Below, one piece after another: positions 1 to 64,000 of a stretch of 64,000 bases of DNA (positions within the stretch are counted from its first letter, which is position 1; each line of letters begins with the position of its first letter). The translations under genes were made by a program, and so were the position numbers. The stretch covers positions 1 to 64,000 of IMG/VR virus record IMGVR_UViG_3300002026_000014; one strand, 5' to 3'. The DNA comes from a virus. Taxonomy: Duplodnaviria; Caudoviricetes. The notes below the pieces were generated by a model. It was given only the letters and a program-made list of their open reading frames with translations. It did not search any database and had not been told where the DNA came from.

Positions 1-1
1 T

Positions 2-2068
2 CTCACCGAGGGTACTGAGGTATTTACAGTATCCATAGGCAAGACACTCGGTGAGATACTGGCTGTATCCCCATTTATCAGTATAATAGACTCTAACGTT
101 ACTACAATTGCACCCACATTAGATAATTGCACATATTTGATTACACCTAGTACCACAAGCGTCAATGAGGGCGGTACTGTGACATTCACAGTGCTCACCA
201 CTAATGTAGCTGACGGTACTGTTTATGATTACACAATAAATGGTGCAATTAATAATAATGATATAAATACATATGCCACTGGAACCGTCACCTCAGTTGG
301 TAATACCGCTTTAATAGGGGTAGACATAATAGCTGATATGTTTACAGAAGGTCAAGAATTATTTAATGTAAAATTATTCTTAAATTCTAGATTAGTGGCA
401 GCATCTGTCAACGTAGCTATTAATGATACTAGTAAAGGCAACAGTGGTACCAATGTCACATTACCGCCACAGCCTACATATTCAATTACACCTAATGTAA
501 CTGGTGTCAATGAAGGTGGCATGGTAACATTTACCATAATTACTACTAATGTAGCTGATGGTACTGTGTTCACGTATGACATACAAGGTACTGCAAATGA
601 CAGCGATGTCACACCCAGTTCATCTTCAGATATTGTTATTTTCAACAATAGCGCAACACTTAATTTTGATGTTGTACTTGATGAATTAACTGAAGGATCT
701 GAATCATTCGCTTGTAAGTTATATTTGAATTATGCATTAGTTGCCACGTCAATAAACGTGACTATTAACGATACAAGTTTTACAATTACAACATTACCTC
801 CACCAAGTTATAATTTGAATGTGTCTCGTCTATTCTCTAATGAAGACAATGATCCAGATTCAATAGTGATGGTATTTAGTAGTAGTGATACTGAACCAAA
901 TAAATTATTTGCATTCGGAGCTAAAGATTGGCTTCCATCTGGAACCACTTTCGATATAAATGATTTCGTAACTAATTCAGTTTTTGAGGGGACCGGTCAG
1001 ACATTAACTAATTTCACTATTGTAAATAATTTTGGTTTCAAAGCTGATTATACAACGGAAGGCGCTGAAAGTTTTGTACCGTATGTATATGCAGTAGGTA
1101 ACGATGATGGTATAGGTCTAGCATCCGGTCAACGAATAACAATCAACGATACAAGTCTAAGTATGAGAATAACAAATATTGAATATTCATCTGATTATTT
1201 TCCAGATAATTACAGCACTGTAATTATAACTATATATGGAGAAAATATACCAGATTACACAGTCGGAGAGTTTTATTTAAATTGTCTCAATGATAACAGT
1301 TTGGCTTATCCTGGTAGAGAAGGGACAGCAATTGATGACTTTGATGCAGCAACAGGAAACATGACATTTGTAGGTAATCAAGCAGAAATATACATATATG
1401 TCAAACCGCATTATACGTTTAATCCATTTGCATTTTTCTGGATACACATGGGTAAAACCGATTCAATCGAATTTACTATACCCTGGTTCAGTGAAGAAGT
1501 TGCACTTGTTGCAGTAGAGAACCCTACCACTACAGCATCACCTAACTATACCACAGAACCACCTTATTATACTACTGAGCCACCTACCACTACATATCCA
1601 CCTACCACTACATATCCACCTACCACTACATATCCACCTGCTACTACATCTCCACCTGCTACTACATCTCCACCTGCTACTACAATTCCGCCTGAGATTA
1701 TACCAAGCTTTGTGTTTCAACCAGGTTACCCTAAAATAGTTTCTTTAGAATTAACTTCTACATTTGATGATGGAAGTGTAGAATGCACAGTGTCGTTCAT
1801 TATGGATTCTGTTAATACATACGGGTATAATCCATACAGTGCTTATGGATCATCCAATGGGACCAACATCGGTACGTCGGAAGGTTTATACAGTGGTGGA
1901 GGCGGATGGACAGATATTCCTTCAGATGGAATAATGCTAGCTAATACCGTTTATTCCGTAGGGAACGTTTGGGCTAGTAGCGCTTCCGTAGGTGGTTTTT
2001 ATATCAAAGCTATAGTGGGAAATTCAGATAATACATTCACTGAAATTGACGGACCCACTTTTAATTAA
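2..2068 (+). CDS. 5'-partial virion surface protein with Calx-beta/Ig-like repeats and a Pro/Thr-rich linker
   Basis: Frame is open from base 2 (LTEGTEVFTVSI...), so the TTG at 137 is not the true start. Repeated units (V)NEGGxVTFT...TNVADGT...D..TEGxExF..INDTS; PPTTTY repeats near the C-terminus. Confidence 0.7.
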   Translation, partial: LTEGTEVFTVSIGKTLGEILAVSPFISIIDSNVTTIAPTLDNCTYLITPSTTSVNEGGTVTFTVLTTNVADGTVYDYTINGAINNNDINTYATGTVTSVGNTALIGVDIIADMFTEGQELFNVKLFLNSRLVAASVNVAINDTSKGNSGTNVTLPPQPTYSITPNVTGVNEGGMVTFTIITTNVADGTVFTYDIQGTANDSDVTPSSSSDIVIFNNSATLNFDVVLDELTEGSESFACKLYLNYALVATSINVTINDTSFTITTLPPPSYNLNVSRLFSNEDNDPDSIVMVFSSSDTEPNKLFAFGAKDWLPSGTTFDINDFVTNSVFEGTGQTLTNFTIVNNFGFKADYTTEGAESFVPYVYAVGNDDGIGLASGQRITINDTSLSMRITNIEYSSDYFPDNYSTVIITIYGENIPDYTVGEFYLNCLNDNSLAYPGREGTAIDDFDAATGNMTFVGNQAEIYIYVKPHYTFNPFAFFWIHMGKTDSIEFTIPWFSEEVALVAVENPTTTASPNYTTEPPYYTTEPPTTTYPPTTTYPPTTTYPPATTSPPATTSPPATTIPPEIIPSFVFQPGYPKIVSLELTSTFDDGSVECTVSFIMDSVNTYGYNPYSAYGSSNGTNIGTSEGLYSGGGGWTDIPSDGIMLANTVYSVGNVWASSASVGGFYIKAIVGNSDNTFTEIDGPTFN
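1580..1687 (+). repeat. 6 x 18-nt tandem coding repeat (PPTTTY x3, PPATTS x2, PPATTI)
   Basis: ccacctaccactacatat x3, then ccacctgctactacatct x2, then ccacctgctactacaatt. Confidence 0.95.
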
Positions 2069-2088
2069 TATTATTGATTAAATAAATA

Positions 2089-2131
2089 ATATCATCTACT
2101 AATGAACTTAGTGTTCATTAGTAGATGATAT
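2089..2131. terminator. 19-bp perfect stem, 5-nt loop; likely bidirectional terminator
   Basis: atatcatctactaatgaac-ttagt-gttcattagtagatgatat between convergent genes. Confidence 0.8.
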
Positions 2132-2133
2132 GT

Positions 2134-4359
2134 TTACCAATATTTTTTACCAGCTAGTGCGACATCACTAAGTCCATCAATGACAATTCCACTAGTGTCA
2201 TTGTAACCAATTTTATTGTAATAGTTTTGCCCATAATTACCTTTTAAAATAACGTTCTTTTTCTTACCTTCTCTAGCTTCATTGATTATTGCATCCAATG
2301 AATAGTATTCACCGTCTTCTAAAACAATTCTGGAATCCAAATATCTCAATTCATTTTCTATCTTTTCCGTAATCATCTCATCTTCTTCAATTTTTAATTT
2401 TTCATATAACTCTTCTATGCGCATTCGTATTTTATCTTGCTCTAATCTAAAGTAAGCTTGTGCTGGACCCACATTGATTCTTGGCTTATGCTCAATTAAA
2501 ATTAATCTAGCATCAATTCCATAAAAATTTAAATTCTTACCCATAGTTAGAATCCAATTACATAGTAACCAGCCAATAACTAAGTCATCGTGTCCACCTA
2601 TATCGTGATCGATTCTACCGTTTCTAACTATTAAGCCAGTGATTTGCTCAGTGAGACTTCTATCTTTAACTTTAACTGATAATCTTTTAGCTGCATTTTG
2701 TAAAGTAATGGAATATAATTCAGACCTACTAGTTTGTCCACCAGCACTAGTGGCAAAGCCAAAATATTTTTTGGCTCTAACATATAAATCTTCACTTCTT
2801 TTCCTCATAGGTAAATTAGCTTCCTCGTAAAGTGTCTTATGCTCTAATGGTTCATTAACTACCCAGTTAAACAATCTAATAAAAGGATCAATTCCTTTTT
2901 GAGGTAAAAATAAAAGAAGATAATCTATAATAGTGATACCTGATGATCTTCTCTCTATGATCATTGTAGAGTTAACAAATTTCTCTAATATGTAAACTAA
3001 CCATTGTGAGAATGTGATCAAATTGGTTTCATTGAAAGTTCCAATAGAAACAGTTTCACCGGTCTCCACATCTATCATTACAAAAGAAATATCATCACCG
3101 CCTGATGCATCACTGGTATCTATTCCTATAACTGTTTTTCTGGAAGACATGAAATTTTCTATTTCGTCTTTATTTATATACCATCTTAAAATATAACCAC
3201 CAATTGGGTTGATTTGTTGATGCAGCTCAGATACAATAGACTCTGTTAATTTCTCTAACACTGATGTTGGTAGAGGTGATGTAATAGTACCGCTGGTCCA
3301 TAATCCAAAGAAATCTCGATTAGCATCATCAGCTGTTTGGTTAGACCGGTCTAACTGTTTCTTTAGCCATTCATCTGTCTTACCCAATTGTTTGTAATTG
3401 AAATTTCCATAAATTCTATAAGCGCCTTTTCTAGAATTAGAACAAACCATTTGATGGAGTTCTCTCTTATCTTGCGCATCAAAAAACTTTTCTGACCATA
3501 TAGCTGATTCTTGTGTGAAGTTATAAATATACTTACCCTCTACTGAATCTTTTTTACCAGCCGTAGTAGTGAGTATAACGCCGTATGGCTCGTCCATTTC
3601 CTCAGCCCTATCACAGGCAGCACCCATCGCCGCTAATGCAGCAGGCATCGATATAGAGATGTTTGGCTGGAATGGTGACTCGTCTATATGGAAGATAGGT
3701 GTGGTTAAACCTCTACCGATATTGTAAGCTCTCTTAGGAGACGCTTGTGGTACATGTGTCAGATAACTATTTCCAAATCTATTAATAGTCAAAGCTTCAG
3801 TATTGTTAGCATCTTCACGAGTTTTAAAATTTAAATAAAGTGGTAATTCTTCATAAATATCTTTTAATCTTTTGATGTTAACCGATCTCAAAGTATCATC
3901 TTTAGTTAACAAATTTATTTGTGTATTAGAGCACATGAAATTCATTAAGCCAGTCATAAGCAAGTCTGTGCAAAATGACTTTCCTGTTTGTCTAGGCTGA
4001 ATTAATGTGAAAGCAATATGATTAAAGAAACTCCACCATAATGCAATATTTCCTCTATTAGCTTCTACCATGGATGGCTCGTTACCAGCATTAGCTGGAG
4101 CTCTAGCGACTTCTCTAACAAAATAAAAAAAGTTTTGTTTACACTCTACACCTATCATCGCCATCTGTTCGATAGTTAGGTTTTTAGAGAATGGGTCAAC
4201 GCCTTGGAGCTTTGGATTAAGTAATTGCAATATGAAGCCATGGTTCTTAATGCCCATATGTTTATAAACACTTGCTAATCTCACATAGCTTTTATTGGTG
4301 GTTTGTGTATCCATAATTGCATTGGGATAACGTACCCAATCATTTAAATACAGTATCAT
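2134..4359 (-). CDS. terL: Terminase large subunit (phiKZ gp25-like)
   Basis: Walker A-like QPRQTGKS, Walker B-like FHIDESPF, RNase H-like nuclease IGIDTSDASGGDD and HDDLVIGWLL; 741 aa. Confidence 0.92.
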   Translation of the reverse strand: MILYLNDWVRYPNAIMDTQTTNKSYVRLASVYKHMGIKNHGFILQLLNPKLQGVDPFSKNLTIEQMAMIGVECKQNFFYFVREVARAPANAGNEPSMVEANRGNIALWWSFFNHIAFTLIQPRQTGKSFCTDLLMTGLMNFMCSNTQINLLTKDDTLRSVNIKRLKDIYEELPLYLNFKTREDANNTEALTINRFGNSYLTHVPQASPKRAYNIGRGLTTPIFHIDESPFQPNISISMPAALAAMGAACDRAEEMDEPYGVILTTTAGKKDSVEGKYIYNFTQESAIWSEKFFDAQDKRELHQMVCSNSRKGAYRIYGNFNYKQLGKTDEWLKKQLDRSNQTADDANRDFFGLWTSGTITSPLPTSVLEKLTESIVSELHQQINPIGGYILRWYINKDEIENFMSSRKTVIGIDTSDASGGDDISFVMIDVETGETVSIGTFNETNLITFSQWLVYILEKFVNSTMIIERRSSGITIIDYLLLFLPQKGIDPFIRLFNWVVNEPLEHKTLYEEANLPMRKRSEDLYVRAKKYFGFATSAGGQTSRSELYSITLQNAAKRLSVKVKDRSLTEQITGLIVRNGRIDHDIGGHDDLVIGWLLCNWILTMGKNLNFYGIDARLILIEHKPRINVGPAQAYFRLEQDKIRMRIEELYEKLKIEEDEMITEKIENELRYLDSRIVLEDGEYYSLDAIINEAREGKKKNVILKGNYGQNYYNKIGYNDTSGIVIDGLSDVALAGKKYW

Positions 4360-4408
4360 TATTGTTCCTTTTAATATCTATAATCAGATCATTTAAAGAA
4401 TTTATATA

Positions 4409-4451
4409 ATAAATACAGTGTATTACCAAAACGGTAATACACTGTATTTAT
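4409..4451. terminator. 19-bp stem hairpin upstream of terL
   Basis: ataaatacagtgtattacc-aaaac-ggtaatacactgtatttat. Confidence 0.75.
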
Positions 4452-4453
4452 GT

Positions 4454-4969
4454 TTATCTCTTTATTGTGAAAACTGGGGCGCTGTTGAAGGTACCATCTA
4501 ACATCGCGTATACGTTGTAACCAGTAACAAATTTAATGTTACCTTTAATCGTTTTAGTGTAACGCCAAATAGTACCATATTGATCTGTTCTTGTCCATAA
4601 TCCTTCGATGTTCTCAGGAGCATAATCACTCGTTTGTCCACCCAACCAATTCGCTAGACCCATTAAAGCATTACGTTGTCCTGCCCATACCCAAGCAGTG
4701 TACATCTTACCTCTCTTCTCTAACATTTCCCTACATTCAGGAATACCTGTATCACAAGGTAGTCTTTGATCAGGAGTGCGCAGCCACGATAACCAATCTG
4801 GAAAATCACCCATTATGGTAGGTGTAGGCGGATTTGTTCTCTGTGGTCCAACGGAAGGTTCTTTATCCCATTTAATAAATGGTAAAGCCAATAACACAAT
4901 AAGTGGCGCAAATATGTTTAATAATAAAACAATGAATCCTTGTAACGGCACTATAAAATATTTCATCAA
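4454..4969 (-). CDS. Hypothetical phage protein with N-terminal hydrophobic segment
   Basis: 171 aa; hydrophobic N-terminus; WLSWLRTPD and WVWAGQRN motifs resemble proteins often found near tail-fibre genes. Confidence 0.55.
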   Translation of the reverse strand: MMKYFIVPLQGFIVLLLNIFAPLIVLLALPFIKWDKEPSVGPQRTNPPTPTIMGDFPDWLSWLRTPDQRLPCDTGIPECREMLEKRGKMYTAWVWAGQRNALMGLANWLGGQTSDYAPENIEGLWTRTDQYGTIWRYTKTIKGNIKFVTGYNVYAMLDGTFNSAPVFTIKR

Positions 4970-4978
4970 TATACCTTT

Positions 4979-5596
4979 TTAAATTTTAGATAAATCCACC
5001 AACTCAAAGTCACTGCAATCAAAAAACATCTGAGGTGACAGATTTTTATATTTTTTAATCAATGACTCAAAGTTAGCAAAATCTGTTTCATAGTTAGGTT
5101 CACCTTGTAGAATAAATCTAACTAGTTCAACACAACTAAGTGCTTTACTATCTTTTATGTCAAATAAAGTATCGTACGGTTTACCTAATTGTTCTTTGGC
5201 TCTGTCTAAAATGGACGTCCATTTATCTACAGTCATTGATTTTGGTTTTAGCAAAGCAGCGTCTTGCACGTCAAAAACCTCATCAAACGGCGTATAATGG
5301 ACACCTGATCCAGTAGCTTCTATCAATCTGAAATCATCATATATATCAACCTGGTCTTCAAGATTCATTAATACGTGTGACCAATATCCCCATTTACCAG
5401 TTAAGTAAAAGTTAGCAAGTCCTACAAAAAATGTAGATAAATGATTACTTCTTCTTGTTAAGATGATATAATAATCTTTTATTAATAAGTCATGTATTTT
5501 TTTAAGTTCATCTTCATTTAAAACATTATTAGTTTTCCAATGAACTTTACCTATTAACACGATTATTTTTTCTTTAATGTAGTTAATAATTTCCAT
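4979..5596 (-). CDS. Permuted papain-like amidase (YiiX/YaeF, NlpC/P60 C92 family)
   Basis: His before Cys: WSHV, IEATGSGV, GKPYD..F, LSCVELV. Confidence 0.8.
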   Translation of the reverse strand: MEIINYIKEKIIVLIGKVHWKTNNVLNEDELKKIHDLLIKDYYIILTRRSNHLSTFFVGLANFYLTGKWGYWSHVLMNLEDQVDIYDDFRLIEATGSGVHYTPFDEVFDVQDAALLKPKSMTVDKWTSILDRAKEQLGKPYDTLFDIKDSKALSCVELVRFILQGEPNYETDFANFESLIKKYKNLSPQMFFDCSDFELVDLSKI

Positions 5597-5598
5597 AA

Positions 5599-6054
5599 TT
5601 AAATTATTTGATATTTCTCAATATCACTCACTGGTGTAGTTAAAATAATGCTGCCTCTACCTGCACCTATTATACCGTATGTTTCTAAAGCGGTCACACC
5701 AGCTATTGTCTCTGGTCTGGTTAAATCAATAAATGAAGCATTATCACTGTCTTTCATATCCACACGAATAGCGGCCGCCAATTGACGTTGGCCCATGGGT
5801 GCTGCTGGGTTATCTAAAGAAGCCATCTCCATCGTTATTTTTTCTGTTTTAGTAAACCTATTTCTAAATGCCAAAACAGTTAATTTTGTACCGTTTGTAA
5901 GTGTAGGGTTACTGGCGATCCATTGATCTAGAGTGGCCTTATCAGGTATAGCTAAACCTGAATCCCAAACTATGTTTTCATATAAATCTTCAGCTCCAAC
6001 AGTGTGACAAAATACTCCTGGAAAACCAGCACCAATTGCTTCAATATAGGTCAT
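5599..6054 (-). CDS. Tail-fibre-associated small protein (XkdW-like N-terminus)
   Basis: N-terminal YENIVWDSGLAIPDKATLDQWI; ATGA overlap with the upstream gene. Confidence 0.5.
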   Translation of the reverse strand: MTYIEAIGAGFPGVFCHTVGAEDLYENIVWDSGLAIPDKATLDQWIASNPTLTNGTKLTVLAFRNRFTKTEKITMEMASLDNPAAPMGQRQLAAAIRVDMKDSDNASFIDLTRPETIAGVTALETYGIIGAGRGSIILTTPVSDIEKYQII

Positions 6055-6746
6055 ACGTACTCCTTAAACATTAAACAGTTATTCGAACTTAACCCACCCA
6101 TTGTTGCATTTTTCATAGTGTTAAGATACCAAGTAGCATTTGAATTTAATCCAACTCTTAAACTATAGCGAACAGCCATACCTCCAAAACTTAAACCTAA
6201 ATTTTTATCATAAAAAGCAAATGGCATTGTAAGTGGTTTTGCGGATGTTATTAAAGTATTACAAATTACACCTAAACAGGTTGTACTTTTAAATAGAGCT
6301 AGTATAAATGTTTTATTGTTTGCAGAGCAGTCTATCTGAAAATTACCCTCAATGGATAATATACTTCTAGACGATGATGCGGCCAAGTTTATAGTTGCTA
6401 TTTCTGTACCTTCTGTAATAAGAGGTATTGTGTTATCCAATGATATTCGTGATGTACCTGACATACTCGGTACAGATATTATCTGGACTATTGAGTTGTT
6501 AACATATTGCTCATGCGGATTCGATTCTGCCTTATGTACCAATATAGCATCATTTATATTTTTGTCTACTATGGGTGACAGTTCGACTGTATCTATAATT
6601 ACTTGGTCTAATTCAGCTTTACTGGGATTAGGTGTGGCGTCTAATGAATTCCAAATAATACCTTCATAAGTGTCATCGATGAATTTTCTTGGTTTCTTAT
6701 CTGGGTATTTTAATTTAATAATTTCACGGTAGGTTGAAGTCATCAT
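6051..6746 (-). CDS. Fibre-associated protein, XkdW-like N-terminus plus beta-rich C-terminus
   Basis: YEGIIWNSLDATPNPSKAELDQVI, then HKAESNPHEQY fibre motif. Confidence 0.5.
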   Translation of the reverse strand: MMTSTYREIIKLKYPDKKPRKFIDDTYEGIIWNSLDATPNPSKAELDQVIIDTVELSPIVDKNINDAILVHKAESNPHEQYVNNSIVQIISVPSMSGTSRISLDNTIPLITEGTEIATINLAASSSRSILSIEGNFQIDCSANNKTFILALFKSTTCLGVICNTLITSAKPLTMPFAFYDKNLGLSFGGMAVRYSLRVGLNSNATWYLNTMKNATMGGLSSNNCLMFKEYV

Positions 6747-6752
6747 ACCCTC

Positions 6753-7682
6753 TTAAATATAAAAATTTGGTGATTTGTTCTTTGTGGACATATCAGTACT
6801 TTGATAATGTATATCCATACCGATTATGTATGGCGCATTAGTGTATGCACTACCAGTTATACTTGGTATAATTGTCACCTCAAGTGAAAACAATATAAAA
6901 CCATCTATTTCTAAAATGTCAGTATTCAAAAGATTAGCTGATCCACCTTTACATGATAATTGAATCTCGTCGACACGGTGGAAATATTTAGGTGTATTTG
7001 TTATGTTTAAACCAGTGACGTCTATTGTGTTGAGTACATCTGGATGAAACGATGCCTGTTGGTGCCCTTTTGCATACGTCGAGCGAAGTTTTATTTGCAA
7101 TTCATTTGCTATTGCAGTTCCACTATGTGACCAATGAACATGTACAAATAAATCAGTGTGAGGTACATAATCGTGAGGTACGTGAAACCTTAAATCGCAC
7201 CTATCCCCAGCAGCATAAGCGTATTCGGTAATATAAGTGCTAGTGAATGGTTTCAATGTAGGTGCGAACGTACCTGTATTTCTTGGAGTCACATCACCTT
7301 CTTTATCTTTCCATCCAAACTGTGCTAAACCATATCCGCCGTTATAATACTCATAGTGTTGATTATTGTCCAATGTGATGTAATATTTACCGGTGTCACC
7401 AATTGTCGGCAACGCTGCTAAATTTGCATATGTCAAAAATTGATTAATGTGATTAGGTATTTGTGATACAGGTATTCTTCTATCACTGTCTAACTCAGCT
7501 ACTCCATTAGCCACACCTACTTTATTTAATTCAACGTACGTATTTGCTAAATCTTGATATTGAGGGTGCGCATCAATATCATTTTTATGTGCTAATATAG
7601 CAGCAGATAATTCAGCATCAGATGTTATATCATTCACACCCAATGTATCTAATTGTGTTGTATTTAATCTAGTTTTAGGCAT
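6753..7682 (-). CDS. Short tail/virion fibre protein
   Basis: HKNDIDAHPQY and VGVANGVAELDSDRRIPVSQIP fibre motifs; beta-rich C-terminus with FHVPHDY..HVHWSH. Confidence 0.6.
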   Translation of the reverse strand: MPKTRLNTTQLDTLGVNDITSDAELSAAILAHKNDIDAHPQYQDLANTYVELNKVGVANGVAELDSDRRIPVSQIPNHINQFLTYANLAALPTIGDTGKYYITLDNNQHYEYYNGGYGLAQFGWKDKEGDVTPRNTGTFAPTLKPFTSTYITEYAYAAGDRCDLRFHVPHDYVPHTDLFVHVHWSHSGTAIANELQIKLRSTYAKGHQQASFHPDVLNTIDVTGLNITNTPKYFHRVDEIQLSCKGGSANLLNTDILEIDGFILFSLEVTIIPSITGSAYTNAPYIIGMDIHYQSTDMSTKNKSPNFYI

Positions 7683-8055
7683 TTTTATTTACAATTAAAA
7701 TGTTATTGACATAATCAGCCACTGCTTTATCACTGATTTTCATATGGTCACTTATAGTGACACGTAACCCTTTTATTAAAGTTTCCTTTTCTAATATATT
7801 TAAATAACTACACGTTATTATTTTAGCTAACTCTTCTTTGAGCCTATTGTGAATTTGAATATGGTTATCCGTGGATGGATAGTTTATTAATCTCATAAAC
7901 TCTTCTTCATGTTCAAAATGTCTCAATATATGACTATATAGATTATTCAAATTTGAGGTTAAATTTTCCTCTTGATTTCTATCTAAACAGATAGATAAAA
8001 GATTAGTAATTTCATTATGCTCAATATGATTTTCTATTATTTTTGATAAATTCAT
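7675..8055 (-). CDS. Hemerythrin (single domain, di-iron)
   Basis: H..., HFEHEE, NYP, HIQIH, DHMKISD: complete hemerythrin ligand pattern. Confidence 0.9.
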   Translation of the reverse strand: MNLSKIIENHIEHNEITNLLSICLDRNQEENLTSNLNNLYSHILRHFEHEEEFMRLINYPSTDNHIQIHNRLKEELAKIITCSYLNILEKETLIKGLRVTISDHMKISDKAVADYVNNILIVNKNA

Positions 8056-8444
8056 TTTATTAATTTCTCATTTACATAATTACCAATTTGAAGATCGTGA
8101 TGATCAATGTGATCAAGCAATAATGCTTCTATTTTGCTAATTTCATATCTATTTTTTATAGCATCATTTGCGTTTACTATAAAGGATTTTCTGAAAGCTT
8201 CTAGCATATTAACATGTTGTCGAAAATGCTCACCTAAATATGGGTAATTTATAGAAAACATATAAGCTTCTTCATATTTCACATGTCTTGAAAACATTTC
8301 AAAGAAAGTATTAAAATCTTCAACGGTGCAAATATTACTAATTATTTTCGAATTAAGTTCTTCTAAACTCGAAAATAATACGTAATGTTCATAGTCTATT
8401 CTATCTATGTTTAATTTATAATTTTTTAAAATTTCTAGTTCCAT
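8052..8444 (-). CDS. Hemerythrin (probable start MELEIL at 8444, not TTG 8504)
   Basis: IDYEH, RHVKYEE, NYP, EHFRQH, DHIDHHD; AAGG before ATG 8444; TGA overlaps the ATG of the next hemerythrin. Confidence 0.9.
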   Translation of the reverse strand: MELEILKNYKLNIDRIDYEHYVLFSSLEELNSKIISNICTVEDFNTFFEMFSRHVKYEEAYMFSINYPYLGEHFRQHVNMLEAFRKSFIVNANDAIKNRYEISKIEALLLDHIDHHDLQIGNYVNEKLIK

Positions 8445-8516
8445 AGCAAACCTTTTTACATATATAGTTAAAACAGAATGCATTGAATTATTAGAAATAA
8501 TCAAATTATCGTGCCA

Positions 8517-8548
8517 TAATATCTAACATATTTCTATGTTAGATATTA
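8517..8548. terminator. 14-bp stem hairpin with TATG at its minus-strand end
   Basis: taatatctaacata-tttc-tatgttagatatta; cata at 8515-8518. Confidence 0.65.
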
Positions 8549-8555
8549 CGTCACT

Positions 8556-9437
8556 TTAAAAATTTCGTTCTCTCATCCACTTTGTCGCTATCCATTTTTC
8601 ACCTGAAATGACGGGATCACCTGAATGTAATGTGTTTACATCTAATTGTTTTGCATCATTTAAATATTCAAAATAAGCAGCCATTCCTTTTTTAGGTGTA
8701 ACTGATAATTTAACATTTGGAAACGTAGTGCATCCACCTTCCTCTACGTTATTCAAATACATTACCAGCGTACTAACACGTTGACCTGAATGAGCCAACA
8801 TGCCTTGCGAGCCAGGTGCCTTTTCATCAAAATAATCAAAATGTGCACGGTACTCACAATTTTGTTTATAACGCATTACTTGTATACCTTCACCTTTTTC
8901 TACTGGCCAATTCATTACTTGTGAGATTCTATTCTCTAGCATAGTTATGAAATCATTTTCTGATTTTGCGAAACAGGCACCATCGCTGGTTCTATGTGGA
9001 TGTATTTCATTCATACCGGTTTCTGCATTAACAGTAGCTGATCTTTGTAATTTACCACTTGCTAACTCTACTAATTTATCACATTCGTATTCGGACATGA
9101 AATTATCAAATACAGCTATTACAGGTTCTCTTAATCTAACAATCACATTGACATCTCTAGTGTCGGTATGTATGATGTTTCCGGATTGTGAAATTCGCGG
9201 TGTAGTATAAATATATTTATTATCAACGGGTGCATCTTTAATGGGTGCAGCTTTAGTCGATTGATTATACAAGTCCGCCGGATTACTTTTTATCTCTGCA
9301 ACAATTTGTTTTGCATACTCTAAAGAGAATCCGTTCTTAACCATCTCGGCTGCGATACCGTCATGATTACAACCTTTAAGTATATTTACCTTTATCCAAT
9401 CTCTTAAAGTTTCGTTTACCTGAGGTGTAGTATCCAT
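8556..9437 (-). CDS. Prolyl 4-hydroxylase, collagen-P4H type 2OG-Fe(II) dioxygenase
   Basis: EGIQVMRY...YRAHFDYF (HxD), RVSTLVMYLNNVEEGGCTTFP, TLHSGDPVISGEKWIATKW (distal His, 2OG-binding Lys). Confidence 0.92.
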   Translation of the reverse strand: MDTTPQVNETLRDWIKVNILKGCNHDGIAAEMVKNGFSLEYAKQIVAEIKSNPADLYNQSTKAAPIKDAPVDNKYIYTTPRISQSGNIIHTDTRDVNVIVRLREPVIAVFDNFMSEYECDKLVELASGKLQRSATVNAETGMNEIHPHRTSDGACFAKSENDFITMLENRISQVMNWPVEKGEGIQVMRYKQNCEYRAHFDYFDEKAPGSQGMLAHSGQRVSTLVMYLNNVEEGGCTTFPNVKLSVTPKKGMAAYFEYLNDAKQLDVNTLHSGDPVISGEKWIATKWMRERNF

Positions 9438-9485
9438 ATTTTACCTATGTTTAATTTATTCATAGAATAAATTAGACTTATAAAA

Positions 9486-19857: not shown

Positions 19858-19878
19858 ATGTTGTATAAAATAATAACT

Positions 19879-20415
19879 TTACGTTAGATTTGTTCCTGAA
19901 ATAATCCACTCAGTGGCTGTTATTTTAAGAGCAGTAGCTACACCGTTTGCAGCGAGCGTACGATTACCAGCAGTGCCAGCGCCTGCTAAACGCATAGTGT
20001 CAGAAGTGATTGCAATGGTGATAGCACCAGCAGCGTTGTGATTGACAAAAGTCAAAGCGGTACCGATTTCATAAGCAACAGCTGAATTCGCTGGGATCGT
20101 ATAAGTACGAGCAGTGGTGTCGGCTGATGGATGCAGAACATGTTTTCCTGCATCTGCTAATACACATGTATAGTCTGCTGATTTTGAATTTTGTGGAATA
20201 TTGTTAGTTCCACAATTTGCGATGTCAGCGGTAGTTAAAGTTACATTGCCGCTACGACCGGCGACCGATTGCACAGATGAAGTCAATAGATTGTTTATAT
20301 CGGCATCTATAGCAACCAATGCAGATTTAACTGCAGTGATGTCTTGAATGCGCTTATCGCTTGTGGTGCAACCGGGTAACTGAAACCCGCGATGTGCTGA
20401 ATTACTAGTTGGCAT
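19879..20415 (-). CDS. Short fibre/adaptor protein
   Basis: N-terminal RIQDITAVKSALVAIDA shared with the long fibre; SVQSVAGRSGNVTLT fibre repeat; C-terminal YTCVLADAGK..TIPANSAVAYEIGT..EWIISG module. Confidence 0.65.
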   Translation of the reverse strand: MPTSNSAHRGFQLPGCTTSDKRIQDITAVKSALVAIDADINNLLTSSVQSVAGRSGNVTLTTADIANCGTNNIPQNSKSADYTCVLADAGKHVLHPSADTTARTYTIPANSAVAYEIGTALTFVNHNAAGAITIAITSDTMRLAGAGTAGNRTLAANGVATALKITATEWIISGTNLT

Positions 20416-20470
20416 TTTAAAATCCTTAAAATATTGATTATTTTTTAACTAAACTAATAGTGATATGACA

Positions 20471-20502
20471 TAAAAATCCCTATTTCACAATAGGGATTTT
20501 TA
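20471..20502. terminator. 14-bp stem hairpin with TATG at its minus-strand end
   Basis: taaaaatccctatt-tcac-aatagggattttta; cata at 20469-20472. Confidence 0.75.
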
Positions 20503-20511
20503 TATTAATGT

Positions 20512-20640
20512 TTAGCGAAAATTACCTGCTATACGTGCTTGCAATTCAGCAGCAGCTTTCATTGCAGCAGCCATAGCTGCAAACGTTGCAAACATATCAC
20601 TTTGCGATTTAAGAATCGCGTCGATTTGCTCTTGTGTCAT
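20512..20640 (-). CDS. Unannotated 42-aa Ala-rich helical protein
   Basis: GGAG 8 nt before ATG; MTQEQIDAILKSQSDMFATFAAMAAAMKAAAELQARIAGNFR*; flanked by two inverted repeats. Confidence 0.7.
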   Translation of the reverse strand: MTQEQIDAILKSQSDMFATFAAMAAAMKAAAELQARIAGNFR

Positions 20641-20667
20641 TTTAAATACTCCATAAAAAAAGAAATG

Positions 20668-20699
20668 TCACACTCAGATTAATATTAATCTGAGTGTGA
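20668..20699. repeat. 32-bp perfect palindrome, no loop
   Basis: tcacactcagattaat|attaatctgagtgtga. Confidence 0.95.
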
Positions 20700-20722
20700 T
20701 ATCGAGGTTAGCTAATTACTAT

Positions 20723-20810
20723 TTAAGGCCAAGTTGCGTTAGCATCAGCCCAAACAATATCAGCGTCACCCCAAACTGCACCTAAACCAGAGGCTACACC
20801 ATCAACGAAA
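20723..20810 (-). other. Putative +1 programmed frameshift site (TTT_CGT_TGA) and 27-aa extension
   Basis: +1 frame reads F-VDGVASGLGAVWGDADIVWADANATWP* with Trp every 7 residues; that frame is closed by TGA just upstream and has no ATG/GTG/TTG. Confidence 0.6.
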
Positions 20811-21896
20811 ATAGCTCACTTTAACGCGGTCACCAGATAATGGTGCAGCAGCTAAAGTGATGTCCTTTCCAGAGATTGTATAGTCGTTTGAAGCACCTGG
20901 CTCAAGCATTAAACCGTTTAGGAAAACGGATTCGCTGCCAACGTAAGGTGTGTTAGCTAAAACAAACAGTGCATTAGTACCGTCGATAGAACCAACGGGT
21001 GTTTCACGAACAACTAGTTTGTCGTAGGTGAGACCGCTGCTAACTGCGCCTTCCAGAACAACCAAACGGGTGTCAAGTGCTGTATCAGCATCTGCGCGAG
21101 CAGTAGCTTCAGCAGTGATGGCAACACCACGTGCAGTGACTTCGGCAGAAATAGCAGCAGTATGTACAGCATCAGCATTCGTACGCGCTAGAGCTTCAGC
21201 GTCAATGTTTGATTGCAGTGTCGTGTCAGCAGTAGCACGAGTTGTAGCTTCAGCAGAAACGGCAGTGGTACGAGCAGAAGCTTCAGCGGCGATTGCATCA
21301 GACAGAGCAGTGTCTGAATTGGTACGTGCAGTAACTTCATTAGCCAATGCAGTTGCAGCGCTTGTGTCAGCAGTGGTACGAGTCAAGACTTCAGCAGCTA
21401 GTGCGGCATCTTGAGCGTTATCTTTAACCAATTGAGCAGCAACAGCAGCAGCCAAGTCAGCAGCAGCAGTAGCGCCACCAGCAGCAACCAGGTCAGCAAT
21501 GTCAGCAGCCAGAGCAGCATCACCAGCGATACGTGCATCAGCTTCGGTCTTCAGAGCAGCATCAAGAGCTAGAACAGCAGCTTTGATAGAAGCAGAAGCG
21601 CCTAGATAGTTAGTAGTACCGGGAACGAAAGAGCCGTCAGCTTCCAGGCCAGCACCAGAGCGAGTCTGATTGACCATAGTGGTGATAGCACCTTGGAGGG
21701 TGGTATCTGCGCCTTGGAATGCAGTCGTCAGTGCTTCAACAGCAGCCATACGTTCTGCATCAGTAGACATCGTGTTAAAGATGCTAGTGATATTTGACTC
21801 AATTGCAGCCAATGATGCTTCGAAAGCTGCATCAATACGGTCCCGTGGGATCGTGGCTAAACGGATCTGCAAACCGCGAATAGAGGTAGAACTCAT
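20802..21896 (-). CDS. Ala-rich coiled-coil virion fibre with C-terminal beta module
   Basis: Repeats AEATTRATADT/AEADARIAGD; C-terminal TPVGSIDGTNALFVL...VFLNGL...DYTISG; visibly GC-richer than flanks. Confidence 0.75.
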   Translation of the reverse strand: MSSTSIRGLQIRLATIPRDRIDAAFEASLAAIESNITSIFNTMSTDAERMAAVEALTTAFQGADTTLQGAITTMVNQTRSGAGLEADGSFVPGTTNYLGASASIKAAVLALDAALKTEADARIAGDAALAADIADLVAAGGATAAADLAAAVAAQLVKDNAQDAALAAEVLTRTTADTSAATALANEVTARTNSDTALSDAIAAEASARTTAVSAEATTRATADTTLQSNIDAEALARTNADAVHTAAISAEVTARGVAITAEATARADADTALDTRLVVLEGAVSSGLTYDKLVVRETPVGSIDGTNALFVLANTPYVGSESVFLNGLMLEPGASNDYTISGKDITLAAAPLSGDRVKVSYFR

Positions 21897-22005
21897 TTTA
21901 TAAATTTCCTATAAAAACAAACACAAAAACATACTTAAAAATGGAATTATTTAAAAGTACGCAACCGATTAATTTGGTATAAACACAAATTGATGTTGTA
22001 TTATA

Positions 22006-22698
22006 TCAAACAGTGTAACTCACCACCATATTATCTGTCATATCCAAAACCAAAGAATTATTAGTCCAGTTTAAAACATTGTTGTTTATTGTGTAATCAT
22101 GAATTTCTCCATAAGCATACGTTAAACCATTGACTGTTAAAATTGAATTCTCTTTGTCTAATGGCATATGATTCAGATTAAAAACCATTTGTCCATTTTC
22201 AGTCACTGGAAGTTGAGTAGTGATTTTACTGGCAGCTACCGGTAAACCATTACTCAACTTATCCATAATATTTATAATGTCGTTTAGCATCGCTGCTAAA
22301 GTACTACCACTATAAACGTCAGGGTAGACATTATCTACTGCTGGTATTGCTAATTTTAAATTTGGTGTGGTTTGAGACACCAAACAAAATGTACTGTTAG
22401 TAGGTAAATCTATTTCCTCTTCCAAACTATCCCAAAGAATAGTGCCAGATATCCTCACAGTATCTATGTATTCTAAACTCGTAAATACATATCTGTTTGT
22501 AACACCTACCACACCCATGAATGTGTTTTTATCTGTGGCGGGTACATATATAACAAACCCTAAGGCAATGTCGTAAGCACCATTACCTGTAAAATCTGTT
22601 TGATTATTGAAGAGAGCATTCTCGAATGTATATTCACCAGGGTTTCCCGTAGGCGTAAATGAATCTACATAAAGAGCGCCATTTACAATTCTGGCCAT
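22006..22698 (-). CDS. Putative virion protein with C-terminal beta module
   Basis: C-terminal GQMVFNL...LTVNGL.YAYG..HDYTI...MVVSYTV. Confidence 0.55.
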   Translation of the reverse strand: MARIVNGALYVDSFTPTGNPGEYTFENALFNNQTDFTGNGAYDIALGFVIYVPATDKNTFMGVVGVTNRYVFTSLEYIDTVRISGTILWDSLEEEIDLPTNSTFCLVSQTTPNLKLAIPAVDNVYPDVYSGSTLAAMLNDIINIMDKLSNGLPVAASKITTQLPVTENGQMVFNLNHMPLDKENSILTVNGLTYAYGEIHDYTINNNVLNWTNNSLVLDMTDNMVVSYTV

Positions 22699-22713
22699 TG
22701 GAATTTCCTTTTG

Positions 22714-25700
22714 TTAGAATTGCAACATCATAATAATACCTGTAGTAGCCGCTGGTAATATATTAAATTGGAAAGTTGAATAACCCGCTCCAGCATTATT
22801 CATGTATAATGTATTACCAACCATTGCTAATGTATCGGAATCTTGTCTTACTTGTTGCAGTGGTAAATAAACAGTATCATTACTAATGTTATCACCACCA
22901 CCATTAATACTAGATGCAGGCACAGTAATTACATACGTGGTACCTGTTCTAACATTTGCTTTCAAGTGAATTCTCATTGATAACAATGTTAAATCACAAT
23001 TAGCTGGCGCTGATAATACACCTGATCCTATATTTACCGTAGTTGAATTATGCGCATATGTGAAACCATTAAGATAAGCACATTCTGCACCACTAGTGCC
23101 ACCGGTATCAACGCAATTTACACTGTAAGTATCGGTCGTCACATTAATGATAAGTGCTGATAAATAATTCGTATTTGTATTTCTAACAATGACCCTATTT
23201 CCTACAACTCTTCCATGTCCAGGATGAGTAATTGTTAAAACTGTACCAGTTCTACTCCAAGCTAAATTAGCAAATACAGTCGAAGAAGAAACTACCCATA
23301 CTGCTAACCCTGGAGTTGGTTCTGCTAAATATCTTGCTGTATTGTTGTATAAACTCATGTTAGTGACAGTACCGCCACCGGTTCCAGGTATACCTTGTAT
23401 ACCCTGAATACCTTGTGGACCTGCTGGGCCAGTTAAACCAATAGGGCCTTGAGGACCTGGTACGTTGCTAACACCATCAGCTCCTGCTGGACCTGCTGGA
23501 CCTTGAGGTCCTATTGCACCATCGGTACCTGCAGGACCCTGAGGTCCGGGTACTGTACTATCAGCACCAGTGGCACCAGTAGGGCCTGCTGGACCAGTTA
23601 AACCAATAGGGCCCTGTGGTCCTGGTACGTTGCTAACACCATCAGCACCAGTTAAACCTTGAGGTCCTTGTATACCTTGGGGTCCAGCTGGACCAGTAGC
23701 ACCATCTGCACCAGCAGGACCTTGAGGACCAGCAGGACCAACTTCACCTTGAGGACCAGCAGGACCAGTTAGACCTTGAATACCTTGCGGTCCTGCTACT
23801 GTACTATCTGCACCTGCAGGACCTGTTAAACCAATAGGTCCTTGTGGACCTTCAGCACCCGCAGGTCCAGTAAGACCTGTATCGCCTTTAGGACCTGTGG
23901 CACCCATATCACCTGTAACACCTGCAGGACCCTGCAAACCTTGAGGACCTGTTAAACCTGGACTACCATCTGCTCCAGCAGGACCTTGAATACCCTGTGG
24001 GCCAGTGAGTCCCGTATCGCCCTTAGGTCCTTGCACGCCAGGTGTACCTTGCACGCCATCTGCTCCAGCAGCACCAGCATTACCTTGAGGACCTGTCAAA
24101 CCTTGTACACCTTGAGGACCTTGTGAACCTGTATTACCAGTTAAGCCTTGAATACCTTGTGGACCTTGAGGTCCTGGTACTGTTGATTCTGGACCTGTTA
24201 AACCAGTTGCACCTGTTAAACCCTGAGGGCCTTGATCACCAGTATCGCCTTTAGGACCTTGTGGACCAACTGAACCTTGTAGGCCTTGAGGACCTTCAAT
24301 GCCTTGAATACCTTGAGGACCTTGTGGGCCTGCTGGACCTGGTATATCACTAACACCATCAGCACCAGCTAAACCTTGAGGTCCTTGAATGCCTTGTGGA
24401 CCTGCTGGACCTTGTGGTCCCATTGGACCTTCTACAGTACTATCAGCACCTGTTAAGCCTTGAATACCTTGAGGACCTTCAGGTCCTGGTAACCCTTGAG
24501 GACCCATAGGTCCTGCTACTGTACTATCTGCACCTGCGGGTCCTTGGATACCTTGTAACCCTTGTGGACCAGTTGGTCCGGCTACTGTACTATCTGCGCC
24601 AGCTGGACCTTGAGGACCTGCAGGTCCCTCTGGACCTATTGCTCCATCAGCGCCAGCTGGACCTGTAAGTCCTTGAATGCCTTGTGGACCTGCTGGTCCC
24701 GCAGGACCCATCAATCCCTCTGGACCTTGAGGACCTACTGGTCCCGGTGAGCCAGCAACACCATCAGCGCCAGCAGGACCTACTGGACCTGTAGCACCTT
24801 GTGGACCCGGTGGTCCGTCAGCGCCAGCTACACCTGCATAACCTGTTAAACCTTGGATACCTTGAGGGCCAGAAGCACCTATTGCGCCAGCAGGTCCGGG
24901 AACTGTTGAATCAGCGCCAGTGGCACCAGTAGGACCTGCTGGACCCATGGGTCCCATAGGACCCGTTAAACCTTGAGGACCGGCTACAGTGCTATCTGCA
25001 CCTTGAGGACCCTGGGGACCAGCTGGACCAACAGGTCCTTGTATACCTTCAGGTCCATCTATACCTTGGTCACCTTTAGGTCCCACTGGACCCATTAATC
25101 CTTCAGGACCTTGAGGACCTGTTAAGCCTTGTGGACCAGCTACTGTGCTATCTGCACCTGCTGGTCCCTGAGGACCTTCTGGACCGGTGAGGCCTTGAGA
25201 TCCAGTATCGCCTTTAAGTCCTTGTGGTCCGATTGGACCTTGAGGACCAGCAGGACCATTTGCGCCAGCTGGACCTGGGGATCCAGTTAAGCCTTGAGGA
25301 CCTTGAGGACCTGTAGGTCCAGTATTACCTGTCAGGCCAGGAATACCTTGAGGTCCGGGTACTGTACTAGCGGCGCCAGTGGCACCAACAGGTCCAGTTA
25401 AACCAATAGGACCTTGATTACCTTGAGCGCCTTGAGCACCAGTTAAACCAGTGTCTCCTTTTAAACCTACATTACCTTGAGGACCTGCAGGACCCATAGG
25501 GCCAACAGGACCAACAGGACCCATCGGTCCAACTTCACCTTGAGGACCGTCGGCGCCAGTTAAACCAGTGTTACCTTGAATACCTTGTAAACCTTGGATA
25601 CCACGAGGACCTTGAGGGCCTATGCCAGTAATAGAAGATCCGATAGCTGGCATCTCTACCCATTGGCTAGGCTGGAATTGATCTGTAGTTAGGAATGGTA

Positions 25701-26019
25701 CTGAAGCTGGATCTGCTCTATAAGGAATGTCTTCATAGAAGACGGTAAATAGATCATCATTGACCTGTAAATCTTTTTCGAAGTATACGGGTACGTTATA
25801 ACCAGTAGGTTTAATACCAGAAGCTACTGATACTAAATTCATAAAGTCATAAACCGTCATCACCTGTCCACCTGGACCGCCTAAGGTGTGACCAATGGCT
25901 TTACTACCTACTGGGCTATCTAATTGGATTTCTTTTACTGACAGACCGTCTGAGAAATCTATTGGTAATCTATCCTTTGCTCTAAAAATAACTGGGGTTG
26001 TATCGATTGGTTTTTTCAT
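22714..26019 (-). CDS. Collagen-like fibre protein
   Basis: (Gly-X-Y)n from 25620 to ~23380 (~750 aa) with periodic interruptions; globular N- and C-termini (ITHPGHG..VGNRVIV). Confidence 0.93.
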
Positions 26020-26068
26020 TAATTTCTCCTAGATTCAAAGTATGTATTAAGTAGTTAAATTTTTCGAC

Positions 26069-26110
26069 ATAAATGGTACAATAGATCATTACGACCTATT
26101 GTACCGTTAT
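26069..26110. terminator. Imperfect hairpin with TATG at its minus-strand end, upstream of the collagen gene
   Basis: ggtacaatag...ctattgtacc core; cata at 26068-26071. Confidence 0.55.
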
Positions 26111-26188
26111 GATTATTTCATCATTTTTTAAATGATGATTGCTCAAATCAATTCAGTAAATAATCGTTATTTACTTCACATATGATAT

Positions 26189-27901
26189 TCAAACATATTG
26201 CCCGGTATTATCTATAAAATATAAAGGAATACCTGCTACTGCTAATTGCAAATCATTTGTCGATGTTCTAATAAAGAATTGTACGAACAAAGTAGAGTTA
26301 TTTGTAAATGTTCCATCTAGTAATAAATCTTTATTCCAACTACTCATTGGAAATTCTTTATAAGCACCATTCACAATTAATGAAAAATGTGTTGGCATTG
26401 GAGGAAGTTCATCATGATAACTATCCAGTAAAGGAAGTGTCTTGTAATAAAGTTTCTCAAGCCAGACATCGAAAGTTGGTATAGCACTATCTATTCTTAA
26501 CAACCAGTCATTTGTGTTTCTAAATAATGCTTTAGCGTATACACCTAAACCGTATTTAGGTACTTGGTCAGGAGAGTAGCCTACGCACCAATTATCTAAT
26601 CTTTCAGTACCTTGTTTATTTAAAACAATATCGATTGTTTGAACGTGTATGTAGTTCTTGTATGAAGCATCTGCGTTTCTGATATTCAAAGACACATTGA
26701 GCTTTTGTACAGTACCATATTTAATTGGGTTAAAAGACCCGTAAATTGGATTAATGGTTACATACGGTGTTACGTTGTATCTAATATTTCTATTAAGATT
26801 ATACATAAACCATTCTAACGCATAACCGTTTACAGAATCTACCCAAACAGGGTAACCAAACAATTTAATATTGTAACTGCCATCAGCCATCAATGTATAA
26901 GCTTCGTATGTTTCAGATATATGTTTTTCACTACCGACAGTGGATACATAATTATACTCAGTGGGACCTAGTGAGTATTTTAATACCACTTTAATTTTCT
27001 GATCAGGTAAAGTAGCCACATATTGGTCAAAACCGAATATTGAAAACTTACTACCATCTACCGGATATTCTACCACTTCACCGTTACTATAATTCACAAC
27101 ACCTATTAAGTTTAAGCCGTTGAGCGGTACGTTAATAGGGTAGGCTATGACTTTGTAATTGTTAGGACTAATGAATGGCGATTTAAGTGAGATACCAATA
27201 ATGTATTTTGCTGCAGCATCTACTGCTCTAATGAAAGATGTGTTCTCTACCAATAGCTGTCTTTTAGATACCACGAATCCAGCATCGTCATAGAAGACAG
27301 CAGTCACTAATTCACCGTCTAAAAGATCGACGTTGGTGTAGCATGGTGTCACAATTTTAATTGTCTTGTTATCTAGCAAATGATTAGCTGCAAGTTCTAA
27401 TGGAATATTCTCACTTAAAAGATTTCCACTTGAGTCATACATGCGGCTAATCACATTGCCACTGTCCGATAACAAAGCGCCTTTAAATATTTTAGCCCAT
27501 CTACACATGGTGCCGGCCACCATCAACCTATGGTCCACATCTAAGCGATAAGGTATGACAGATTTATCTATGTATACACGATAAGTGTCGCTTTGTGTTC
27601 CAGGTCCTACACCATACAAAATATCATCGTTAGTGAGATTGTTAGTAGGGTTAACTACATCTTCTTCACGGAATTTAGGAATTAATGTTGTTAAACTAAT
27701 GTCTTCCACAATGTATTTTGTTATCTTGGTTCCAATAATCTCAAATACAACGTCATTTATTTTTGGAACATATTTATTTGAAGCTACATCACCTAAATAT
27801 ATTTCATCCATATTCCATATTTGCCAGCGTCTATCTGCGTTATAAATAGGCGATACATTATCCGTGCCGATAACTCCGCCTGTACTAATTGGATTTGGCA
27901 T
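26189..27901 (-). CDS. Conserved phiKZ-like virion structural protein (gp26-like)
   Basis: Position in the terL / gp26-28 / sheath / tube order; WNMDEIY..KYVPKIND motif. Confidence 0.65.
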   Translation of the reverse strand: MPNPISTGGVIGTDNVSPIYNADRRWQIWNMDEIYLGDVASNKYVPKINDVVFEIIGTKITKYIVEDISLTTLIPKFREEDVVNPTNNLTNDDILYGVGPGTQSDTYRVYIDKSVIPYRLDVDHRLMVAGTMCRWAKIFKGALLSDSGNVISRMYDSSGNLLSENIPLELAANHLLDNKTIKIVTPCYTNVDLLDGELVTAVFYDDAGFVVSKRQLLVENTSFIRAVDAAAKYIIGISLKSPFISPNNYKVIAYPINVPLNGLNLIGVVNYSNGEVVEYPVDGSKFSIFGFDQYVATLPDQKIKVVLKYSLGPTEYNYVSTVGSEKHISETYEAYTLMADGSYNIKLFGYPVWVDSVNGYALEWFMYNLNRNIRYNVTPYVTINPIYGSFNPIKYGTVQKLNVSLNIRNADASYKNYIHVQTIDIVLNKQGTERLDNWCVGYSPDQVPKYGLGVYAKALFRNTNDWLLRIDSAIPTFDVWLEKLYYKTLPLLDSYHDELPPMPTHFSLIVNGAYKEFPMSSWNKDLLLDGTFTNNSTLFVQFFIRTSTNDLQLAVAGIPLYFIDNTGQYV

Positions 27902-27916
27902 ATTTTTTCCTTAATT

Positions 27917-30487
27917 TTAAACAATTAATACGCTAGCAGATAAATCAATTAAATCTCTGCAATATAGTTTTACAACTCTATTTAGAAAAACATATTGTTG
28001 TGCATTTATGCTAACTGTATCATTTAAATGATGAGGGTGAATTCTTATAAAGTCACGATTAGATTCATTATCAACATAAGTGGGATCTAATTTAATTAAT
28101 GATAAATAAGGAGCAATTAAAGTTCTTAATTGATCGTCATTATATTGTGTTTGAAATAACGGACTATCTAAAATACCATGTTTTAAATCAAATAATATCT
28201 TACATATAAAAGGACTAAATACGTTATGATAATCTAATATTGGATTTAATGTTACAGGTTCAACTTCTGGTATTTTAATAGTCAAATAATCAGAAATCTT
28301 TTTGTCAACATCTATTGATAATTTCTTATAGTCGTAAACATCTCTTTTAACAATACTTTTAATGGGTGCTATCGTATCTTTGATGAGATACGGGTAACCG
28401 TTCATTTTATCAAATAAATTAAAATTGGGATTATTTTCGTTAAATTGTAATTCTTCTCTTAAGTAGATACTACCTTTGATAAAAATACTAATGACTTTAT
28501 CATCTCTGATATTGTAAATTTTATTATTTGAAACTACATCGTTTCTTATGAAACCAAATTCATAAGGTTTAGTTTTATTTAATTGTTTATCACACAATCC
28601 GGAAAATCTAATTACTACTTCTTGATCTTTGGTGATAGGATCACCTTTGAAATAATCTTTAGTAGTGATTACTACTCTTGGAAAATCTAAGTAGTAATCT
28701 AAATTTTCTATTAAATAATGTCCGTTTAGGAAAATGTCTAACTCACCCATTGGGATTTGCATTTTACTACTGACATATTCATTGTTTACTTGTTCTACTG
28801 TATTTATATTAAATTCAAATAACCCATCGGTTACCATTGTCTTAAATGTATACAAGTAAAACTTTTTGTTACTTCTGATCATTGTCTCATTTGTATTACC
28901 AATTGCCCATACAGCAGTAGGGCCCTGTATTGAAGGATAGATTGTGTAAAATGAAGTACCAGTGACGTCCATCCAGGTTAATGTGCTTGTATTTGATGCA
29001 GCCTGTTTTACATAAAAACGATAATCGTAGTTTGGGTTAATAACGACACGTGCTTTGTTATGATATTCATCTATCATCGATGCGCCGACACCGTGAAAAA
29101 ACTCCACGTATTTGCATTTTATCGAAACACAATTATAGAGCTCATCACCTGTGTGGATATAGTAACCTAATAATAAACCGTTCTCATCATACTCAAACGC
29201 AGTACTGTCATACTCATAAAAGAAAGGCACTTGAGCAATCAATTGCCCACTAAACATAAATGTTTTTACAGGTGAATCTACTATTAACTTACTAACTGCA
29301 TTATACCCATAAGCATCAGTAATTAAACCGGTGGTTACATTAACATATTTCTCACCCATTAATTTCACATAGGGTGAATTTTCTAAAATTGGTGCTCTCC
29401 AATTATCTACCGTAGAATCTAAACCTAACATTGCTCTATTAACATCGTTATCAGTTAACTTATAGAGTTCTTTAATTCTATTGTGTTCATTTACAAAATT
29501 ACGTAAATAGCCAGCATTTCTTATATGCAGTCTAATGTAAGATTCCGATTTACTTAAAATGGTAGGGTGATTTTCTATATAACTAACTACATGGCTCACT
29601 GGAATAGAATAATCTTTATGAGTTACCATTCTAAATGAATCATCTGTGTTTTTATGATATCTCACACCTTTTTGTTTTACAGAATCTATTACAAATAAAT
29701 CAATATCGTCTCTATAGTCAATAGTTGTACCCATTCCTATATCGGTATAATGTAGAAGATATTTGCCTTTGGTATCTAAAACCGAATCAAATGTAGATAA
29801 TGTATTGATTCTAAAATCAACTATTAATTTAATAGATGAATCAAATACATATTCAACTGAATCACCTACTTTAACAACTGTTGGGTCTAAAGATTTAACT
29901 TTAAAACCATTGCAGTAAGCATATACTCCACCTGTCTCCAGTGACCGGGCAATGAAATTATCATTGATGTTATATATGTCATCCATAGAAGTTATTGTTT
30001 TGCCTTCTACGAATATAGTATTATTTACACTACTTTGAGCTATTTTGTTAAAGTATGCATTTTTATATAATCTGATATAAACATCTTGCGTCACTGGTGA
30101 AAATGGTATATTCTTATTTTCACTTACAGCTATTAAAACATTTCTTTCTTCAGTGATTATATAATAAGTTTCAGTTCTAAGTAATTCGATACCATTATTT
30201 AAATATATATCACATATAACACTATTAAGAATACATACATCCGATAATAAAACCCATGATTCTAATTTAGGAAATAAATTAACTAATAATGGATGCACTT
30301 GTCCAATTTGATATAAGTGATATTTTTGATTCTTTTTAGGTAATGTAAAATGATTCCACATTAATGTCCAACTATTAAATACACCGAAGTTTGGTGAAAT
30401 TCTAGTTGGTTTTAAAATGATTTGATTGTCTTGTTCTGGGCTACACCATACATTTTTTAATGCATGGTCTAATAGAAAATCAGTCAT
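27917..30487 (-). CDS. Conserved phiKZ-like virion structural protein (gp27-like)
   Basis: N-terminal FLLDHALKNVWCSPEQD; 856 aa; synteny. Confidence 0.7.
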   Translation of the reverse strand: MTDFLLDHALKNVWCSPEQDNQIILKPTRISPNFGVFNSWTLMWNHFTLPKKNQKYHLYQIGQVHPLLVNLFPKLESWVLLSDVCILNSVICDIYLNNGIELLRTETYYIITEERNVLIAVSENKNIPFSPVTQDVYIRLYKNAYFNKIAQSSVNNTIFVEGKTITSMDDIYNINDNFIARSLETGGVYAYCNGFKVKSLDPTVVKVGDSVEYVFDSSIKLIVDFRINTLSTFDSVLDTKGKYLLHYTDIGMGTTIDYRDDIDLFVIDSVKQKGVRYHKNTDDSFRMVTHKDYSIPVSHVVSYIENHPTILSKSESYIRLHIRNAGYLRNFVNEHNRIKELYKLTDNDVNRAMLGLDSTVDNWRAPILENSPYVKLMGEKYVNVTTGLITDAYGYNAVSKLIVDSPVKTFMFSGQLIAQVPFFYEYDSTAFEYDENGLLLGYYIHTGDELYNCVSIKCKYVEFFHGVGASMIDEYHNKARVVINPNYDYRFYVKQAASNTSTLTWMDVTGTSFYTIYPSIQGPTAVWAIGNTNETMIRSNKKFYLYTFKTMVTDGLFEFNINTVEQVNNEYVSSKMQIPMGELDIFLNGHYLIENLDYYLDFPRVVITTKDYFKGDPITKDQEVVIRFSGLCDKQLNKTKPYEFGFIRNDVVSNNKIYNIRDDKVISIFIKGSIYLREELQFNENNPNFNLFDKMNGYPYLIKDTIAPIKSIVKRDVYDYKKLSIDVDKKISDYLTIKIPEVEPVTLNPILDYHNVFSPFICKILFDLKHGILDSPLFQTQYNDDQLRTLIAPYLSLIKLDPTYVDNESNRDFIRIHPHHLNDTVSINAQQYVFLNRVVKLYCRDLIDLSASVLIV

Positions 30488-30508
30488 TACGACCCTTTCA
30501 AAAATTAT

Positions 30509-31468
30509 TTATTCATTATTTATATTTTTAAATAACAAATCTTTATCTAAAATGGAATCGATTGATTTTATAAAATTATCACCTATTCCACCTTTTGCAA
30601 ATCTCTCCACTAATTTAGCCAGCACTGATCTTTTAAAAGTGGCCTCATTCAATGACGCGTAACAAATCATAAGCCATGTAGGTATGTGTTCTAAACCGAC
30701 TGCTAAATTTTCACGTGCATTGTTACCGAACCAATTACCACTAACTACTGCTAAAAGCACACCGACATTAAAATCTTCTAGTCTGATGCTTTTTGTTTTC
30801 ATTTTGAAAGCTTCACACATTTCATCTAATGAATTCAGAACTTTCATATCTTCAATGATATCAAACACTTTTGTGGCTGGTATTTTAGTAGCACGAGATA
30901 TATTTGCAGAGATTTTATTTAGATCGCTTTCATTAAAATCTTTATCATCAGTAAATAAACAATAATAATAAAAACATGAAACAACTGCAATGATAATTTG
31001 CTCACCGGTATCTAAGGCATACTTTCTGGAAACACATTCACTTATTAACGCAGCATACGCTGACGCAGGTAACAAGGAGACGTCTCTTAAAATCTCGATT
31101 CTCTCATTTACCCACATATAGTTTAGAGCGGCGCGCATTATATTCCAACTATATTCTGGATCATTGCGTACCATGAATTTTGATTGAGGAGCGTACCATT
31201 TACCAAAATTACGTACATCTACTAAAACACTTAAAGGCTCTTCAGTGTTGTTAAAAACAATGGGATGATTAAAATAAGGAATGACATCTGCAGTAGAGTT
31301 TCCACCTTCAACCAGATTTAATATGAAAGCAGAATCATAATTAGTCAGCTTAACATTCACTGATCTTAAAGAACTATTTAACATAGCTACTTTTAATTTA
31401 TCAGTTGTTTCCTTAATCCTATAGCCCGAGCATGCTGTAGCATCGTAAGCTGTTTTAAATATTGACAT
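30509..31468 (-). CDS. Conserved phiKZ-like virion protein (gp28-like)
   Basis: MSIFKTAYDATAC; WFG.NARENLAVGLEHIPTW; divergent from the sheath gene. Confidence 0.65.
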   Translation of the reverse strand: MSIFKTAYDATACSGYRIKETTDKLKVAMLNSSLRSVNVKLTNYDSAFILNLVEGGNSTADVIPYFNHPIVFNNTEEPLSVLVDVRNFGKWYAPQSKFMVRNDPEYSWNIMRAALNYMWVNERIEILRDVSLLPASAYAALISECVSRKYALDTGEQIIIAVVSCFYYYCLFTDDKDFNESDLNKISANISRATKIPATKVFDIIEDMKVLNSLDEMCEAFKMKTKSIRLEDFNVGVLLAVVSGNWFGNNARENLAVGLEHIPTWLMICYASLNEATFKRSVLAKLVERFAKGGIGDNFIKSIDSILDKDLLFKNINNE

Positions 31469-31666
31469 TTTTTACTCCATTTAAATTAAATTTTCTGACT
31501 TAATGAATATAATGGCACAATTGTATGCCACATGTATAACAGTTCAAATATGATATTTTGCACTTAGGAGTCAGCACATGAAACGCCTTATTTTAAATCT
31601 AATTTAATAGATTAAAAATATTTTTAATAAAACCCCTAGATTACCATTTTTAAGGATTGATTTAAT

Positions 31667-33859
31667 ATGTCACAAAATACTATCGTCAATGCAGCGCCTA
31701 TGACAATTTTGAGAGGTACTCAAGACCTTTCAATCCGTACGCCACTCATTGAACCAGATGTACTTCCAACGCACTTACCTAAAGTGTATATCTACGCGCA
31801 AAAAGGCCCTACATCACCTCAATTGGTGGTAGGTAATTCGCGTAACCAAATGTATGGTGACGACACTTTTGATATGCGCAAACCTTTTGCAACGCATCAA
31901 ACCCAGTTATCAAATGTAATTAATGCAAAAGGTAACGCTCAAATGATTGAGCGTATTCTACCAGATGATGTTTATTTTAAATCTAATTTACTATTGTCTT
32001 TAGATGTGCTCAACACGATGGTGCCTGTTTATACTAGAAATACAGACGGCACTTACATGTTAGATGTTGATGGTTTGAAGATTCCATCAGGCGCTACTGT
32101 TCCAGGTTACATTTGTAAATGGGTGGTCACCACTCCAGAATACAATGATTATAACTCTAATGTTGCGTCACCTGCATTCGCATCAGTCAATACTAAGATT
32201 GGCACTCAAGTGGGTGTGGATCCAGTAACTTCATTAGCAAATACATCTTTACTGTATCCAATTATTCGTTTAGAAGCATCGTCTTTCGGTTCTTACTTTA
32301 ACAATACTGGTATTCGTCTGTGGGCACCAAATTCAGACACAGGTATCAACACCACTGTAATGTCATCATTAGGTGTGTATCCGTTTAGAATTGCAGTGAT
32401 TCGTCGCACTAGTGCTACAAACACGCCTACAATCGTTCCTACTGAGTATAATGAAGGTTCTGTTGACTTTACTTTCAAACCTGGCCAGATTAATCCAGCC
32501 ACAGATGCAGCATATTCATTAGGCGATATATTCTTAGACCGTTATCAAAATCTGAAAGATACGCGTTTCCCTATTAAGTTAGGTGATTTTGGCCGTATGC
32601 ATATCTTCCAAAATAACATCGATCTAATAACAAAACAGTTCTATGATGCTGAAATGGCATTTGGTCAGAATCTAACAGATTTAGCTGCAACAAACACAAA
32701 CAGTTCACTGTTTAACTTTATCAATGGTAAGAATTCAGATGGTGTACCTTATCATTCTTATGTAATGAATAGTGGTGGCGTGAATTTAACTGAAAATACT
32801 AATCTGTTTGCAGGTTTAGGATTTGACGGAACAATGTACGAAGCTCCTGTAACTGGTGCAGCATTAGTTGCATTGAAGAACACAATTGCTACATCTGGTT
32901 CACCATGGACCGATCCAGTTAACATGCCTCCATGTTTTGCTGATTTAGTAGCTGACAGAGTTCTGCAGTACGGAGATCCTAACAGCATGTTTATGGATAC
33001 TGCTACTTATCCAGAATCTATCATTTACGATTCAGGTTTTCCTTTGAAGACTAAATATGCATTATGCAAATTTATTTCAGAAAGAAAAGACACAGCAGTA
33101 GTGTTATCTACTTACGATGTTAACGGTGCGCCTATGACAGCGTCTGAGGAACACTCTGTAGCTGTAGCACTTCGCACACGTTTACAAATGTATCCTGAAA
33201 GCGACTACTTTGGTACATCCACAATGCGTGGCATGATCATTGGTCGCTACGGTGAAATGCGCAATAGTCAATACATTAAGAAATTACCTTTGACACTTGA
33301 AATTGCATCTAAGGCATCAGCAATGATGGGTGCAGGCGATGGTATCTGGAAAACAGAAATGTTGTTTGATCGTGCACCTAACAGTGAAGTCGATATGTTT
33401 GACAACGTGAATGTAACATTCACACCTGCTTCTGTTCGTAACAAAGACTGGGAAGTTGGTCTTAACTGGGTTCAATCATTCTCAAGGAAGAATCTATTCT
33501 TCCCTGCTTTGAAAACCGTTTACGACAATGATACATCAGTACTGAATAGTTTCTTTACAATGATGGCATGTGTGGAATTACAAAAGGTTGGCGAGCAAGC
33601 ATGGAGACAATTCTCTGGCAGTGTGGCTCTTACCAATGGACAACTAATGGATAGAGTCAACACGTTCGTTGAACAACGTACTATTGGTCGTTTTGCTGGA
33701 ATGTACAAGATTGTACCTGCTGCTTACATGACAGATGCAGATTTGATGCGTGGTTTCTCTTGGACGTTACCAATTAAGATTTACGCAAACAATATGAAGA
33801 CAGTCATGACTCTACAGGTCCAAGCTTACAGAATGACCGATTACACTGAAGTTGTTTAA
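31667..33859 (+). CDS. Tail sheath protein (phiKZ gp29-like)
   Basis: NAAPM..LRGTQDLS..PTHLPKVYIYAQKGP; YDSGF; C-terminal FSWTLPIKIYANNMKTV. Confidence 0.88.
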   Translation: MSQNTIVNAAPMTILRGTQDLSIRTPLIEPDVLPTHLPKVYIYAQKGPTSPQLVVGNSRNQMYGDDTFDMRKPFATHQTQLSNVINAKGNAQMIERILPDDVYFKSNLLLSLDVLNTMVPVYTRNTDGTYMLDVDGLKIPSGATVPGYICKWVVTTPEYNDYNSNVASPAFASVNTKIGTQVGVDPVTSLANTSLLYPIIRLEASSFGSYFNNTGIRLWAPNSDTGINTTVMSSLGVYPFRIAVIRRTSATNTPTIVPTEYNEGSVDFTFKPGQINPATDAAYSLGDIFLDRYQNLKDTRFPIKLGDFGRMHIFQNNIDLITKQFYDAEMAFGQNLTDLAATNTNSSLFNFINGKNSDGVPYHSYVMNSGGVNLTENTNLFAGLGFDGTMYEAPVTGAALVALKNTIATSGSPWTDPVNMPPCFADLVADRVLQYGDPNSMFMDTATYPESIIYDSGFPLKTKYALCKFISERKDTAVVLSTYDVNGAPMTASEEHSVAVALRTRLQMYPESDYFGTSTMRGMIIGRYGEMRNSQYIKKLPLTLEIASKASAMMGAGDGIWKTEMLFDRAPNSEVDMFDNVNVTFTPASVRNKDWEVGLNWVQSFSRKNLFFPALKTVYDNDTSVLNSFFTMMACVELQKVGEQAWRQFSGSVALTNGQLMDRVNTFVEQRTIGRFAGMYKIVPAAYMTDADLMRGFSWTLPIKIYANNMKTVMTLQVQAYRMTDYTEVV

Positions 33860-33879
33860 ATAAAATTAAACTAAACAGA

Positions 33880-33911
33880 TATACGTGCACTTAAATTTAA
33901 GTGCACGTATA
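33880..33911. repeat. 32-bp perfect palindrome between sheath and tube genes
   Basis: tatacgtgcacttaaa|tttaagtgcacgtata. Confidence 0.95.
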
Positions 33912-33940
33912 AAACCATTTTATAGAAAAGAGAATTAATT

Positions 33941-34810
33941 ATGTCTAGACTTGCTGAAGCAATTTTATCAGGTGCTTACTCGAAAGGTCGAGCACCTATG
34001 ACTGACCTGCAATATGGTGGTCAAAATGGTTATGCGCCTAATTTAGCAGAATGGGTGAGTAACACGCATTATGTTCGTCGTAACTTAGTGTGCATTCTTA
34101 TCGAAGCACCAAAAGGTTTTCAGTTACTAAAAGAACCTAATTTCTGGGTTAATGCACTGAAAGCTATGGTTGAAGTTCATGCAAAATCTATTGATGGTTT
34201 TGCACAAGGCTTGGAAGTTGAAGTTCAAGAAACTGCAGTTTCTGGTGGTGGCGAGATGATGCAAGATTATTCGAACATTACACGTGCTCGCACTAATCCT
34301 TCATTTGCGTTTGTGGACATGTATGGTCGTCCAATTCAGAACTTCTTACATGACTGGATTATCAATTTGATTGGTGACCCTGATAGTAAGATCCCTGCAA
34401 TCAGTACAATGGAAGGCGTTAAGCCTAAGGATCTATTAGCTGATATGTATTCTGCTACAATGTTATTCTTCGAACCAGATCCAACACATACTAAAGTAGC
34501 TAAAGCATGGCTCACTACTAACATGTATCCAAAGGGCACTGGCGAGATCACTGGTAAGCGTGATTTGACAGTTGCAGGCGAACTATCTGAACTCACAGTT
34601 GAGTTTACTGGTTTATCACAAAGTGGTTTAGGTGTTATTAGTTTTGCCCAGGCACTACTTGATAAGATCAACATCACTAACGCTAATCCGTTTGCACGTA
34701 CAGCATTTGTTCAGAAAATTGATTCCGACGTGGCTAACACTGGCGTTAAAGAATCTTCTGGCTACAAAGAAGGCGCTGAAACTCTAGGTAAACAAGCTCT
34801 TAGAGTTTAA
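33941..34810 (+). CDS. Tail tube protein (phiKZ gp30-like)
   Basis: DLQYGGQNGYAPNLAEWVSNTHYVRRNL; YSATMLFFEPDP; follows the sheath gene. Confidence 0.88.
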   Translation: MSRLAEAILSGAYSKGRAPMTDLQYGGQNGYAPNLAEWVSNTHYVRRNLVCILIEAPKGFQLLKEPNFWVNALKAMVEVHAKSIDGFAQGLEVEVQETAVSGGGEMMQDYSNITRARTNPSFAFVDMYGRPIQNFLHDWIINLIGDPDSKIPAISTMEGVKPKDLLADMYSATMLFFEPDPTHTKVAKAWLTTNMYPKGTGEITGKRDLTVAGELSELTVEFTGLSQSGLGVISFAQALLDKINITNANPFARTAFVQKIDSDVANTGVKESSGYKEGAETLGKQALRV

Positions 34811-34823
34811 TAAAAACTAAACA

Positions 34824-34861
34824 AATATTAGCCTCTACTTGGAAAAGTAGAGGCTAATATT
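34824..34861. terminator. 17-bp stem hairpin after the tube gene
   Basis: aatattagcctctactt-ggaa-aagtagaggctaatatt. Confidence 0.8.
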
Positions 34862-34888
34862 CTGTAATTTTATTATTAGGAGATTATC

Positions 34889-35851
34889 ATAGATAAAACT
34901 ATATTTGTCAGTGTGGCATCTTACAATGACCCATTACTGTTTTTTACAATTAATGAAATTATAACTAAAGCAAGAAACCCTGGAAATATTATTGTTGCAG
35001 TTATAGATCAAAACTATCACGATCAAAGAAGTAAAATAAACAAGTTAGAGTATTCTAAACAAATACGCTACATGTATGTAAACCTCATAGATACTTTAGG
35101 TGTTAGTTGGGCTAGAAATTTAGCATTTTCATTATACGATGACGAAACTTATTTTTTACAAATAGATGCACATACTGCATTTGATTCAGATTGGGACATT
35201 GAATTAATCAACCAACATACCGAATTATTAGAGTTATCTAAAAAACCAATAATTTCCAGTTTTCCAAATGATTTTGATATTATAAATGGCGAACCTGTTT
35301 GTAAAAGAGATTTAAGTAGAAGTGTTGCTATAGTAACTAGACCTATACCTGAACAAAAATTAAAAATAAATAATCCAATTCTTTTAATTAGCGGTCAATT
35401 GGTTCGCTCTAAAACTTCTAAATTAGCCTGTCATATAGCTGGTGGATTTGTTTTTTGCAGTGGAAAATATATAGAAGAATTACCGTACGATCCATACATG
35501 TATTTTTCAGGTGAAGAACAAAGCATTGCTGCTAGAGCTTACACACATGGCTGGGATATATACCACACTGTTTATACACCGATTTATCATAAATACAAAG
35601 TCAATAGTGCTAAATATTCAAGTCAACATTGGTATGGCGATTTTAAAGACAATAGATCAATTACATATGAGAGATTATTATCGAGGTCTAGAAAAAGATT
35701 AACTAGATTGTTATATGGTGACGGAATGCCCGACAGTGTATATGGTTTAGGTAAAGTCCGTACACTGGAAGATTTTGCATCAATGTGCGGAATTAACTAT
35801 AAAAAAAGAACAATTACTGGCGTGTTCATAGGTGACCACATGGGTTTATGA
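34889..35851 (+). CDS. GT60-family (Gnt1/GlcNAc-type) glycosyltransferase; probable non-AUG start near 34889
   Basis: TIFVSVASYNDP, GVSWARN, YFLQIDAH..FDSDWD, IAGGFVF, PYDPYMYFSGEE..AARAYTHGWDIY; AGGAG at 34878-34882, in-frame TAG at 34877. Confidence 0.85.
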   Translation: MDKTIFVSVASYNDPLLFFTINEIITKARNPGNIIVAVIDQNYHDQRSKINKLEYSKQIRYMYVNLIDTLGVSWARNLAFSLYDDETYFLQIDAHTAFDSDWDIELINQHTELLELSKKPIISSFPNDFDIINGEPVCKRDLSRSVAIVTRPIPEQKLKINNPILLISGQLVRSKTSKLACHIAGGFVFCSGKYIEELPYDPYMYFSGEEQSIAARAYTHGWDIYHTVYTPIYHKYKVNSAKYSSQHWYGDFKDNRSITYERLLSRSRKRLTRLLYGDGMPDSVYGLGKVRTLEDFASMCGINYKKRTITGVFIGDHMGL

Positions 35852-35911
35852 TATGATTATATTAGTAAGATAATATAACAAATCTACATCAACCTTTTAA
35901 CATATCTCATC

Positions 35912-36289
35912 ATGACTAACATCTGCTATCATTTAGCACCAAATTTCCACTGCGCTCTAGAGAACATAGTGGAAAATAACATACTTGATAAAATAATAGT
36001 TAAAGTCTCCAACGCTTGTGTTACTCTTTATTATGCTATTAAGACAGAAATAAAAGATGCTCATCGAAGAGTTATGAAAAAGAATCATACTGAGACACTA
36101 GTTAGCAATGTAGTAAATGATATAACTTTTGTTACCGCTACTTTTGGGTTTGATCATGCTTTGATTTTCATGCATTCAGTTTTTAGTAAAATTAATTGTT
36201 TTACATTAGAGGTTAGTAAAAGTATGAATTTTTATGAAGTCATTAATACATTATTGGATAGTACATCACAAAAAAATGTAAGCGCATAA
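35912..36289 (+). CDS. Hypothetical protein
   Basis: 125-aa ORF with no recognised motif. Confidence 0.45.
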   Translation: MTNICYHLAPNFHCALENIVENNILDKIIVKVSNACVTLYYAIKTEIKDAHRRVMKKNHTETLVSNVVNDITFVTATFGFDHALIFMHSVFSKINCFTLEVSKSMNFYEVINTLLDSTSQKNVSA

Positions 36290-36290
36290 A

Positions 36291-36334
36291 TGTATTAGTA
36301 CCGTAGACCAATTAAGGTTTACGGTACTAATACA
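36291..36334. terminator. 19-bp stem (one G-T pair) between convergent genes
   Basis: tgtattagtaccgtagacc-aattaa-ggtttacggtactaataca. Confidence 0.8.
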
Positions 36335-36351
36335 CTATTATGCTGTAATTA

Positions 36352-36816
36352 TTATTTACAAAGCGCTTCTAGGGCCATAGATGAAATTTTATCACGCATG
36401 GCACTCATCTCACCACGATTAGTTTTGGCGGCTTGTGTGACCAATTGCGCCTCTACTTGACCCCATTTTACAACAGGTGTAGTCTCGTCCTGGGGATTAC
36501 GATAAGTACGTGAACGGTTAATGGTAACATCGAAATGATCTTTACCAATCATCGGGATTTCAAATGTAACTTGATCGAGTCCTTTATCTTTCTTCATTGC
36601 CTCTACTGCAACTACACTTGCAGCGTGCATCGCGGCTGGATAGAATAATTTATTATGGTTACTAAACTCTTCACCTAGCTCCACAGAAAGATTACCTTCA
36701 AGAGTTTTTGTATAAACATCTTTATTCACGTCTGGTTTTCCTTCAGAGTCAACTTTGAAGTCACTCACCAGTTTATCAGAAAGAGCCAATACGTCATCGT
36801 GTTTTTCAGTAGCCAT
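36352..36816 (-). CDS. Hypothetical phiKZ-like protein
   Basis: 154 aa; AAGGA before ATG. Confidence 0.7.
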   Translation of the reverse strand: MATEKHDDVLALSDKLVSDFKVDSEGKPDVNKDVYTKTLEGNLSVELGEEFSNHNKLFYPAAMHAASVVAVEAMKKDKGLDQVTFEIPMIGKDHFDVTINRSRTYRNPQDETTPVVKWGQVEAQLVTQAAKTNRGEMSAMRDKISSMALEALCK

Positions 36817-36893
36817 TTTTATTTCCTTTTAAATCGATTAGAGAAGTTTAACCTAATGGAGAACAACTGCTTAGGTCAGTACAGTATGAGAAA

Positions 36894-37241
36894 TCAATAG
36901 CTGTCACCATATGACCTAGTTTGCCTAGTGTTCTCAGCATTCCATTTTTGCTGAAACGTCATACCAGTATTGTTAGAATTAACCGGTGCTTCAATTTTAC
37001 ATTTTTTCAGAACAAATTTATTGATACAAAGTATGTTGAAATCTTCTTGTTCGGGATCAATACTGCCTTGGAGAAGATGATACATGCCATCTAATTTAAT
37101 AGCTGTCAGTTTTTTATCTTTTCTAATACCGTCTATAACAACAATTGAGTTTTTATTAACAACCTCAATGTGACCCGAACTGCAAAGTTTTTCTAAACTA
37201 TCGCAGTTATATTTATCCCCACGAAAACTAAAAGTAGCCAA
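36894..37241 (-). CDS. Hypothetical protein
   Basis: 115 aa; TTG start after AAGGA. Confidence 0.6.
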   Translation of the reverse strand: MATFSFRGDKYNCDSLEKLCSSGHIEVVNKNSIVVIDGIRKDKKLTAIKLDGMYHLLQGSIDPEQEDFNILCINKFVLKKCKIEAPVNSNNTGMTFQQKWNAENTRQTRSYGDSY

Positions 37242-37340
37242 GCTAAATCCTTTATAAAAGTATTAATGAAACGCATGTTTGGAATGCATTCAATATTACA
37301 TGGTTGATTATTTTTTAATCTACATGTATATCTATGTATA

Positions 37341-37370
37341 TCCATATTAGTAATATGTGATTATTTTAAT
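37341..37370 (-). promoter_or_regulatory. Candidate phiKZ-type early promoter
   Basis: Minus strand aataatcacatattactaatatgga; CATATTAC is one mismatch from the TATATTAC early consensus. Confidence 0.3.
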
Positions 37371-37448
37371 TTAGAATCAAAAAAAAAATAATGTTTTATG
37401 CATTTCACAGCACACGTATGTGCTGTGAAATGATATTTATTATTTTTA

Positions 37449-38243
37449 TTACTCGGTTTCTTTACCGCCGAGGTATGTGTAAGCCGCGTACCCAACCAAA
37501 CCAACGGCAACTGCACCACCACCCCACAGCGTTACTTGTCCCCAAGTGGAGTCGAAGAAAGATTCCTCTTTCTTATTAGCTGTCACGAGTTGGTTTTTGC
37601 TTTGTTGCAACTCTGCAAGAATGCTGCTGTTGCGGGTGTCAGATACCTTAATAGCTTCCGCATTCTTGAGGATCTCTCCACGAAGTTCTGCAGCAGCAGC
37701 TTTTGCTTCAGCTGCAGCTTCTACTGCTTTGCTTGCAGCTTTCGAAGCATCTTCAGCACTATTCGTCGCTCGGTTCGCAGCTGCATCCAAGGATGCACTG
37801 GCTTTATCGAGACCATCCATCCTCGACATCATTGCGTTAAACATGTCCTTTACGGACATTTCGGTTGCGGTTTCGTTTGCCATACTAGGCTCCTTTTGTT
37901 GAGTTGAATAAACAGGTAACTTCACTAACACTTCTGTTTTCAACGTTACCGTATTGAAAACTGCCGAGAACATGAATCCGTCTTTTGCAGCGGCTTCCCG
38001 CAGCTTTAAGATTGTTGCGTTGTCCTCCGCTACTACTTCAAACAACAATGAAATTTCATTATCGTCTACAGTGACCGTGACAGGGGAATTAATACCCAAA
38101 ATAACTTCGAGATCGACAATTACTTGTTTATCTGACTCAGTTAAATTGATATTTTTTGCCATAAGTAAGCTGATAACTTCTAAAAGCTCACTTGTGAATT
38201 TGACTGCTTCCATAGTTAATCCTTGGATTACTAACTTAGTCAT
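37449..38243 (-). CDS. Coiled-coil protein with C-terminal membrane anchor; strong internal start at 37883
   Basis: C-terminal WGQVTLWGGGAVAVGLVGYAAYTYL helix; AAGGAG 6 nt before M121; AAGGA before M11. Confidence 0.65.
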   Translation of the reverse strand: MTKLVIQGLTMEAVKFTSELLEVISLLMAKNINLTESDKQVIVDLEVILGINSPVTVTVDDNEISLLFEVVAEDNATILKLREAAAKDGFMFSAVFNTVTLKTEVLVKLPVYSTQQKEPSMANETATEMSVKDMFNAMMSRMDGLDKASASLDAAANRATNSAEDASKAASKAVEAAAEAKAAAAELRGEILKNAEAIKVSDTRNSSILAELQQSKNQLVTANKKEESFFDSTWGQVTLWGGGAVAVGLVGYAAYTYLGGKETE

Positions 38244-38290
38244 TTAAAAGGAATGACATATAACCTAAAAGCAAGAGTATTAACTACTCT

Positions 38291-38321
38291 GTTTCAATCT
38301 AATGATATATAACTGAAAAAA
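38291..38321 (-). promoter_or_regulatory. Candidate phiKZ-type early promoter
   Basis: Minus strand ttttttcagttatatatcattagattgaaac, upstream of a non-structural gene cluster. Confidence 0.35.
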
Positions 38322-38333
38322 TCTAGAATACGA

Positions 38334-38392
38334 TTTTAAATCATATGTACCAATAGACCTTTTATGGATCTATTGGTACATATGATTTAAAA
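38334..38392. terminator. 24-bp perfect stem hairpin after the protease gene
   Basis: ttttaaatcatatgtaccaataga-(11 nt)-tctattggtacatatgatttaaaa. Confidence 0.8.
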
Positions 38393-38397
38393 ATAAC

Positions 38398-39144
38398 TTA
38401 CCATTTAACAAAATTAGGTTTCTCTAATTTGTTCCAACCGAGTATACTCAATAGATCGTCATTAAGTTGTTTAGTAGATTCCATTGTGATACCATCACCA
38501 GTTGGTATAGATGATTTCAATATATCTTCTTTTGTGAAAATAACATCTGTTCTAGATTCTAAAGTAGGACTTCTGTATTTTCTAGCTATACTTATACCAG
38601 GTTCAACGACGTGATCGAAAGATACAATTTGCCTAAGCATTCTGTGTTTGATTCCGGCCACTGTCATATCTTCAGTAAAAGCTCTAATTGAAAAACAAAC
38701 GTCTTCCTTAGTGTTCTCTAGTGATGCTGCTAATGATGGCCCCATGGGGCCGCTTGGTGCCACCTTAGCCATGATAGCTACAATAGGTCTACCCATCTCA
38801 TCTTTGATAGAATTAAAATCTAACCAGAGCTGAGAAAAATGTGAACACACTCTAGTCTCTTCAATAGCCATTACTCTATTAGCAAATGAATCCATTGATT
38901 GACCGACTGTGGGTTTTGGATGACCCATTTCACCTTTAAGACATCCAGTGCTTACTCGCCTCATTAAACTACTGGAGTCTTGAAAAAGTTCTTTAGCTGC
39001 CTCATACGGATAAAAATCTCCACTAGAGTTAAAAACATTGAGTCCACCTACTGGCATTGTATAATACCCGTCGGAGTCCTTTGGTAATCTACCTTGTTTA
39101 CCAGTGCCGTTTAAGGCTGTACATGAGAATTGAACTTGTTGCAT
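38398..39144 (-). CDS. Prohead (head maturation) serine protease, phiKZ gp175-like
   Basis: LKGEMGHP, FSIRA, FDHVVEPGISIA; synteny with the RNAP/tape-measure block. Confidence 0.85.
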   Translation of the reverse strand: MQQVQFSCTALNGTGKQGRLPKDSDGYYTMPVGGLNVFNSSGDFYPYEAAKELFQDSSSLMRRVSTGCLKGEMGHPKPTVGQSMDSFANRVMAIEETRVCSHFSQLWLDFNSIKDEMGRPIVAIMAKVAPSGPMGPSLAASLENTKEDVCFSIRAFTEDMTVAGIKHRMLRQIVSFDHVVEPGISIARKYRSPTLESRTDVIFTKEDILKSSIPTGDGITMESTKQLNDDLLSILGWNKLEKPNFVKW

Positions 39145-39146
39145 GT

Positions 39147-40472
39147 TTACACCTTATTAAAATCAGAATAATCTTTTCGCCGAGCTTTAATACTAGCGTC
39201 ACAATATTCCTTGATTTTCACTGTTGTTTGATTTTTGTATTGCCAATAACCAACTTCGATATTTTTCAAAGCATTTAATGATTGCTTGGCTTTTGTAAAC
39301 TTTTCTCTATTAGCTTTATACTCTTCTTCGCTCTCAGATGCATTAGAGCTTGATAGCTTTTCTATTTCTTTTAATTTTTCATTAATACTTTTCAAAACTT
39401 TCGATGCTAACATGTGAGTGTTTCTACCGTCACTCTCTAGATCATATTTAAGTTTAGTTAAATACGTTTTAATTTCACCTATAGTTAACACATCTATTTC
39501 TTCGATGTCATAGGTGTAATTAATTCTCTCTACGCCAGCATTAACCTGTAAAGTCTCAGTAGTATCTTTTGTACTGTGAATACTAGTTCCTTCAATTTTC
39601 CAAATAAAACCTTTCTTGAAAGAAAGTGGAACTACTTTAGCTACAGTGGTAGAGAACGGTACTTTACCTTTAAAAAATTCTTTTTGTTCCAATGTAAATG
39701 GATGTTTAAATTCAATGGAACCGTGGCTAATACTTATATCTAAATCAGAATTGCTATGTTTTATTATATCTAAAATTGAAGAATCGATATCTTTCAAATC
39801 CTCAATGTAGGTAATAATATCTTTTTTATTATTACCCAAATAAGAACCAAAATTACCTACATGCATTGTAAGTGGTTTATTGATATCATATTCACTTGGA
39901 CTGCTATCTTCAGTGGATATATTTTTCTTTAATGTGGAACTTACATGTTCATTTAATTCATCTAAATCTTTTAATGACTTATTTAGACCGTTGTATATTG
40001 ATTTTGTAAAATCAAATACTTTATTAAAGAAATTTTTAATCCATTCTAGAATCGTATTAAATGCTTTTTTAATAGCTTCCCATGCTGCTTTAGCAAATTC
40101 TTTAATACCTTCAATAGCTAATTTAGTACCTTCAACTTTAGTCATTGTACCACCAAAAGCTTCCATTGCTGGCATAGCTTTCTTAGTGTAGTTCATTCTT
40201 TTACAAAAATGCTCTATAGCTATCGATATCAATTTAGCATCAGTTTGTCCAATACTACCGTGATCAATTACAATTTTGTTAATTGACTCCATTGTAGTAA
40301 TTATTTCATCTGTTTCATCAATAGTGTCTGATAAATCAGTAATATCTTTTTCATCAGTTTCTAAATAATTATCTTGGAGAACATCTTCTGGATTACTGAT
40401 ATCAGCGATATCTATTAATTCATCTTCTTCTGTTATTTCTTCAAATGATAAAAATATTTTTCTATTAGACAT
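39147..40472 (-). CDS. Internal head (inner-body/ejection) protein with acidic propeptide
   Basis: Acidic N-terminus, A-x-E sites (IAIE, PAME, LAIE) followed by amphipathic helix IKEFAKAAWEAIKKAFNTILEWIKNFF; GAGGA before ATG 40472. Confidence 0.75.
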   Translation of the reverse strand: MSNRKIFLSFEEITEEDELIDIADISNPEDVLQDNYLETDEKDITDLSDTIDETDEIITTMESINKIVIDHGSIGQTDAKLISIAIEHFCKRMNYTKKAMPAMEAFGGTMTKVEGTKLAIEGIKEFAKAAWEAIKKAFNTILEWIKNFFNKVFDFTKSIYNGLNKSLKDLDELNEHVSSTLKKNISTEDSSPSEYDINKPLTMHVGNFGSYLGNNKKDIITYIEDLKDIDSSILDIIKHSNSDLDISISHGSIEFKHPFTLEQKEFFKGKVPFSTTVAKVVPLSFKKGFIWKIEGTSIHSTKDTTETLQVNAGVERINYTYDIEEIDVLTIGEIKTYLTKLKYDLESDGRNTHMLASKVLKSINEKLKEIEKLSSSNASESEEEYKANREKFTKAKQSLNALKNIEVGYWQYKNQTTVKIKEYCDASIKARRKDYSDFNKV

Positions 40473-40477
40473 TTTCA

Positions 40478-41218
40478 CTATCCTCTTAATATTGATTCGA
40501 TTCGTTCTTCTCTAGAAGATACGTTGACGAGTGATGCTACAATTCCAGAGCTCATATAGCTACCACCTAATCTGTTAGTTGTATTAGTGGCAGAATACAC
40601 TACGCTTTTTAATCCAATAAATACGGGATCTTTTTTCTTTAGATCACTAGTGGATTCCAAAACAGTTCTATAATATTTAGTTCTGTCAGTAGGATCTCGT
40701 GCTAGTAATGAAGCAATGAGTTCGGTGACTTCTTTGTTTTCACCAATATTTGCACCTGCATGATATTTCGCGGAATCAAACATTTTACCTAAATCTTCAT
40801 AATTAATATACCATGGAATATTCCCATTAGAGAAAATCTCATCGTAAATTTTATATGTCAATATGTCTGTCTTCACTAAATTCACTGATTTAAATACAGT
40901 GCTACCTGGATTAAAAACAAATTCAAAATACTGATCTTCATTTATTTTAATTCTATTTATTGTACTAGGATCAATATTAATCATTGCATTAATCGTAGAT
41001 ACTCCGTAATAAGTATCGTCTAGTATAATAGCATAAATACCGATAATATTGTTATCTAATCCAATATAAGCCAGATCCCTTTCTACGAATCTAGTGGGTA
41101 TCTGTATTTTTATTTCTTTTTTTGTAATCAATCGTCCATCTGGTAATTCTACCAAACACTCTTTAACTTTCTCGGGATCCCTTACTAATTTTTTAATATC
41201 CATTATATTCTTTCTCAT
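40478..41218 (-). CDS. Conserved phiKZ-like virion protein (gp176-like)
   Basis: LVRDPEKVKECL; GNIPWYINYEDL; synteny. Confidence 0.65.
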   Translation of the reverse strand: MRKNIMDIKKLVRDPEKVKECLVELPDGRLITKKEIKIQIPTRFVERDLAYIGLDNNIIGIYAIILDDTYYGVSTINAMINIDPSTINRIKINEDQYFEFVFNPGSTVFKSVNLVKTDILTYKIYDEIFSNGNIPWYINYEDLGKMFDSAKYHAGANIGENKEVTELIASLLARDPTDRTKYYRTVLESTSDLKKKDPVFIGLKSVVYSATNTTNRLGGSYMSSGIVASLVNVSSREERIESILRG

Positions 41219-41252
41219 CTAAACAAGGTGTGTTTAATACCTTGTTTAGATG
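41216..41252. terminator. 14-bp stem hairpin overlapping the annotated ATG of 40478..41218
   Basis: catctaaacaaggt-gtgtttaat-accttgtttagatg. Confidence 0.55.
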
Positions 41253-41256
41253 TGTG

Positions 41257-42699
41257 TTAAATACTAGTGAGTTTCATTTGATCACAAACATAATCTGTCA
41301 CGTATGCAATAGTCGAAATCAGTGCAGCTTCACGCACGTGTATATCAACGTTATCTGCGCACGCTTTCTCAATACCTGATAAAATCTTACCAGCGTCAGT
41401 GTAGTAAAATACACATCTGCAAATAGTATCCTGTGCTAATTTCCAAAGATTTTTAAAATCATTTTCATTTAAAGTAATTAGAAAATCTTCTAAATTTTTC
41501 TGGAATTGCAAATACTCAGGCATGTTAGAATCAACTACACCACCTTCTCTTAAATGAGCAAAGCATTGTGCGTAATTATCAGCTACTAATTTCAGACATC
41601 TGTTTTTCAAAATATCTTTATAATGAACAAAGCGTTTATTTTTCTCTGCTACTGTAAGCATCCAATTTTGACGCTCCCATGCAGCTAGAAAATCACCTTT
41701 TTTATTATTGATATCAGTAACAAATTTTTCAGGTGAAGAAGATAACATGCTTCCAAACAATACAGCGTTATTACCGCCTTCTTCCATCCATTTACGATAA
41801 GCGTCACCTACGACTACAATTTTATTATTAACTGCACTCTTAATGAGTAGACCAGTTGTTTTAAATCTAACGTACTCGTCGTAAGCGTGCACTAACCTTA
41901 AAGCGGCCTGATTTCTGATTTCAGCTACTTGTTTATTAAAAGTGTTTAAAGATTGTTTAGTTCCATCAATTGGGTTATCGTAAAGTTTTGATGCTAATAA
42001 ATAAACAGCGATTGCGGCGTCAACACCTTCATCGTTATCTTTTATCAAACTTTCAAATCTTTGTTCAGTGGGGGCGTTTGTAAAAACACAATCCCAGATA
42101 TGTTGAAAAAATGAATCACCTTTTTTAGCTACCCAAGTTGTAATAGCCTTATCAGTCACTGAATGACCGGTTAACATTCTTTCAACTATTTCGGTAGCTG
42201 ATAAACCAGGTAATGATAAATATGTATTGATTGGTAAATATTCTACATTTTTATAATCCATGATAGTATCTTCAAAAGAAGAAATAGTCATGGGTTCTGG
42301 TAAATCGGAAATAATGACTTCAGCGCTATATTGAGCGTTTAAAGGTAATGCTTCGATGTCGGCTTTTACCTCCAGAACCAATTCTTCAATGAGTGGCCTG
42401 ACTGTATTTTTAGCAAAATTTAAATGAGACTGAACATGTACAGCTATGTCTTCAGCTAATGCTTGTTCTGTGGTAGTGTGGATAGATCCACTAGAGTCAC
42501 CCCAGTTATTAGATTGATCATAAATCTGTTTTTCACTTGGGTCATAACTCGTAGTACCTACAACGCTAGTTGTGGTAAATGCAAAGCATTCATTGAGTTT
42601 AGCTAAAGGTGTCCCAGGAACCGCTTCTAGCATTAATTGTCTTTTATCAAATTCTTGAGCTACGCCGATAGCTGCTATGGCTGCAGTTACTCCGATCAT
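41257..42699 (-). CDS. Conserved phiKZ-like protein (gp177-like)
   Basis: 480 aa; synteny upstream of gp176-like. Confidence 0.6.
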   Translation of the reverse strand: MIGVTAAIAAIGVAQEFDKRQLMLEAVPGTPLAKLNECFAFTTTSVVGTTSYDPSEKQIYDQSNNWGDSSGSIHTTTEQALAEDIAVHVQSHLNFAKNTVRPLIEELVLEVKADIEALPLNAQYSAEVIISDLPEPMTISSFEDTIMDYKNVEYLPINTYLSLPGLSATEIVERMLTGHSVTDKAITTWVAKKGDSFFQHIWDCVFTNAPTEQRFESLIKDNDEGVDAAIAVYLLASKLYDNPIDGTKQSLNTFNKQVAEIRNQAALRLVHAYDEYVRFKTTGLLIKSAVNNKIVVVGDAYRKWMEEGGNNAVLFGSMLSSSPEKFVTDINNKKGDFLAAWERQNWMLTVAEKNKRFVHYKDILKNRCLKLVADNYAQCFAHLREGGVVDSNMPEYLQFQKNLEDFLITLNENDFKNLWKLAQDTICRCVFYYTDAGKILSGIEKACADNVDIHVREAALISTIAYVTDYVCDQMKLTSI

Positions 42700-42899
42700 G
42701 ATTGTACACCTTGACTAGTAAAGTTGGAGAAATTCTTATTAATTTGACTACCAATAATATCATGTAAAGCGGCTCTTGATAATTCAGAACCGTTGAGTGT
42801 ATTAGCGATCTCATTACCTGCAATCTTCTCAATAATTGCAGATGCCAAACAAATAGCATTACTGACAGTAAGCACTGTCCTTTCTGATTTTAAATGCAC
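42696..42899 (-). CDS. Small hypothetical protein
   Basis: 67 aa; TGA overlaps the next ATG. Confidence 0.55.
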   Translation of the reverse strand: MHLKSERTVLTVSNAICLASAIIEKIAGNEIANTLNGSELSRAALHDIIGSQINKNFSNFTSQGVQS

Positions 42900-43015
42900 G
42901 ATTAATCCTTATAAAATAAATTTGGGAGTATCTCATCTGTCATACTTTTACTCAAAGTATTGGCAGATGAGATTACTTATATTGCTGTTAAATAATCAAT
43001 TTTTTATTTTTTAAG

Positions 43016-46000
43016 TTAAGACCTGTATATTTTTATAGCTTTTTTAGCTATCACATTCAAAAGAGTTGTAGTGGTTCCAATAATGTAAGGTGAATTAACC
43101 ACCCGAGCAGTAATTGACTGCGAACCAAAAATAGCATCTAACACAGTGCCATCTTCAGTCACGTAATCTTGATCGAGTATGTTACCTGTTACACTTTTCA
43201 TCTGATTCACAAACACAACTTTATCACCAGTAGATGCTGGTACATTGGTAGTGATGTAAACCCTTATTGCTGCGCAATCTAACCCTAAAGGATCATTCTC
43301 AATTCTAAATCCGCCATCGACACTTCCTGTAAATGGTTTTCTATTTAAATTGTCTGCTGATTTTTTAAGATTTCTATTTCCAAAATTTACTACATCTAAC
43401 AAAGATTCAGACATGTCTTCTTTGTCACCGTTGTAAAAGATTTCTACTTTTTCAACGATTCCTTTAGTGTGTGCTCTAGGTGTTTGTGCACCTACCGCTT
43501 TTAAAGTGTCTAATGTTTGTTCATCAAATAGTTTATTTGTAGATGTGATTGAATCTTCGATAATGCATAACACATCATCGGATTCCAGTGAATCTCCAAC
43601 TTTAACTAATTTACTTATTGACTGATCGAATCTAATCAATATTGTTTTAACCTTAGTTATTCTAGTCATTAGTTTATCAGCTATTCTGGTAGATAGAGCT
43701 GATGAATCGTCTAATGTTTGATGACTTTCCCAAAGCACTGTTTTTACATTAGTAGAATTTTTAAAGATGACTCTTTTTCTATTAAATAAATCAGGCTCGA
43801 AGAACCCTTCATTATAACAGATGCAATCACCTAATTCTATTCTATCACCTGTTTTTAATTTAGTCACAACTGAATGCGGTATAGTAAGTCCAGCAGCATT
43901 GCCAAATCTTCTACCTAATTCATAACCTGTAACTTCCTTATCATCATACTCTACTATAATTCCATTCTCATTAATAGATTTCACGGTGCCGGGTTTCTTT
44001 GCAGTCATTGCAAATAAATCACCAGACCTCTGAGGAACTATCTGTTCATAACCTGTTCTAACACTTGGCTGGTGATAACCTGCACAAGCTATTGAGTGCT
44101 CTTGTTGTATGGCTACGAAATTCACCCGTTTTGGATCATCTCTATCCGAGCCTGGTGCCAATAATGCACTGGTCGATAATAGTGCAGTAGCGCCGGTCTT
44201 ATTAAAATCGTACTCTTTAGAAATGCCTCTAAGAGAATTGAATTGTGGATCAGCACTAGTGAAAACGTTAATAGCTACATCTGAAGAATCTACTGTAGAC
44301 TCTGATATAGTACCCATATCGTTTTTATGATAAGCGCGGGTATGCGCAGTCATGCTACGTTTATTTCTACCGCCTGTACCTGCAAACGTCACAGCTTCAG
44401 TTTCCTTTAATGCTTTAATTGGATTTATTTCATTGACCTGTGATTTACTAGGATCTTCTGAAATTCTCTTCCATACTGCATAAGGATTCATTTCGATAGG
44501 TTGATTTGATTTACCTAATTTTCCGTTATGTACACGAATAGCTTGTACAAGCTCCGTATAAACAGCGCCAGATAATCTTTCATATCCTTTAATACGCATA
44601 TATTTAGGATCTAACTCGTCTGGATGTTGATCATCTAAAAGCATTTCACATGCTCTAAATAAGAGACCCTGAAATGTAACCGGTTCTTTCATTTCAATGA
44701 GTAAATCTTTAGTGATATTATCGATGAACATATTGTACATCAAATCTATCTCTCTAAGATATCTCACACCTAAATTAGCTGTATCTAAAAGATTTAAATA
44801 TACGCCTTTTTTATCAAAGCTATAAACACTGAAAAGTTTAATTGCTCTATGGTATTCGTTAAATCCAGATAAAATAATACTGGCTAATCTATCATCCCTA
44901 GAGAAAATAAGTGTTTCATCACTAAATGCTAAAGCGTATTCATTTGCTTCTAAATTTAATCTATTGCCGGCGTTGACTCTTCTAGGTGTTACTTTTAATA
45001 ATTTAATCAGATTATCTAATCCAATTTTATAACCTAAGATAACACCCATGGGAATTTCTTTACCAAACACCACTAGGTCGACATACTCCACTGGAGCATT
45101 TTGTAATGCAACTCCTAAGAATTGTTCAAATACCCCAAAAAGTTTGAGTTCGGTATCGTCAGTGGTGTAGATTGTACCGTTTACATCCAGAACTAAATAA
45201 GTGCCATTTGCACTAGACCCTATTACAATTGAGCCATCTTTTTCAAAATGATTTAACACACTTTCAGGATAATTACTCAGCACATCTTTTCTATTAAACA
45301 GTAAAGTGAAACCTCTACACTTTATAGATTTGAATGACATCGATAAAGCAGTGTAAGCTCTAGGCGCTTTTAAAGTATTATCGAATGTATTAGCTGGCGC
45401 AATTTCAGTGATGTCTAAATCTTCTTTATCCAGACCTTTTTCCATTACACAATTTTGTAACCAATGACCGTAGTCGTCTGATTTTTTTCTACCTCTATTA
45501 ATAAATACTTTACCGTAGTAACTAGTAAGTGCTACCCGGTTATAATTAGTTTTACGAATTGGTAGATCGGATTTTTGCTTACGAAGAGTGTACTTAATTC
45601 CGTTACTTTCAAACGAACCGCCTGCATTTATTACAGGTAATTTAAACCTAAGCGTTGACGCTAACCCTTCAACAGGTGATAATTTAATAGTGTGCATTTC
45701 AAAGCCACCTAAAATGTCTTCGACTGTTTCCACCTTATAATTAGTCACTGCGATACCAGCTCTTTGAACAGACATCACTGCGTTAGCTGTATCTTTTGCT
45801 AAAATGTTTTTAATATATCTGCTATCAAAATCTATAAGACTAGATTTCAACATTGTCTTATCTAGAACAGATTCATTATCTATCATTGTTGAAGATTCTT
45901 TTATACTTAAATCTTCTGGTTTAATTTTAATAAATTCATTCAGTGGAGTTATCCCATCTGGTGAAATTATTTGTTTATAACTATTAGCTAACTTATTAAA

Positions 46001-47344
46001 CCTTCTGTATTCACCAGCAGTCAATAATCCTTCATCTGCTAGACCATCGCATATATTAATAATACTATCTTCTAGAGATATTTCTGGTTCATCGATGATA
46101 TCTTTAATACTAACCGTACTTATATTTTTATCTTGTTCTTGTTTTAAAACAATATCATTAAGTGTAGTTAACTCTTTATCGAGTTGATCATCTTCATTTT
46201 TTATTTTCTCTTTAACAAGTTCGTCATCAATATTCAGATATTCTTCATCATCTGCGGATAACACTTGTTGATCATCTTTACGCCTTGTTTGATCGATATC
46301 TTGTATTAGCTCTTCTTTTATTTCAACGGATTCTTCGACATCATCATGCGTTTGAATGTCATCACCAATCAATGTATCGTCAGTAGATTCGACAGGTATT
46401 ACGTTACCGGTTAATACTGATACAGTGTTTTCCACTACTTCAGGTTTAATCTCTATATTAGAAGTTACTGTCTTTAACTCCATAATAGACATAAACATTC
46501 TTAACAAACGTTTTTGAATTTGTTCAAAAGATAATTGTAATTTCGATTCAATTACACAACCTTCATTACTTTCATTTTCGCCTGATTTTCTAAAGCTATT
46601 TAAAACACCTAAATTAAGAATGCACCACTTTCCACTTTCAATATAGATTATGTTAATTAGATGCAATTTATTATTAGGTATTTTCGCAAATATACTCTTA
46701 GATCTATCGTTGCTCAACCACTTCCATAACTCAAGTAAAGTGTACGCTTCATTTGAGTTAAAAACTTTCAGTAATGCTTGATTTATTTCAATGTTGCTAG
46801 CTAAATTTAATTGAGTTAGACTAGGAATAATCTTTGGACAACCGCTTAATAAAAAATGTTGATTGTCTGATTCATTTGATACATTTACTATATTAGTAAT
46901 AACTGCTGAAAAAGTGTTATACCATTTAAAATATTCAGTGAAAAAACTTCTAATGTATTTATATGTTTTATTAATAAAACAATAATTATATACAATGATT
47001 GCAGTAGGATCTTTACTAGCTATTTGTATATTTCTAAGAGGTCTCATCCTTCTATGTTGATTATGATAATCTCTAATTAAACCGTTTACATTTAAAGCTT
47101 GTTTTCTAGGATTACCTAATTGAGAATCAATGTCCACAATGTGGCCAACTAAAATAGGTTTTTTTGTATTCCTAAACAAATAATCGTCACTTGGTGGACC
47201 ACTCTCTACTCCGTCAAACGTGACATAATGGTATATTGACTTCATGGGAAGATCTAAATCCATCATCTCAAAAGTAGGCGGAGTCATTATTTGTTGTAAT
47301 AATCTAATTCCGTATTTTCTATAAAATAATTGATATGTAAACAT
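43016..47344 (-). CDS. rpoB: Virion RNA polymerase beta-like subunit (phiKZ gp178-like)
   Basis: FTGTGGRNK..HKNDMGTISESTVDS..., DDPKRVNF..QQ.H, GDKVVFVNQMKS; 1442 aa. Confidence 0.9.
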   Translation of the reverse strand: MFTYQLFYRKYGIRLLQQIMTPPTFEMMDLDLPMKSIYHYVTFDGVESGPPSDDYLFRNTKKPILVGHIVDIDSQLGNPRKQALNVNGLIRDYHNQHRRMRPLRNIQIASKDPTAIIVYNYCFINKTYKYIRSFFTEYFKWYNTFSAVITNIVNVSNESDNQHFLLSGCPKIIPSLTQLNLASNIEINQALLKVFNSNEAYTLLELWKWLSNDRSKSIFAKIPNNKLHLINIIYIESGKWCILNLGVLNSFRKSGENESNEGCVIESKLQLSFEQIQKRLLRMFMSIMELKTVTSNIEIKPEVVENTVSVLTGNVIPVESTDDTLIGDDIQTHDDVEESVEIKEELIQDIDQTRRKDDQQVLSADDEEYLNIDDELVKEKIKNEDDQLDKELTTLNDIVLKQEQDKNISTVSIKDIIDEPEISLEDSIINICDGLADEGLLTAGEYRRFNKLANSYKQIISPDGITPLNEFIKIKPEDLSIKESSTMIDNESVLDKTMLKSSLIDFDSRYIKNILAKDTANAVMSVQRAGIAVTNYKVETVEDILGGFEMHTIKLSPVEGLASTLRFKLPVINAGGSFESNGIKYTLRKQKSDLPIRKTNYNRVALTSYYGKVFINRGRKKSDDYGHWLQNCVMEKGLDKEDLDITEIAPANTFDNTLKAPRAYTALSMSFKSIKCRGFTLLFNRKDVLSNYPESVLNHFEKDGSIVIGSSANGTYLVLDVNGTIYTTDDTELKLFGVFEQFLGVALQNAPVEYVDLVVFGKEIPMGVILGYKIGLDNLIKLLKVTPRRVNAGNRLNLEANEYALAFSDETLIFSRDDRLASIILSGFNEYHRAIKLFSVYSFDKKGVYLNLLDTANLGVRYLREIDLMYNMFIDNITKDLLIEMKEPVTFQGLLFRACEMLLDDQHPDELDPKYMRIKGYERLSGAVYTELVQAIRVHNGKLGKSNQPIEMNPYAVWKRISEDPSKSQVNEINPIKALKETEAVTFAGTGGRNKRSMTAHTRAYHKNDMGTISESTVDSSDVAINVFTSADPQFNSLRGISKEYDFNKTGATALLSTSALLAPGSDRDDPKRVNFVAIQQEHSIACAGYHQPSVRTGYEQIVPQRSGDLFAMTAKKPGTVKSINENGIIVEYDDKEVTGYELGRRFGNAAGLTIPHSVVTKLKTGDRIELGDCICYNEGFFEPDLFNRKRVIFKNSTNVKTVLWESHQTLDDSSALSTRIADKLMTRITKVKTILIRFDQSISKLVKVGDSLESDDVLCIIEDSITSTNKLFDEQTLDTLKAVGAQTPRAHTKGIVEKVEIFYNGDKEDMSESLLDVVNFGNRNLKKSADNLNRKPFTGSVDGGFRIENDPLGLDCAAIRVYITTNVPASTGDKVVFVNQMKSVTGNILDQDYVTEDGTVLDAIFGSQSITARVVNSPYIIGTTTTLLNVIAKKAIKIYRS

Positions 47345-47348
47345 AATT

Positions 47349-48965
47349 TTAACCAGTTAAATTTTGTAATAAATATTTGACTGTATCTGTTTCTAAATTA
47401 GCAATAAATTGACCATCGGTACCAATGTATGCAATTTTAGATTTGAAAAAGTCGTTAACTTCTTTTATAGCTTCATCTGAATATGCTACAGTGCAACTTG
47501 ATGTATCTCCGTCAAAGTCAGCATTCAATCCAGATAATCTGCAAGAATGCGGCGACAAAGAATTAAAAAAATCAGAATCAGTAGGAAATTCATAAGCGAT
47601 TCTATCTTCACCTAATGGTTCCCAGTCATCACCTAATTCTTTTCTGACTTCAGATTTGATAGTAGATTTTAAACGTAAGTGGCTCGGATAAATAGAGCCC
47701 GGTCCTAAGATAGGATAACGAGTTACATAACCTGGGTATTTATTTGCAATATGGTAAATTGAGCAATAAAACAAAAGAGCCATTGTAATAGGACTGCAAT
47801 CTTCTTTTAATCTACCTTCGGGTAGATCATCTATACCGTGTATTAATTTAAAAGTGTTATCAGGTCCTTTATATATTAGACCTAAATAATTACCATTCAC
47901 TTTAACAGGGTTTGATCTTACACTGGGTTCTTTAAAAGTACCGATGTAGTTATCTAAGCCTTCGTTTGTCATCCACTCATTATAGATATCAGCCTTGAGC
48001 TCAACTCTTTCAGATTGAAGAGTTTTAATATTTGTTAATAAAGCTGGTGCACCAACATCTGTAAATACTTTAGATAAAAATCCAGTTTTTAAATAATACC
48101 TAGACACTGGTAACATTGCTTTCATGCATTGATATATACCAATATCTGTATTGTTAATATCCACATTGTTAGGCGCATTTAAAAAATCACTAGTGGTATT
48201 CATACTCGTGATCACATTACGAGTACCGTTGAATACTTTTCTACTGGCCCATTTACCCATTAACAAATTTTTCTTACCTTCAACAATAGCTAAAATATAA
48301 TCATATATTTCTAAGAATGTATTTTGCAAAGACACTCTTTGACTATTATAAGCTTCTGGTGACACTTTCACAGTCGATGGATTTATTGTATTAGATATAG
48401 CTATTAGTTTATAATACAGTTTATTGATTTCATCAGAAGTCTCTCTTCCGCTATCATCTACTTCCATGTCTCTATACGCCGCTGGCATAACAATTACTTT
48501 GTCTGTCAGTGCGACGTCTTTAAATTTTTCAATCATGAGAATATTTTGTTCTCTCATGATACTAGGTCTTTGAGTGAAGACAATCTTACGCCAATGTTCT
48601 ACGAAAAACTCAAAACCAGTGTATCCTTCTAACGCATTAGATTTAACGAAATCATTAATGTCGGCATCCCAAATAGCAAACTCTTTACTGTTTATTATTT
48701 CACCGTAAAGACTTTTTAATTGCAAAAGAGCATTGTAAATTGTTGGATGAAATATAGCTATTTTTAAGTTAATGTAACCATATCTAGACGACCTTGCTTC
48801 ACTTCCAACAGTTCCAAATGTGAGCGTCGAATATAATCCTTCTGGATGGAAATTTTTAGTTAATGAAACATATGTATCCAGTGATGTAATTGCCCTAATA
48901 TTGTTAGTGACATTAGGTGTCATTTGGAGTATATCCAAATTAAATGGAATTTTTGATGTGTTCAA
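47349..48965 (-). CDS. rpoC: Virion RNA polymerase beta'-like catalytic subunit (phiKZ gp180-like)
   Basis: Catalytic LNADFDGD; FHPEGLYS..FG..GS..RS.RYGYI; W.SRKVFNGTRNVIT. Confidence 0.92.
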   Translation of the reverse strand: MNTSKIPFNLDILQMTPNVTNNIRAITSLDTYVSLTKNFHPEGLYSTLTFGTVGSEARSSRYGYINLKIAIFHPTIYNALLQLKSLYGEIINSKEFAIWDADINDFVKSNALEGYTGFEFFVEHWRKIVFTQRPSIMREQNILMIEKFKDVALTDKVIVMPAAYRDMEVDDSGRETSDEINKLYYKLIAISNTINPSTVKVSPEAYNSQRVSLQNTFLEIYDYILAIVEGKKNLLMGKWASRKVFNGTRNVITSMNTTSDFLNAPNNVDINNTDIGIYQCMKAMLPVSRYYLKTGFLSKVFTDVGAPALLTNIKTLQSERVELKADIYNEWMTNEGLDNYIGTFKEPSVRSNPVKVNGNYLGLIYKGPDNTFKLIHGIDDLPEGRLKEDCSPITMALLFYCSIYHIANKYPGYVTRYPILGPGSIYPSHLRLKSTIKSEVRKELGDDWEPLGEDRIAYEFPTDSDFFNSLSPHSCRLSGLNADFDGDTSSCTVAYSDEAIKEVNDFFKSKIAYIGTDGQFIANLETDTVKYLLQNLTG

Positions 48966-49007
48966 TTGAATATATCCTTTTTAATATTTTTAATATACAA
49001 CCTATGA

Positions 49008-49041
49008 GGGCTATTAAATTAGTTAGCTCATTTAATAGCCC
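49008..49041. promoter_or_regulatory. 12-bp stem in the divergent rpoC/tape-measure intergenic region
   Basis: gggctattaaat...atttaatagccc, preceded by TATG. Confidence 0.45.
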
Positions 49042-49072
49042 AAAAAAATAATTTTAATTAGAAGGATTTCTG

Positions 49073-52000
49073 ATGAAAAAAGGTACAGTGAAACAAAATA
49101 ATATCGATAATGACTTTGATCTAAACAGTGATTTAGACATGGGTGATTTTGATTTTGAACTAGAGCCTCCTAAAGATGACAGAAAACCTATTATAAAATT
49201 AGGCGCTGGATTTATAGAAGGAGCTAAGTCAGGTATAAGAGATACCTCGTTTTTAAAGAAAACACTCAAAGACGTATTACCTAAAGGTTTTGGCGATACA
49301 TTAGATATGTCTGATAAAGTAGGTCAAAATATCAGAGGTATTTATGATGACAGTGTTAAAGAAATCAAACCAGCCATTAAAGATTTTAAACGAGTAGCTG
49401 CTAAACTAGTTCCCAAAGACTCATCTTTTGTTCCGAAAAAAGTATCGGATATGATAAAAAGATGGGAAGAGGAAGCTAAAAGTAATGACAGAGATGGCAC
49501 TGCTAGTAAAGATTCTCAAAGAGAAGATTTCCTAAACATACAATTAACCGAAGCCTTTAAAGAACAGTTTACTCAAGCAGCCAAAGATAGAGGTGAAGAT
49601 GCTGCAACAACAAAACTACAACAAGGTTTAGAGTTAACGAGACACCGTGATTTATTTGGGGCGGTTAATCAATCTAATTTATTTCTATCTAGATTAGATA
49701 ACTATCAAACTAACATTACTCTAAAATATCAAAAGAAATCTTTAGAGGTTCATTACAGACAACTGTTTGCTACTCAAGATATTTTAGAAGAAACAAGAAA
49801 GAGTTTTGCACTTCAAACAACCTCGTTTGAAAAAATAGTTAAAAATACAGCTCTGCCTGATTTTGTTAAAATTAATAATTCTGAATTTAGAAACCAAGTA
49901 TTTAAAAATAAGTTTTATGAATCTATTCAGAGAGGTCTATTTGGCGGTAAAGATGACTTTATTGAGAAAATATTTAAAAATATAAAAGAAAAAGCCAAAG
50001 AAAAAGTAAGTAGTTTTACTAATGATTTCAGAATGGGACTCTCCGGTGCTGAAATGGGCACCGACTCACTTGAATCAATGAAAGATATGGGTGGTCCGGG
50101 CGGTGTTGAGATGGCTGGAAGTTTAGCCGGAAGTCTTGGCGCTCAAACTGCTGGTGGATGGCTTGCGAAAAAAGTAGTTAAACCTTTTTTAGATAAAAAT
50201 CAAGGTGTGCAAGATACTTTTAATAAAGCAGGAAGATATGTTAATAATGCTGGCAGACATCTAACAGACTTTAAAAATAGCGATAAGTACCAAGATACGT
50301 ATGATCCAGATCAACCGTTAGCTTCTAAAATGAAGAATGGGTTATTTAGATTCATTCAAGATATTTTACCAGGTCAAGGTATTGAGACTACCATGGATAA
50401 AGTTGGTAGTAAAGACATGGACTCACCGTATGTAATTACGAGGAGAACAGATAAATCTTTAAATGAAGTCATACCTGGGTATTTAGCAAGAATTCTAAGA
50501 GAAGTACAAGTAATTAGAACAGGTAACAATGATGTTGAATTAACAAAGTTTGATTTTGATTCTAGTAAATTTATATCTGCTAGTCAATCTCTACTCAATG
50601 CAAAAAATATTCTTATTCCTAAGAAAGCAATAAACCACACTGCTAAGAGTGTAGACGAGTTATTAAATCAAGTGGATCCCAGTGGGACAAAGTTAACTGA
50701 AAATTTAAGAACTCAAATAAAACAAACTTTATTAAGTAATGATCCTGCTAATAGTAAAATGAGTGTATCATCGCTCATTGATAAAATGGATCCAAAGAAA
50801 TTATTAAAACCGGAATTAAGGAAACTCTTAGAGAAAATATTAGTTTCCAAATCATCCAACGCATCTGGTGTAAATGAAAGTTTAGATGAATTAATGGAAA
50901 TGCTTGATTCGGGTAAATTATCTAAATCAGCAAGAGCCGAGTTAAAAAAGAAATTATTAGATAATAGCGTATCTAATAAAGGTGCTAATAAAGGTAATTT
51001 AGCCAAACGTTCAGGTTACAGTTCCGAACATGCAAGTGAAATATCTTCTCACATGGAAGAATATTTTTCGAAAGTCAGTAAAACCGATTTAGAGAAATTT
51101 GAAGATAAACACAATTCTATTAAAAACAATTTTCCAGATCCTAGAACATACATGCAGGAGATGATAAATCTAGGCAGGGGTGACGAACTTGAAGAAATGG
51201 GTCTGCTAAATGAAGACGGTGTTACTTTCAATACATCTAAATATTTAGAATATTTCAGAGGATCTAAAGACTTAGGTGAAACAACTCCAACACCAACGAC
51301 TGGTAAAAGAAAGAAGAAAAGAAAACTAGTTAGGTCAGACATTAGTGCAAAGAAAGATTTTAAGAAATTTAATGGTAAATCCGCATTGGACGCCATTAAG
51401 AAAACATTAATTTCTGCATGGAATTATAAAGACGGTAAAGGTGATGGCGGCTCACATGTGGGCCCTATGGCACAAACAGTTAATAAGACTATGGGTGAAG
51501 ACGCTGCACCTGGATCAGATAAAATTGATTTAGTAACAATGAACGGCATGACAATGTCAGCCATTCAAGAATTAGATAAGCGTCAACAAAAAATAGGTAA
51601 TGGTAAAGTATCTGGAAAAGTTAGAAATTCAGATAAGCCAAATAATAATTCATTAGATAATCATTTGTTAAGCATAAGGTGCTTATTAGAGGAAATTAGA
51701 GATACTAGTAAAGCAAGTATTAGCATTGCATTAGGTGGCATTCCTAATTTCTCTTCCGATGTTGATTTTAGTAAATTTAATGTAAACGGGTTTAACGTAA
51801 ATAAATTTAAAACCTGGTATAATTCAAACAGAGATAAAGCAATAAAAGCAGGTGAAAAAGCTAAACAAACATTTGATGACACTATTCCAGGTATGTTATC
51901 GAGATGGATGTACAATGGCGCTGAAGGCACAGGTAAAGCTTATAATTACGCTAAAGATAAAACAGTGACTGGTACTAAAATAGCGACTGAACAAATAGGT

Positions 52001-55000
52001 AAAGCAGCTAAAGCAACTAAAGAAAAAGCAATAAAAACATTTACTAAAACACAAGCTTGGTACGAAAATGACATTTACGATATTTGGAGAGAAGGTGAAG
52101 ATAAACCTAGACTCTATGCTATTAGAATATCGCACGGTGCTTATGTGAATTTGAAAACTGGTAAAGCAATTTATCATCAAAGAGAAATCACTGGACCTAT
52201 TGCTGACGCTAATAATTTATCTAGAATTTTAATTAGTGAAGAAGATCTTCCTTTTCTCTACACTAGAAATCCAAAATCTTTAGTTAAAAGAGCATTTAAA
52301 GCTTCTAAAGATTTCACAGTCGACACCTTTAATAAAGCAAAAGATAAAATTAACGAGTATACACCGTCAGTTATAAAGTTTGCAAAAGAACTAGTTGAAG
52401 GTGCTTGGAGTAATACAAAATTAGTAGTTAATAAAGCTTATTCGTTTATTGACTCACCTGTAGACATTTATGTCAAAGGTGATACGTTACCTACGCTTCT
52501 TGCTGTTGTCATGAAAGGCGGAGGTTATTTTTCCTGTATGACTAATAAACCAATTATTCGTCCTGGTGAAATTGACGGTCCCGTTAAAGGTGTGGATGGT
52601 AATATTATTTTAACATTGGATCATATTAAAAAAGGTCTAGTGGATCATTTAGGTAATCCGCTTAAAACACCTTTAGATAAGATAAGAAATCTTTTAAGTG
52701 ACACTTTAGATGGTGGGATACGTTTAGGTAACTTAGCTTGGGAAGGTGTAAAAACTTTTGGTAGAAAAGCTTCTAAAGCATTGGGTTCATTGTTTAGTGA
52801 ATTCTCTATTGAAATTAACGGCAAAAAAAGTTTAGGTGTGTTAGAACAAATCAGAGATTTACTTTACAACAAGTACAAAAGATACATACCTAAGTCTTCT
52901 AAGCAAACAGATAACAAAACAAATAGTGAATTAAAAACAACGTCATCAAAACCTACTGAGTTAGGAAGTAAAGTACAAGCTAGAGCAATGAATGCACTAG
53001 AGGTTGTAAAAGACGTTGCAAAAGATATCTACGTTCAAGGTGAAACTTCTCCACGTATATTAGATTTCAAGCTAAAATTAGGACATTATAAAGACGCTAT
53101 CACCAACATAACCATTACTGATTTAAAAGACATTATTAATGATGTCAAAGATGAAGCAGGTAAAGTGGTTTTAAGTGCTACTGACTTAACTAAGCTTGCT
53201 TATTACGATGTTAAAGCCAACGTTTATAAAAAACTAGAGTTAGCCAAGAATAGTAAAATTTTAAGTGATTTGAAAAACACTGCTGCTAAAGCAGCTAATT
53301 TACTACCACCATCTACACAAGGTGCGATATCCTCAGCTATGAATAAAGCAAAGGATGCTCTAACTAACGCTAAAGATAAAGTGATGGATGTGTATGCTAG
53401 TGCATCAGCTGATCCAGTTTTATATGCATCTAAATTAGCGCAAGGTCTATACAGAGACAAAGAAACTAATGGAGTCATTACTCATCAGAGCCAGATCACT
53501 GGTGAAGTGGTGGATGAAAATAATAACACAGTCATCACAAGAGAAGATTTGCCTAAATTATCTACATTCTCAATTGAGAGTGGTAGATTTAAACCATTAA
53601 AATTAATTGGTAGAGGCATCATGGCTATCGTGAAACCATTATGGTACTATCAAACTAAGATAGCTCCTAAAATGGTGGCATGGAATTTTAAAATGATCGG
53701 TAAAGCTTTAAAGTTAGGTGGTAAAATAATTAGTGGGGCTTTGGGTTTAGGTAAAGGTAAATGCAGAGATGTGTTTGTCGGTGAAGAAAAAGAACCTCGG
53801 TTATACGCCACTAAACTAGAACTCGGTCATTATAGATTAAAAGACAGTAATAAAGTTATTTTTCATCACACTGATATCACTGGTGAAGTGGTGGATGAAA
53901 ATGATCAGGTGAAATTGTTTGATGAAGATCTAGATAATTTAAAAGTTTATAATTCTATTCTTAGAGTTTTTAATCCATTTAAATTAATAGGTTGGGTTGG
54001 TAAAAAAATAGGACAAGGAACGGTTTGGTTCCAAAAGAAAATGTTAGGTTTATCTAAATCTATTTTCAAAGGAATAGGTTGGGTTGGGAAAAAAGTAATT
54101 ACTGGAATTGTTAACTACATGAGTAAGCCGGGTGATGTGTATGTCATTGATCGGCCAAAATCACCTGCACTCAGGGGTGAGTTAATGAAAGCAGGTGAAT
54201 ACATATCTTCTGTTTCCAATAAAATAATTTCTAAAATTAGTGACATTGATGGTGAAATTAAGAATGTGGAAACAGGTGAAATTGTTCTCAGTGAAGAAGA
54301 TATTAAGAAAGGTTTAATTAATAGTCAAGGTAAACCTATCAAACTCACGTTGCTTAAATTCATTGGAAGCATGTTAGGTAAACTCAACAGAGCTTTTAGC
54401 ATGAAAGTGGCATTAAAGGGTAAACGCGTTGGCGGCCCAGCTGTGCCTAAACGTGAGAGTAGCAAAGCTAAACTACTAAGTACACCTGAAGAGAAAACCG
54501 CTTCTTATACTGAAAAAACAGTAAATGTTCTTCAAGACATGTTAGCTGTCTTGAAAAGGAAATTTGAACCTAAGAAAATTCTAGGTGATAAAGACGGTGA
54601 CGGTATCAGAGAAAACTCTTATGAAGATATCATGAGAAAGAAAGGTTTTCTCACTGCGAGTAAGGATAAGGATAAAACAGCAAATAAAGCATTACCAACA
54701 AAAGCTAAAACTGATGAAAGTAAACCGGGATTTTTAGGTGGACTCTTCAATAAAATTTTTGGTAAAAAAGAAGATGTTGCTGAAGAAAGTTTAGACGAAT
54801 TATCACAGATTAAAAAGATATTATTGAAAATAGCTATATCCGGTGGTATGGGTGGAAAATCCAATATACCTGATTTACCTGATGGTCCTGATGGTAAAAA
54901 GGGTAAAGCTGGTAAAGTGAGTAAATTAGCCAAATATGCAAAATGGGGCGGTCGTGCACTCGGTGTAGGTGGTACTGCGTTGGCTGGATATAGCGCTTAC

Positions 55001-58000
55001 CAAAATATCAAAGAAGGTAACTATGGTGATGCTGCTATAGATGCTGCAACTGGTGTAGGTACTGCTGTAGCAGGTAGTGCACTTGCTGGTGCAGGTACAG
55101 GTGCATTAGCAGGTACAGGCGCGCTTGCTGGCGCTTCTGCTGGCGCTATGGGTACGCTAGGTGCTATTGGTACTGGTGCAGCTGCCATAGGTTCCGGCTT
55201 ACTTGCTGTAATAAGTTCACCAGTTGTATTGGCAGCTGGCGCAGTAGCTTTAACAGGATACGGTTTATACAGAGGTTACAAGTATCTCAAAAACAGAAGT
55301 CAATCACCGTTTGATAAGATCAGGTATGCTCAATACGGTTTCGATAGAAACAAGCCAGAACATGCCAGTAAAATATTGCAACTAGAAGCATACTTAATGG
55401 ATTTAGTTGAAATAAATAACGGTAGCGCTTCTATCAAAGAAGAAAAACTCGACGTTGAAAAATGTTTATCACCATTTGAATTAGATCATAAAAATTCGGA
55501 TGATGTAAATTTATTCTTTGATTGGTATAGAAGACGTTTTAAAGCAGTGTATTTAACACATGTAACTGCACTGTTCGCTATCAACAAGAGTAAAGATTTA
55601 ACCTCAGACATGAGTTTAGATGATAGCGAAAAAAAGACATTTATAAATGCAATTCGTTTCCCAAATGGACCCTACAGTGAAACATGTATGCCGTTGAAAG
55701 ATTTAGGTGCAAATTACAAATGTTCCAATGGTAAAGATGTTTCAGAAGTCATAGAAGAAGTTATCAAAGAATTGAAACTAGATAAACCTAAAGATGATAA
55801 AAAAGTAGAGGTTGTAGGCGCGGCTACTAAAGCTGCTATGGACAATCAAAACGATAATGCTAATCCAACAGGGGATCCTAGGCTACTCAATAACGGTTCT
55901 TTAAATAGCAATGATGATAAGTTAAAACTACCTAACGGTACAATGGCTGCACAGTCCAGTGTTAATAAAAACATGTTATTGGGAAATGATAAAGCTACTG
56001 CATTAGATGCTGTGAAATATAAAGCATACGGTTTAGTTGAATTAGATGCTGATAAAGTAAGAGCATTGAAACAGTTAGAAGCCGAAGTTTTACCAACAGT
56101 TGTTTACTCTAGTGGTAATATAGCGAGTTGGGACGGTAACCCAATAAAGATATTAGATAAGCTAGCGGGCGCTTACGGTATTGGTGACATATACAGTAAA
56201 GAAGCGGGTAACTGGATATTTTGGTTTAGAAATAGATTCTTACCTGTTTATCTAGGTTATCTGACAGGCTACGCAGTTCTTACAGGTAAAACAAGTTCTG
56301 GTCAAGGAAACGATTTAATCAAACCTGTAAACCAAATAGATTTAGCTAAAATTTTAGCTGGATTATCAGGCATTTGGTCAGTAATTAAATCACCGTGGCC
56401 AGATTATAAACTCAATACGGATTCTTCTTCTACTAAAGACAACATTGAATTTTTAATCAGTGTTGCTAAAGATATCAAACTCGAAGAAGAAAAGAAAACA
56501 TATACACCAACTAAAGAAACTGAAAAGTTAACACCACCTAAAGAGACTAATAATTTAAATATCAAAAAAGTGGAAGATACTAAACAAGTAGCTTCAGTTG
56601 ATGCCGGTGAACAAAAACCGAAAGATGTACCAGCGAGTTCTAGTAGCATGGGTCCCACTCCAAAAACTCCACCGATGGCCGATGGTGAAAGATTGGATGG
56701 TAAGAATGCATTGACAGCAGTTAAATTTGCTAAAGGTGCTACTCTGAATAGAACAAACCCAGCGTTGACTAAGTTGTTCTACGGAATGGTGCAAGAGTAT
56801 AATGAGAAAACACATAAAACTGTAGGCGTAAATAGCGGTTATAGGACACGTGAACAACAAGAAGCTGAATACGCTAAAGATCCAAGCAAAGCAGCAAAAC
56901 CAGGAACCAGTTTACATGAATACGGATTAGCTATTGATGTAAATTCTAAAACGTTAGATGAAATGGAAGAAATGGGTTTGATGAAAAAGTATGGCTTGAC
57001 CAGACCAGTGGGCGGTGAGCCATGGCATTTGGAGCCAGCCGGTATTCAGACACGTGCTGATCTTTTTAGAAATAACCCTAGCAGTGCTACAGTGGCAATT
57101 GATGAAGGTGTAGGTAGAGGCGGTGGTGGCATGGGTACATTACCCGGAACAGCACATACTCGTAACACACAGTACGCAATGAAATTGTTAGGTGCGCCTG
57201 TTGATGCTTATCTTAAGACACAGATAACAAAAGACATTGATAAGAGAGCACTTAAAACGCCGGTTAATGATAAAGCAACAGAAGTCGCTAAGTCAGATAG
57301 CAAACAGGGTAAACCAGATGCAGGTAAATACGATTCACCTAAAGTAGATACACCTGTGTCAGGTGAAAATAAACCAGCACCAGTTACTACAGCTGGACAA
57401 TCTGATTTATCAAAGAAAGAAAAATTACCTAGTGACCCATCAGTAAAAATACCTGAACCAACCGGTCCAGGTTTTGAAGGGTTGAAAGCTACAGTTGAAG
57501 CTGCTGCAAAAATGGTAGGTGTAGATCCTAAATTAGCGCTAAGTACAGTGGCTATTGAATCTAACTTTAACCCTAATGCGAAAGCTAAAACATCTAGCGC
57601 AAGTGGTTTGTATCAATTCACTAATAGTACATGGAATGAATCTTTAGCAAAACACGGTAGTAAGTATGGTTTAGATCCAAACACATCTGTGTTTGAACCA
57701 AAAGCAAATTCTATCATGGGTGCTCAGTTCATTAAAACGAATACTCAGAGTTTAACAGGTAGGGTAAAAAGAAATATTGGTCCGACAGAGACTTATATAG
57801 CTCACTTTTTAGGTGCAGGTGGAGCTGCAGAGTTCTTAGGTGCACTAGAAAATAACCCTGATCAATTGGCAGCTGAGTTAATGCCGGCAGCAGCTAAAAG
57901 TAACAGCAGTATCTTTTACGATAAAGGTAGACCTAGAACTGTCAGTGAAGTGTTCACTTTACTTGATAATAAGGTAAGAGAAAAAGCTAAGATTTACGGA

Positions 58001-58606
58001 GTTGAAATGCCACCGGTAAACGGCGGTAAGGGTGACGGTAAATCAGGTGGTGGTAGAGGATCAGTTAACCCATCATTGGTCAGTCCAGATAGTTCAGCCG
58101 AACTTACTGATACAGCCGGTGGTGGTAGAGGATCAGTTAACCCTGAATATGTAACTGATTCAACAACTGACATTGTTAGAAACGATGCCAATACAACACC
58201 GCTTCAAACACCTAATGAAGTACCGGATAACACAGCGATAACACCGCCAGCTGTATCCAGTAAAATAACAGTGAGTGAATCTTTAAACAGTATAAGTAAA
58301 ACACCTCTAAATGATTCATACGGGTTTAATCCAGTATTGGCTAATAAGAGAAGCGATGTCGACAAGAATGCAATTAGTAAAGAGTTATTCCAAACAACAG
58401 AAGGGCTACTGGGTCAATCTCTAGATGTAGAAAAGCAAATGTTGGATATATTGAAAAATATATTTGGTGTGATAAGTAAGGGTAATACTAGTAGTTCAAA
58501 CTCTAGTCCAACTGAACCACCTCAAATCAATGCTCCTAAAACAGCACCAACAAAACCGTACGCTCCACCTAAAGTACCTGTACCCATGCTAAAGACGTTA
58601 GTTTAA
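49073..58606 (+). CDS. Tape measure / tail-associated lysin (phiKZ gp181-like) with internal S74, repeat, M15 peptidase and SLT domains
   Basis: 3177 aa; SDISAKK..GPMAQ..IDL..AIQEL (S74); NSGYRT..S.H..G.AIDV..EPWH (M15); IESNFNPNA..SSASGLYQF...W (lytic transglycosylase). Confidence 0.88.
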   Translation: MKKGTVKQNNIDNDFDLNSDLDMGDFDFELEPPKDDRKPIIKLGAGFIEGAKSGIRDTSFLKKTLKDVLPKGFGDTLDMSDKVGQNIRGIYDDSVKEIKPAIKDFKRVAAKLVPKDSSFVPKKVSDMIKRWEEEAKSNDRDGTASKDSQREDFLNIQLTEAFKEQFTQAAKDRGEDAATTKLQQGLELTRHRDLFGAVNQSNLFLSRLDNYQTNITLKYQKKSLEVHYRQLFATQDILEETRKSFALQTTSFEKIVKNTALPDFVKINNSEFRNQVFKNKFYESIQRGLFGGKDDFIEKIFKNIKEKAKEKVSSFTNDFRMGLSGAEMGTDSLESMKDMGGPGGVEMAGSLAGSLGAQTAGGWLAKKVVKPFLDKNQGVQDTFNKAGRYVNNAGRHLTDFKNSDKYQDTYDPDQPLASKMKNGLFRFIQDILPGQGIETTMDKVGSKDMDSPYVITRRTDKSLNEVIPGYLARILREVQVIRTGNNDVELTKFDFDSSKFISASQSLLNAKNILIPKKAINHTAKSVDELLNQVDPSGTKLTENLRTQIKQTLLSNDPANSKMSVSSLIDKMDPKKLLKPELRKLLEKILVSKSSNASGVNESLDELMEMLDSGKLSKSARAELKKKLLDNSVSNKGANKGNLAKRSGYSSEHASEISSHMEEYFSKVSKTDLEKFEDKHNSIKNNFPDPRTYMQEMINLGRGDELEEMGLLNEDGVTFNTSKYLEYFRGSKDLGETTPTPTTGKRKKKRKLVRSDISAKKDFKKFNGKSALDAIKKTLISAWNYKDGKGDGGSHVGPMAQTVNKTMGEDAAPGSDKIDLVTMNGMTMSAIQELDKRQQKIGNGKVSGKVRNSDKPNNNSLDNHLLSIRCLLEEIRDTSKASISIALGGIPNFSSDVDFSKFNVNGFNVNKFKTWYNSNRDKAIKAGEKAKQTFDDTIPGMLSRWMYNGAEGTGKAYNYAKDKTVTGTKIATEQIGKAAKATKEKAIKTFTKTQAWYENDIYDIWREGEDKPRLYAIRISHGAYVNLKTGKAIYHQREITGPIADANNLSRILISEEDLPFLYTRNPKSLVKRAFKASKDFTVDTFNKAKDKINEYTPSVIKFAKELVEGAWSNTKLVVNKAYSFIDSPVDIYVKGDTLPTLLAVVMKGGGYFSCMTNKPIIRPGEIDGPVKGVDGNIILTLDHIKKGLVDHLGNPLKTPLDKIRNLLSDTLDGGIRLGNLAWEGVKTFGRKASKALGSLFSEFSIEINGKKSLGVLEQIRDLLYNKYKRYIPKSSKQTDNKTNSELKTTSSKPTELGSKVQARAMNALEVVKDVAKDIYVQGETSPRILDFKLKLGHYKDAITNITITDLKDIINDVKDEAGKVVLSATDLTKLAYYDVKANVYKKLELAKNSKILSDLKNTAAKAANLLPPSTQGAISSAMNKAKDALTNAKDKVMDVYASASADPVLYASKLAQGLYRDKETNGVITHQSQITGEVVDENNNTVITREDLPKLSTFSIESGRFKPLKLIGRGIMAIVKPLWYYQTKIAPKMVAWNFKMIGKALKLGGKIISGALGLGKGKCRDVFVGEEKEPRLYATKLELGHYRLKDSNKVIFHHTDITGEVVDENDQVKLFDEDLDNLKVYNSILRVFNPFKLIGWVGKKIGQGTVWFQKKMLGLSKSIFKGIGWVGKKVITGIVNYMSKPGDVYVIDRPKSPALRGELMKAGEYISSVSNKIISKISDIDGEIKNVETGEIVLSEEDIKKGLINSQGKPIKLTLLKFIGSMLGKLNRAFSMKVALKGKRVGGPAVPKRESSKAKLLSTPEEKTASYTEKTVNVLQDMLAVLKRKFEPKKILGDKDGDGIRENSYEDIMRKKGFLTASKDKDKTANKALPTKAKTDESKPGFLGGLFNKIFGKKEDVAEESLDELSQIKKILLKIAISGGMGGKSNIPDLPDGPDGKKGKAGKVSKLAKYAKWGGRALGVGGTALAGYSAYQNIKEGNYGDAAIDAATGVGTAVAGSALAGAGTGALAGTGALAGASAGAMGTLGAIGTGAAAIGSGLLAVISSPVVLAAGAVALTGYGLYRGYKYLKNRSQSPFDKIRYAQYGFDRNKPEHASKILQLEAYLMDLVEINNGSASIKEEKLDVEKCLSPFELDHKNSDDVNLFFDWYRRRFKAVYLTHVTALFAINKSKDLTSDMSLDDSEKKTFINAIRFPNGPYSETCMPLKDLGANYKCSNGKDVSEVIEEVIKELKLDKPKDDKKVEVVGAATKAAMDNQNDNANPTGDPRLLNNGSLNSNDDKLKLPNGTMAAQSSVNKNMLLGNDKATALDAVKYKAYGLVELDADKVRALKQLEAEVLPTVVYSSGNIASWDGNPIKILDKLAGAYGIGDIYSKEAGNWIFWFRNRFLPVYLGYLTGYAVLTGKTSSGQGNDLIKPVNQIDLAKILAGLSGIWSVIKSPWPDYKLNTDSSSTKDNIEFLISVAKDIKLEEEKKTYTPTKETEKLTPPKETNNLNIKKVEDTKQVASVDAGEQKPKDVPASSSSMGPTPKTPPMADGERLDGKNALTAVKFAKGATLNRTNPALTKLFYGMVQEYNEKTHKTVGVNSGYRTREQQEAEYAKDPSKAAKPGTSLHEYGLAIDVNSKTLDEMEEMGLMKKYGLTRPVGGEPWHLEPAGIQTRADLFRNNPSSATVAIDEGVGRGGGGMGTLPGTAHTRNTQYAMKLLGAPVDAYLKTQITKDIDKRALKTPVNDKATEVAKSDSKQGKPDAGKYDSPKVDTPVSGENKPAPVTTAGQSDLSKKEKLPSDPSVKIPEPTGPGFEGLKATVEAAAKMVGVDPKLALSTVAIESNFNPNAKAKTSSASGLYQFTNSTWNESLAKHGSKYGLDPNTSVFEPKANSIMGAQFIKTNTQSLTGRVKRNIGPTETYIAHFLGAGGAAEFLGALENNPDQLAAELMPAAAKSNSSIFYDKGRPRTVSEVFTLLDNKVREKAKIYGVEMPPVNGGKGDGKSGGGRGSVNPSLVSPDSSAELTDTAGGGRGSVNPEYVTDSTTDIVRNDANTTPLQTPNEVPDNTAITPPAVSSKITVSESLNSISKTPLNDSYGFNPVLANKRSDVDKNAISKELFQTTEGLLGQSLDVEKQMLDILKNIFGVISKGNTSSSNSSPTEPPQINAPKTAPTKPYAPPKVPVPMLKTLV
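58046..58143 (+). repeat. 26-nt direct repeat encoding GGGRGSVNP twice
   Basis: ggtggtggtagaggatcagttaaccc at 58046-58071 and 58118-58143. Confidence 0.9.
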
Positions 58607-58613
58607 ACATGTC

Positions 58614-58655
58614 ATAAATCCCAATATAGAGGATTAACTCTATATTGGGATTTAT
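58614..58655. terminator. 18-bp stem hairpin after the tape measure gene
   Basis: ataaatcccaatatagag-gattaa-ctctatattgggatttat. Confidence 0.8.
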
Positions 58656-58698
58656 ATTTTGTTGAGCAATAAAATGAACGATATCAATAAAAAGGATT

Positions 58699-60861
58699 AT
58701 GATGGCTACTGAGAAAATAAAATTACTTAAAGGAAGTTATATCGACGCATTAGCTGAAGATATACTATCGCAAAGACCTCCTGCTGATGAAATACCTGGC
58801 GGTATGCCAAGAGACGATGAGTGGAGAAAACAGTCTTTCATTACTAGTGATGGTTCATGGGTAAACAATGTATTCGTGGTATCTGTTAATTTAGAGGCTA
58901 CAGATGAAATAAATAGAAATTTCTCCACAGCTACATTCAAATATACGGACTCCAGTTTAGGTGGAAATTTTCACATTAACCCACCACCGCAGTTTACTCG
59001 ATATGCTGACATTAGGCATAAAGGTATCAAAAAAGAATCAGTATATAGTGGTTTAGATTATTCATCTAAAGATGGTGGTATGGGTAGATACTACTCAGAG
59101 GCAATCGATGACAATGGTCAAGTGATACACCTTCGATTTGGCGTGCCTCAATATAATTCACTAACACAATTTTTTACAGGTTTTTATAATAGCTCAGCTT
59201 CTAATTTAGCCAGAACAGGTAGATTAGACCAAAGTTTAATTTCTAAATTTTTAGAAATGGCTGGAAACGTAATTGCGATAGCACTTTTACCATTACTGAT
59301 TGTACCCGTAGGTATGATCATGCTAGGTTCAGCTATTCGTTTCGCTATGAAATGGCCTAGTAGTAAATTTTATTATTTGAAACCAGCGATGCCGATGTAT
59401 TGGGAAGCGGTTTCGTCAATGGTGAATCAAATCGGTGTAAATAAAGGTATGATACATTATACTGCTGCCGACGATACCAGTATGATAAATCAGAAACATA
59501 AATATACAGATGCCGATTATAGTATTTTTCATTCAATATTTCCAGAATTTAATAAGAGCGGTTTAATAGACGTATACGCCATTGCAAATAAATCAAAGAG
59601 ATTAGAGATGAGGCATCGCGTAGCTATGCAAGATCTTTATAATTCTTTTGCAGCAACCGGTAACACCGATCCAGAGGCCTGGTATGGTAAAGTAAGAAAC
59701 TTTATGGACGCACAAGGGGATTATTTGGATAGACCAAGTAAAGGTGAAGGCACCACATTCTCATTAGAAGCCTATTTGACTAGATGGATAAGTGCTAATA
59801 TTTTAGGTAAATCTAAAGATAAAGATGGTAAAGCTCCAACAGAAAAAGGTGTTCGTCAAAGTGCTGAATCAAAAACACAAGCCTCAGCAGATGCAGCCGC
59901 TGCACCTTATAAAGCTGAAGAGGAACCAGATGAAAATGCACTGATATTCTTTGTAGCTGAACAAGCAGATGGTTCACAATGGGCATCTTTTAAGGTAGAT
60001 TACACTGGACCTGCAAATGAAGCATTTAATAACTCTGTAGGTGAATCGACATTAGCTCAAAAACTTAACAGTTTTTCTAATAATGCACGAAATATCAAAA
60101 TCAATTTTGCTGATGGTAATATTGATGGCATGGGTGCCATCAAAGGAATTGTGGATGCCGCTGGATCAATTTTACAAAACACTGCAGACTTTCTACAGAT
60201 AGGTGGATTAGCTGCTTTTGCTGGTAATGCAATTGTTGATATTCCTAAACATTGGGAGTCTGCGTCAGCCCAATTAACCAAAGCTAATTACACCATTACA
60301 CTAATCAGCCCTTACGGAAATCCAGTATCCCAAATGTTCAGTATATACATGCCACTATGTATGTTGTTAGCTGGAGCATTACCGTTATCAACTGGTAAAC
60401 AATCATACACATCTCCTTTCATGTGCGAGCTATACGACAGAGGTAGGGTGATTACTAAGTTAGGTATAATAGACAGTTTAACAATACAAAGAGGTACAGC
60501 TAATTTAGGATTTAACAATGAAGGTCAACCAATGGCGATTGAAGTGAGTTTTAGCGTATTAGACATGTCTACTATCATGTCCATGCCAATTAGCCAAGGA
60601 TTTAGTTTAATACCTAAAGATGGTTTATTTGACGACGAAAATGCATTCAGTAGTTATTTGATGACACTCTCATCTTTGAGTTTGAGAGACTCTGAACAAA
60701 GATGGCCTATACTTAAAAATCAGGTAGCTAAAATTATGGCTGATGCCGAGCAATTTTTCACTGCCTCAAACTTTACACAGTATGCAGCTAATCTACCAGG
60801 TGTTAATCTTTTATCCAGTTTATTCCGTGGAGCTGGAGCGAGACCAACTATAGCCGAATAG
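58699..60861 (+). CDS. Conserved phiKZ-like tail/baseplate protein (gp182-like)
   Basis: FKYTDSSLGGNFHINPPPQFTRYADIR; IHLRFGVPQYNSLTQFF; IDIPKHWES; follows the tape measure. Confidence 0.75.
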   Translation: MMATEKIKLLKGSYIDALAEDILSQRPPADEIPGGMPRDDEWRKQSFITSDGSWVNNVFVVSVNLEATDEINRNFSTATFKYTDSSLGGNFHINPPPQFTRYADIRHKGIKKESVYSGLDYSSKDGGMGRYYSEAIDDNGQVIHLRFGVPQYNSLTQFFTGFYNSSASNLARTGRLDQSLISKFLEMAGNVIAIALLPLLIVPVGMIMLGSAIRFAMKWPSSKFYYLKPAMPMYWEAVSSMVNQIGVNKGMIHYTAADDTSMINQKHKYTDADYSIFHSIFPEFNKSGLIDVYAIANKSKRLEMRHRVAMQDLYNSFAATGNTDPEAWYGKVRNFMDAQGDYLDRPSKGEGTTFSLEAYLTRWISANILGKSKDKDGKAPTEKGVRQSAESKTQASADAAAAPYKAEEEPDENALIFFVAEQADGSQWASFKVDYTGPANEAFNNSVGESTLAQKLNSFSNNARNIKINFADGNIDGMGAIKGIVDAAGSILQNTADFLQIGGLAAFAGNAIVDIPKHWESASAQLTKANYTITLISPYGNPVSQMFSIYMPLCMLLAGALPLSTGKQSYTSPFMCELYDRGRVITKLGIIDSLTIQRGTANLGFNNEGQPMAIEVSFSVLDMSTIMSMPISQGFSLIPKDGLFDDENAFSSYLMTLSSLSLRDSEQRWPILKNQVAKIMADAEQFFTASNFTQYAANLPGVNLLSSLFRGAGARPTIAE

Positions 60862-60887
60862 AGTTTCATTTACTAACAATAAACAAC

Positions 60888-60924
60888 ATAATACATATAC
60901 TCTTTTATGGAGTATATGTATTAT
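60888..60924. terminator. 15-bp stem between convergent genes
   Basis: ataatacatatactc-ttttatg-gagtatatgtattat. Confidence 0.8.
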
Positions 60925-60931
60925 TGTTTGT

Positions 60932-62209
60932 TTAATCTTCTAACCACATTTCTCTACTACCTATTTCTCTTCTTCTTAAAAAAGATTCATATGAGTTAGA
61001 TGTATAATCATCTTCTAACCACATTTCTCTGCTACCTAACTCTCTTCTCCTTAAATACGACTCATATGGCGTTGGAGTGTAATCAGGTTCAATGGCGGCT
61101 ACTAGCGGGAAATTTGCTTTAATCTCTGATTGAGTGTCAGTGCCTTTGTAATCAGATGCTAAGCACATATATTTATCACTGCTAGTATTAATAGAGTTAT
61201 TAAAATTATCAGGATCATCTGTATTTATTACATTATATTCGCTAGTAGCATACATGTTTTGCATATCTAAAAAATCTGGACTAGCGTTACTTATGTAAGA
61301 TGCATCTAATGACACATCTGTGTCTGATCTTCTGCAAATACCCCAGTCAGGATCTATCTTAGGTAGCGAAGATTTAATCACGCCATAATCTCTGATTATA
61401 TCTTCCGTAGTAGCAAATGGCGGTTTAACATATTTTGAAGTAAATTCACCTGCAAAATCAGGAGAATACTTAGTAATGTCTCTAGCTGTTTTGCCATTGG
61501 CCATTTGTTCTAATAGCGATACATCACTATTTTTAATTAAATCCGGTATTAGATTTTTTGTAATACCACCTAGCATTTTCTGATCTTGTATACAATTAAC
61601 TATTCCTGAGAAAGGATTAGGTATGCCTAATCCAGAGGCTTCTCTAATTAAGTTACTGATCAAGTTTGTTAATCCGGCTAAATCTTTAAATATCAAAGGT
61701 AGCGTGTTATTACAAGCTAAACTATTTAGCATAGTACCTAAACCGTTGAGCGTCTGTAAATTTGCATTTACTATTGTTTTAGATATACCGCCGACAGTAG
61801 CTACTACGTTGTTGTATTTATTTATCTCACCTCTTGCTCCGCGATATATATCTTGAACAGGTGCAGTTACGTTATTTACTTTTAATAACTTAGATTGTAG
61901 ATCTTCTGGTAGACTCTTTAAGCCACTCATTAAATCGCTATTAGCTGATATAATTCCTTTTAAGAGACTATCTGGATTTAATTCTAAACCGTCACCCTTT
62001 TTACACATCCCTAGAGCTGTCTCTTTAGGTGCAAAAGCATCGAGTAAATTACCACCCTTAACACCTTTCATTGGATCGCCTGATGCAGCGTCACTGTTTC
62101 CAGGGTCCATGTTAACGGGTATAGAATCTTCTTTAGTATACGCGTCAACTGTCGCTACTTCATCTTTGGGTCCAGCATGAAATGTTGTATCTGTTAGTCT
62201 AGATCTCAC
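60932..62209 (-). CDS. Putative virion protein (probable GTG start at 62209) with duplicated C-terminal 25-mer
   Basis: AAGGA before GTG 62209; the annotated ATG 62260 lies inside a palindrome; ends DYTPTPYESYLRRRELGSREMWLED-DYTSNSYESFLRRREIGSREMWLED. Confidence 0.65.
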   Translation of the reverse strand: MRSRLTDTTFHAGPKDEVATVDAYTKEDSIPVNMDPGNSDAASGDPMKGVKGGNLLDAFAPKETALGMCKKGDGLELNPDSLLKGIISANSDLMSGLKSLPEDLQSKLLKVNNVTAPVQDIYRGARGEINKYNNVVATVGGISKTIVNANLQTLNGLGTMLNSLACNNTLPLIFKDLAGLTNLISNLIREASGLGIPNPFSGIVNCIQDQKMLGGITKNLIPDLIKNSDVSLLEQMANGKTARDITKYSPDFAGEFTSKYVKPPFATTEDIIRDYGVIKSSLPKIDPDWGICRRSDTDVSLDASYISNASPDFLDMQNMYATSEYNVINTDDPDNFNNSINTSSDKYMCLASDYKGTDTQSEIKANFPLVAAIEPDYTPTPYESYLRRRELGSREMWLEDDYTSNSYESFLRRREIGSREMWLED

Positions 62210-62249
62210 GATGTTTCCTTTAAAAACAAAAAATAAATATATATCGTTA

Positions 62250-62276
62250 TTGCATACCATTTAAAATGGTATGCAA
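62250..62276. repeat. 13-bp arm palindrome, 1-nt centre
   Basis: ttgcataccattt-a-aaatggtatgcaa. Confidence 0.85.
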
Positions 62277-62292
62277 AAAACGAATATTTATT

Positions 62293-63246
62293 TTATTTGA
62301 AATTCAAATTCTCTAAGAAACTAAAATCTGGCAGAAGATTTTTGTTTTCAGTTTCTTTGATTCTTTTCAGAGTAGAACGAATTTCATCAATTACTGCACA
62401 ATACCAAATTGCTTCAGGTGTGGATTTTTTCTGATTAAACTCACCGAAATAAAAGTAATTTTTAAACGGCAATGTAGATTTAATAAGATCATCAATTGCA
62501 TGTTCATTCATGTTTACTTTGATCCATGTAGCATCAGCAATGATGATTCTAAAGCCGTCCACAGTACGCATGCTGTGCTGCTTGGCTTCCCTTCTGCATT
62601 CACCACCGTAAAGATATCTAAAGCAATCTGCATCGTCTGAGCATTTTACAAAATACCATAGACCACCTACTGATTCGAAACCACCTAGCTCTGGATGAAA
62701 GAATGGTGCATATGCGTTGATGTCCAAAAACCTACCCAAAGGTGTAGCACCCCAATCAGAAATATTAATGTGATCTACACCATCTACTTCTTTAGCAAGA
62801 CTAGTTCCTTTAAATGCTTTTTCTAGGTAAGGCGTAGCTTGGCGAACTGGTGGTGCGTAAGGTTTACTTTTTGGAATTTTTGGTTTATCAGCTTTAACAT
62901 TTTTCGGTTTACTGAATTTATTAATAAGTTCCCCTACTTTAGGATTACTTTGAAGATCATCACTTTTTTGTTCAATTTTATCCCCGTGAACAGTATATTT
63001 CTGTTCGGAAATATGAAGATTTGGTTTACCTAGTAAAATACTATCTTCTTCAGTTACAGAATGTTCTTCAAATGCTTTCAATAATTCTTCAGCACTAGAA
63101 ATAGTTGGAGTGGGGGATTGATCTTCAATTTGATTTGATAATTCTTGTGACATAGAGCGGTATTGTACAATAGGAGTACCTTCAACTAATTGAATTTGCT
63201 CAGCAGTATCATCCGATGAAATAATTTGATCTAAAGTGTTTTCCAT
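62293..63246 (-). CDS. Jumbo-phage protein, possible NADAR-like C-terminal domain
   Basis: DGVDHINI..GATPLGRFL...PFFHPELGGFESVGGLWY; low-complexity N-terminus. Confidence 0.5.
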   Translation of the reverse strand: MENTLDQIISSDDTAEQIQLVEGTPIVQYRSMSQELSNQIEDQSPTPTISSAEELLKAFEEHSVTEEDSILLGKPNLHISEQKYTVHGDKIEQKSDDLQSNPKVGELINKFSKPKNVKADKPKIPKSKPYAPPVRQATPYLEKAFKGTSLAKEVDGVDHINISDWGATPLGRFLDINAYAPFFHPELGGFESVGGLWYFVKCSDDADCFRYLYGGECRREAKQHSMRTVDGFRIIIADATWIKVNMNEHAIDDLIKSTLPFKNYFYFGEFNQKKSTPEAIWYCAVIDEIRSTLKRIKETENKNLLPDFSFLENLNFK

Positions 63247-63249
63247 TTT

Positions 63250-63768
63250 TTACTCTTGGTTTGACAAATACAACAAATAAACGACAACGATGTGTTTATT
63301 ATTAATTAAAAAATCCCTAAGGTGATTTCTATTTTTTGTTTTTAAATATTTTCTCCACCATACTTTCTGAATATTTAATTCTTCAAATATGTTACTAGGG
63401 CAAGATTGTGCTATGCTTAAAGGTATGATATTTTTATCAGTATCAATACCATCTATAGTTAGTCCGTCCTCTAGATTAGAAATTAATTTTTCTAAAAAAT
63501 CTGCATCGCCTATCAATGTATAAAATCTAAAAGACAAATCTAAAATAAACTGAGTTATAACCGAGTCATTAAAAATGCTATCATTTAAAGATTGCATTTT
63601 ATCAGGTCTCATTGAATAACACGGTATCATTAAAGATATTTGTTCTATAAAAGATTCTACCACATTTTTTTCAGTATCGGTACATTTAACAATCACAGAA
63701 TCATAACACTCTATAAATTGATTTAATGTATCTCTCATCTCACTTGAAGTCAACCTTTTTATCATCAA
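63250..63768 (-). CDS. Hypothetical protein
   Basis: 172-aa ORF in an operon-like arrangement. Confidence 0.6.
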   Translation of the reverse strand: MMIKRLTSSEMRDTLNQFIECYDSVIVKCTDTEKNVVESFIEQISLMIPCYSMRPDKMQSLNDSIFNDSVITQFILDLSFRFYTLIGDADFLEKLISNLEDGLTIDGIDTDKNIIPLSIAQSCPSNIFEELNIQKVWWRKYLKTKNRNHLRDFLINNKHIVVVYLLYLSNQE

Positions 63769-64000
63769 TAACCTCTTCTATATTTTGATCGTCTTCATCT
63801 CCATCAAACATTTCAACGCTACTAGATAAATCTATAGAGTGATCTAGCACATAGTGCTTTCCAGAATTCGTAGTTAACTCTAATGTAATTTTCAAGTGCT
63901 TCATCTTCAAGACTTTTAATCCTTTAACAAACACTTTAAAAGTCATTTCTTTTTTCTCGAATTCCCTTCTAAGATTGCCCCTAGTAAATAGTTTTGCTAC
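63740..64000 (-). CDS. 5'-partial hypothetical protein (extends beyond the window)
   Basis: Frame is open to base 64000: VAKLFTRGNLRREFEKKE-MTFKVFVKGL... Confidence 0.65.
   Translation of the reverse strand, partial: VAKLFTRGNLRREFEKKEMTFKVFVKGLKVLKMKHLKITLELTTNSGKHYVLDHSIDLSSSVEMFDGDEDDQNIEEVIDDKKVDFK

Follow-up and report, generated by a model that had tools for sequence, protein, structure and literature searches.

The stretch of DNA analysed here (the window, 64,000 nt) belongs to an uncultured jumbo phage that is known from an 80.7-kb fragment and whose source is a microbial mat. It carries genes for a collagen-type prolyl 4-hydroxylase (P4H), three hemerythrins, a collagen-like fibre protein and a GT60 glycosyltransferase, all of them where an earlier note on this DNA had placed them. 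A profile search found the phiKZ-type virion genes for the gp28 vertex protein, the gp29 sheath, DUF7193 and the tube, and on these virion genes the phage is placed as a phiKZ-like member of the nucleus-forming Chimalliviridae; its chimallin would lie outside the 80.7-kb fragment. An accessory fibre island of 21.6 kb (4454..26019, minus strand) lies between the terminase gene and a conserved 570-aa virion gene. The strand coherence claimed for it holds, as every gene from 4454 to 26019 is on the minus strand, among them one (14813..17473) for a tail fibre of 886 aa whose C-terminal part matches the profile of the S74 intramolecular chaperone domain. The two core genes flanking the island adjoin each other in the one isolated relative examined. 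The island is thus a 21.6-kb insertion of accessory genes and a hot spot for them, and adjacency of genes within it may reflect a permissive site and not function.

The P4H (293 aa; 8556..9437, minus strand) consists of an N-terminal four-helix bundle (residues 9–60), a disordered linker and a double-stranded beta-helix catalytic domain, and its predicted structure is confident (pLDDT 89). It scored 53.9 bits against PF13640 (cut-off 27). The best PDB match was the Bacillus anthracis P4H (3itq/5hv0, E = 5.5e-54, residues 84–290), with further matches to Chlamydomonas P4H-1, the catalytic domain of human C-P4H-II and PBCV-1 vCPH (5c5t, E = 1e-18). Collagen-type P4Hs were the sole matches, and no HIF/PPHD-type enzyme was found at E = 0.01 in this search. 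The Fe(II) triad HxD...H and the 2OG-binding Lys are both present: H199, D201, H271 and K281 align with the B. anthracis enzyme and are invariant across 32 homologues. The profile and structure searches that the earlier note had called for therefore confirm a collagen-type P4H; by class it is a peptidyl-prolyl 4-hydroxylase of the B. anthracis type, and activity on peptidyl proline is predicted. P4Hs require Fe(II), and this one is the only O2-dependent enzyme found across the 80.7 kb. Its nearest cellular homologues, at ∼50% identity, are from Betaproteobacteria, and their chromosomal neighbourhoods contain neither collagen nor hemerythrin genes, the contexts being unrelated.

The hemerythrins are Hr3 (124 aa; 10294..10668), Hr2 (130 aa; 8052..8444) and Hr1 (126 aa; 7675..8055; 43% identical to Hr3), all on the minus strand. 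Hr2 starts at ATG 8444 and not at TTG 8504, and the 130-aa form is on record. All seven iron ligands are complete in each of the three, with the H, HxxxE, HxxxH and HxxxxD motifs invariant. The scores were 26.9, 25.2 and 22.0 against PF01814 (cut-off 25.3), 52.0, 51.2 and 48.3 against TIGR02481 (cut-off 51.75) and 38–50 against the bacteriohemerythrin model NF033749 (cut-off 84), which marks the proteins as divergent family members at the level of the domain. In the PDB, the hemerythrin profile matches myohemerythrin, DcrH-Hr and McHr, which are O2-binding types; the phage proteins are predicted to be classical di-iron O2 binders that bind O2 reversibly.

The P4H had been described as flanked by three hemerythrins. 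All three are real, but two lie directly downstream and the third lies upstream beyond ORF261 (9486..10271, minus strand), a Gly-rich, probably beta-rich protein that matched no Pfam or PHROG family and gave tailspike/hyaluronidase-like leads only. Two separate hemerythrin cassettes thus abut the P4H, one on each side. Hr3 is the first gene of the unit Hr3-ORF261-P4H, which is bounded by two strong hairpins (−41.6 and −29.5 kcal/mol), each followed by TATG: one upstream of Hr3 (10762..10803, minus strand), taken as a terminator plus a putative late-promoter element, and one between P4H and Hr2 (8516..8553, minus strand). Similar hairpin-plus-TATG elements stand upstream of the collagen gene and of the S74 fibre genes. 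Because of the flanking hairpins, Hr3 and P4H probably share one transcription unit. Hr2 and Hr1 head the next unit, where they overlap each other by ATGA and Hr1 shares 8 nt with the gene that follows, which points to translational coupling to the downstream genes and not to the P4H.

The collagen-like fibre protein (1101 aa; 22714..26019, minus strand; PF01391, 318 bits in 12 stretches) comprises an N-terminal 133 aa, a 749-aa Gly-X-Y domain, in good agreement with the ∼750-aa collagen noted earlier in the fibre island, and a C-terminal globular domain of ∼220 aa. The 220 Gly-X-Y triplets (residues 134–882) form 14 runs separated by 13 regular interruptions, or kinks, of the form GADSTV(A/P)G or GVS(N/D)(V/I)PG. 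All 13 kinks contain Ser or Thr, and 10 of them carry the S-T-V motif. Pro is found 110 times at X and in just 8 of the 220 triplets at Y, because of which the protein would be a poor canonical P4H substrate; Thr occupies Y 43 times. Such scarcity of Pro at Y is the usual pattern in those bacterial collagens whose stability does not depend on Hyp.

The GT60/PF11397 GlcNAc-transferase-family protein (34880..35851, plus strand) is encoded directly after the gene for the tail tube protein (PF23806; 33941..34810, plus strand), as had been claimed, and scored 149.6 bits against PF11397 (cut-off 21, profile positions 92–349). The listed ORF starts at GTG 34913; since the conserved N-terminus IIIDKTIFVS is encoded upstream of this codon, translation probably begins a few codons earlier. 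The protein contains QIDAHTAF, whose DAH is a DxD-like motif that we take to be the motif of the GT60 family, and no solved structure was matched by sequence. It is assigned to CAZy GT60/PF11397, with transfer of GlcNAc from UDP-GlcNAc to protein Hyp or Thr predicted. At the other end of the window, an ORF cut at its 5′ end (2..2068, plus strand; 688 aa seen) encodes repeated Ig-like modules and, at about nt 1520–1710, the single Pro-Thr linker of the window, PPTTTY/PPATTS. This linker is an alternative candidate substrate for P4H and GT60 alike, and equals the collagen as a potential target.

A relative of the phage, here R, has structural proteins that are 78–91% identical to those of this phage and keeps three of the parts: an orthologous P4H, the collagen (78% identical) and the GT60 after the tail tube (61%). 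There the P4H gene has a tail-fibre gene with an S74 chaperone domain on either side, and is followed by a hairpin/TATG element of the same kind. The two P4Hs are sisters in the tree (support 99/94), and their genes are 69% identical in DNA, compared with 74% for a neighbour gene. Pro is again rare at Y in R's collagen (4 of 210 triplets). No hemerythrin lies on either side of R's P4H, so the enzyme can do without one and the hemerythrins are dispensable. The gene identities, the gene order and this pattern of conservation or absence in R are direct observations, and they point to P4H, collagen and GT60 as a conserved fibre-module set and to the hemerythrins as a lineage-specific add-on. The co-occurrence that the earlier note wished to see checked thus holds in R for P4H, collagen and GT60, but not for hemerythrin at the P4H locus. 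In a third chimallivirus, the sister P4H is not among fibre genes but between those for DNA polymerase and chimallin, and Erwinia phages Y3 and Yoloswag and phage Sen-NF have their PF13640 enzyme in the midst of early or replication genes. Of 14 complete phage genomes, 5 have a PF13640 enzyme, and 4 of these also have collagen repeats, against 2 of the 9 that lack the enzyme. Among the phages compared, P4H and GT60 co-occur only in this phage and R: the other P4H-bearing phages have no GT60, and jumbo phages XacN1 and RAS14 have a GT60 with neither P4H nor collagen, in a context of replication genes and a carbamoyltransferase gene.

Our preferred explanation, which we advance tentatively and at somewhat less than an even chance, is that the P4H hydroxylates the phage's own fibres, the GT60 glycosylates Pro/Thr segments and hemerythrins added later buffer O2 for the P4H. 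The P4H would be a long-standing resident of the accessory tail-fibre island, most likely hydroxylating fibre prolines in the cytoplasm before assembly. Its candidate targets are X-Pro-Gly at the kinks of the collagen fibre, possibly X-position Pro, and the linker of ORF 2..2068. The GT60 would most likely attach HexNAc to Thr, or to Hyp, within similar segments rich in Pro and Thr, and may work independently of the hydroxylase. The hemerythrins, as a later, lineage-specific addition, would most plausibly take up O2 and buffer its level, which would keep hydroxylation going when the mat turns hypoxic; we infer this supply of O2 from gene order, the probably shared transcription unit and the microbial-mat origin. 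The substrates, the sugar and late co-expression are likewise putative, as is each step of the O2 role. The idea that the phage modifies its own fibres, already put forward in the earlier note, gains from the position of P4H, collagen and GT60 in or beside the fibre-tail module and their retention in R, but is tempered by the poor collagen substrate and a weakened relay. The full chain, in which phage-encoded O2 binders feed an O2-dependent prolyl hydroxylation of virion fibres, followed or accompanied by HexNAc addition, to give fully modified virions in hypoxic phases of the mat, is rather unlikely to hold in every part.

The suggested relay, with hydroxylase and transferase linked as PhyA and Gnt1 are, fared less well, with the two genes 25 kb apart on opposite strands. 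Because other jumbo phages have a GT60 but neither P4H nor collagen, a Hyp-GlcNAc relay is one weakly supported option among several. It is quite possible, if still short of probable, that the GT60 instead performs mucin-type O-glycosylation of Thr, in Pro/Thr linkers or at collagen Y positions and kinks, independently of proline hydroxylation. XacN1 and RAS14 fit this, as do a Campylobacterales GT60 homologue that adjoins the gene for a (TAPTEAPTQAP)n protein, the Pro-Thr linker in the window and the Y-position Thr and Ser/Thr-bearing kinks of the collagen, whereas the joint conservation of both enzymes in two related phages speaks for a connection. That the P4H acts on a non-virion, cytoplasmic protein of host or phage, such as a translation factor, we consider unlikely. 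PPHD modifies EF-Tu, and the gene settings in the third chimallivirus, Y3, Yoloswag and Sen-NF, together with cellular homologues lacking a collagen neighbour, favour such a target, but the phage sequence groups with collagen, plant and algal-virus P4Hs and not with PHD/PPHD, and it sits inside the fibre module in two related phages.

The hemerythrins could also be general O2/redox genes for host takeover that have no special tie to the P4H and share with it nothing but a hot spot of accessory genes; they might then keep host respiration going in hypoxia, act as O2 scavengers or shield the O2-sensitive enzymes of a microaerophilic host. The absence of hemerythrins from the P4H locus of R, the nature of the island and the coupling of Hr2-Hr1 to downstream genes all agree with this. 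We nevertheless regard it as less likely than not, with two separate cassettes abutting the P4H, the sole O2-dependent enzyme found on the fragment, and Hr3 inside a hairpin-bounded unit that ends with the P4H. Proteins of the hemerythrin fold serve iron and redox functions of several kinds, and the P4H needs Fe(II). Instead of carrying O2, the hemerythrins might aid the enzyme as holders or donors of Fe(II), or keep down the oxidative damage caused by uncoupled turnover; with O2-binding hemerythrins, and not RIC/YtfE-type proteins, as the best structural relatives by sequence, this seems very unlikely. The points that we counted against our preferred explanation were R without hemerythrin, the P4H site in the third chimallivirus, the cellular contexts, the rare Y-position Pro, GT60 alone in XacN1 and RAS14 and the hot-spot island.

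Several known systems resemble parts of this set. B. anthracis P4H hydroxylates X and Y prolines alike in (PPG)n (PMC8968730); the phage enzyme shares its catalytic domain with HxD...H and Lys and is likewise a single-subunit enzyme of bacterial type, but adds the N-terminal four-helix bundle, common to the betaproteobacterial homologues, and is virus-encoded within a tail-fibre module, with activity predicted. PBCV-1, with vCPH, and Mimivirus encode Pro-rich or collagen-like proteins along with their own hydroxylases, but in eukaryotic hosts, whereas here a bacteriophage has hemerythrins and a GT60 alongside. Mimivirus encodes both collagen-like proteins and collagen-modifying enzymes. In Dictyostelium and Toxoplasma, whose PhyA-Gnt1 pathway puts GlcNAc on a hydroxyproline of Skp1, as in the phage, a P4H and a DAH-bearing PF11397/GT60 protein, the family of the trypanosome mucin GlcNAc-transferases, are encoded in one genome; PhyA, however, is a HIF-type PHD, and the phage has no Skp1. 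The single-domain di-iron bacteriohemerythrins of Methylococcus capsulatus and Methylomonas are also encoded with an O2-consuming enzyme in low-O2 habitats, and delivery of O2 to methane monooxygenase has been proposed (PMC12607906); the phage similarity is distant (4xpx, E = 2e-3), there are three diverged copies and the partner would be a 2OG oxygenase. A passage in PMC11256854 citing Freeman 2023 describes virion glycosylation by phage-encoded enzymes in mycobacteriophages, where Che8 and relatives decorate their own structural proteins; the glycosyltransferase family, the hosts and the targets (capsid and tail tube C-termini) differ, and the systems described there involve neither a hydroxylase nor an O2 binder.

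Our literature search found no paper on the combination of P4H, hemerythrins, collagen and GT60, and no report of an O2 carrier that a virus encodes specifically for a biosynthetic enzyme. To our knowledge, the textbook view is that prokaryotic collagens are not hydroxylated, and post-translational modification of phage virions is held to be rare. Here one phage has, in its fibre module, a hydroxylase of the collagen type together with a protein glycosyltransferase and O2-binding proteins. A set of four or five small recombinant proteins would be enough to test both prokaryotic-collagen hydroxylation and virion modification directly. If the hydroxylase is indeed served by the hemerythrins, O2 availability would limit virion maturation in low-O2 habitats and phages would counter that limit, and a compact pair of single-subunit P4H and O2 carrier would be of practical interest for hydroxylated recombinant collagen.

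Logan contigs bridge P4H-ORF261-Hr3 without differences, and likewise Hr1 and the next gene. Pieces identical to the phage sequence were also found in a microbial-mat run from a second study.

The earlier note proposed that this phage hydroxylates and glycosylates its own fibres, on the strength of genes for a prolyl 4-hydroxylase, three hemerythrins, a collagen and a GT60 glycosyltransferase; all of these gene types are real. In the PDB, the product of the prolyl 4-hydroxylase gene (P4H; 8556-9437, minus strand, 293 aa) had matches to prolyl 4-hydroxylases of the collagen type and to nothing else. The best match was the B. anthracis P4H (E 5.5e-54), followed in order by Chlamydomonas P4H-1, the human C-P4H-II catalytic domain, PBCV-1 vCPH and P4H-TM; matches to enzymes of the PHD/PPHD type all fell short of E 0.01. 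Residues H199, D201, H271 and K281 are invariant across 32 homologues, and an AlphaFold model (pLDDT 89) gives a catalytic beta-helix domain together with an N-terminal four-helix bundle on a disordered linker. A search of IMG/VR with P4H returned only three small contigs, 49% identical and without hemerythrin or collagen neighbours. The nearest full-length homologues (~50% identical) are encoded on the chromosomes of Rhodoferax, Chitinolyticbacter, Silvimonas, Iodobacter and Paraburkholderia, in unrelated surroundings.

The hemerythrin genes, all on the minus strand, lie on both sides of P4H: Hr3 (10294-10668), separated from it by ORF261 (9486-10271), and then Hr2 (8052-8444, start ATG 8444) and Hr1 (7675-8055). 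Their scores lie around the curated domain thresholds, the seven di-iron ligands are all kept in each, and the profile of the three matches myohemerythrin, DcrH-Hr, hemerythrin and McHr. No PHROG family matched any of the three, tblastn with Hr3 found no match in isolated phages, and a word-based search of 5.8 billion proteins for Hr3 homologues returned Hr3 itself only. The nearest relatives, found by profile search, are tandem hemerythrins of four or five domains and 549-710 aa (P0247-P0251; loci L034 and L035), with identities of about 30% at most. The two contexts examined (P0247 and P0248) are bacterial chromosomes, with no phage origin identified for either; each of these two genes adjoins a DNA_alkylation-repair-family gene. 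An origin of the three phage genes as fragments of a captured tandem gene was considered and rejected, since identity to outside domains never exceeds 34% and no one of the three maps to a distinct domain.

Judged by gene order, P4H and the hemerythrins sit in an accessory fibre island. The 570-aa virion gene of Xanthomonas phage LucasX has the terminase gene directly after it, whereas in the window the two are separated by 21.6 kb of minus-strand genes (4454-26019), comprising the collagen, three beta-propeller paralogues, a fibre with an S74 chaperone domain, several unknown genes, P4H with the hemerythrins and a C92 amidase. Unit borders within the island are marked by recurrent elements, each a long perfect hairpin followed by T-rich sequence and an immediately adjoining TATG, which have the look of a terminator combined with a late promoter. 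One such hairpin (−41.6 kcal/mol, 10762-10803) precedes Hr3 and the next strong one (−29.5 kcal/mol, 8516-8553) follows P4H, so that Hr3, ORF261 and P4H probably form one transcription unit. Hr2 and Hr1 open the next unit, overlapping by a few bases with each other and with the five following genes. Similar hairpin-plus-TATG elements occur at about 17500-17545, about 26070-26110 and elsewhere, including before the collagen and S74 fibre genes, and a related phage, R, has one of this kind after its P4H. TATG being the phiKZ late-promoter motif, these elements suggest that the Hr3 unit, the collagen and the S74 fibre may be co-expressed late. A scan for sigma-70 promoters scored no higher than shuffled sequence, which is what one would expect of a chimallivirus.

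Viruses of algae and amoebae are known to encode P4Hs whose substrates are Pro-rich or collagen-like. Within the 1101-aa collagen-like protein (22714-26019, minus strand), residues 134-882 form 220 Gly-X-Y triplets, with Pro at X in 110 and at Y in 8 and Thr at Y in 43, interrupted by 13 regular kinks of the form GADSTV(A/P)G or GVS(N/D)(V/I)PG. Because Pro is rare at Y both here and in R, the collagen is, by its composition, predicted to be a poor canonical P4H substrate. Its collagen domain has 15 X-Pro-Gly sites, 7 of them at kinks, and the B. anthracis P4H also hydroxylates Pro at X, in (PPG)n (PMC8968730). A second candidate substrate, outside the interval of the earlier note, is the 5'-cut ORF 2-2068, whose linker, the only Pro/Thr linker within the 80.7-kb record, carries PPTTTY three times and PPATTS twice. 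That P4H is a fibre-module enzyme acting on the phage's own Pro-rich structural proteins is the most probable reading, and one we hold with slightly better than even confidence.

The data for R, two contigs of one Logan run, bear on how stable the arrangement is. On the first contig the collagen, 570-aa protein, DUF7193, gp28, sheath, tube, GT60 and a small ORF are ordered as in the window, with amino-acid identities of 78-91% for the structural proteins and 61% for GT60. The second (L029) carries, in order, an S74 tail fibre gene, P4H (54% identical), a 51-aa remnant ORF, the C92 amidase (75% identical) and a second S74 fibre gene. All three hemerythrins are absent from this P4H locus, as both flanks are occupied by other genes: upstream lies the fibre gene, and the hairpin-TATG after P4H directly precedes the counterpart of the gene that follows Hr1 in the window. 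The 51-aa ORF (L029:2205-2410) has two parts: the N-terminal 44 residues encoded by gene 6753-7682 and, fused to them out of frame, the final 27 residues encoded by 5599-6054. Compared with window 5599-7682, it looks like the scar of a ~2 kb deletion in R. In a maximum-likelihood tree the window and R P4Hs are sisters (99/94), with the P4H of a third chimallivirus next to the pair (97/96), a placement at risk from long-branch attraction because all three phage P4Hs are on long branches. This third P4H (L032:10001-10669; 222 aa) lacks the N-terminal bundle and has no hemerythrin within 10 kb. It sits between the chimallin gene and a divergent DNA polymerase gene, and thus the setting of P4H is not fixed in the chimallivirus group.

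Whether the hemerythrins functionally serve P4H, by capturing or buffering O2 in a mat that turns hypoxic, can be argued both ways. A hemerythrin has been proposed as O2 supplier in methanotrophs (PMC12607906). In favour here, P4H is the only O2-dependent enzyme found in the record and has a separate hemerythrin cassette abutting it on each side, one of which is probably in one transcription unit with it. However, R does without hemerythrins at its P4H locus, and the island is a hot spot that collects accessory genes, so we regard this functional link as tentative and somewhat on the doubtful side. Literature searches found nothing on hemerythrins in jumbo phages, nothing relevant on P4H in jumbo phages, and nothing on hydroxyproline (Hyp) on phage virions or on a phage P4H acting on phage collagen. 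What is new is the pairing of P4H with hemerythrins, alongside collagen and GT60 in one chimallivirus.

The GT60 gene (listed as 34913-35851, plus strand) follows the tail tube gene (33941-34810, plus strand) and encodes a strong PF11397 member (149.6 bits) with a DAH motif; no solved structure was matched. Its listed start, GTG 34913, leaves out the in-frame residues IIIDKTIFVS, which are identical in R and form the first beta-strand of the fold. Given this conservation, a TAG closing the frame upstream (34877-79) and an AGGAG at 34878-82, the probable translation start is a non-canonical codon (ATT, ATC or ATA) within 34883-34891. Glycosylation of phage virions is known in mycobacteriophages (PMC11256854). 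We consider the chances evenly balanced that GT60 decorates virion proteins. The relay suggested earlier, in which GT60 acts on Hyp made by the window P4H, is unlikely in our estimation. A GT60 homologue in a Campylobacterales genome (locus L027:1-2199) is transcribed divergently from the gene of a protein with a long (TAPTEAPTQAP)n repeat, a setting that fits mucin-type glycosylation of Thr no less well than it fits a Hyp relay. The homologue is followed by a gene for a large GT2/GT21-type synthase, and the locus is a candidate for mucin-type glycosylation in bacteria. In phages XacN1 (L019:5977-9694) and RAS14 (L020:5728-9545) the GT60 domain lies within a longer protein of 457-478 aa. The XacN1 block is near annotated DNA polymerase and RNase H genes, with RAS14 syntenic, and the gene that comes next carries a carbamoyltransferase annotation in XacN1 and none in RAS14. 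This setting suggests a role other than virion decoration in these two phages.

Co-occurrence of the four gene types was surveyed with four Pfam models in 14 complete isolated phage genomes, picked by similarity searches rather than at random. Collagen repeats were present in 4 of the 5 genomes with a PF13640 enzyme and in 2 of the 9 without, a link that is suggestive and not significant because three of the four co-occurring phages share one collagen gene set and so amount to a single lineage. Hemerythrin was found in none of the 14, and GT60 in two (XacN1 and RAS14), both without P4H or collagen.

The 80.7-kb IMG/VR record, of which the window is the first 64 kb, is estimated to be about 30% complete. 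The window encodes the phiKZ-type virion proteins gp28 (vertex), gp29 (sheath), tube, DUF7193 and phrog_3430, as well as the large terminase. Among isolated phages the best relatives are jumbo phages of Burkholderia, Ralstonia and Xanthomonas, and with only ~37% amino-acid identity in DUF7193 the phage is placed on a deep, uncultured chimallivirus branch. IMG/VR searches with the DUF7193 protein, Hr3 or an alignment of the three hemerythrins found no close relatives, and megablast of window 7000-12000 found no match in isolated phages. Public runs containing the stretch are microbial-mat metagenomes, with no RNA run among those listed, and a run from a second study has identical pieces too. 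Logan contigs without differences join P4H through ORF261 to Hr3, and Hr1 to the gene after it, so that the gene order does not stem from one assembler's error. Contigs of four mat runs placed on the window confirmed the assembly and the presence of the same phage in the second study, and none came from a relative covering the hemerythrin-P4H stretch. The mat runs do contain diverged variants (window 11141-11770, 15900-16100, 17900-19200 and 23400-25900), with one contig of ~83% identity and higher depth over 11141-11770 and many alternative joints within the propeller paralogues and collagen repeats, which points to co-existing related phages and recombination within the fibre genes.

Follow-up and report, generated by a model that had tools for sequence, protein, structure and literature searches.

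The analysed stretch of DNA, 64 kb long and referred to below as the window, is part of an 80.7-kb IMG/VR virus record, estimated to be about 30% complete, with a genome GC content of 36%. The window genes include a phiKZ-type multisubunit RNA polymerase beta subunit, a tail sheath and a large terminase, and the record is therefore assigned to a phiKZ-like jumbo myovirus. No tRNA genes were found in the 64-kb window. The gene considered here is located in a cluster of fibre genes, its neighbours being a 1101-aa collagen-like tail fibre and an 886-aa fibre with an S74 chaperone domain. The relevant features, all on the minus strand, are the following:

20802..21896, minus strand: gene for a fibre-like protein, 0-frame, C-terminus ...VKVSYFR*, described from homologues and an AlphaFold model
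20816..20819, minus strand: conserved GUGA, found by locus comparison, which gives the +1-frame TGA stop at 20818..20816
20811..20813, minus strand: E-site codon UAU (Tyr362), TAT or TAC across the family
20807..20810, minus strand: proposed shift site UUU_C, made up of the Phe363 codon TTT and the first base of CGT, and identical in 16/16 tail-bearing loci
20802..20804, minus strand: 0-frame stop TGA, which ends the 364-aa product; TGA or TAA in homologues
20726..20806, minus strand: putative tail ORF in the +1 frame, 27 codons long, VDGVASGLGAVWGDADIVWADANATWP, which lacks its own start codon
20723..20725, minus strand: stop TAA of the predicted 390-aa trans-frame product, read from the sequence
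20658..20699, minus strand: intrinsic-terminator-like hairpin (14-bp stem, 20699..20668) with a T-rich tail, 24 nt after the +1 stop

The 0-frame of the gene encodes 364 aa, and its 3' end reads GTG AGC TAT TTT CGT TGA, with TTT at 20810..20808, CGT at 20807..20805 and TGA at 20804..20802. The last five codons are, to the base, those given by an earlier reading made from the sequence only. The AlphaFold model of the 364-aa protein (pLDDT 83) shows an N-terminal helical hairpin, a single helix of about 180 residues in the middle, modelled as a coiled-coil shaft (residues 104-284), and a C-terminal beta-sandwich of the docking type (residues 294-363). The last strand of the beta-sandwich is formed by V358-F363 and, as a consequence, the proposed shift site falls exactly at the end of the folded protein.

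By structure comparison, the beta-domain resembles the docking domains of phage tailspikes, neck proteins and fibres, its matches including the N-terminal region of CBA120 TSP4 and many BFVD fibre proteins; by protein comparison with deposited phages, the beta-domain alone matches Bacillus phage G gp359. Two other genes in the window end in the same beta-domain (...VSYRTTA* and ...VSYTV*) and carry no extension. A PDB sequence search with the fibre-like protein family gave no match, no DNA-level relative of the gene was found among deposited phages, and no cultured phage carries it. The modelled architecture of a helix followed by a docking-type beta-sandwich, together with the fibre genes in the neighbourhood, agrees with the earlier description of the product as a fibre protein, and points to a fibre-like, i.e. 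fibre/tailspike-type, structural protein of the phage.

The +1 frame entered from TTT_C (GTT GAT GGT ... TGG CCT TAA) encodes VDGVASGLGAVWGDADIVWADANATWP* at 20806..20726. When re-read, both this peptide, with its stop at 20725-20723, and the Trp residues at tail positions 12, 19 and 26 were found as the sequence-only reading had given them. The frame is closed upstream by the TGA at 20818..20816, and the window's +1 frame contains no ATG, GTG or TTG; both facts, already noted in the earlier reading, are seen in the sequence. The same reading had described the GGT/GCT/GCA codons of the tail as being like those of the gene body. GC content is 50.6% for the tail and 49.9% for the gene body, as opposed to 21.8% for the adjoining intergenic DNA. 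At intergenic GC, the chance of a 27-codon open frame is about 0.065. In homologues, a hairpin with a T-run is likewise found just after the +1 stop; in a family member that has no tail (locus L164), the hairpin directly follows the 0-frame stop. The position of the terminator beyond the +1 stop was counted in favour of a frameshift.

Family members were searched for at the protein and at the DNA level. The proteins collected, from many independent metagenome assemblies, comprise about 56 homologues with lengths of 363-379 aa and two with 426 aa; nearly all of them end in YFR*. Scans of IMG/VR proteins produced just one close locus, a pattern scan of IMG/VR for the site gave no match, and the 18 distinct family loci for which the DNA was compared derive mostly from a metagenome scan and from exact-protein look-ups. 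In 16 of the 18, which share 46-80% aa identity with the window and are phylogenetically related, so that counts overstate their independence, an in-frame TTT_C is followed by a +1 ORF of 26-58 codons. In the +2 frame, a stop is reached after a median of about 8 codons (Wilcoxon p = 0.0015). Conservation of both the motif and the +1 peptide in homologues was a check that had been proposed together with the frameshift: the motif and an open +1 ORF were found in 16 loci, and the Trp-bearing peptide in 13 of them.

A 1-nt assembly error, listed in the sequence-only reading among the findings that would speak against a frameshift, was considered and rejected: the same arrangement occurs in 15 further distinct homologous loci, at 46-80% aa identity, and the number of independent assemblies sharing it rules the error out.

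The sequence of the site was then compared codon by codon. The Phe codon is TTT in all 16 tail-bearing loci, while in the gene bodies TTC is used 63 times and TTT 18 times, for a total of 81 Phe codons (78% TTC). A second in-frame TTT_C is absent from all of these gene bodies. The TTT at the site is therefore conserved beyond what the amino acid requires, and it co-varies with the presence of the +1 ORF. The codon that would occupy the A site is CGT in ten loci, CGC in four, CGG in one and CCG (Pro) in one (L191). The 0-frame stop comes right after CGN in 13/16 loci, and is found one codon later in L161 (CGT CCT TAA) and L163 (CGT AAA TAA). Since both the position of the stop and the A-site codon vary in L161, L163 and L191, the only invariant element is the tetranucleotide UUU_C. 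The motif originally proposed, UUU_CGU_UGA, stands for its first four bases, kept in 16/16 loci, and fails for the remainder, as CGU and the adjacent TGA are both variable.

In view of the frequent proximity of the stop, a different event was considered, in which the 0-frame stop would occupy the A site and the shift would take place one codon further on, in the style of prfB, antizyme or PSA tsh: the first U of the stop would be skipped, and the junction would read ...YFR-DGV... rather than ...YF-VDGV.... The stop located directly after CGN in 13/16 loci agrees with this scheme, and stop codons are classic +1 stimulators (PMC5009743). The P-site codon would however be CGU, CGC or CGG, or else CCU (L161), AAA (L163) or CCG (L191), none of which re-pairs at +1, and it is not conserved; furthermore, the invariant TTT against a TTC background would be left without explanation. 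In the stop-stimulated class the stop comes right after the slippery codon, while here a sense codon comes after UUU. The stop, moreover, is mostly followed by a U. In E. coli, a U in this position makes a strong termination context. A shift at the stop codon is for these reasons considered very unlikely.

The long form could also originate at the nucleic-acid level, either by slippage of RNA polymerase, or from 1-nt deletion variants in the T run within the phage population. The window contains a run of four T's (TATTTTC), and the product would be the same as that of a UUU to UUC slip. On the other hand, five loci (L086, L087, L185, L190 and L191) read TAC TTT C, with only three T's, far shorter than the runs at which transcriptional slippage or slipped-strand variation is known (PMC5009743). 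Transcriptional slippage is associated with homopolymers of about 6 or more, and the runs in this family are of four or three T's. Further, not one in-frame fusion of the gene with the tail was found among about 60 homologous proteins from independent assemblies. An origin of this type is regarded as highly improbable.

The surroundings of the slip codon are also constrained. The stretch of four codons bounded by the +1-frame TGA and the 0-frame stop offers a single candidate, as only the tRNA on UUU is able to re-pair at +1. The Tyr before UUU is invariant in the family, tail-less members included, and for this reason the constancy of the Tyr362 position probably reflects a structural role. 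The codon at -3 is GTG in 13 of the 14 loci with Val at this position, compared to 19% in gene bodies, and the codon after it begins with A even where the amino acid differs. The resulting +1-frame TGA, two codons 5' of the site, is kept in 13/16 loci, and the GUGA that contains it lies 5 nt upstream of UUU. This 4-nt element, the sole candidate 5' element, may act as a guard stop limiting entry to the tail frame, or as a weak SD-like, anti-SD-pairing element. A 3' RNA stimulator was searched for after the site by RNAalifold, which returned a consensus of -4.6 kcal/mol with zero covarying pairs.

Tails fall into two types. In 13/16, three invariant spaced Trp residues are found, according to the pattern W-[GD]-x4-9-W-x6-7-W-[P/x]. 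The Trp heptad described in the sequence-only reading is exact for the window, where the spacing is 7, and does not extend to the family, where the two spacings are 7-11 and 7-8. The remaining three tails (L086, L087 and L191) belong to an unrelated, Gly/Ser-rich type of 58 residues, with a repeated GSSPEA...F.F and conservation at the protein level. In the family tree, this Gly/Ser/Phe type is nested among Trp-tail lineages, which implies a swap of tails behind a retained site. In a six-frame scan of every locus compared, the Trp motif was found only behind TTT_C sites, and never in frame with a gene.

Two of the 18 loci have no tail in any frame, and in both UUU_C is missing: the gene ends TTC TAT ACT GCT TAA in L164 and CTG CGC TGA in L165. 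These loci are located in separate tail-bearing clades, L165 being grouped with L085 (support 100/100) and L164 with L189 (81/87). Motif and tail were therefore lost together at least twice, independently. The two co-losses and the tail swap are the strongest phylogenetically independent signals.

Substitutions within the tail are largely of the type expected for a translated sequence. One Ala column contains GCA, GCT, GCC and GCG, a Thr column all four ACN codons, and a Gly column GGT, GGA and GGC. Positional entropy is higher at the third codon position (1.29) than at the first (1.05) and second (0.96), differences in length are multiples of three, and the pooled pN/pS is 0.66. This coding signature supports the view that the tail evolves as a protein.

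If the downstream frame were untranslated, it could be the decaying relic of an older C-terminus that was once in frame and was separated from the gene when 1 nt was inserted. It could also be a non-coding element under conservation, such as a 3' UTR or a binding site. The fact that the tail alone is not predicted to fold, and has no recognisable family, is compatible with such an origin. An untranslated relic would however gather stops and frameshifts, yet the frame is open in 16 loci, down to 46% identity, with indels occurring in threes and the Trp, Gly, Ala and Thr columns kept through synonymous changes. GC content and codon style of the tail match those of the gene, and the unrelated Gly/Ser-rich tail, too, has an open and conserved frame at this site. 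No conserved RNA structure was detected, and the synonymous constraint on TTT would be left without explanation. Absence of translation is thus judged very unlikely.

A tail translated as a separate, independently initiated small protein finds a precedent in one pipeline, which called a 36-aa ORF from an internal Met in an L161-type tail (P0124). In contrast, 15 of the 16 tails have neither an ATG, GTG or TTG before the Trp motif nor an SD sequence, and the frame is, for most loci, closed until 2 codons ahead of the site. This leaves separate initiation an extremely small probability.

The sequence evidence makes it very likely that a programmed +1 ribosomal frameshift at UUU_C, two codons ahead of the gene's end, extends the trimeric-fibre-like gene. 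The claim of the earlier reading, that a +1 frameshift adds a Trp tail, is supported in this sense by the co-conservation of motif and +1 ORF, by the co-losses, by the invariant TTT and by the coding pattern of substitutions. According to the proposed mechanism, most ribosomes would read ...Tyr-Phe-Arg-stop, and produce the 364-aa protein. In a minority of them, the P-site peptidyl-tRNA-Phe would move from UUU onto UUC before a tRNA has entered the A site, where the codon is CGN or, in a single lineage, CCG. A second, sub-stoichiometric form would result, 390 aa long in the window, in which Arg364 is replaced by Val and by the tail with its three spaced Trp; its expected C-terminal tryptic peptide is VSYFVDGVASGLGAVWGDADIVWADANATWP.

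Arg is most commonly encoded by CGU and CGC in these genes. An obviously slow A-site codon is therefore lacking, and the reasoning from codon rarity proposed for PA-X does not readily carry over. It follows that the efficiency of the shift may be only at the error level. The architecture of the sequence and its conservation, the synonymous constraint on UUU, the coding signature of the tail and the joint losses are observed; the translation of the tail, the exact slip mechanism, its low efficiency and the function of the tail are inferred.

The tail would begin exactly where the last beta-strand of the docking domain ends. Modelled alone by AlphaFold it is a coil with pLDDT 56, predicted to be disordered, and it has no Pfam match even at E=10. 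A profile search found no in-frame counterpart of the tail, either among longer proteins or among 1.84 billion representative proteins; the latter set yielded three kinds of match, namely a 36-aa ORF which is the tail of this very family, an unrelated protein with repeats, and FG-GAP-like repeats. The FG-GAP-like repeats were considered as possible homologues and set aside, the matches being weak and judged not homologous. N-x-T and D-x-N-x-T glycosylation sequons were also considered and rejected: they are found in some tails (DANAT, DQNAT), and are absent or blocked by Pro in others.

Three invariant Trp, separated by short polar spacers rich in Asp and Asn, at the end of a docking domain, suggest a linear motif. 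Most likely, the tail would be an extended peptide which takes on order upon contact with a partner, for example a different component of the fibre or a surface ligand of the host; we infer that its aromatic anchors may insert into this partner, whether a fibre component or a saccharide surface. A few fibres, or a few fibre chains, per virion would thus gain an extra binding or docking element. Since only a fraction of the chains would carry the tail, it could label one of the three chains of a trimer, or a small number of the fibres on a virion.

Behind UUU_C there are at least two tail types unrelated to each other, one of the form Trp-x6-10-Trp-x6-7-Trp, the other Gly/Ser-rich with GSSPEA..F.F. 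A broader and tentative reading, possible but on balance doubtful, is that UUU_C is a conserved translational "port", which would show different C-terminal tails sub-stoichiometrically on one fibre, while the GUGA guard stop would confine entry into the tail frame to four codons. If so, jumbo phages would tune or diversify a docking or adhesion element by decoding.

Slippage at UUU_C has been shown for influenza A PA-X, at UCC_UUU_CGU (PMC3498833), and a UUU_CGN +1 site has been inferred for amalgaviruses (PMC5052127). The proposed phage site shares with both the P-site UUU to UUC slip, an A site which is usually CGN, the lack of an elaborate RNA stimulator and the conservation at synonymous positions. 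In the two viral systems, however, eukaryotic ribosomes translate RNA viruses, the overlapping ORF is long and internal, and the shift is thought to depend on the rare CGU codon, whereas here a bacterial ribosome would translate a dsDNA jumbo phage, at a site 1-2 codons before the natural stop. Differently from PA-X, CGU and CGC are common, one lineage has CCG, and the E site is UAY instead of UCC.

In bacterial ribosomes, UUU_Ynn is reported to be especially prone to +1 shifts, no adjacent stop being needed (PMC5009743, with reference to Fu & Parker 1994 and Schwartz & Curran 1997). The E. coli UUU_Ynn sites (argI) are translational errors or reporters, while the phage site is kept in evolution, together with a functional-looking +1 ORF. 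A UUU_UGG site has been proposed for Yersinia YopN-TyeA, and was not confirmed by mutagenesis (PMC3789692).

Among phages, virion proteins extended by +1 shifts are found in Listeria phages PSA, A118 and A500 (tsh, at CCC_UGA, and PSA cps; PMC5009743). As in the case proposed here, a short major protein is accompanied by a minor one, extended at its C-terminus by a +1 shift near the end of the gene. In the Listeria phages the slippery codon is CCC, stimulated by a stop or a pseudoknot, in contrast to UUU_C, where the A-site codon is a sense codon and no structure was detected; the genes are unrelated to the fibre-like family, and the extension considered here is a short Trp motif rather than a domain. 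Capsid and tail extensions of T7 (gp10A/10B), T3 and Lactobacillus phage A2 derive from -1 shifts at heptanucleotide-type sites (PMC5009743). They are alike in producing a minor extended variant of a structural protein, but the shift is -1 there and would be +1 in the present phage.

A resemblance with the site of the prfB (RF2) gene may also be noted. The latter reads AGGGGG UAU CUU UGA C. In both, the P-site codon that would slip by +1 is of the NUU type, the E-site codon is UAU, and a purine-rich element precedes it. The prfB site, however, depends on an A-site stop and on a strong SD located three nt upstream, whereas the phage site has a sense A-site codon and only the 4-nt GUGA conserved, 5 nt upstream. 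In the literature searched, no UUU_C +1 site in a bacteriophage and no frameshift in jumbo-phage fibre genes was found. The mechanism is therefore known in principle; the setting, the gene family and the tail are new.

Programmed +1 shifts are rare in bacteria and phages, and hard to spot. Annotation tools mainly look for -1 heptamers or for stop-adjacent CCC or CUU. If the proposed shift is real, it would be the first well-supported +1 frameshift of the UUU_C type in a bacteriophage, and would extend this class, represented by PA-X and amalgaviruses, to bacterial ribosomes and dsDNA phages. Upon confirmation, it would also be the first UUU_C +1 frameshift in natural use on bacterial ribosomes without a stimulator. 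About 60 metagenomic fibre genes would prove to be mis-annotated as ending in ...YFR, and a C-terminal element of 26-58 residues, possibly binding a receptor or a partner, would be missing from every predicted proteome. The comparative support is unusually clean, as it includes synonymous constraint, two independent co-losses and a tail swap behind one site, and GUGAGC UAU UUU CGU offers a minimal natural sequence for the study of unstimulated +1 slippage.

Across the window's genes, in-frame TTT_C is mildly depleted, with 43 occurrences observed against 67 expected; this is compatible with slipperiness in the host, and is no proof of it. The next small ORF (20512..20640, 42 aa) ends TTT CGC TAA, and its +1 frame adds only AKH*, i.e. 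the three residues already counted in the sequence-only reading; this second occurrence looks coincidental.

Behind the same UUU_C site, three of the homologous fibre-gene loci (L086, L087 and L191) carry a second type of +1 tail.

L086:3591-3764, L087 and L191:971-1144, alternative 58-aa +1 tail

This tail is Gly/Ser-rich, contains the motif GSSPEA..(N/E)F.F twice and is devoid of Trp. L191 has CCG, not CGN, as its A-site codon. Another tail, of the type found at locus L161, is represented by protein P0124 (36 aa), which corresponds to L161:2609-2719. There, a public gene caller treated the tail as an independent ORF, starting from a Met internal to it, so that the tail is already in protein databases, under a wrong label.

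Just 5' of the proposed shift site, a GUGA sequence (window 20816-20819, minus strand) is conserved, with 12 other loci having it at the corresponding place. It is kept through unusual codon choices, Val being encoded by GTG and followed by a codon beginning with A. GUGA may provide a TGA guard stop in the +1 frame, or else act as a weak SD-like element.

The C-terminal beta-sandwich of the fibre protein has paralogous copies in two other genes of the window, both lacking the TTT_C site as well as the extension; the copy at 10829-11089 shows 42% identity.

10814-11653, minus strand, gene with paralogous C-terminal beta-sandwich, ending ...VSYRTTA*
22006-22698, minus strand, gene with paralogous C-terminal beta-sandwich, ending ...VSYTV*

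The region downstream of the fibre gene contains two further features.

20512-20640, minus strand, 42-aa ORF (a putative gene), 3' end reading TTT CGC TAA
20470-20503, plus strand, AT-rich palindrome with a 15-bp stem, flanked by the 42-aa ORF on one side and the 178-aa adaptor gene on the other

The sequence-only reading had pointed to the TTT CGC TAA end of this ORF and to its very short +1 extension; both were confirmed, the extension being limited to AKH*. No evidence was found that this ending is more than a coincidence.

Over the 44 ORFs of the window, in-frame TTT_C is depleted: codon and first-base frequencies predict 67 occurrences, and 43 were observed. TTT preceding T is likewise somewhat low, and the depletion could reflect either avoidance of UUU-pyrimidine slippery sites or dinucleotide bias alone. 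Only one other gene (36894-37241, minus strand) has an in-frame TTT_C opening a +1 ORF past the 0-frame stop. The site, ACG TTT CAG, lies 20 codons upstream of the stop, and the ORF spans 34 codons, 14 of them past it; this is probably a chance occurrence.

The codon usage of the fibre gene (20802-21896) is very unlike that of its genome: GC content is 50% versus 36%, GCT and CGT are abundant, and TTC is favoured over TTT for Phe, TTT accounting for 73% in the window overall. Such deviation may result from very high expression or from recent acquisition.
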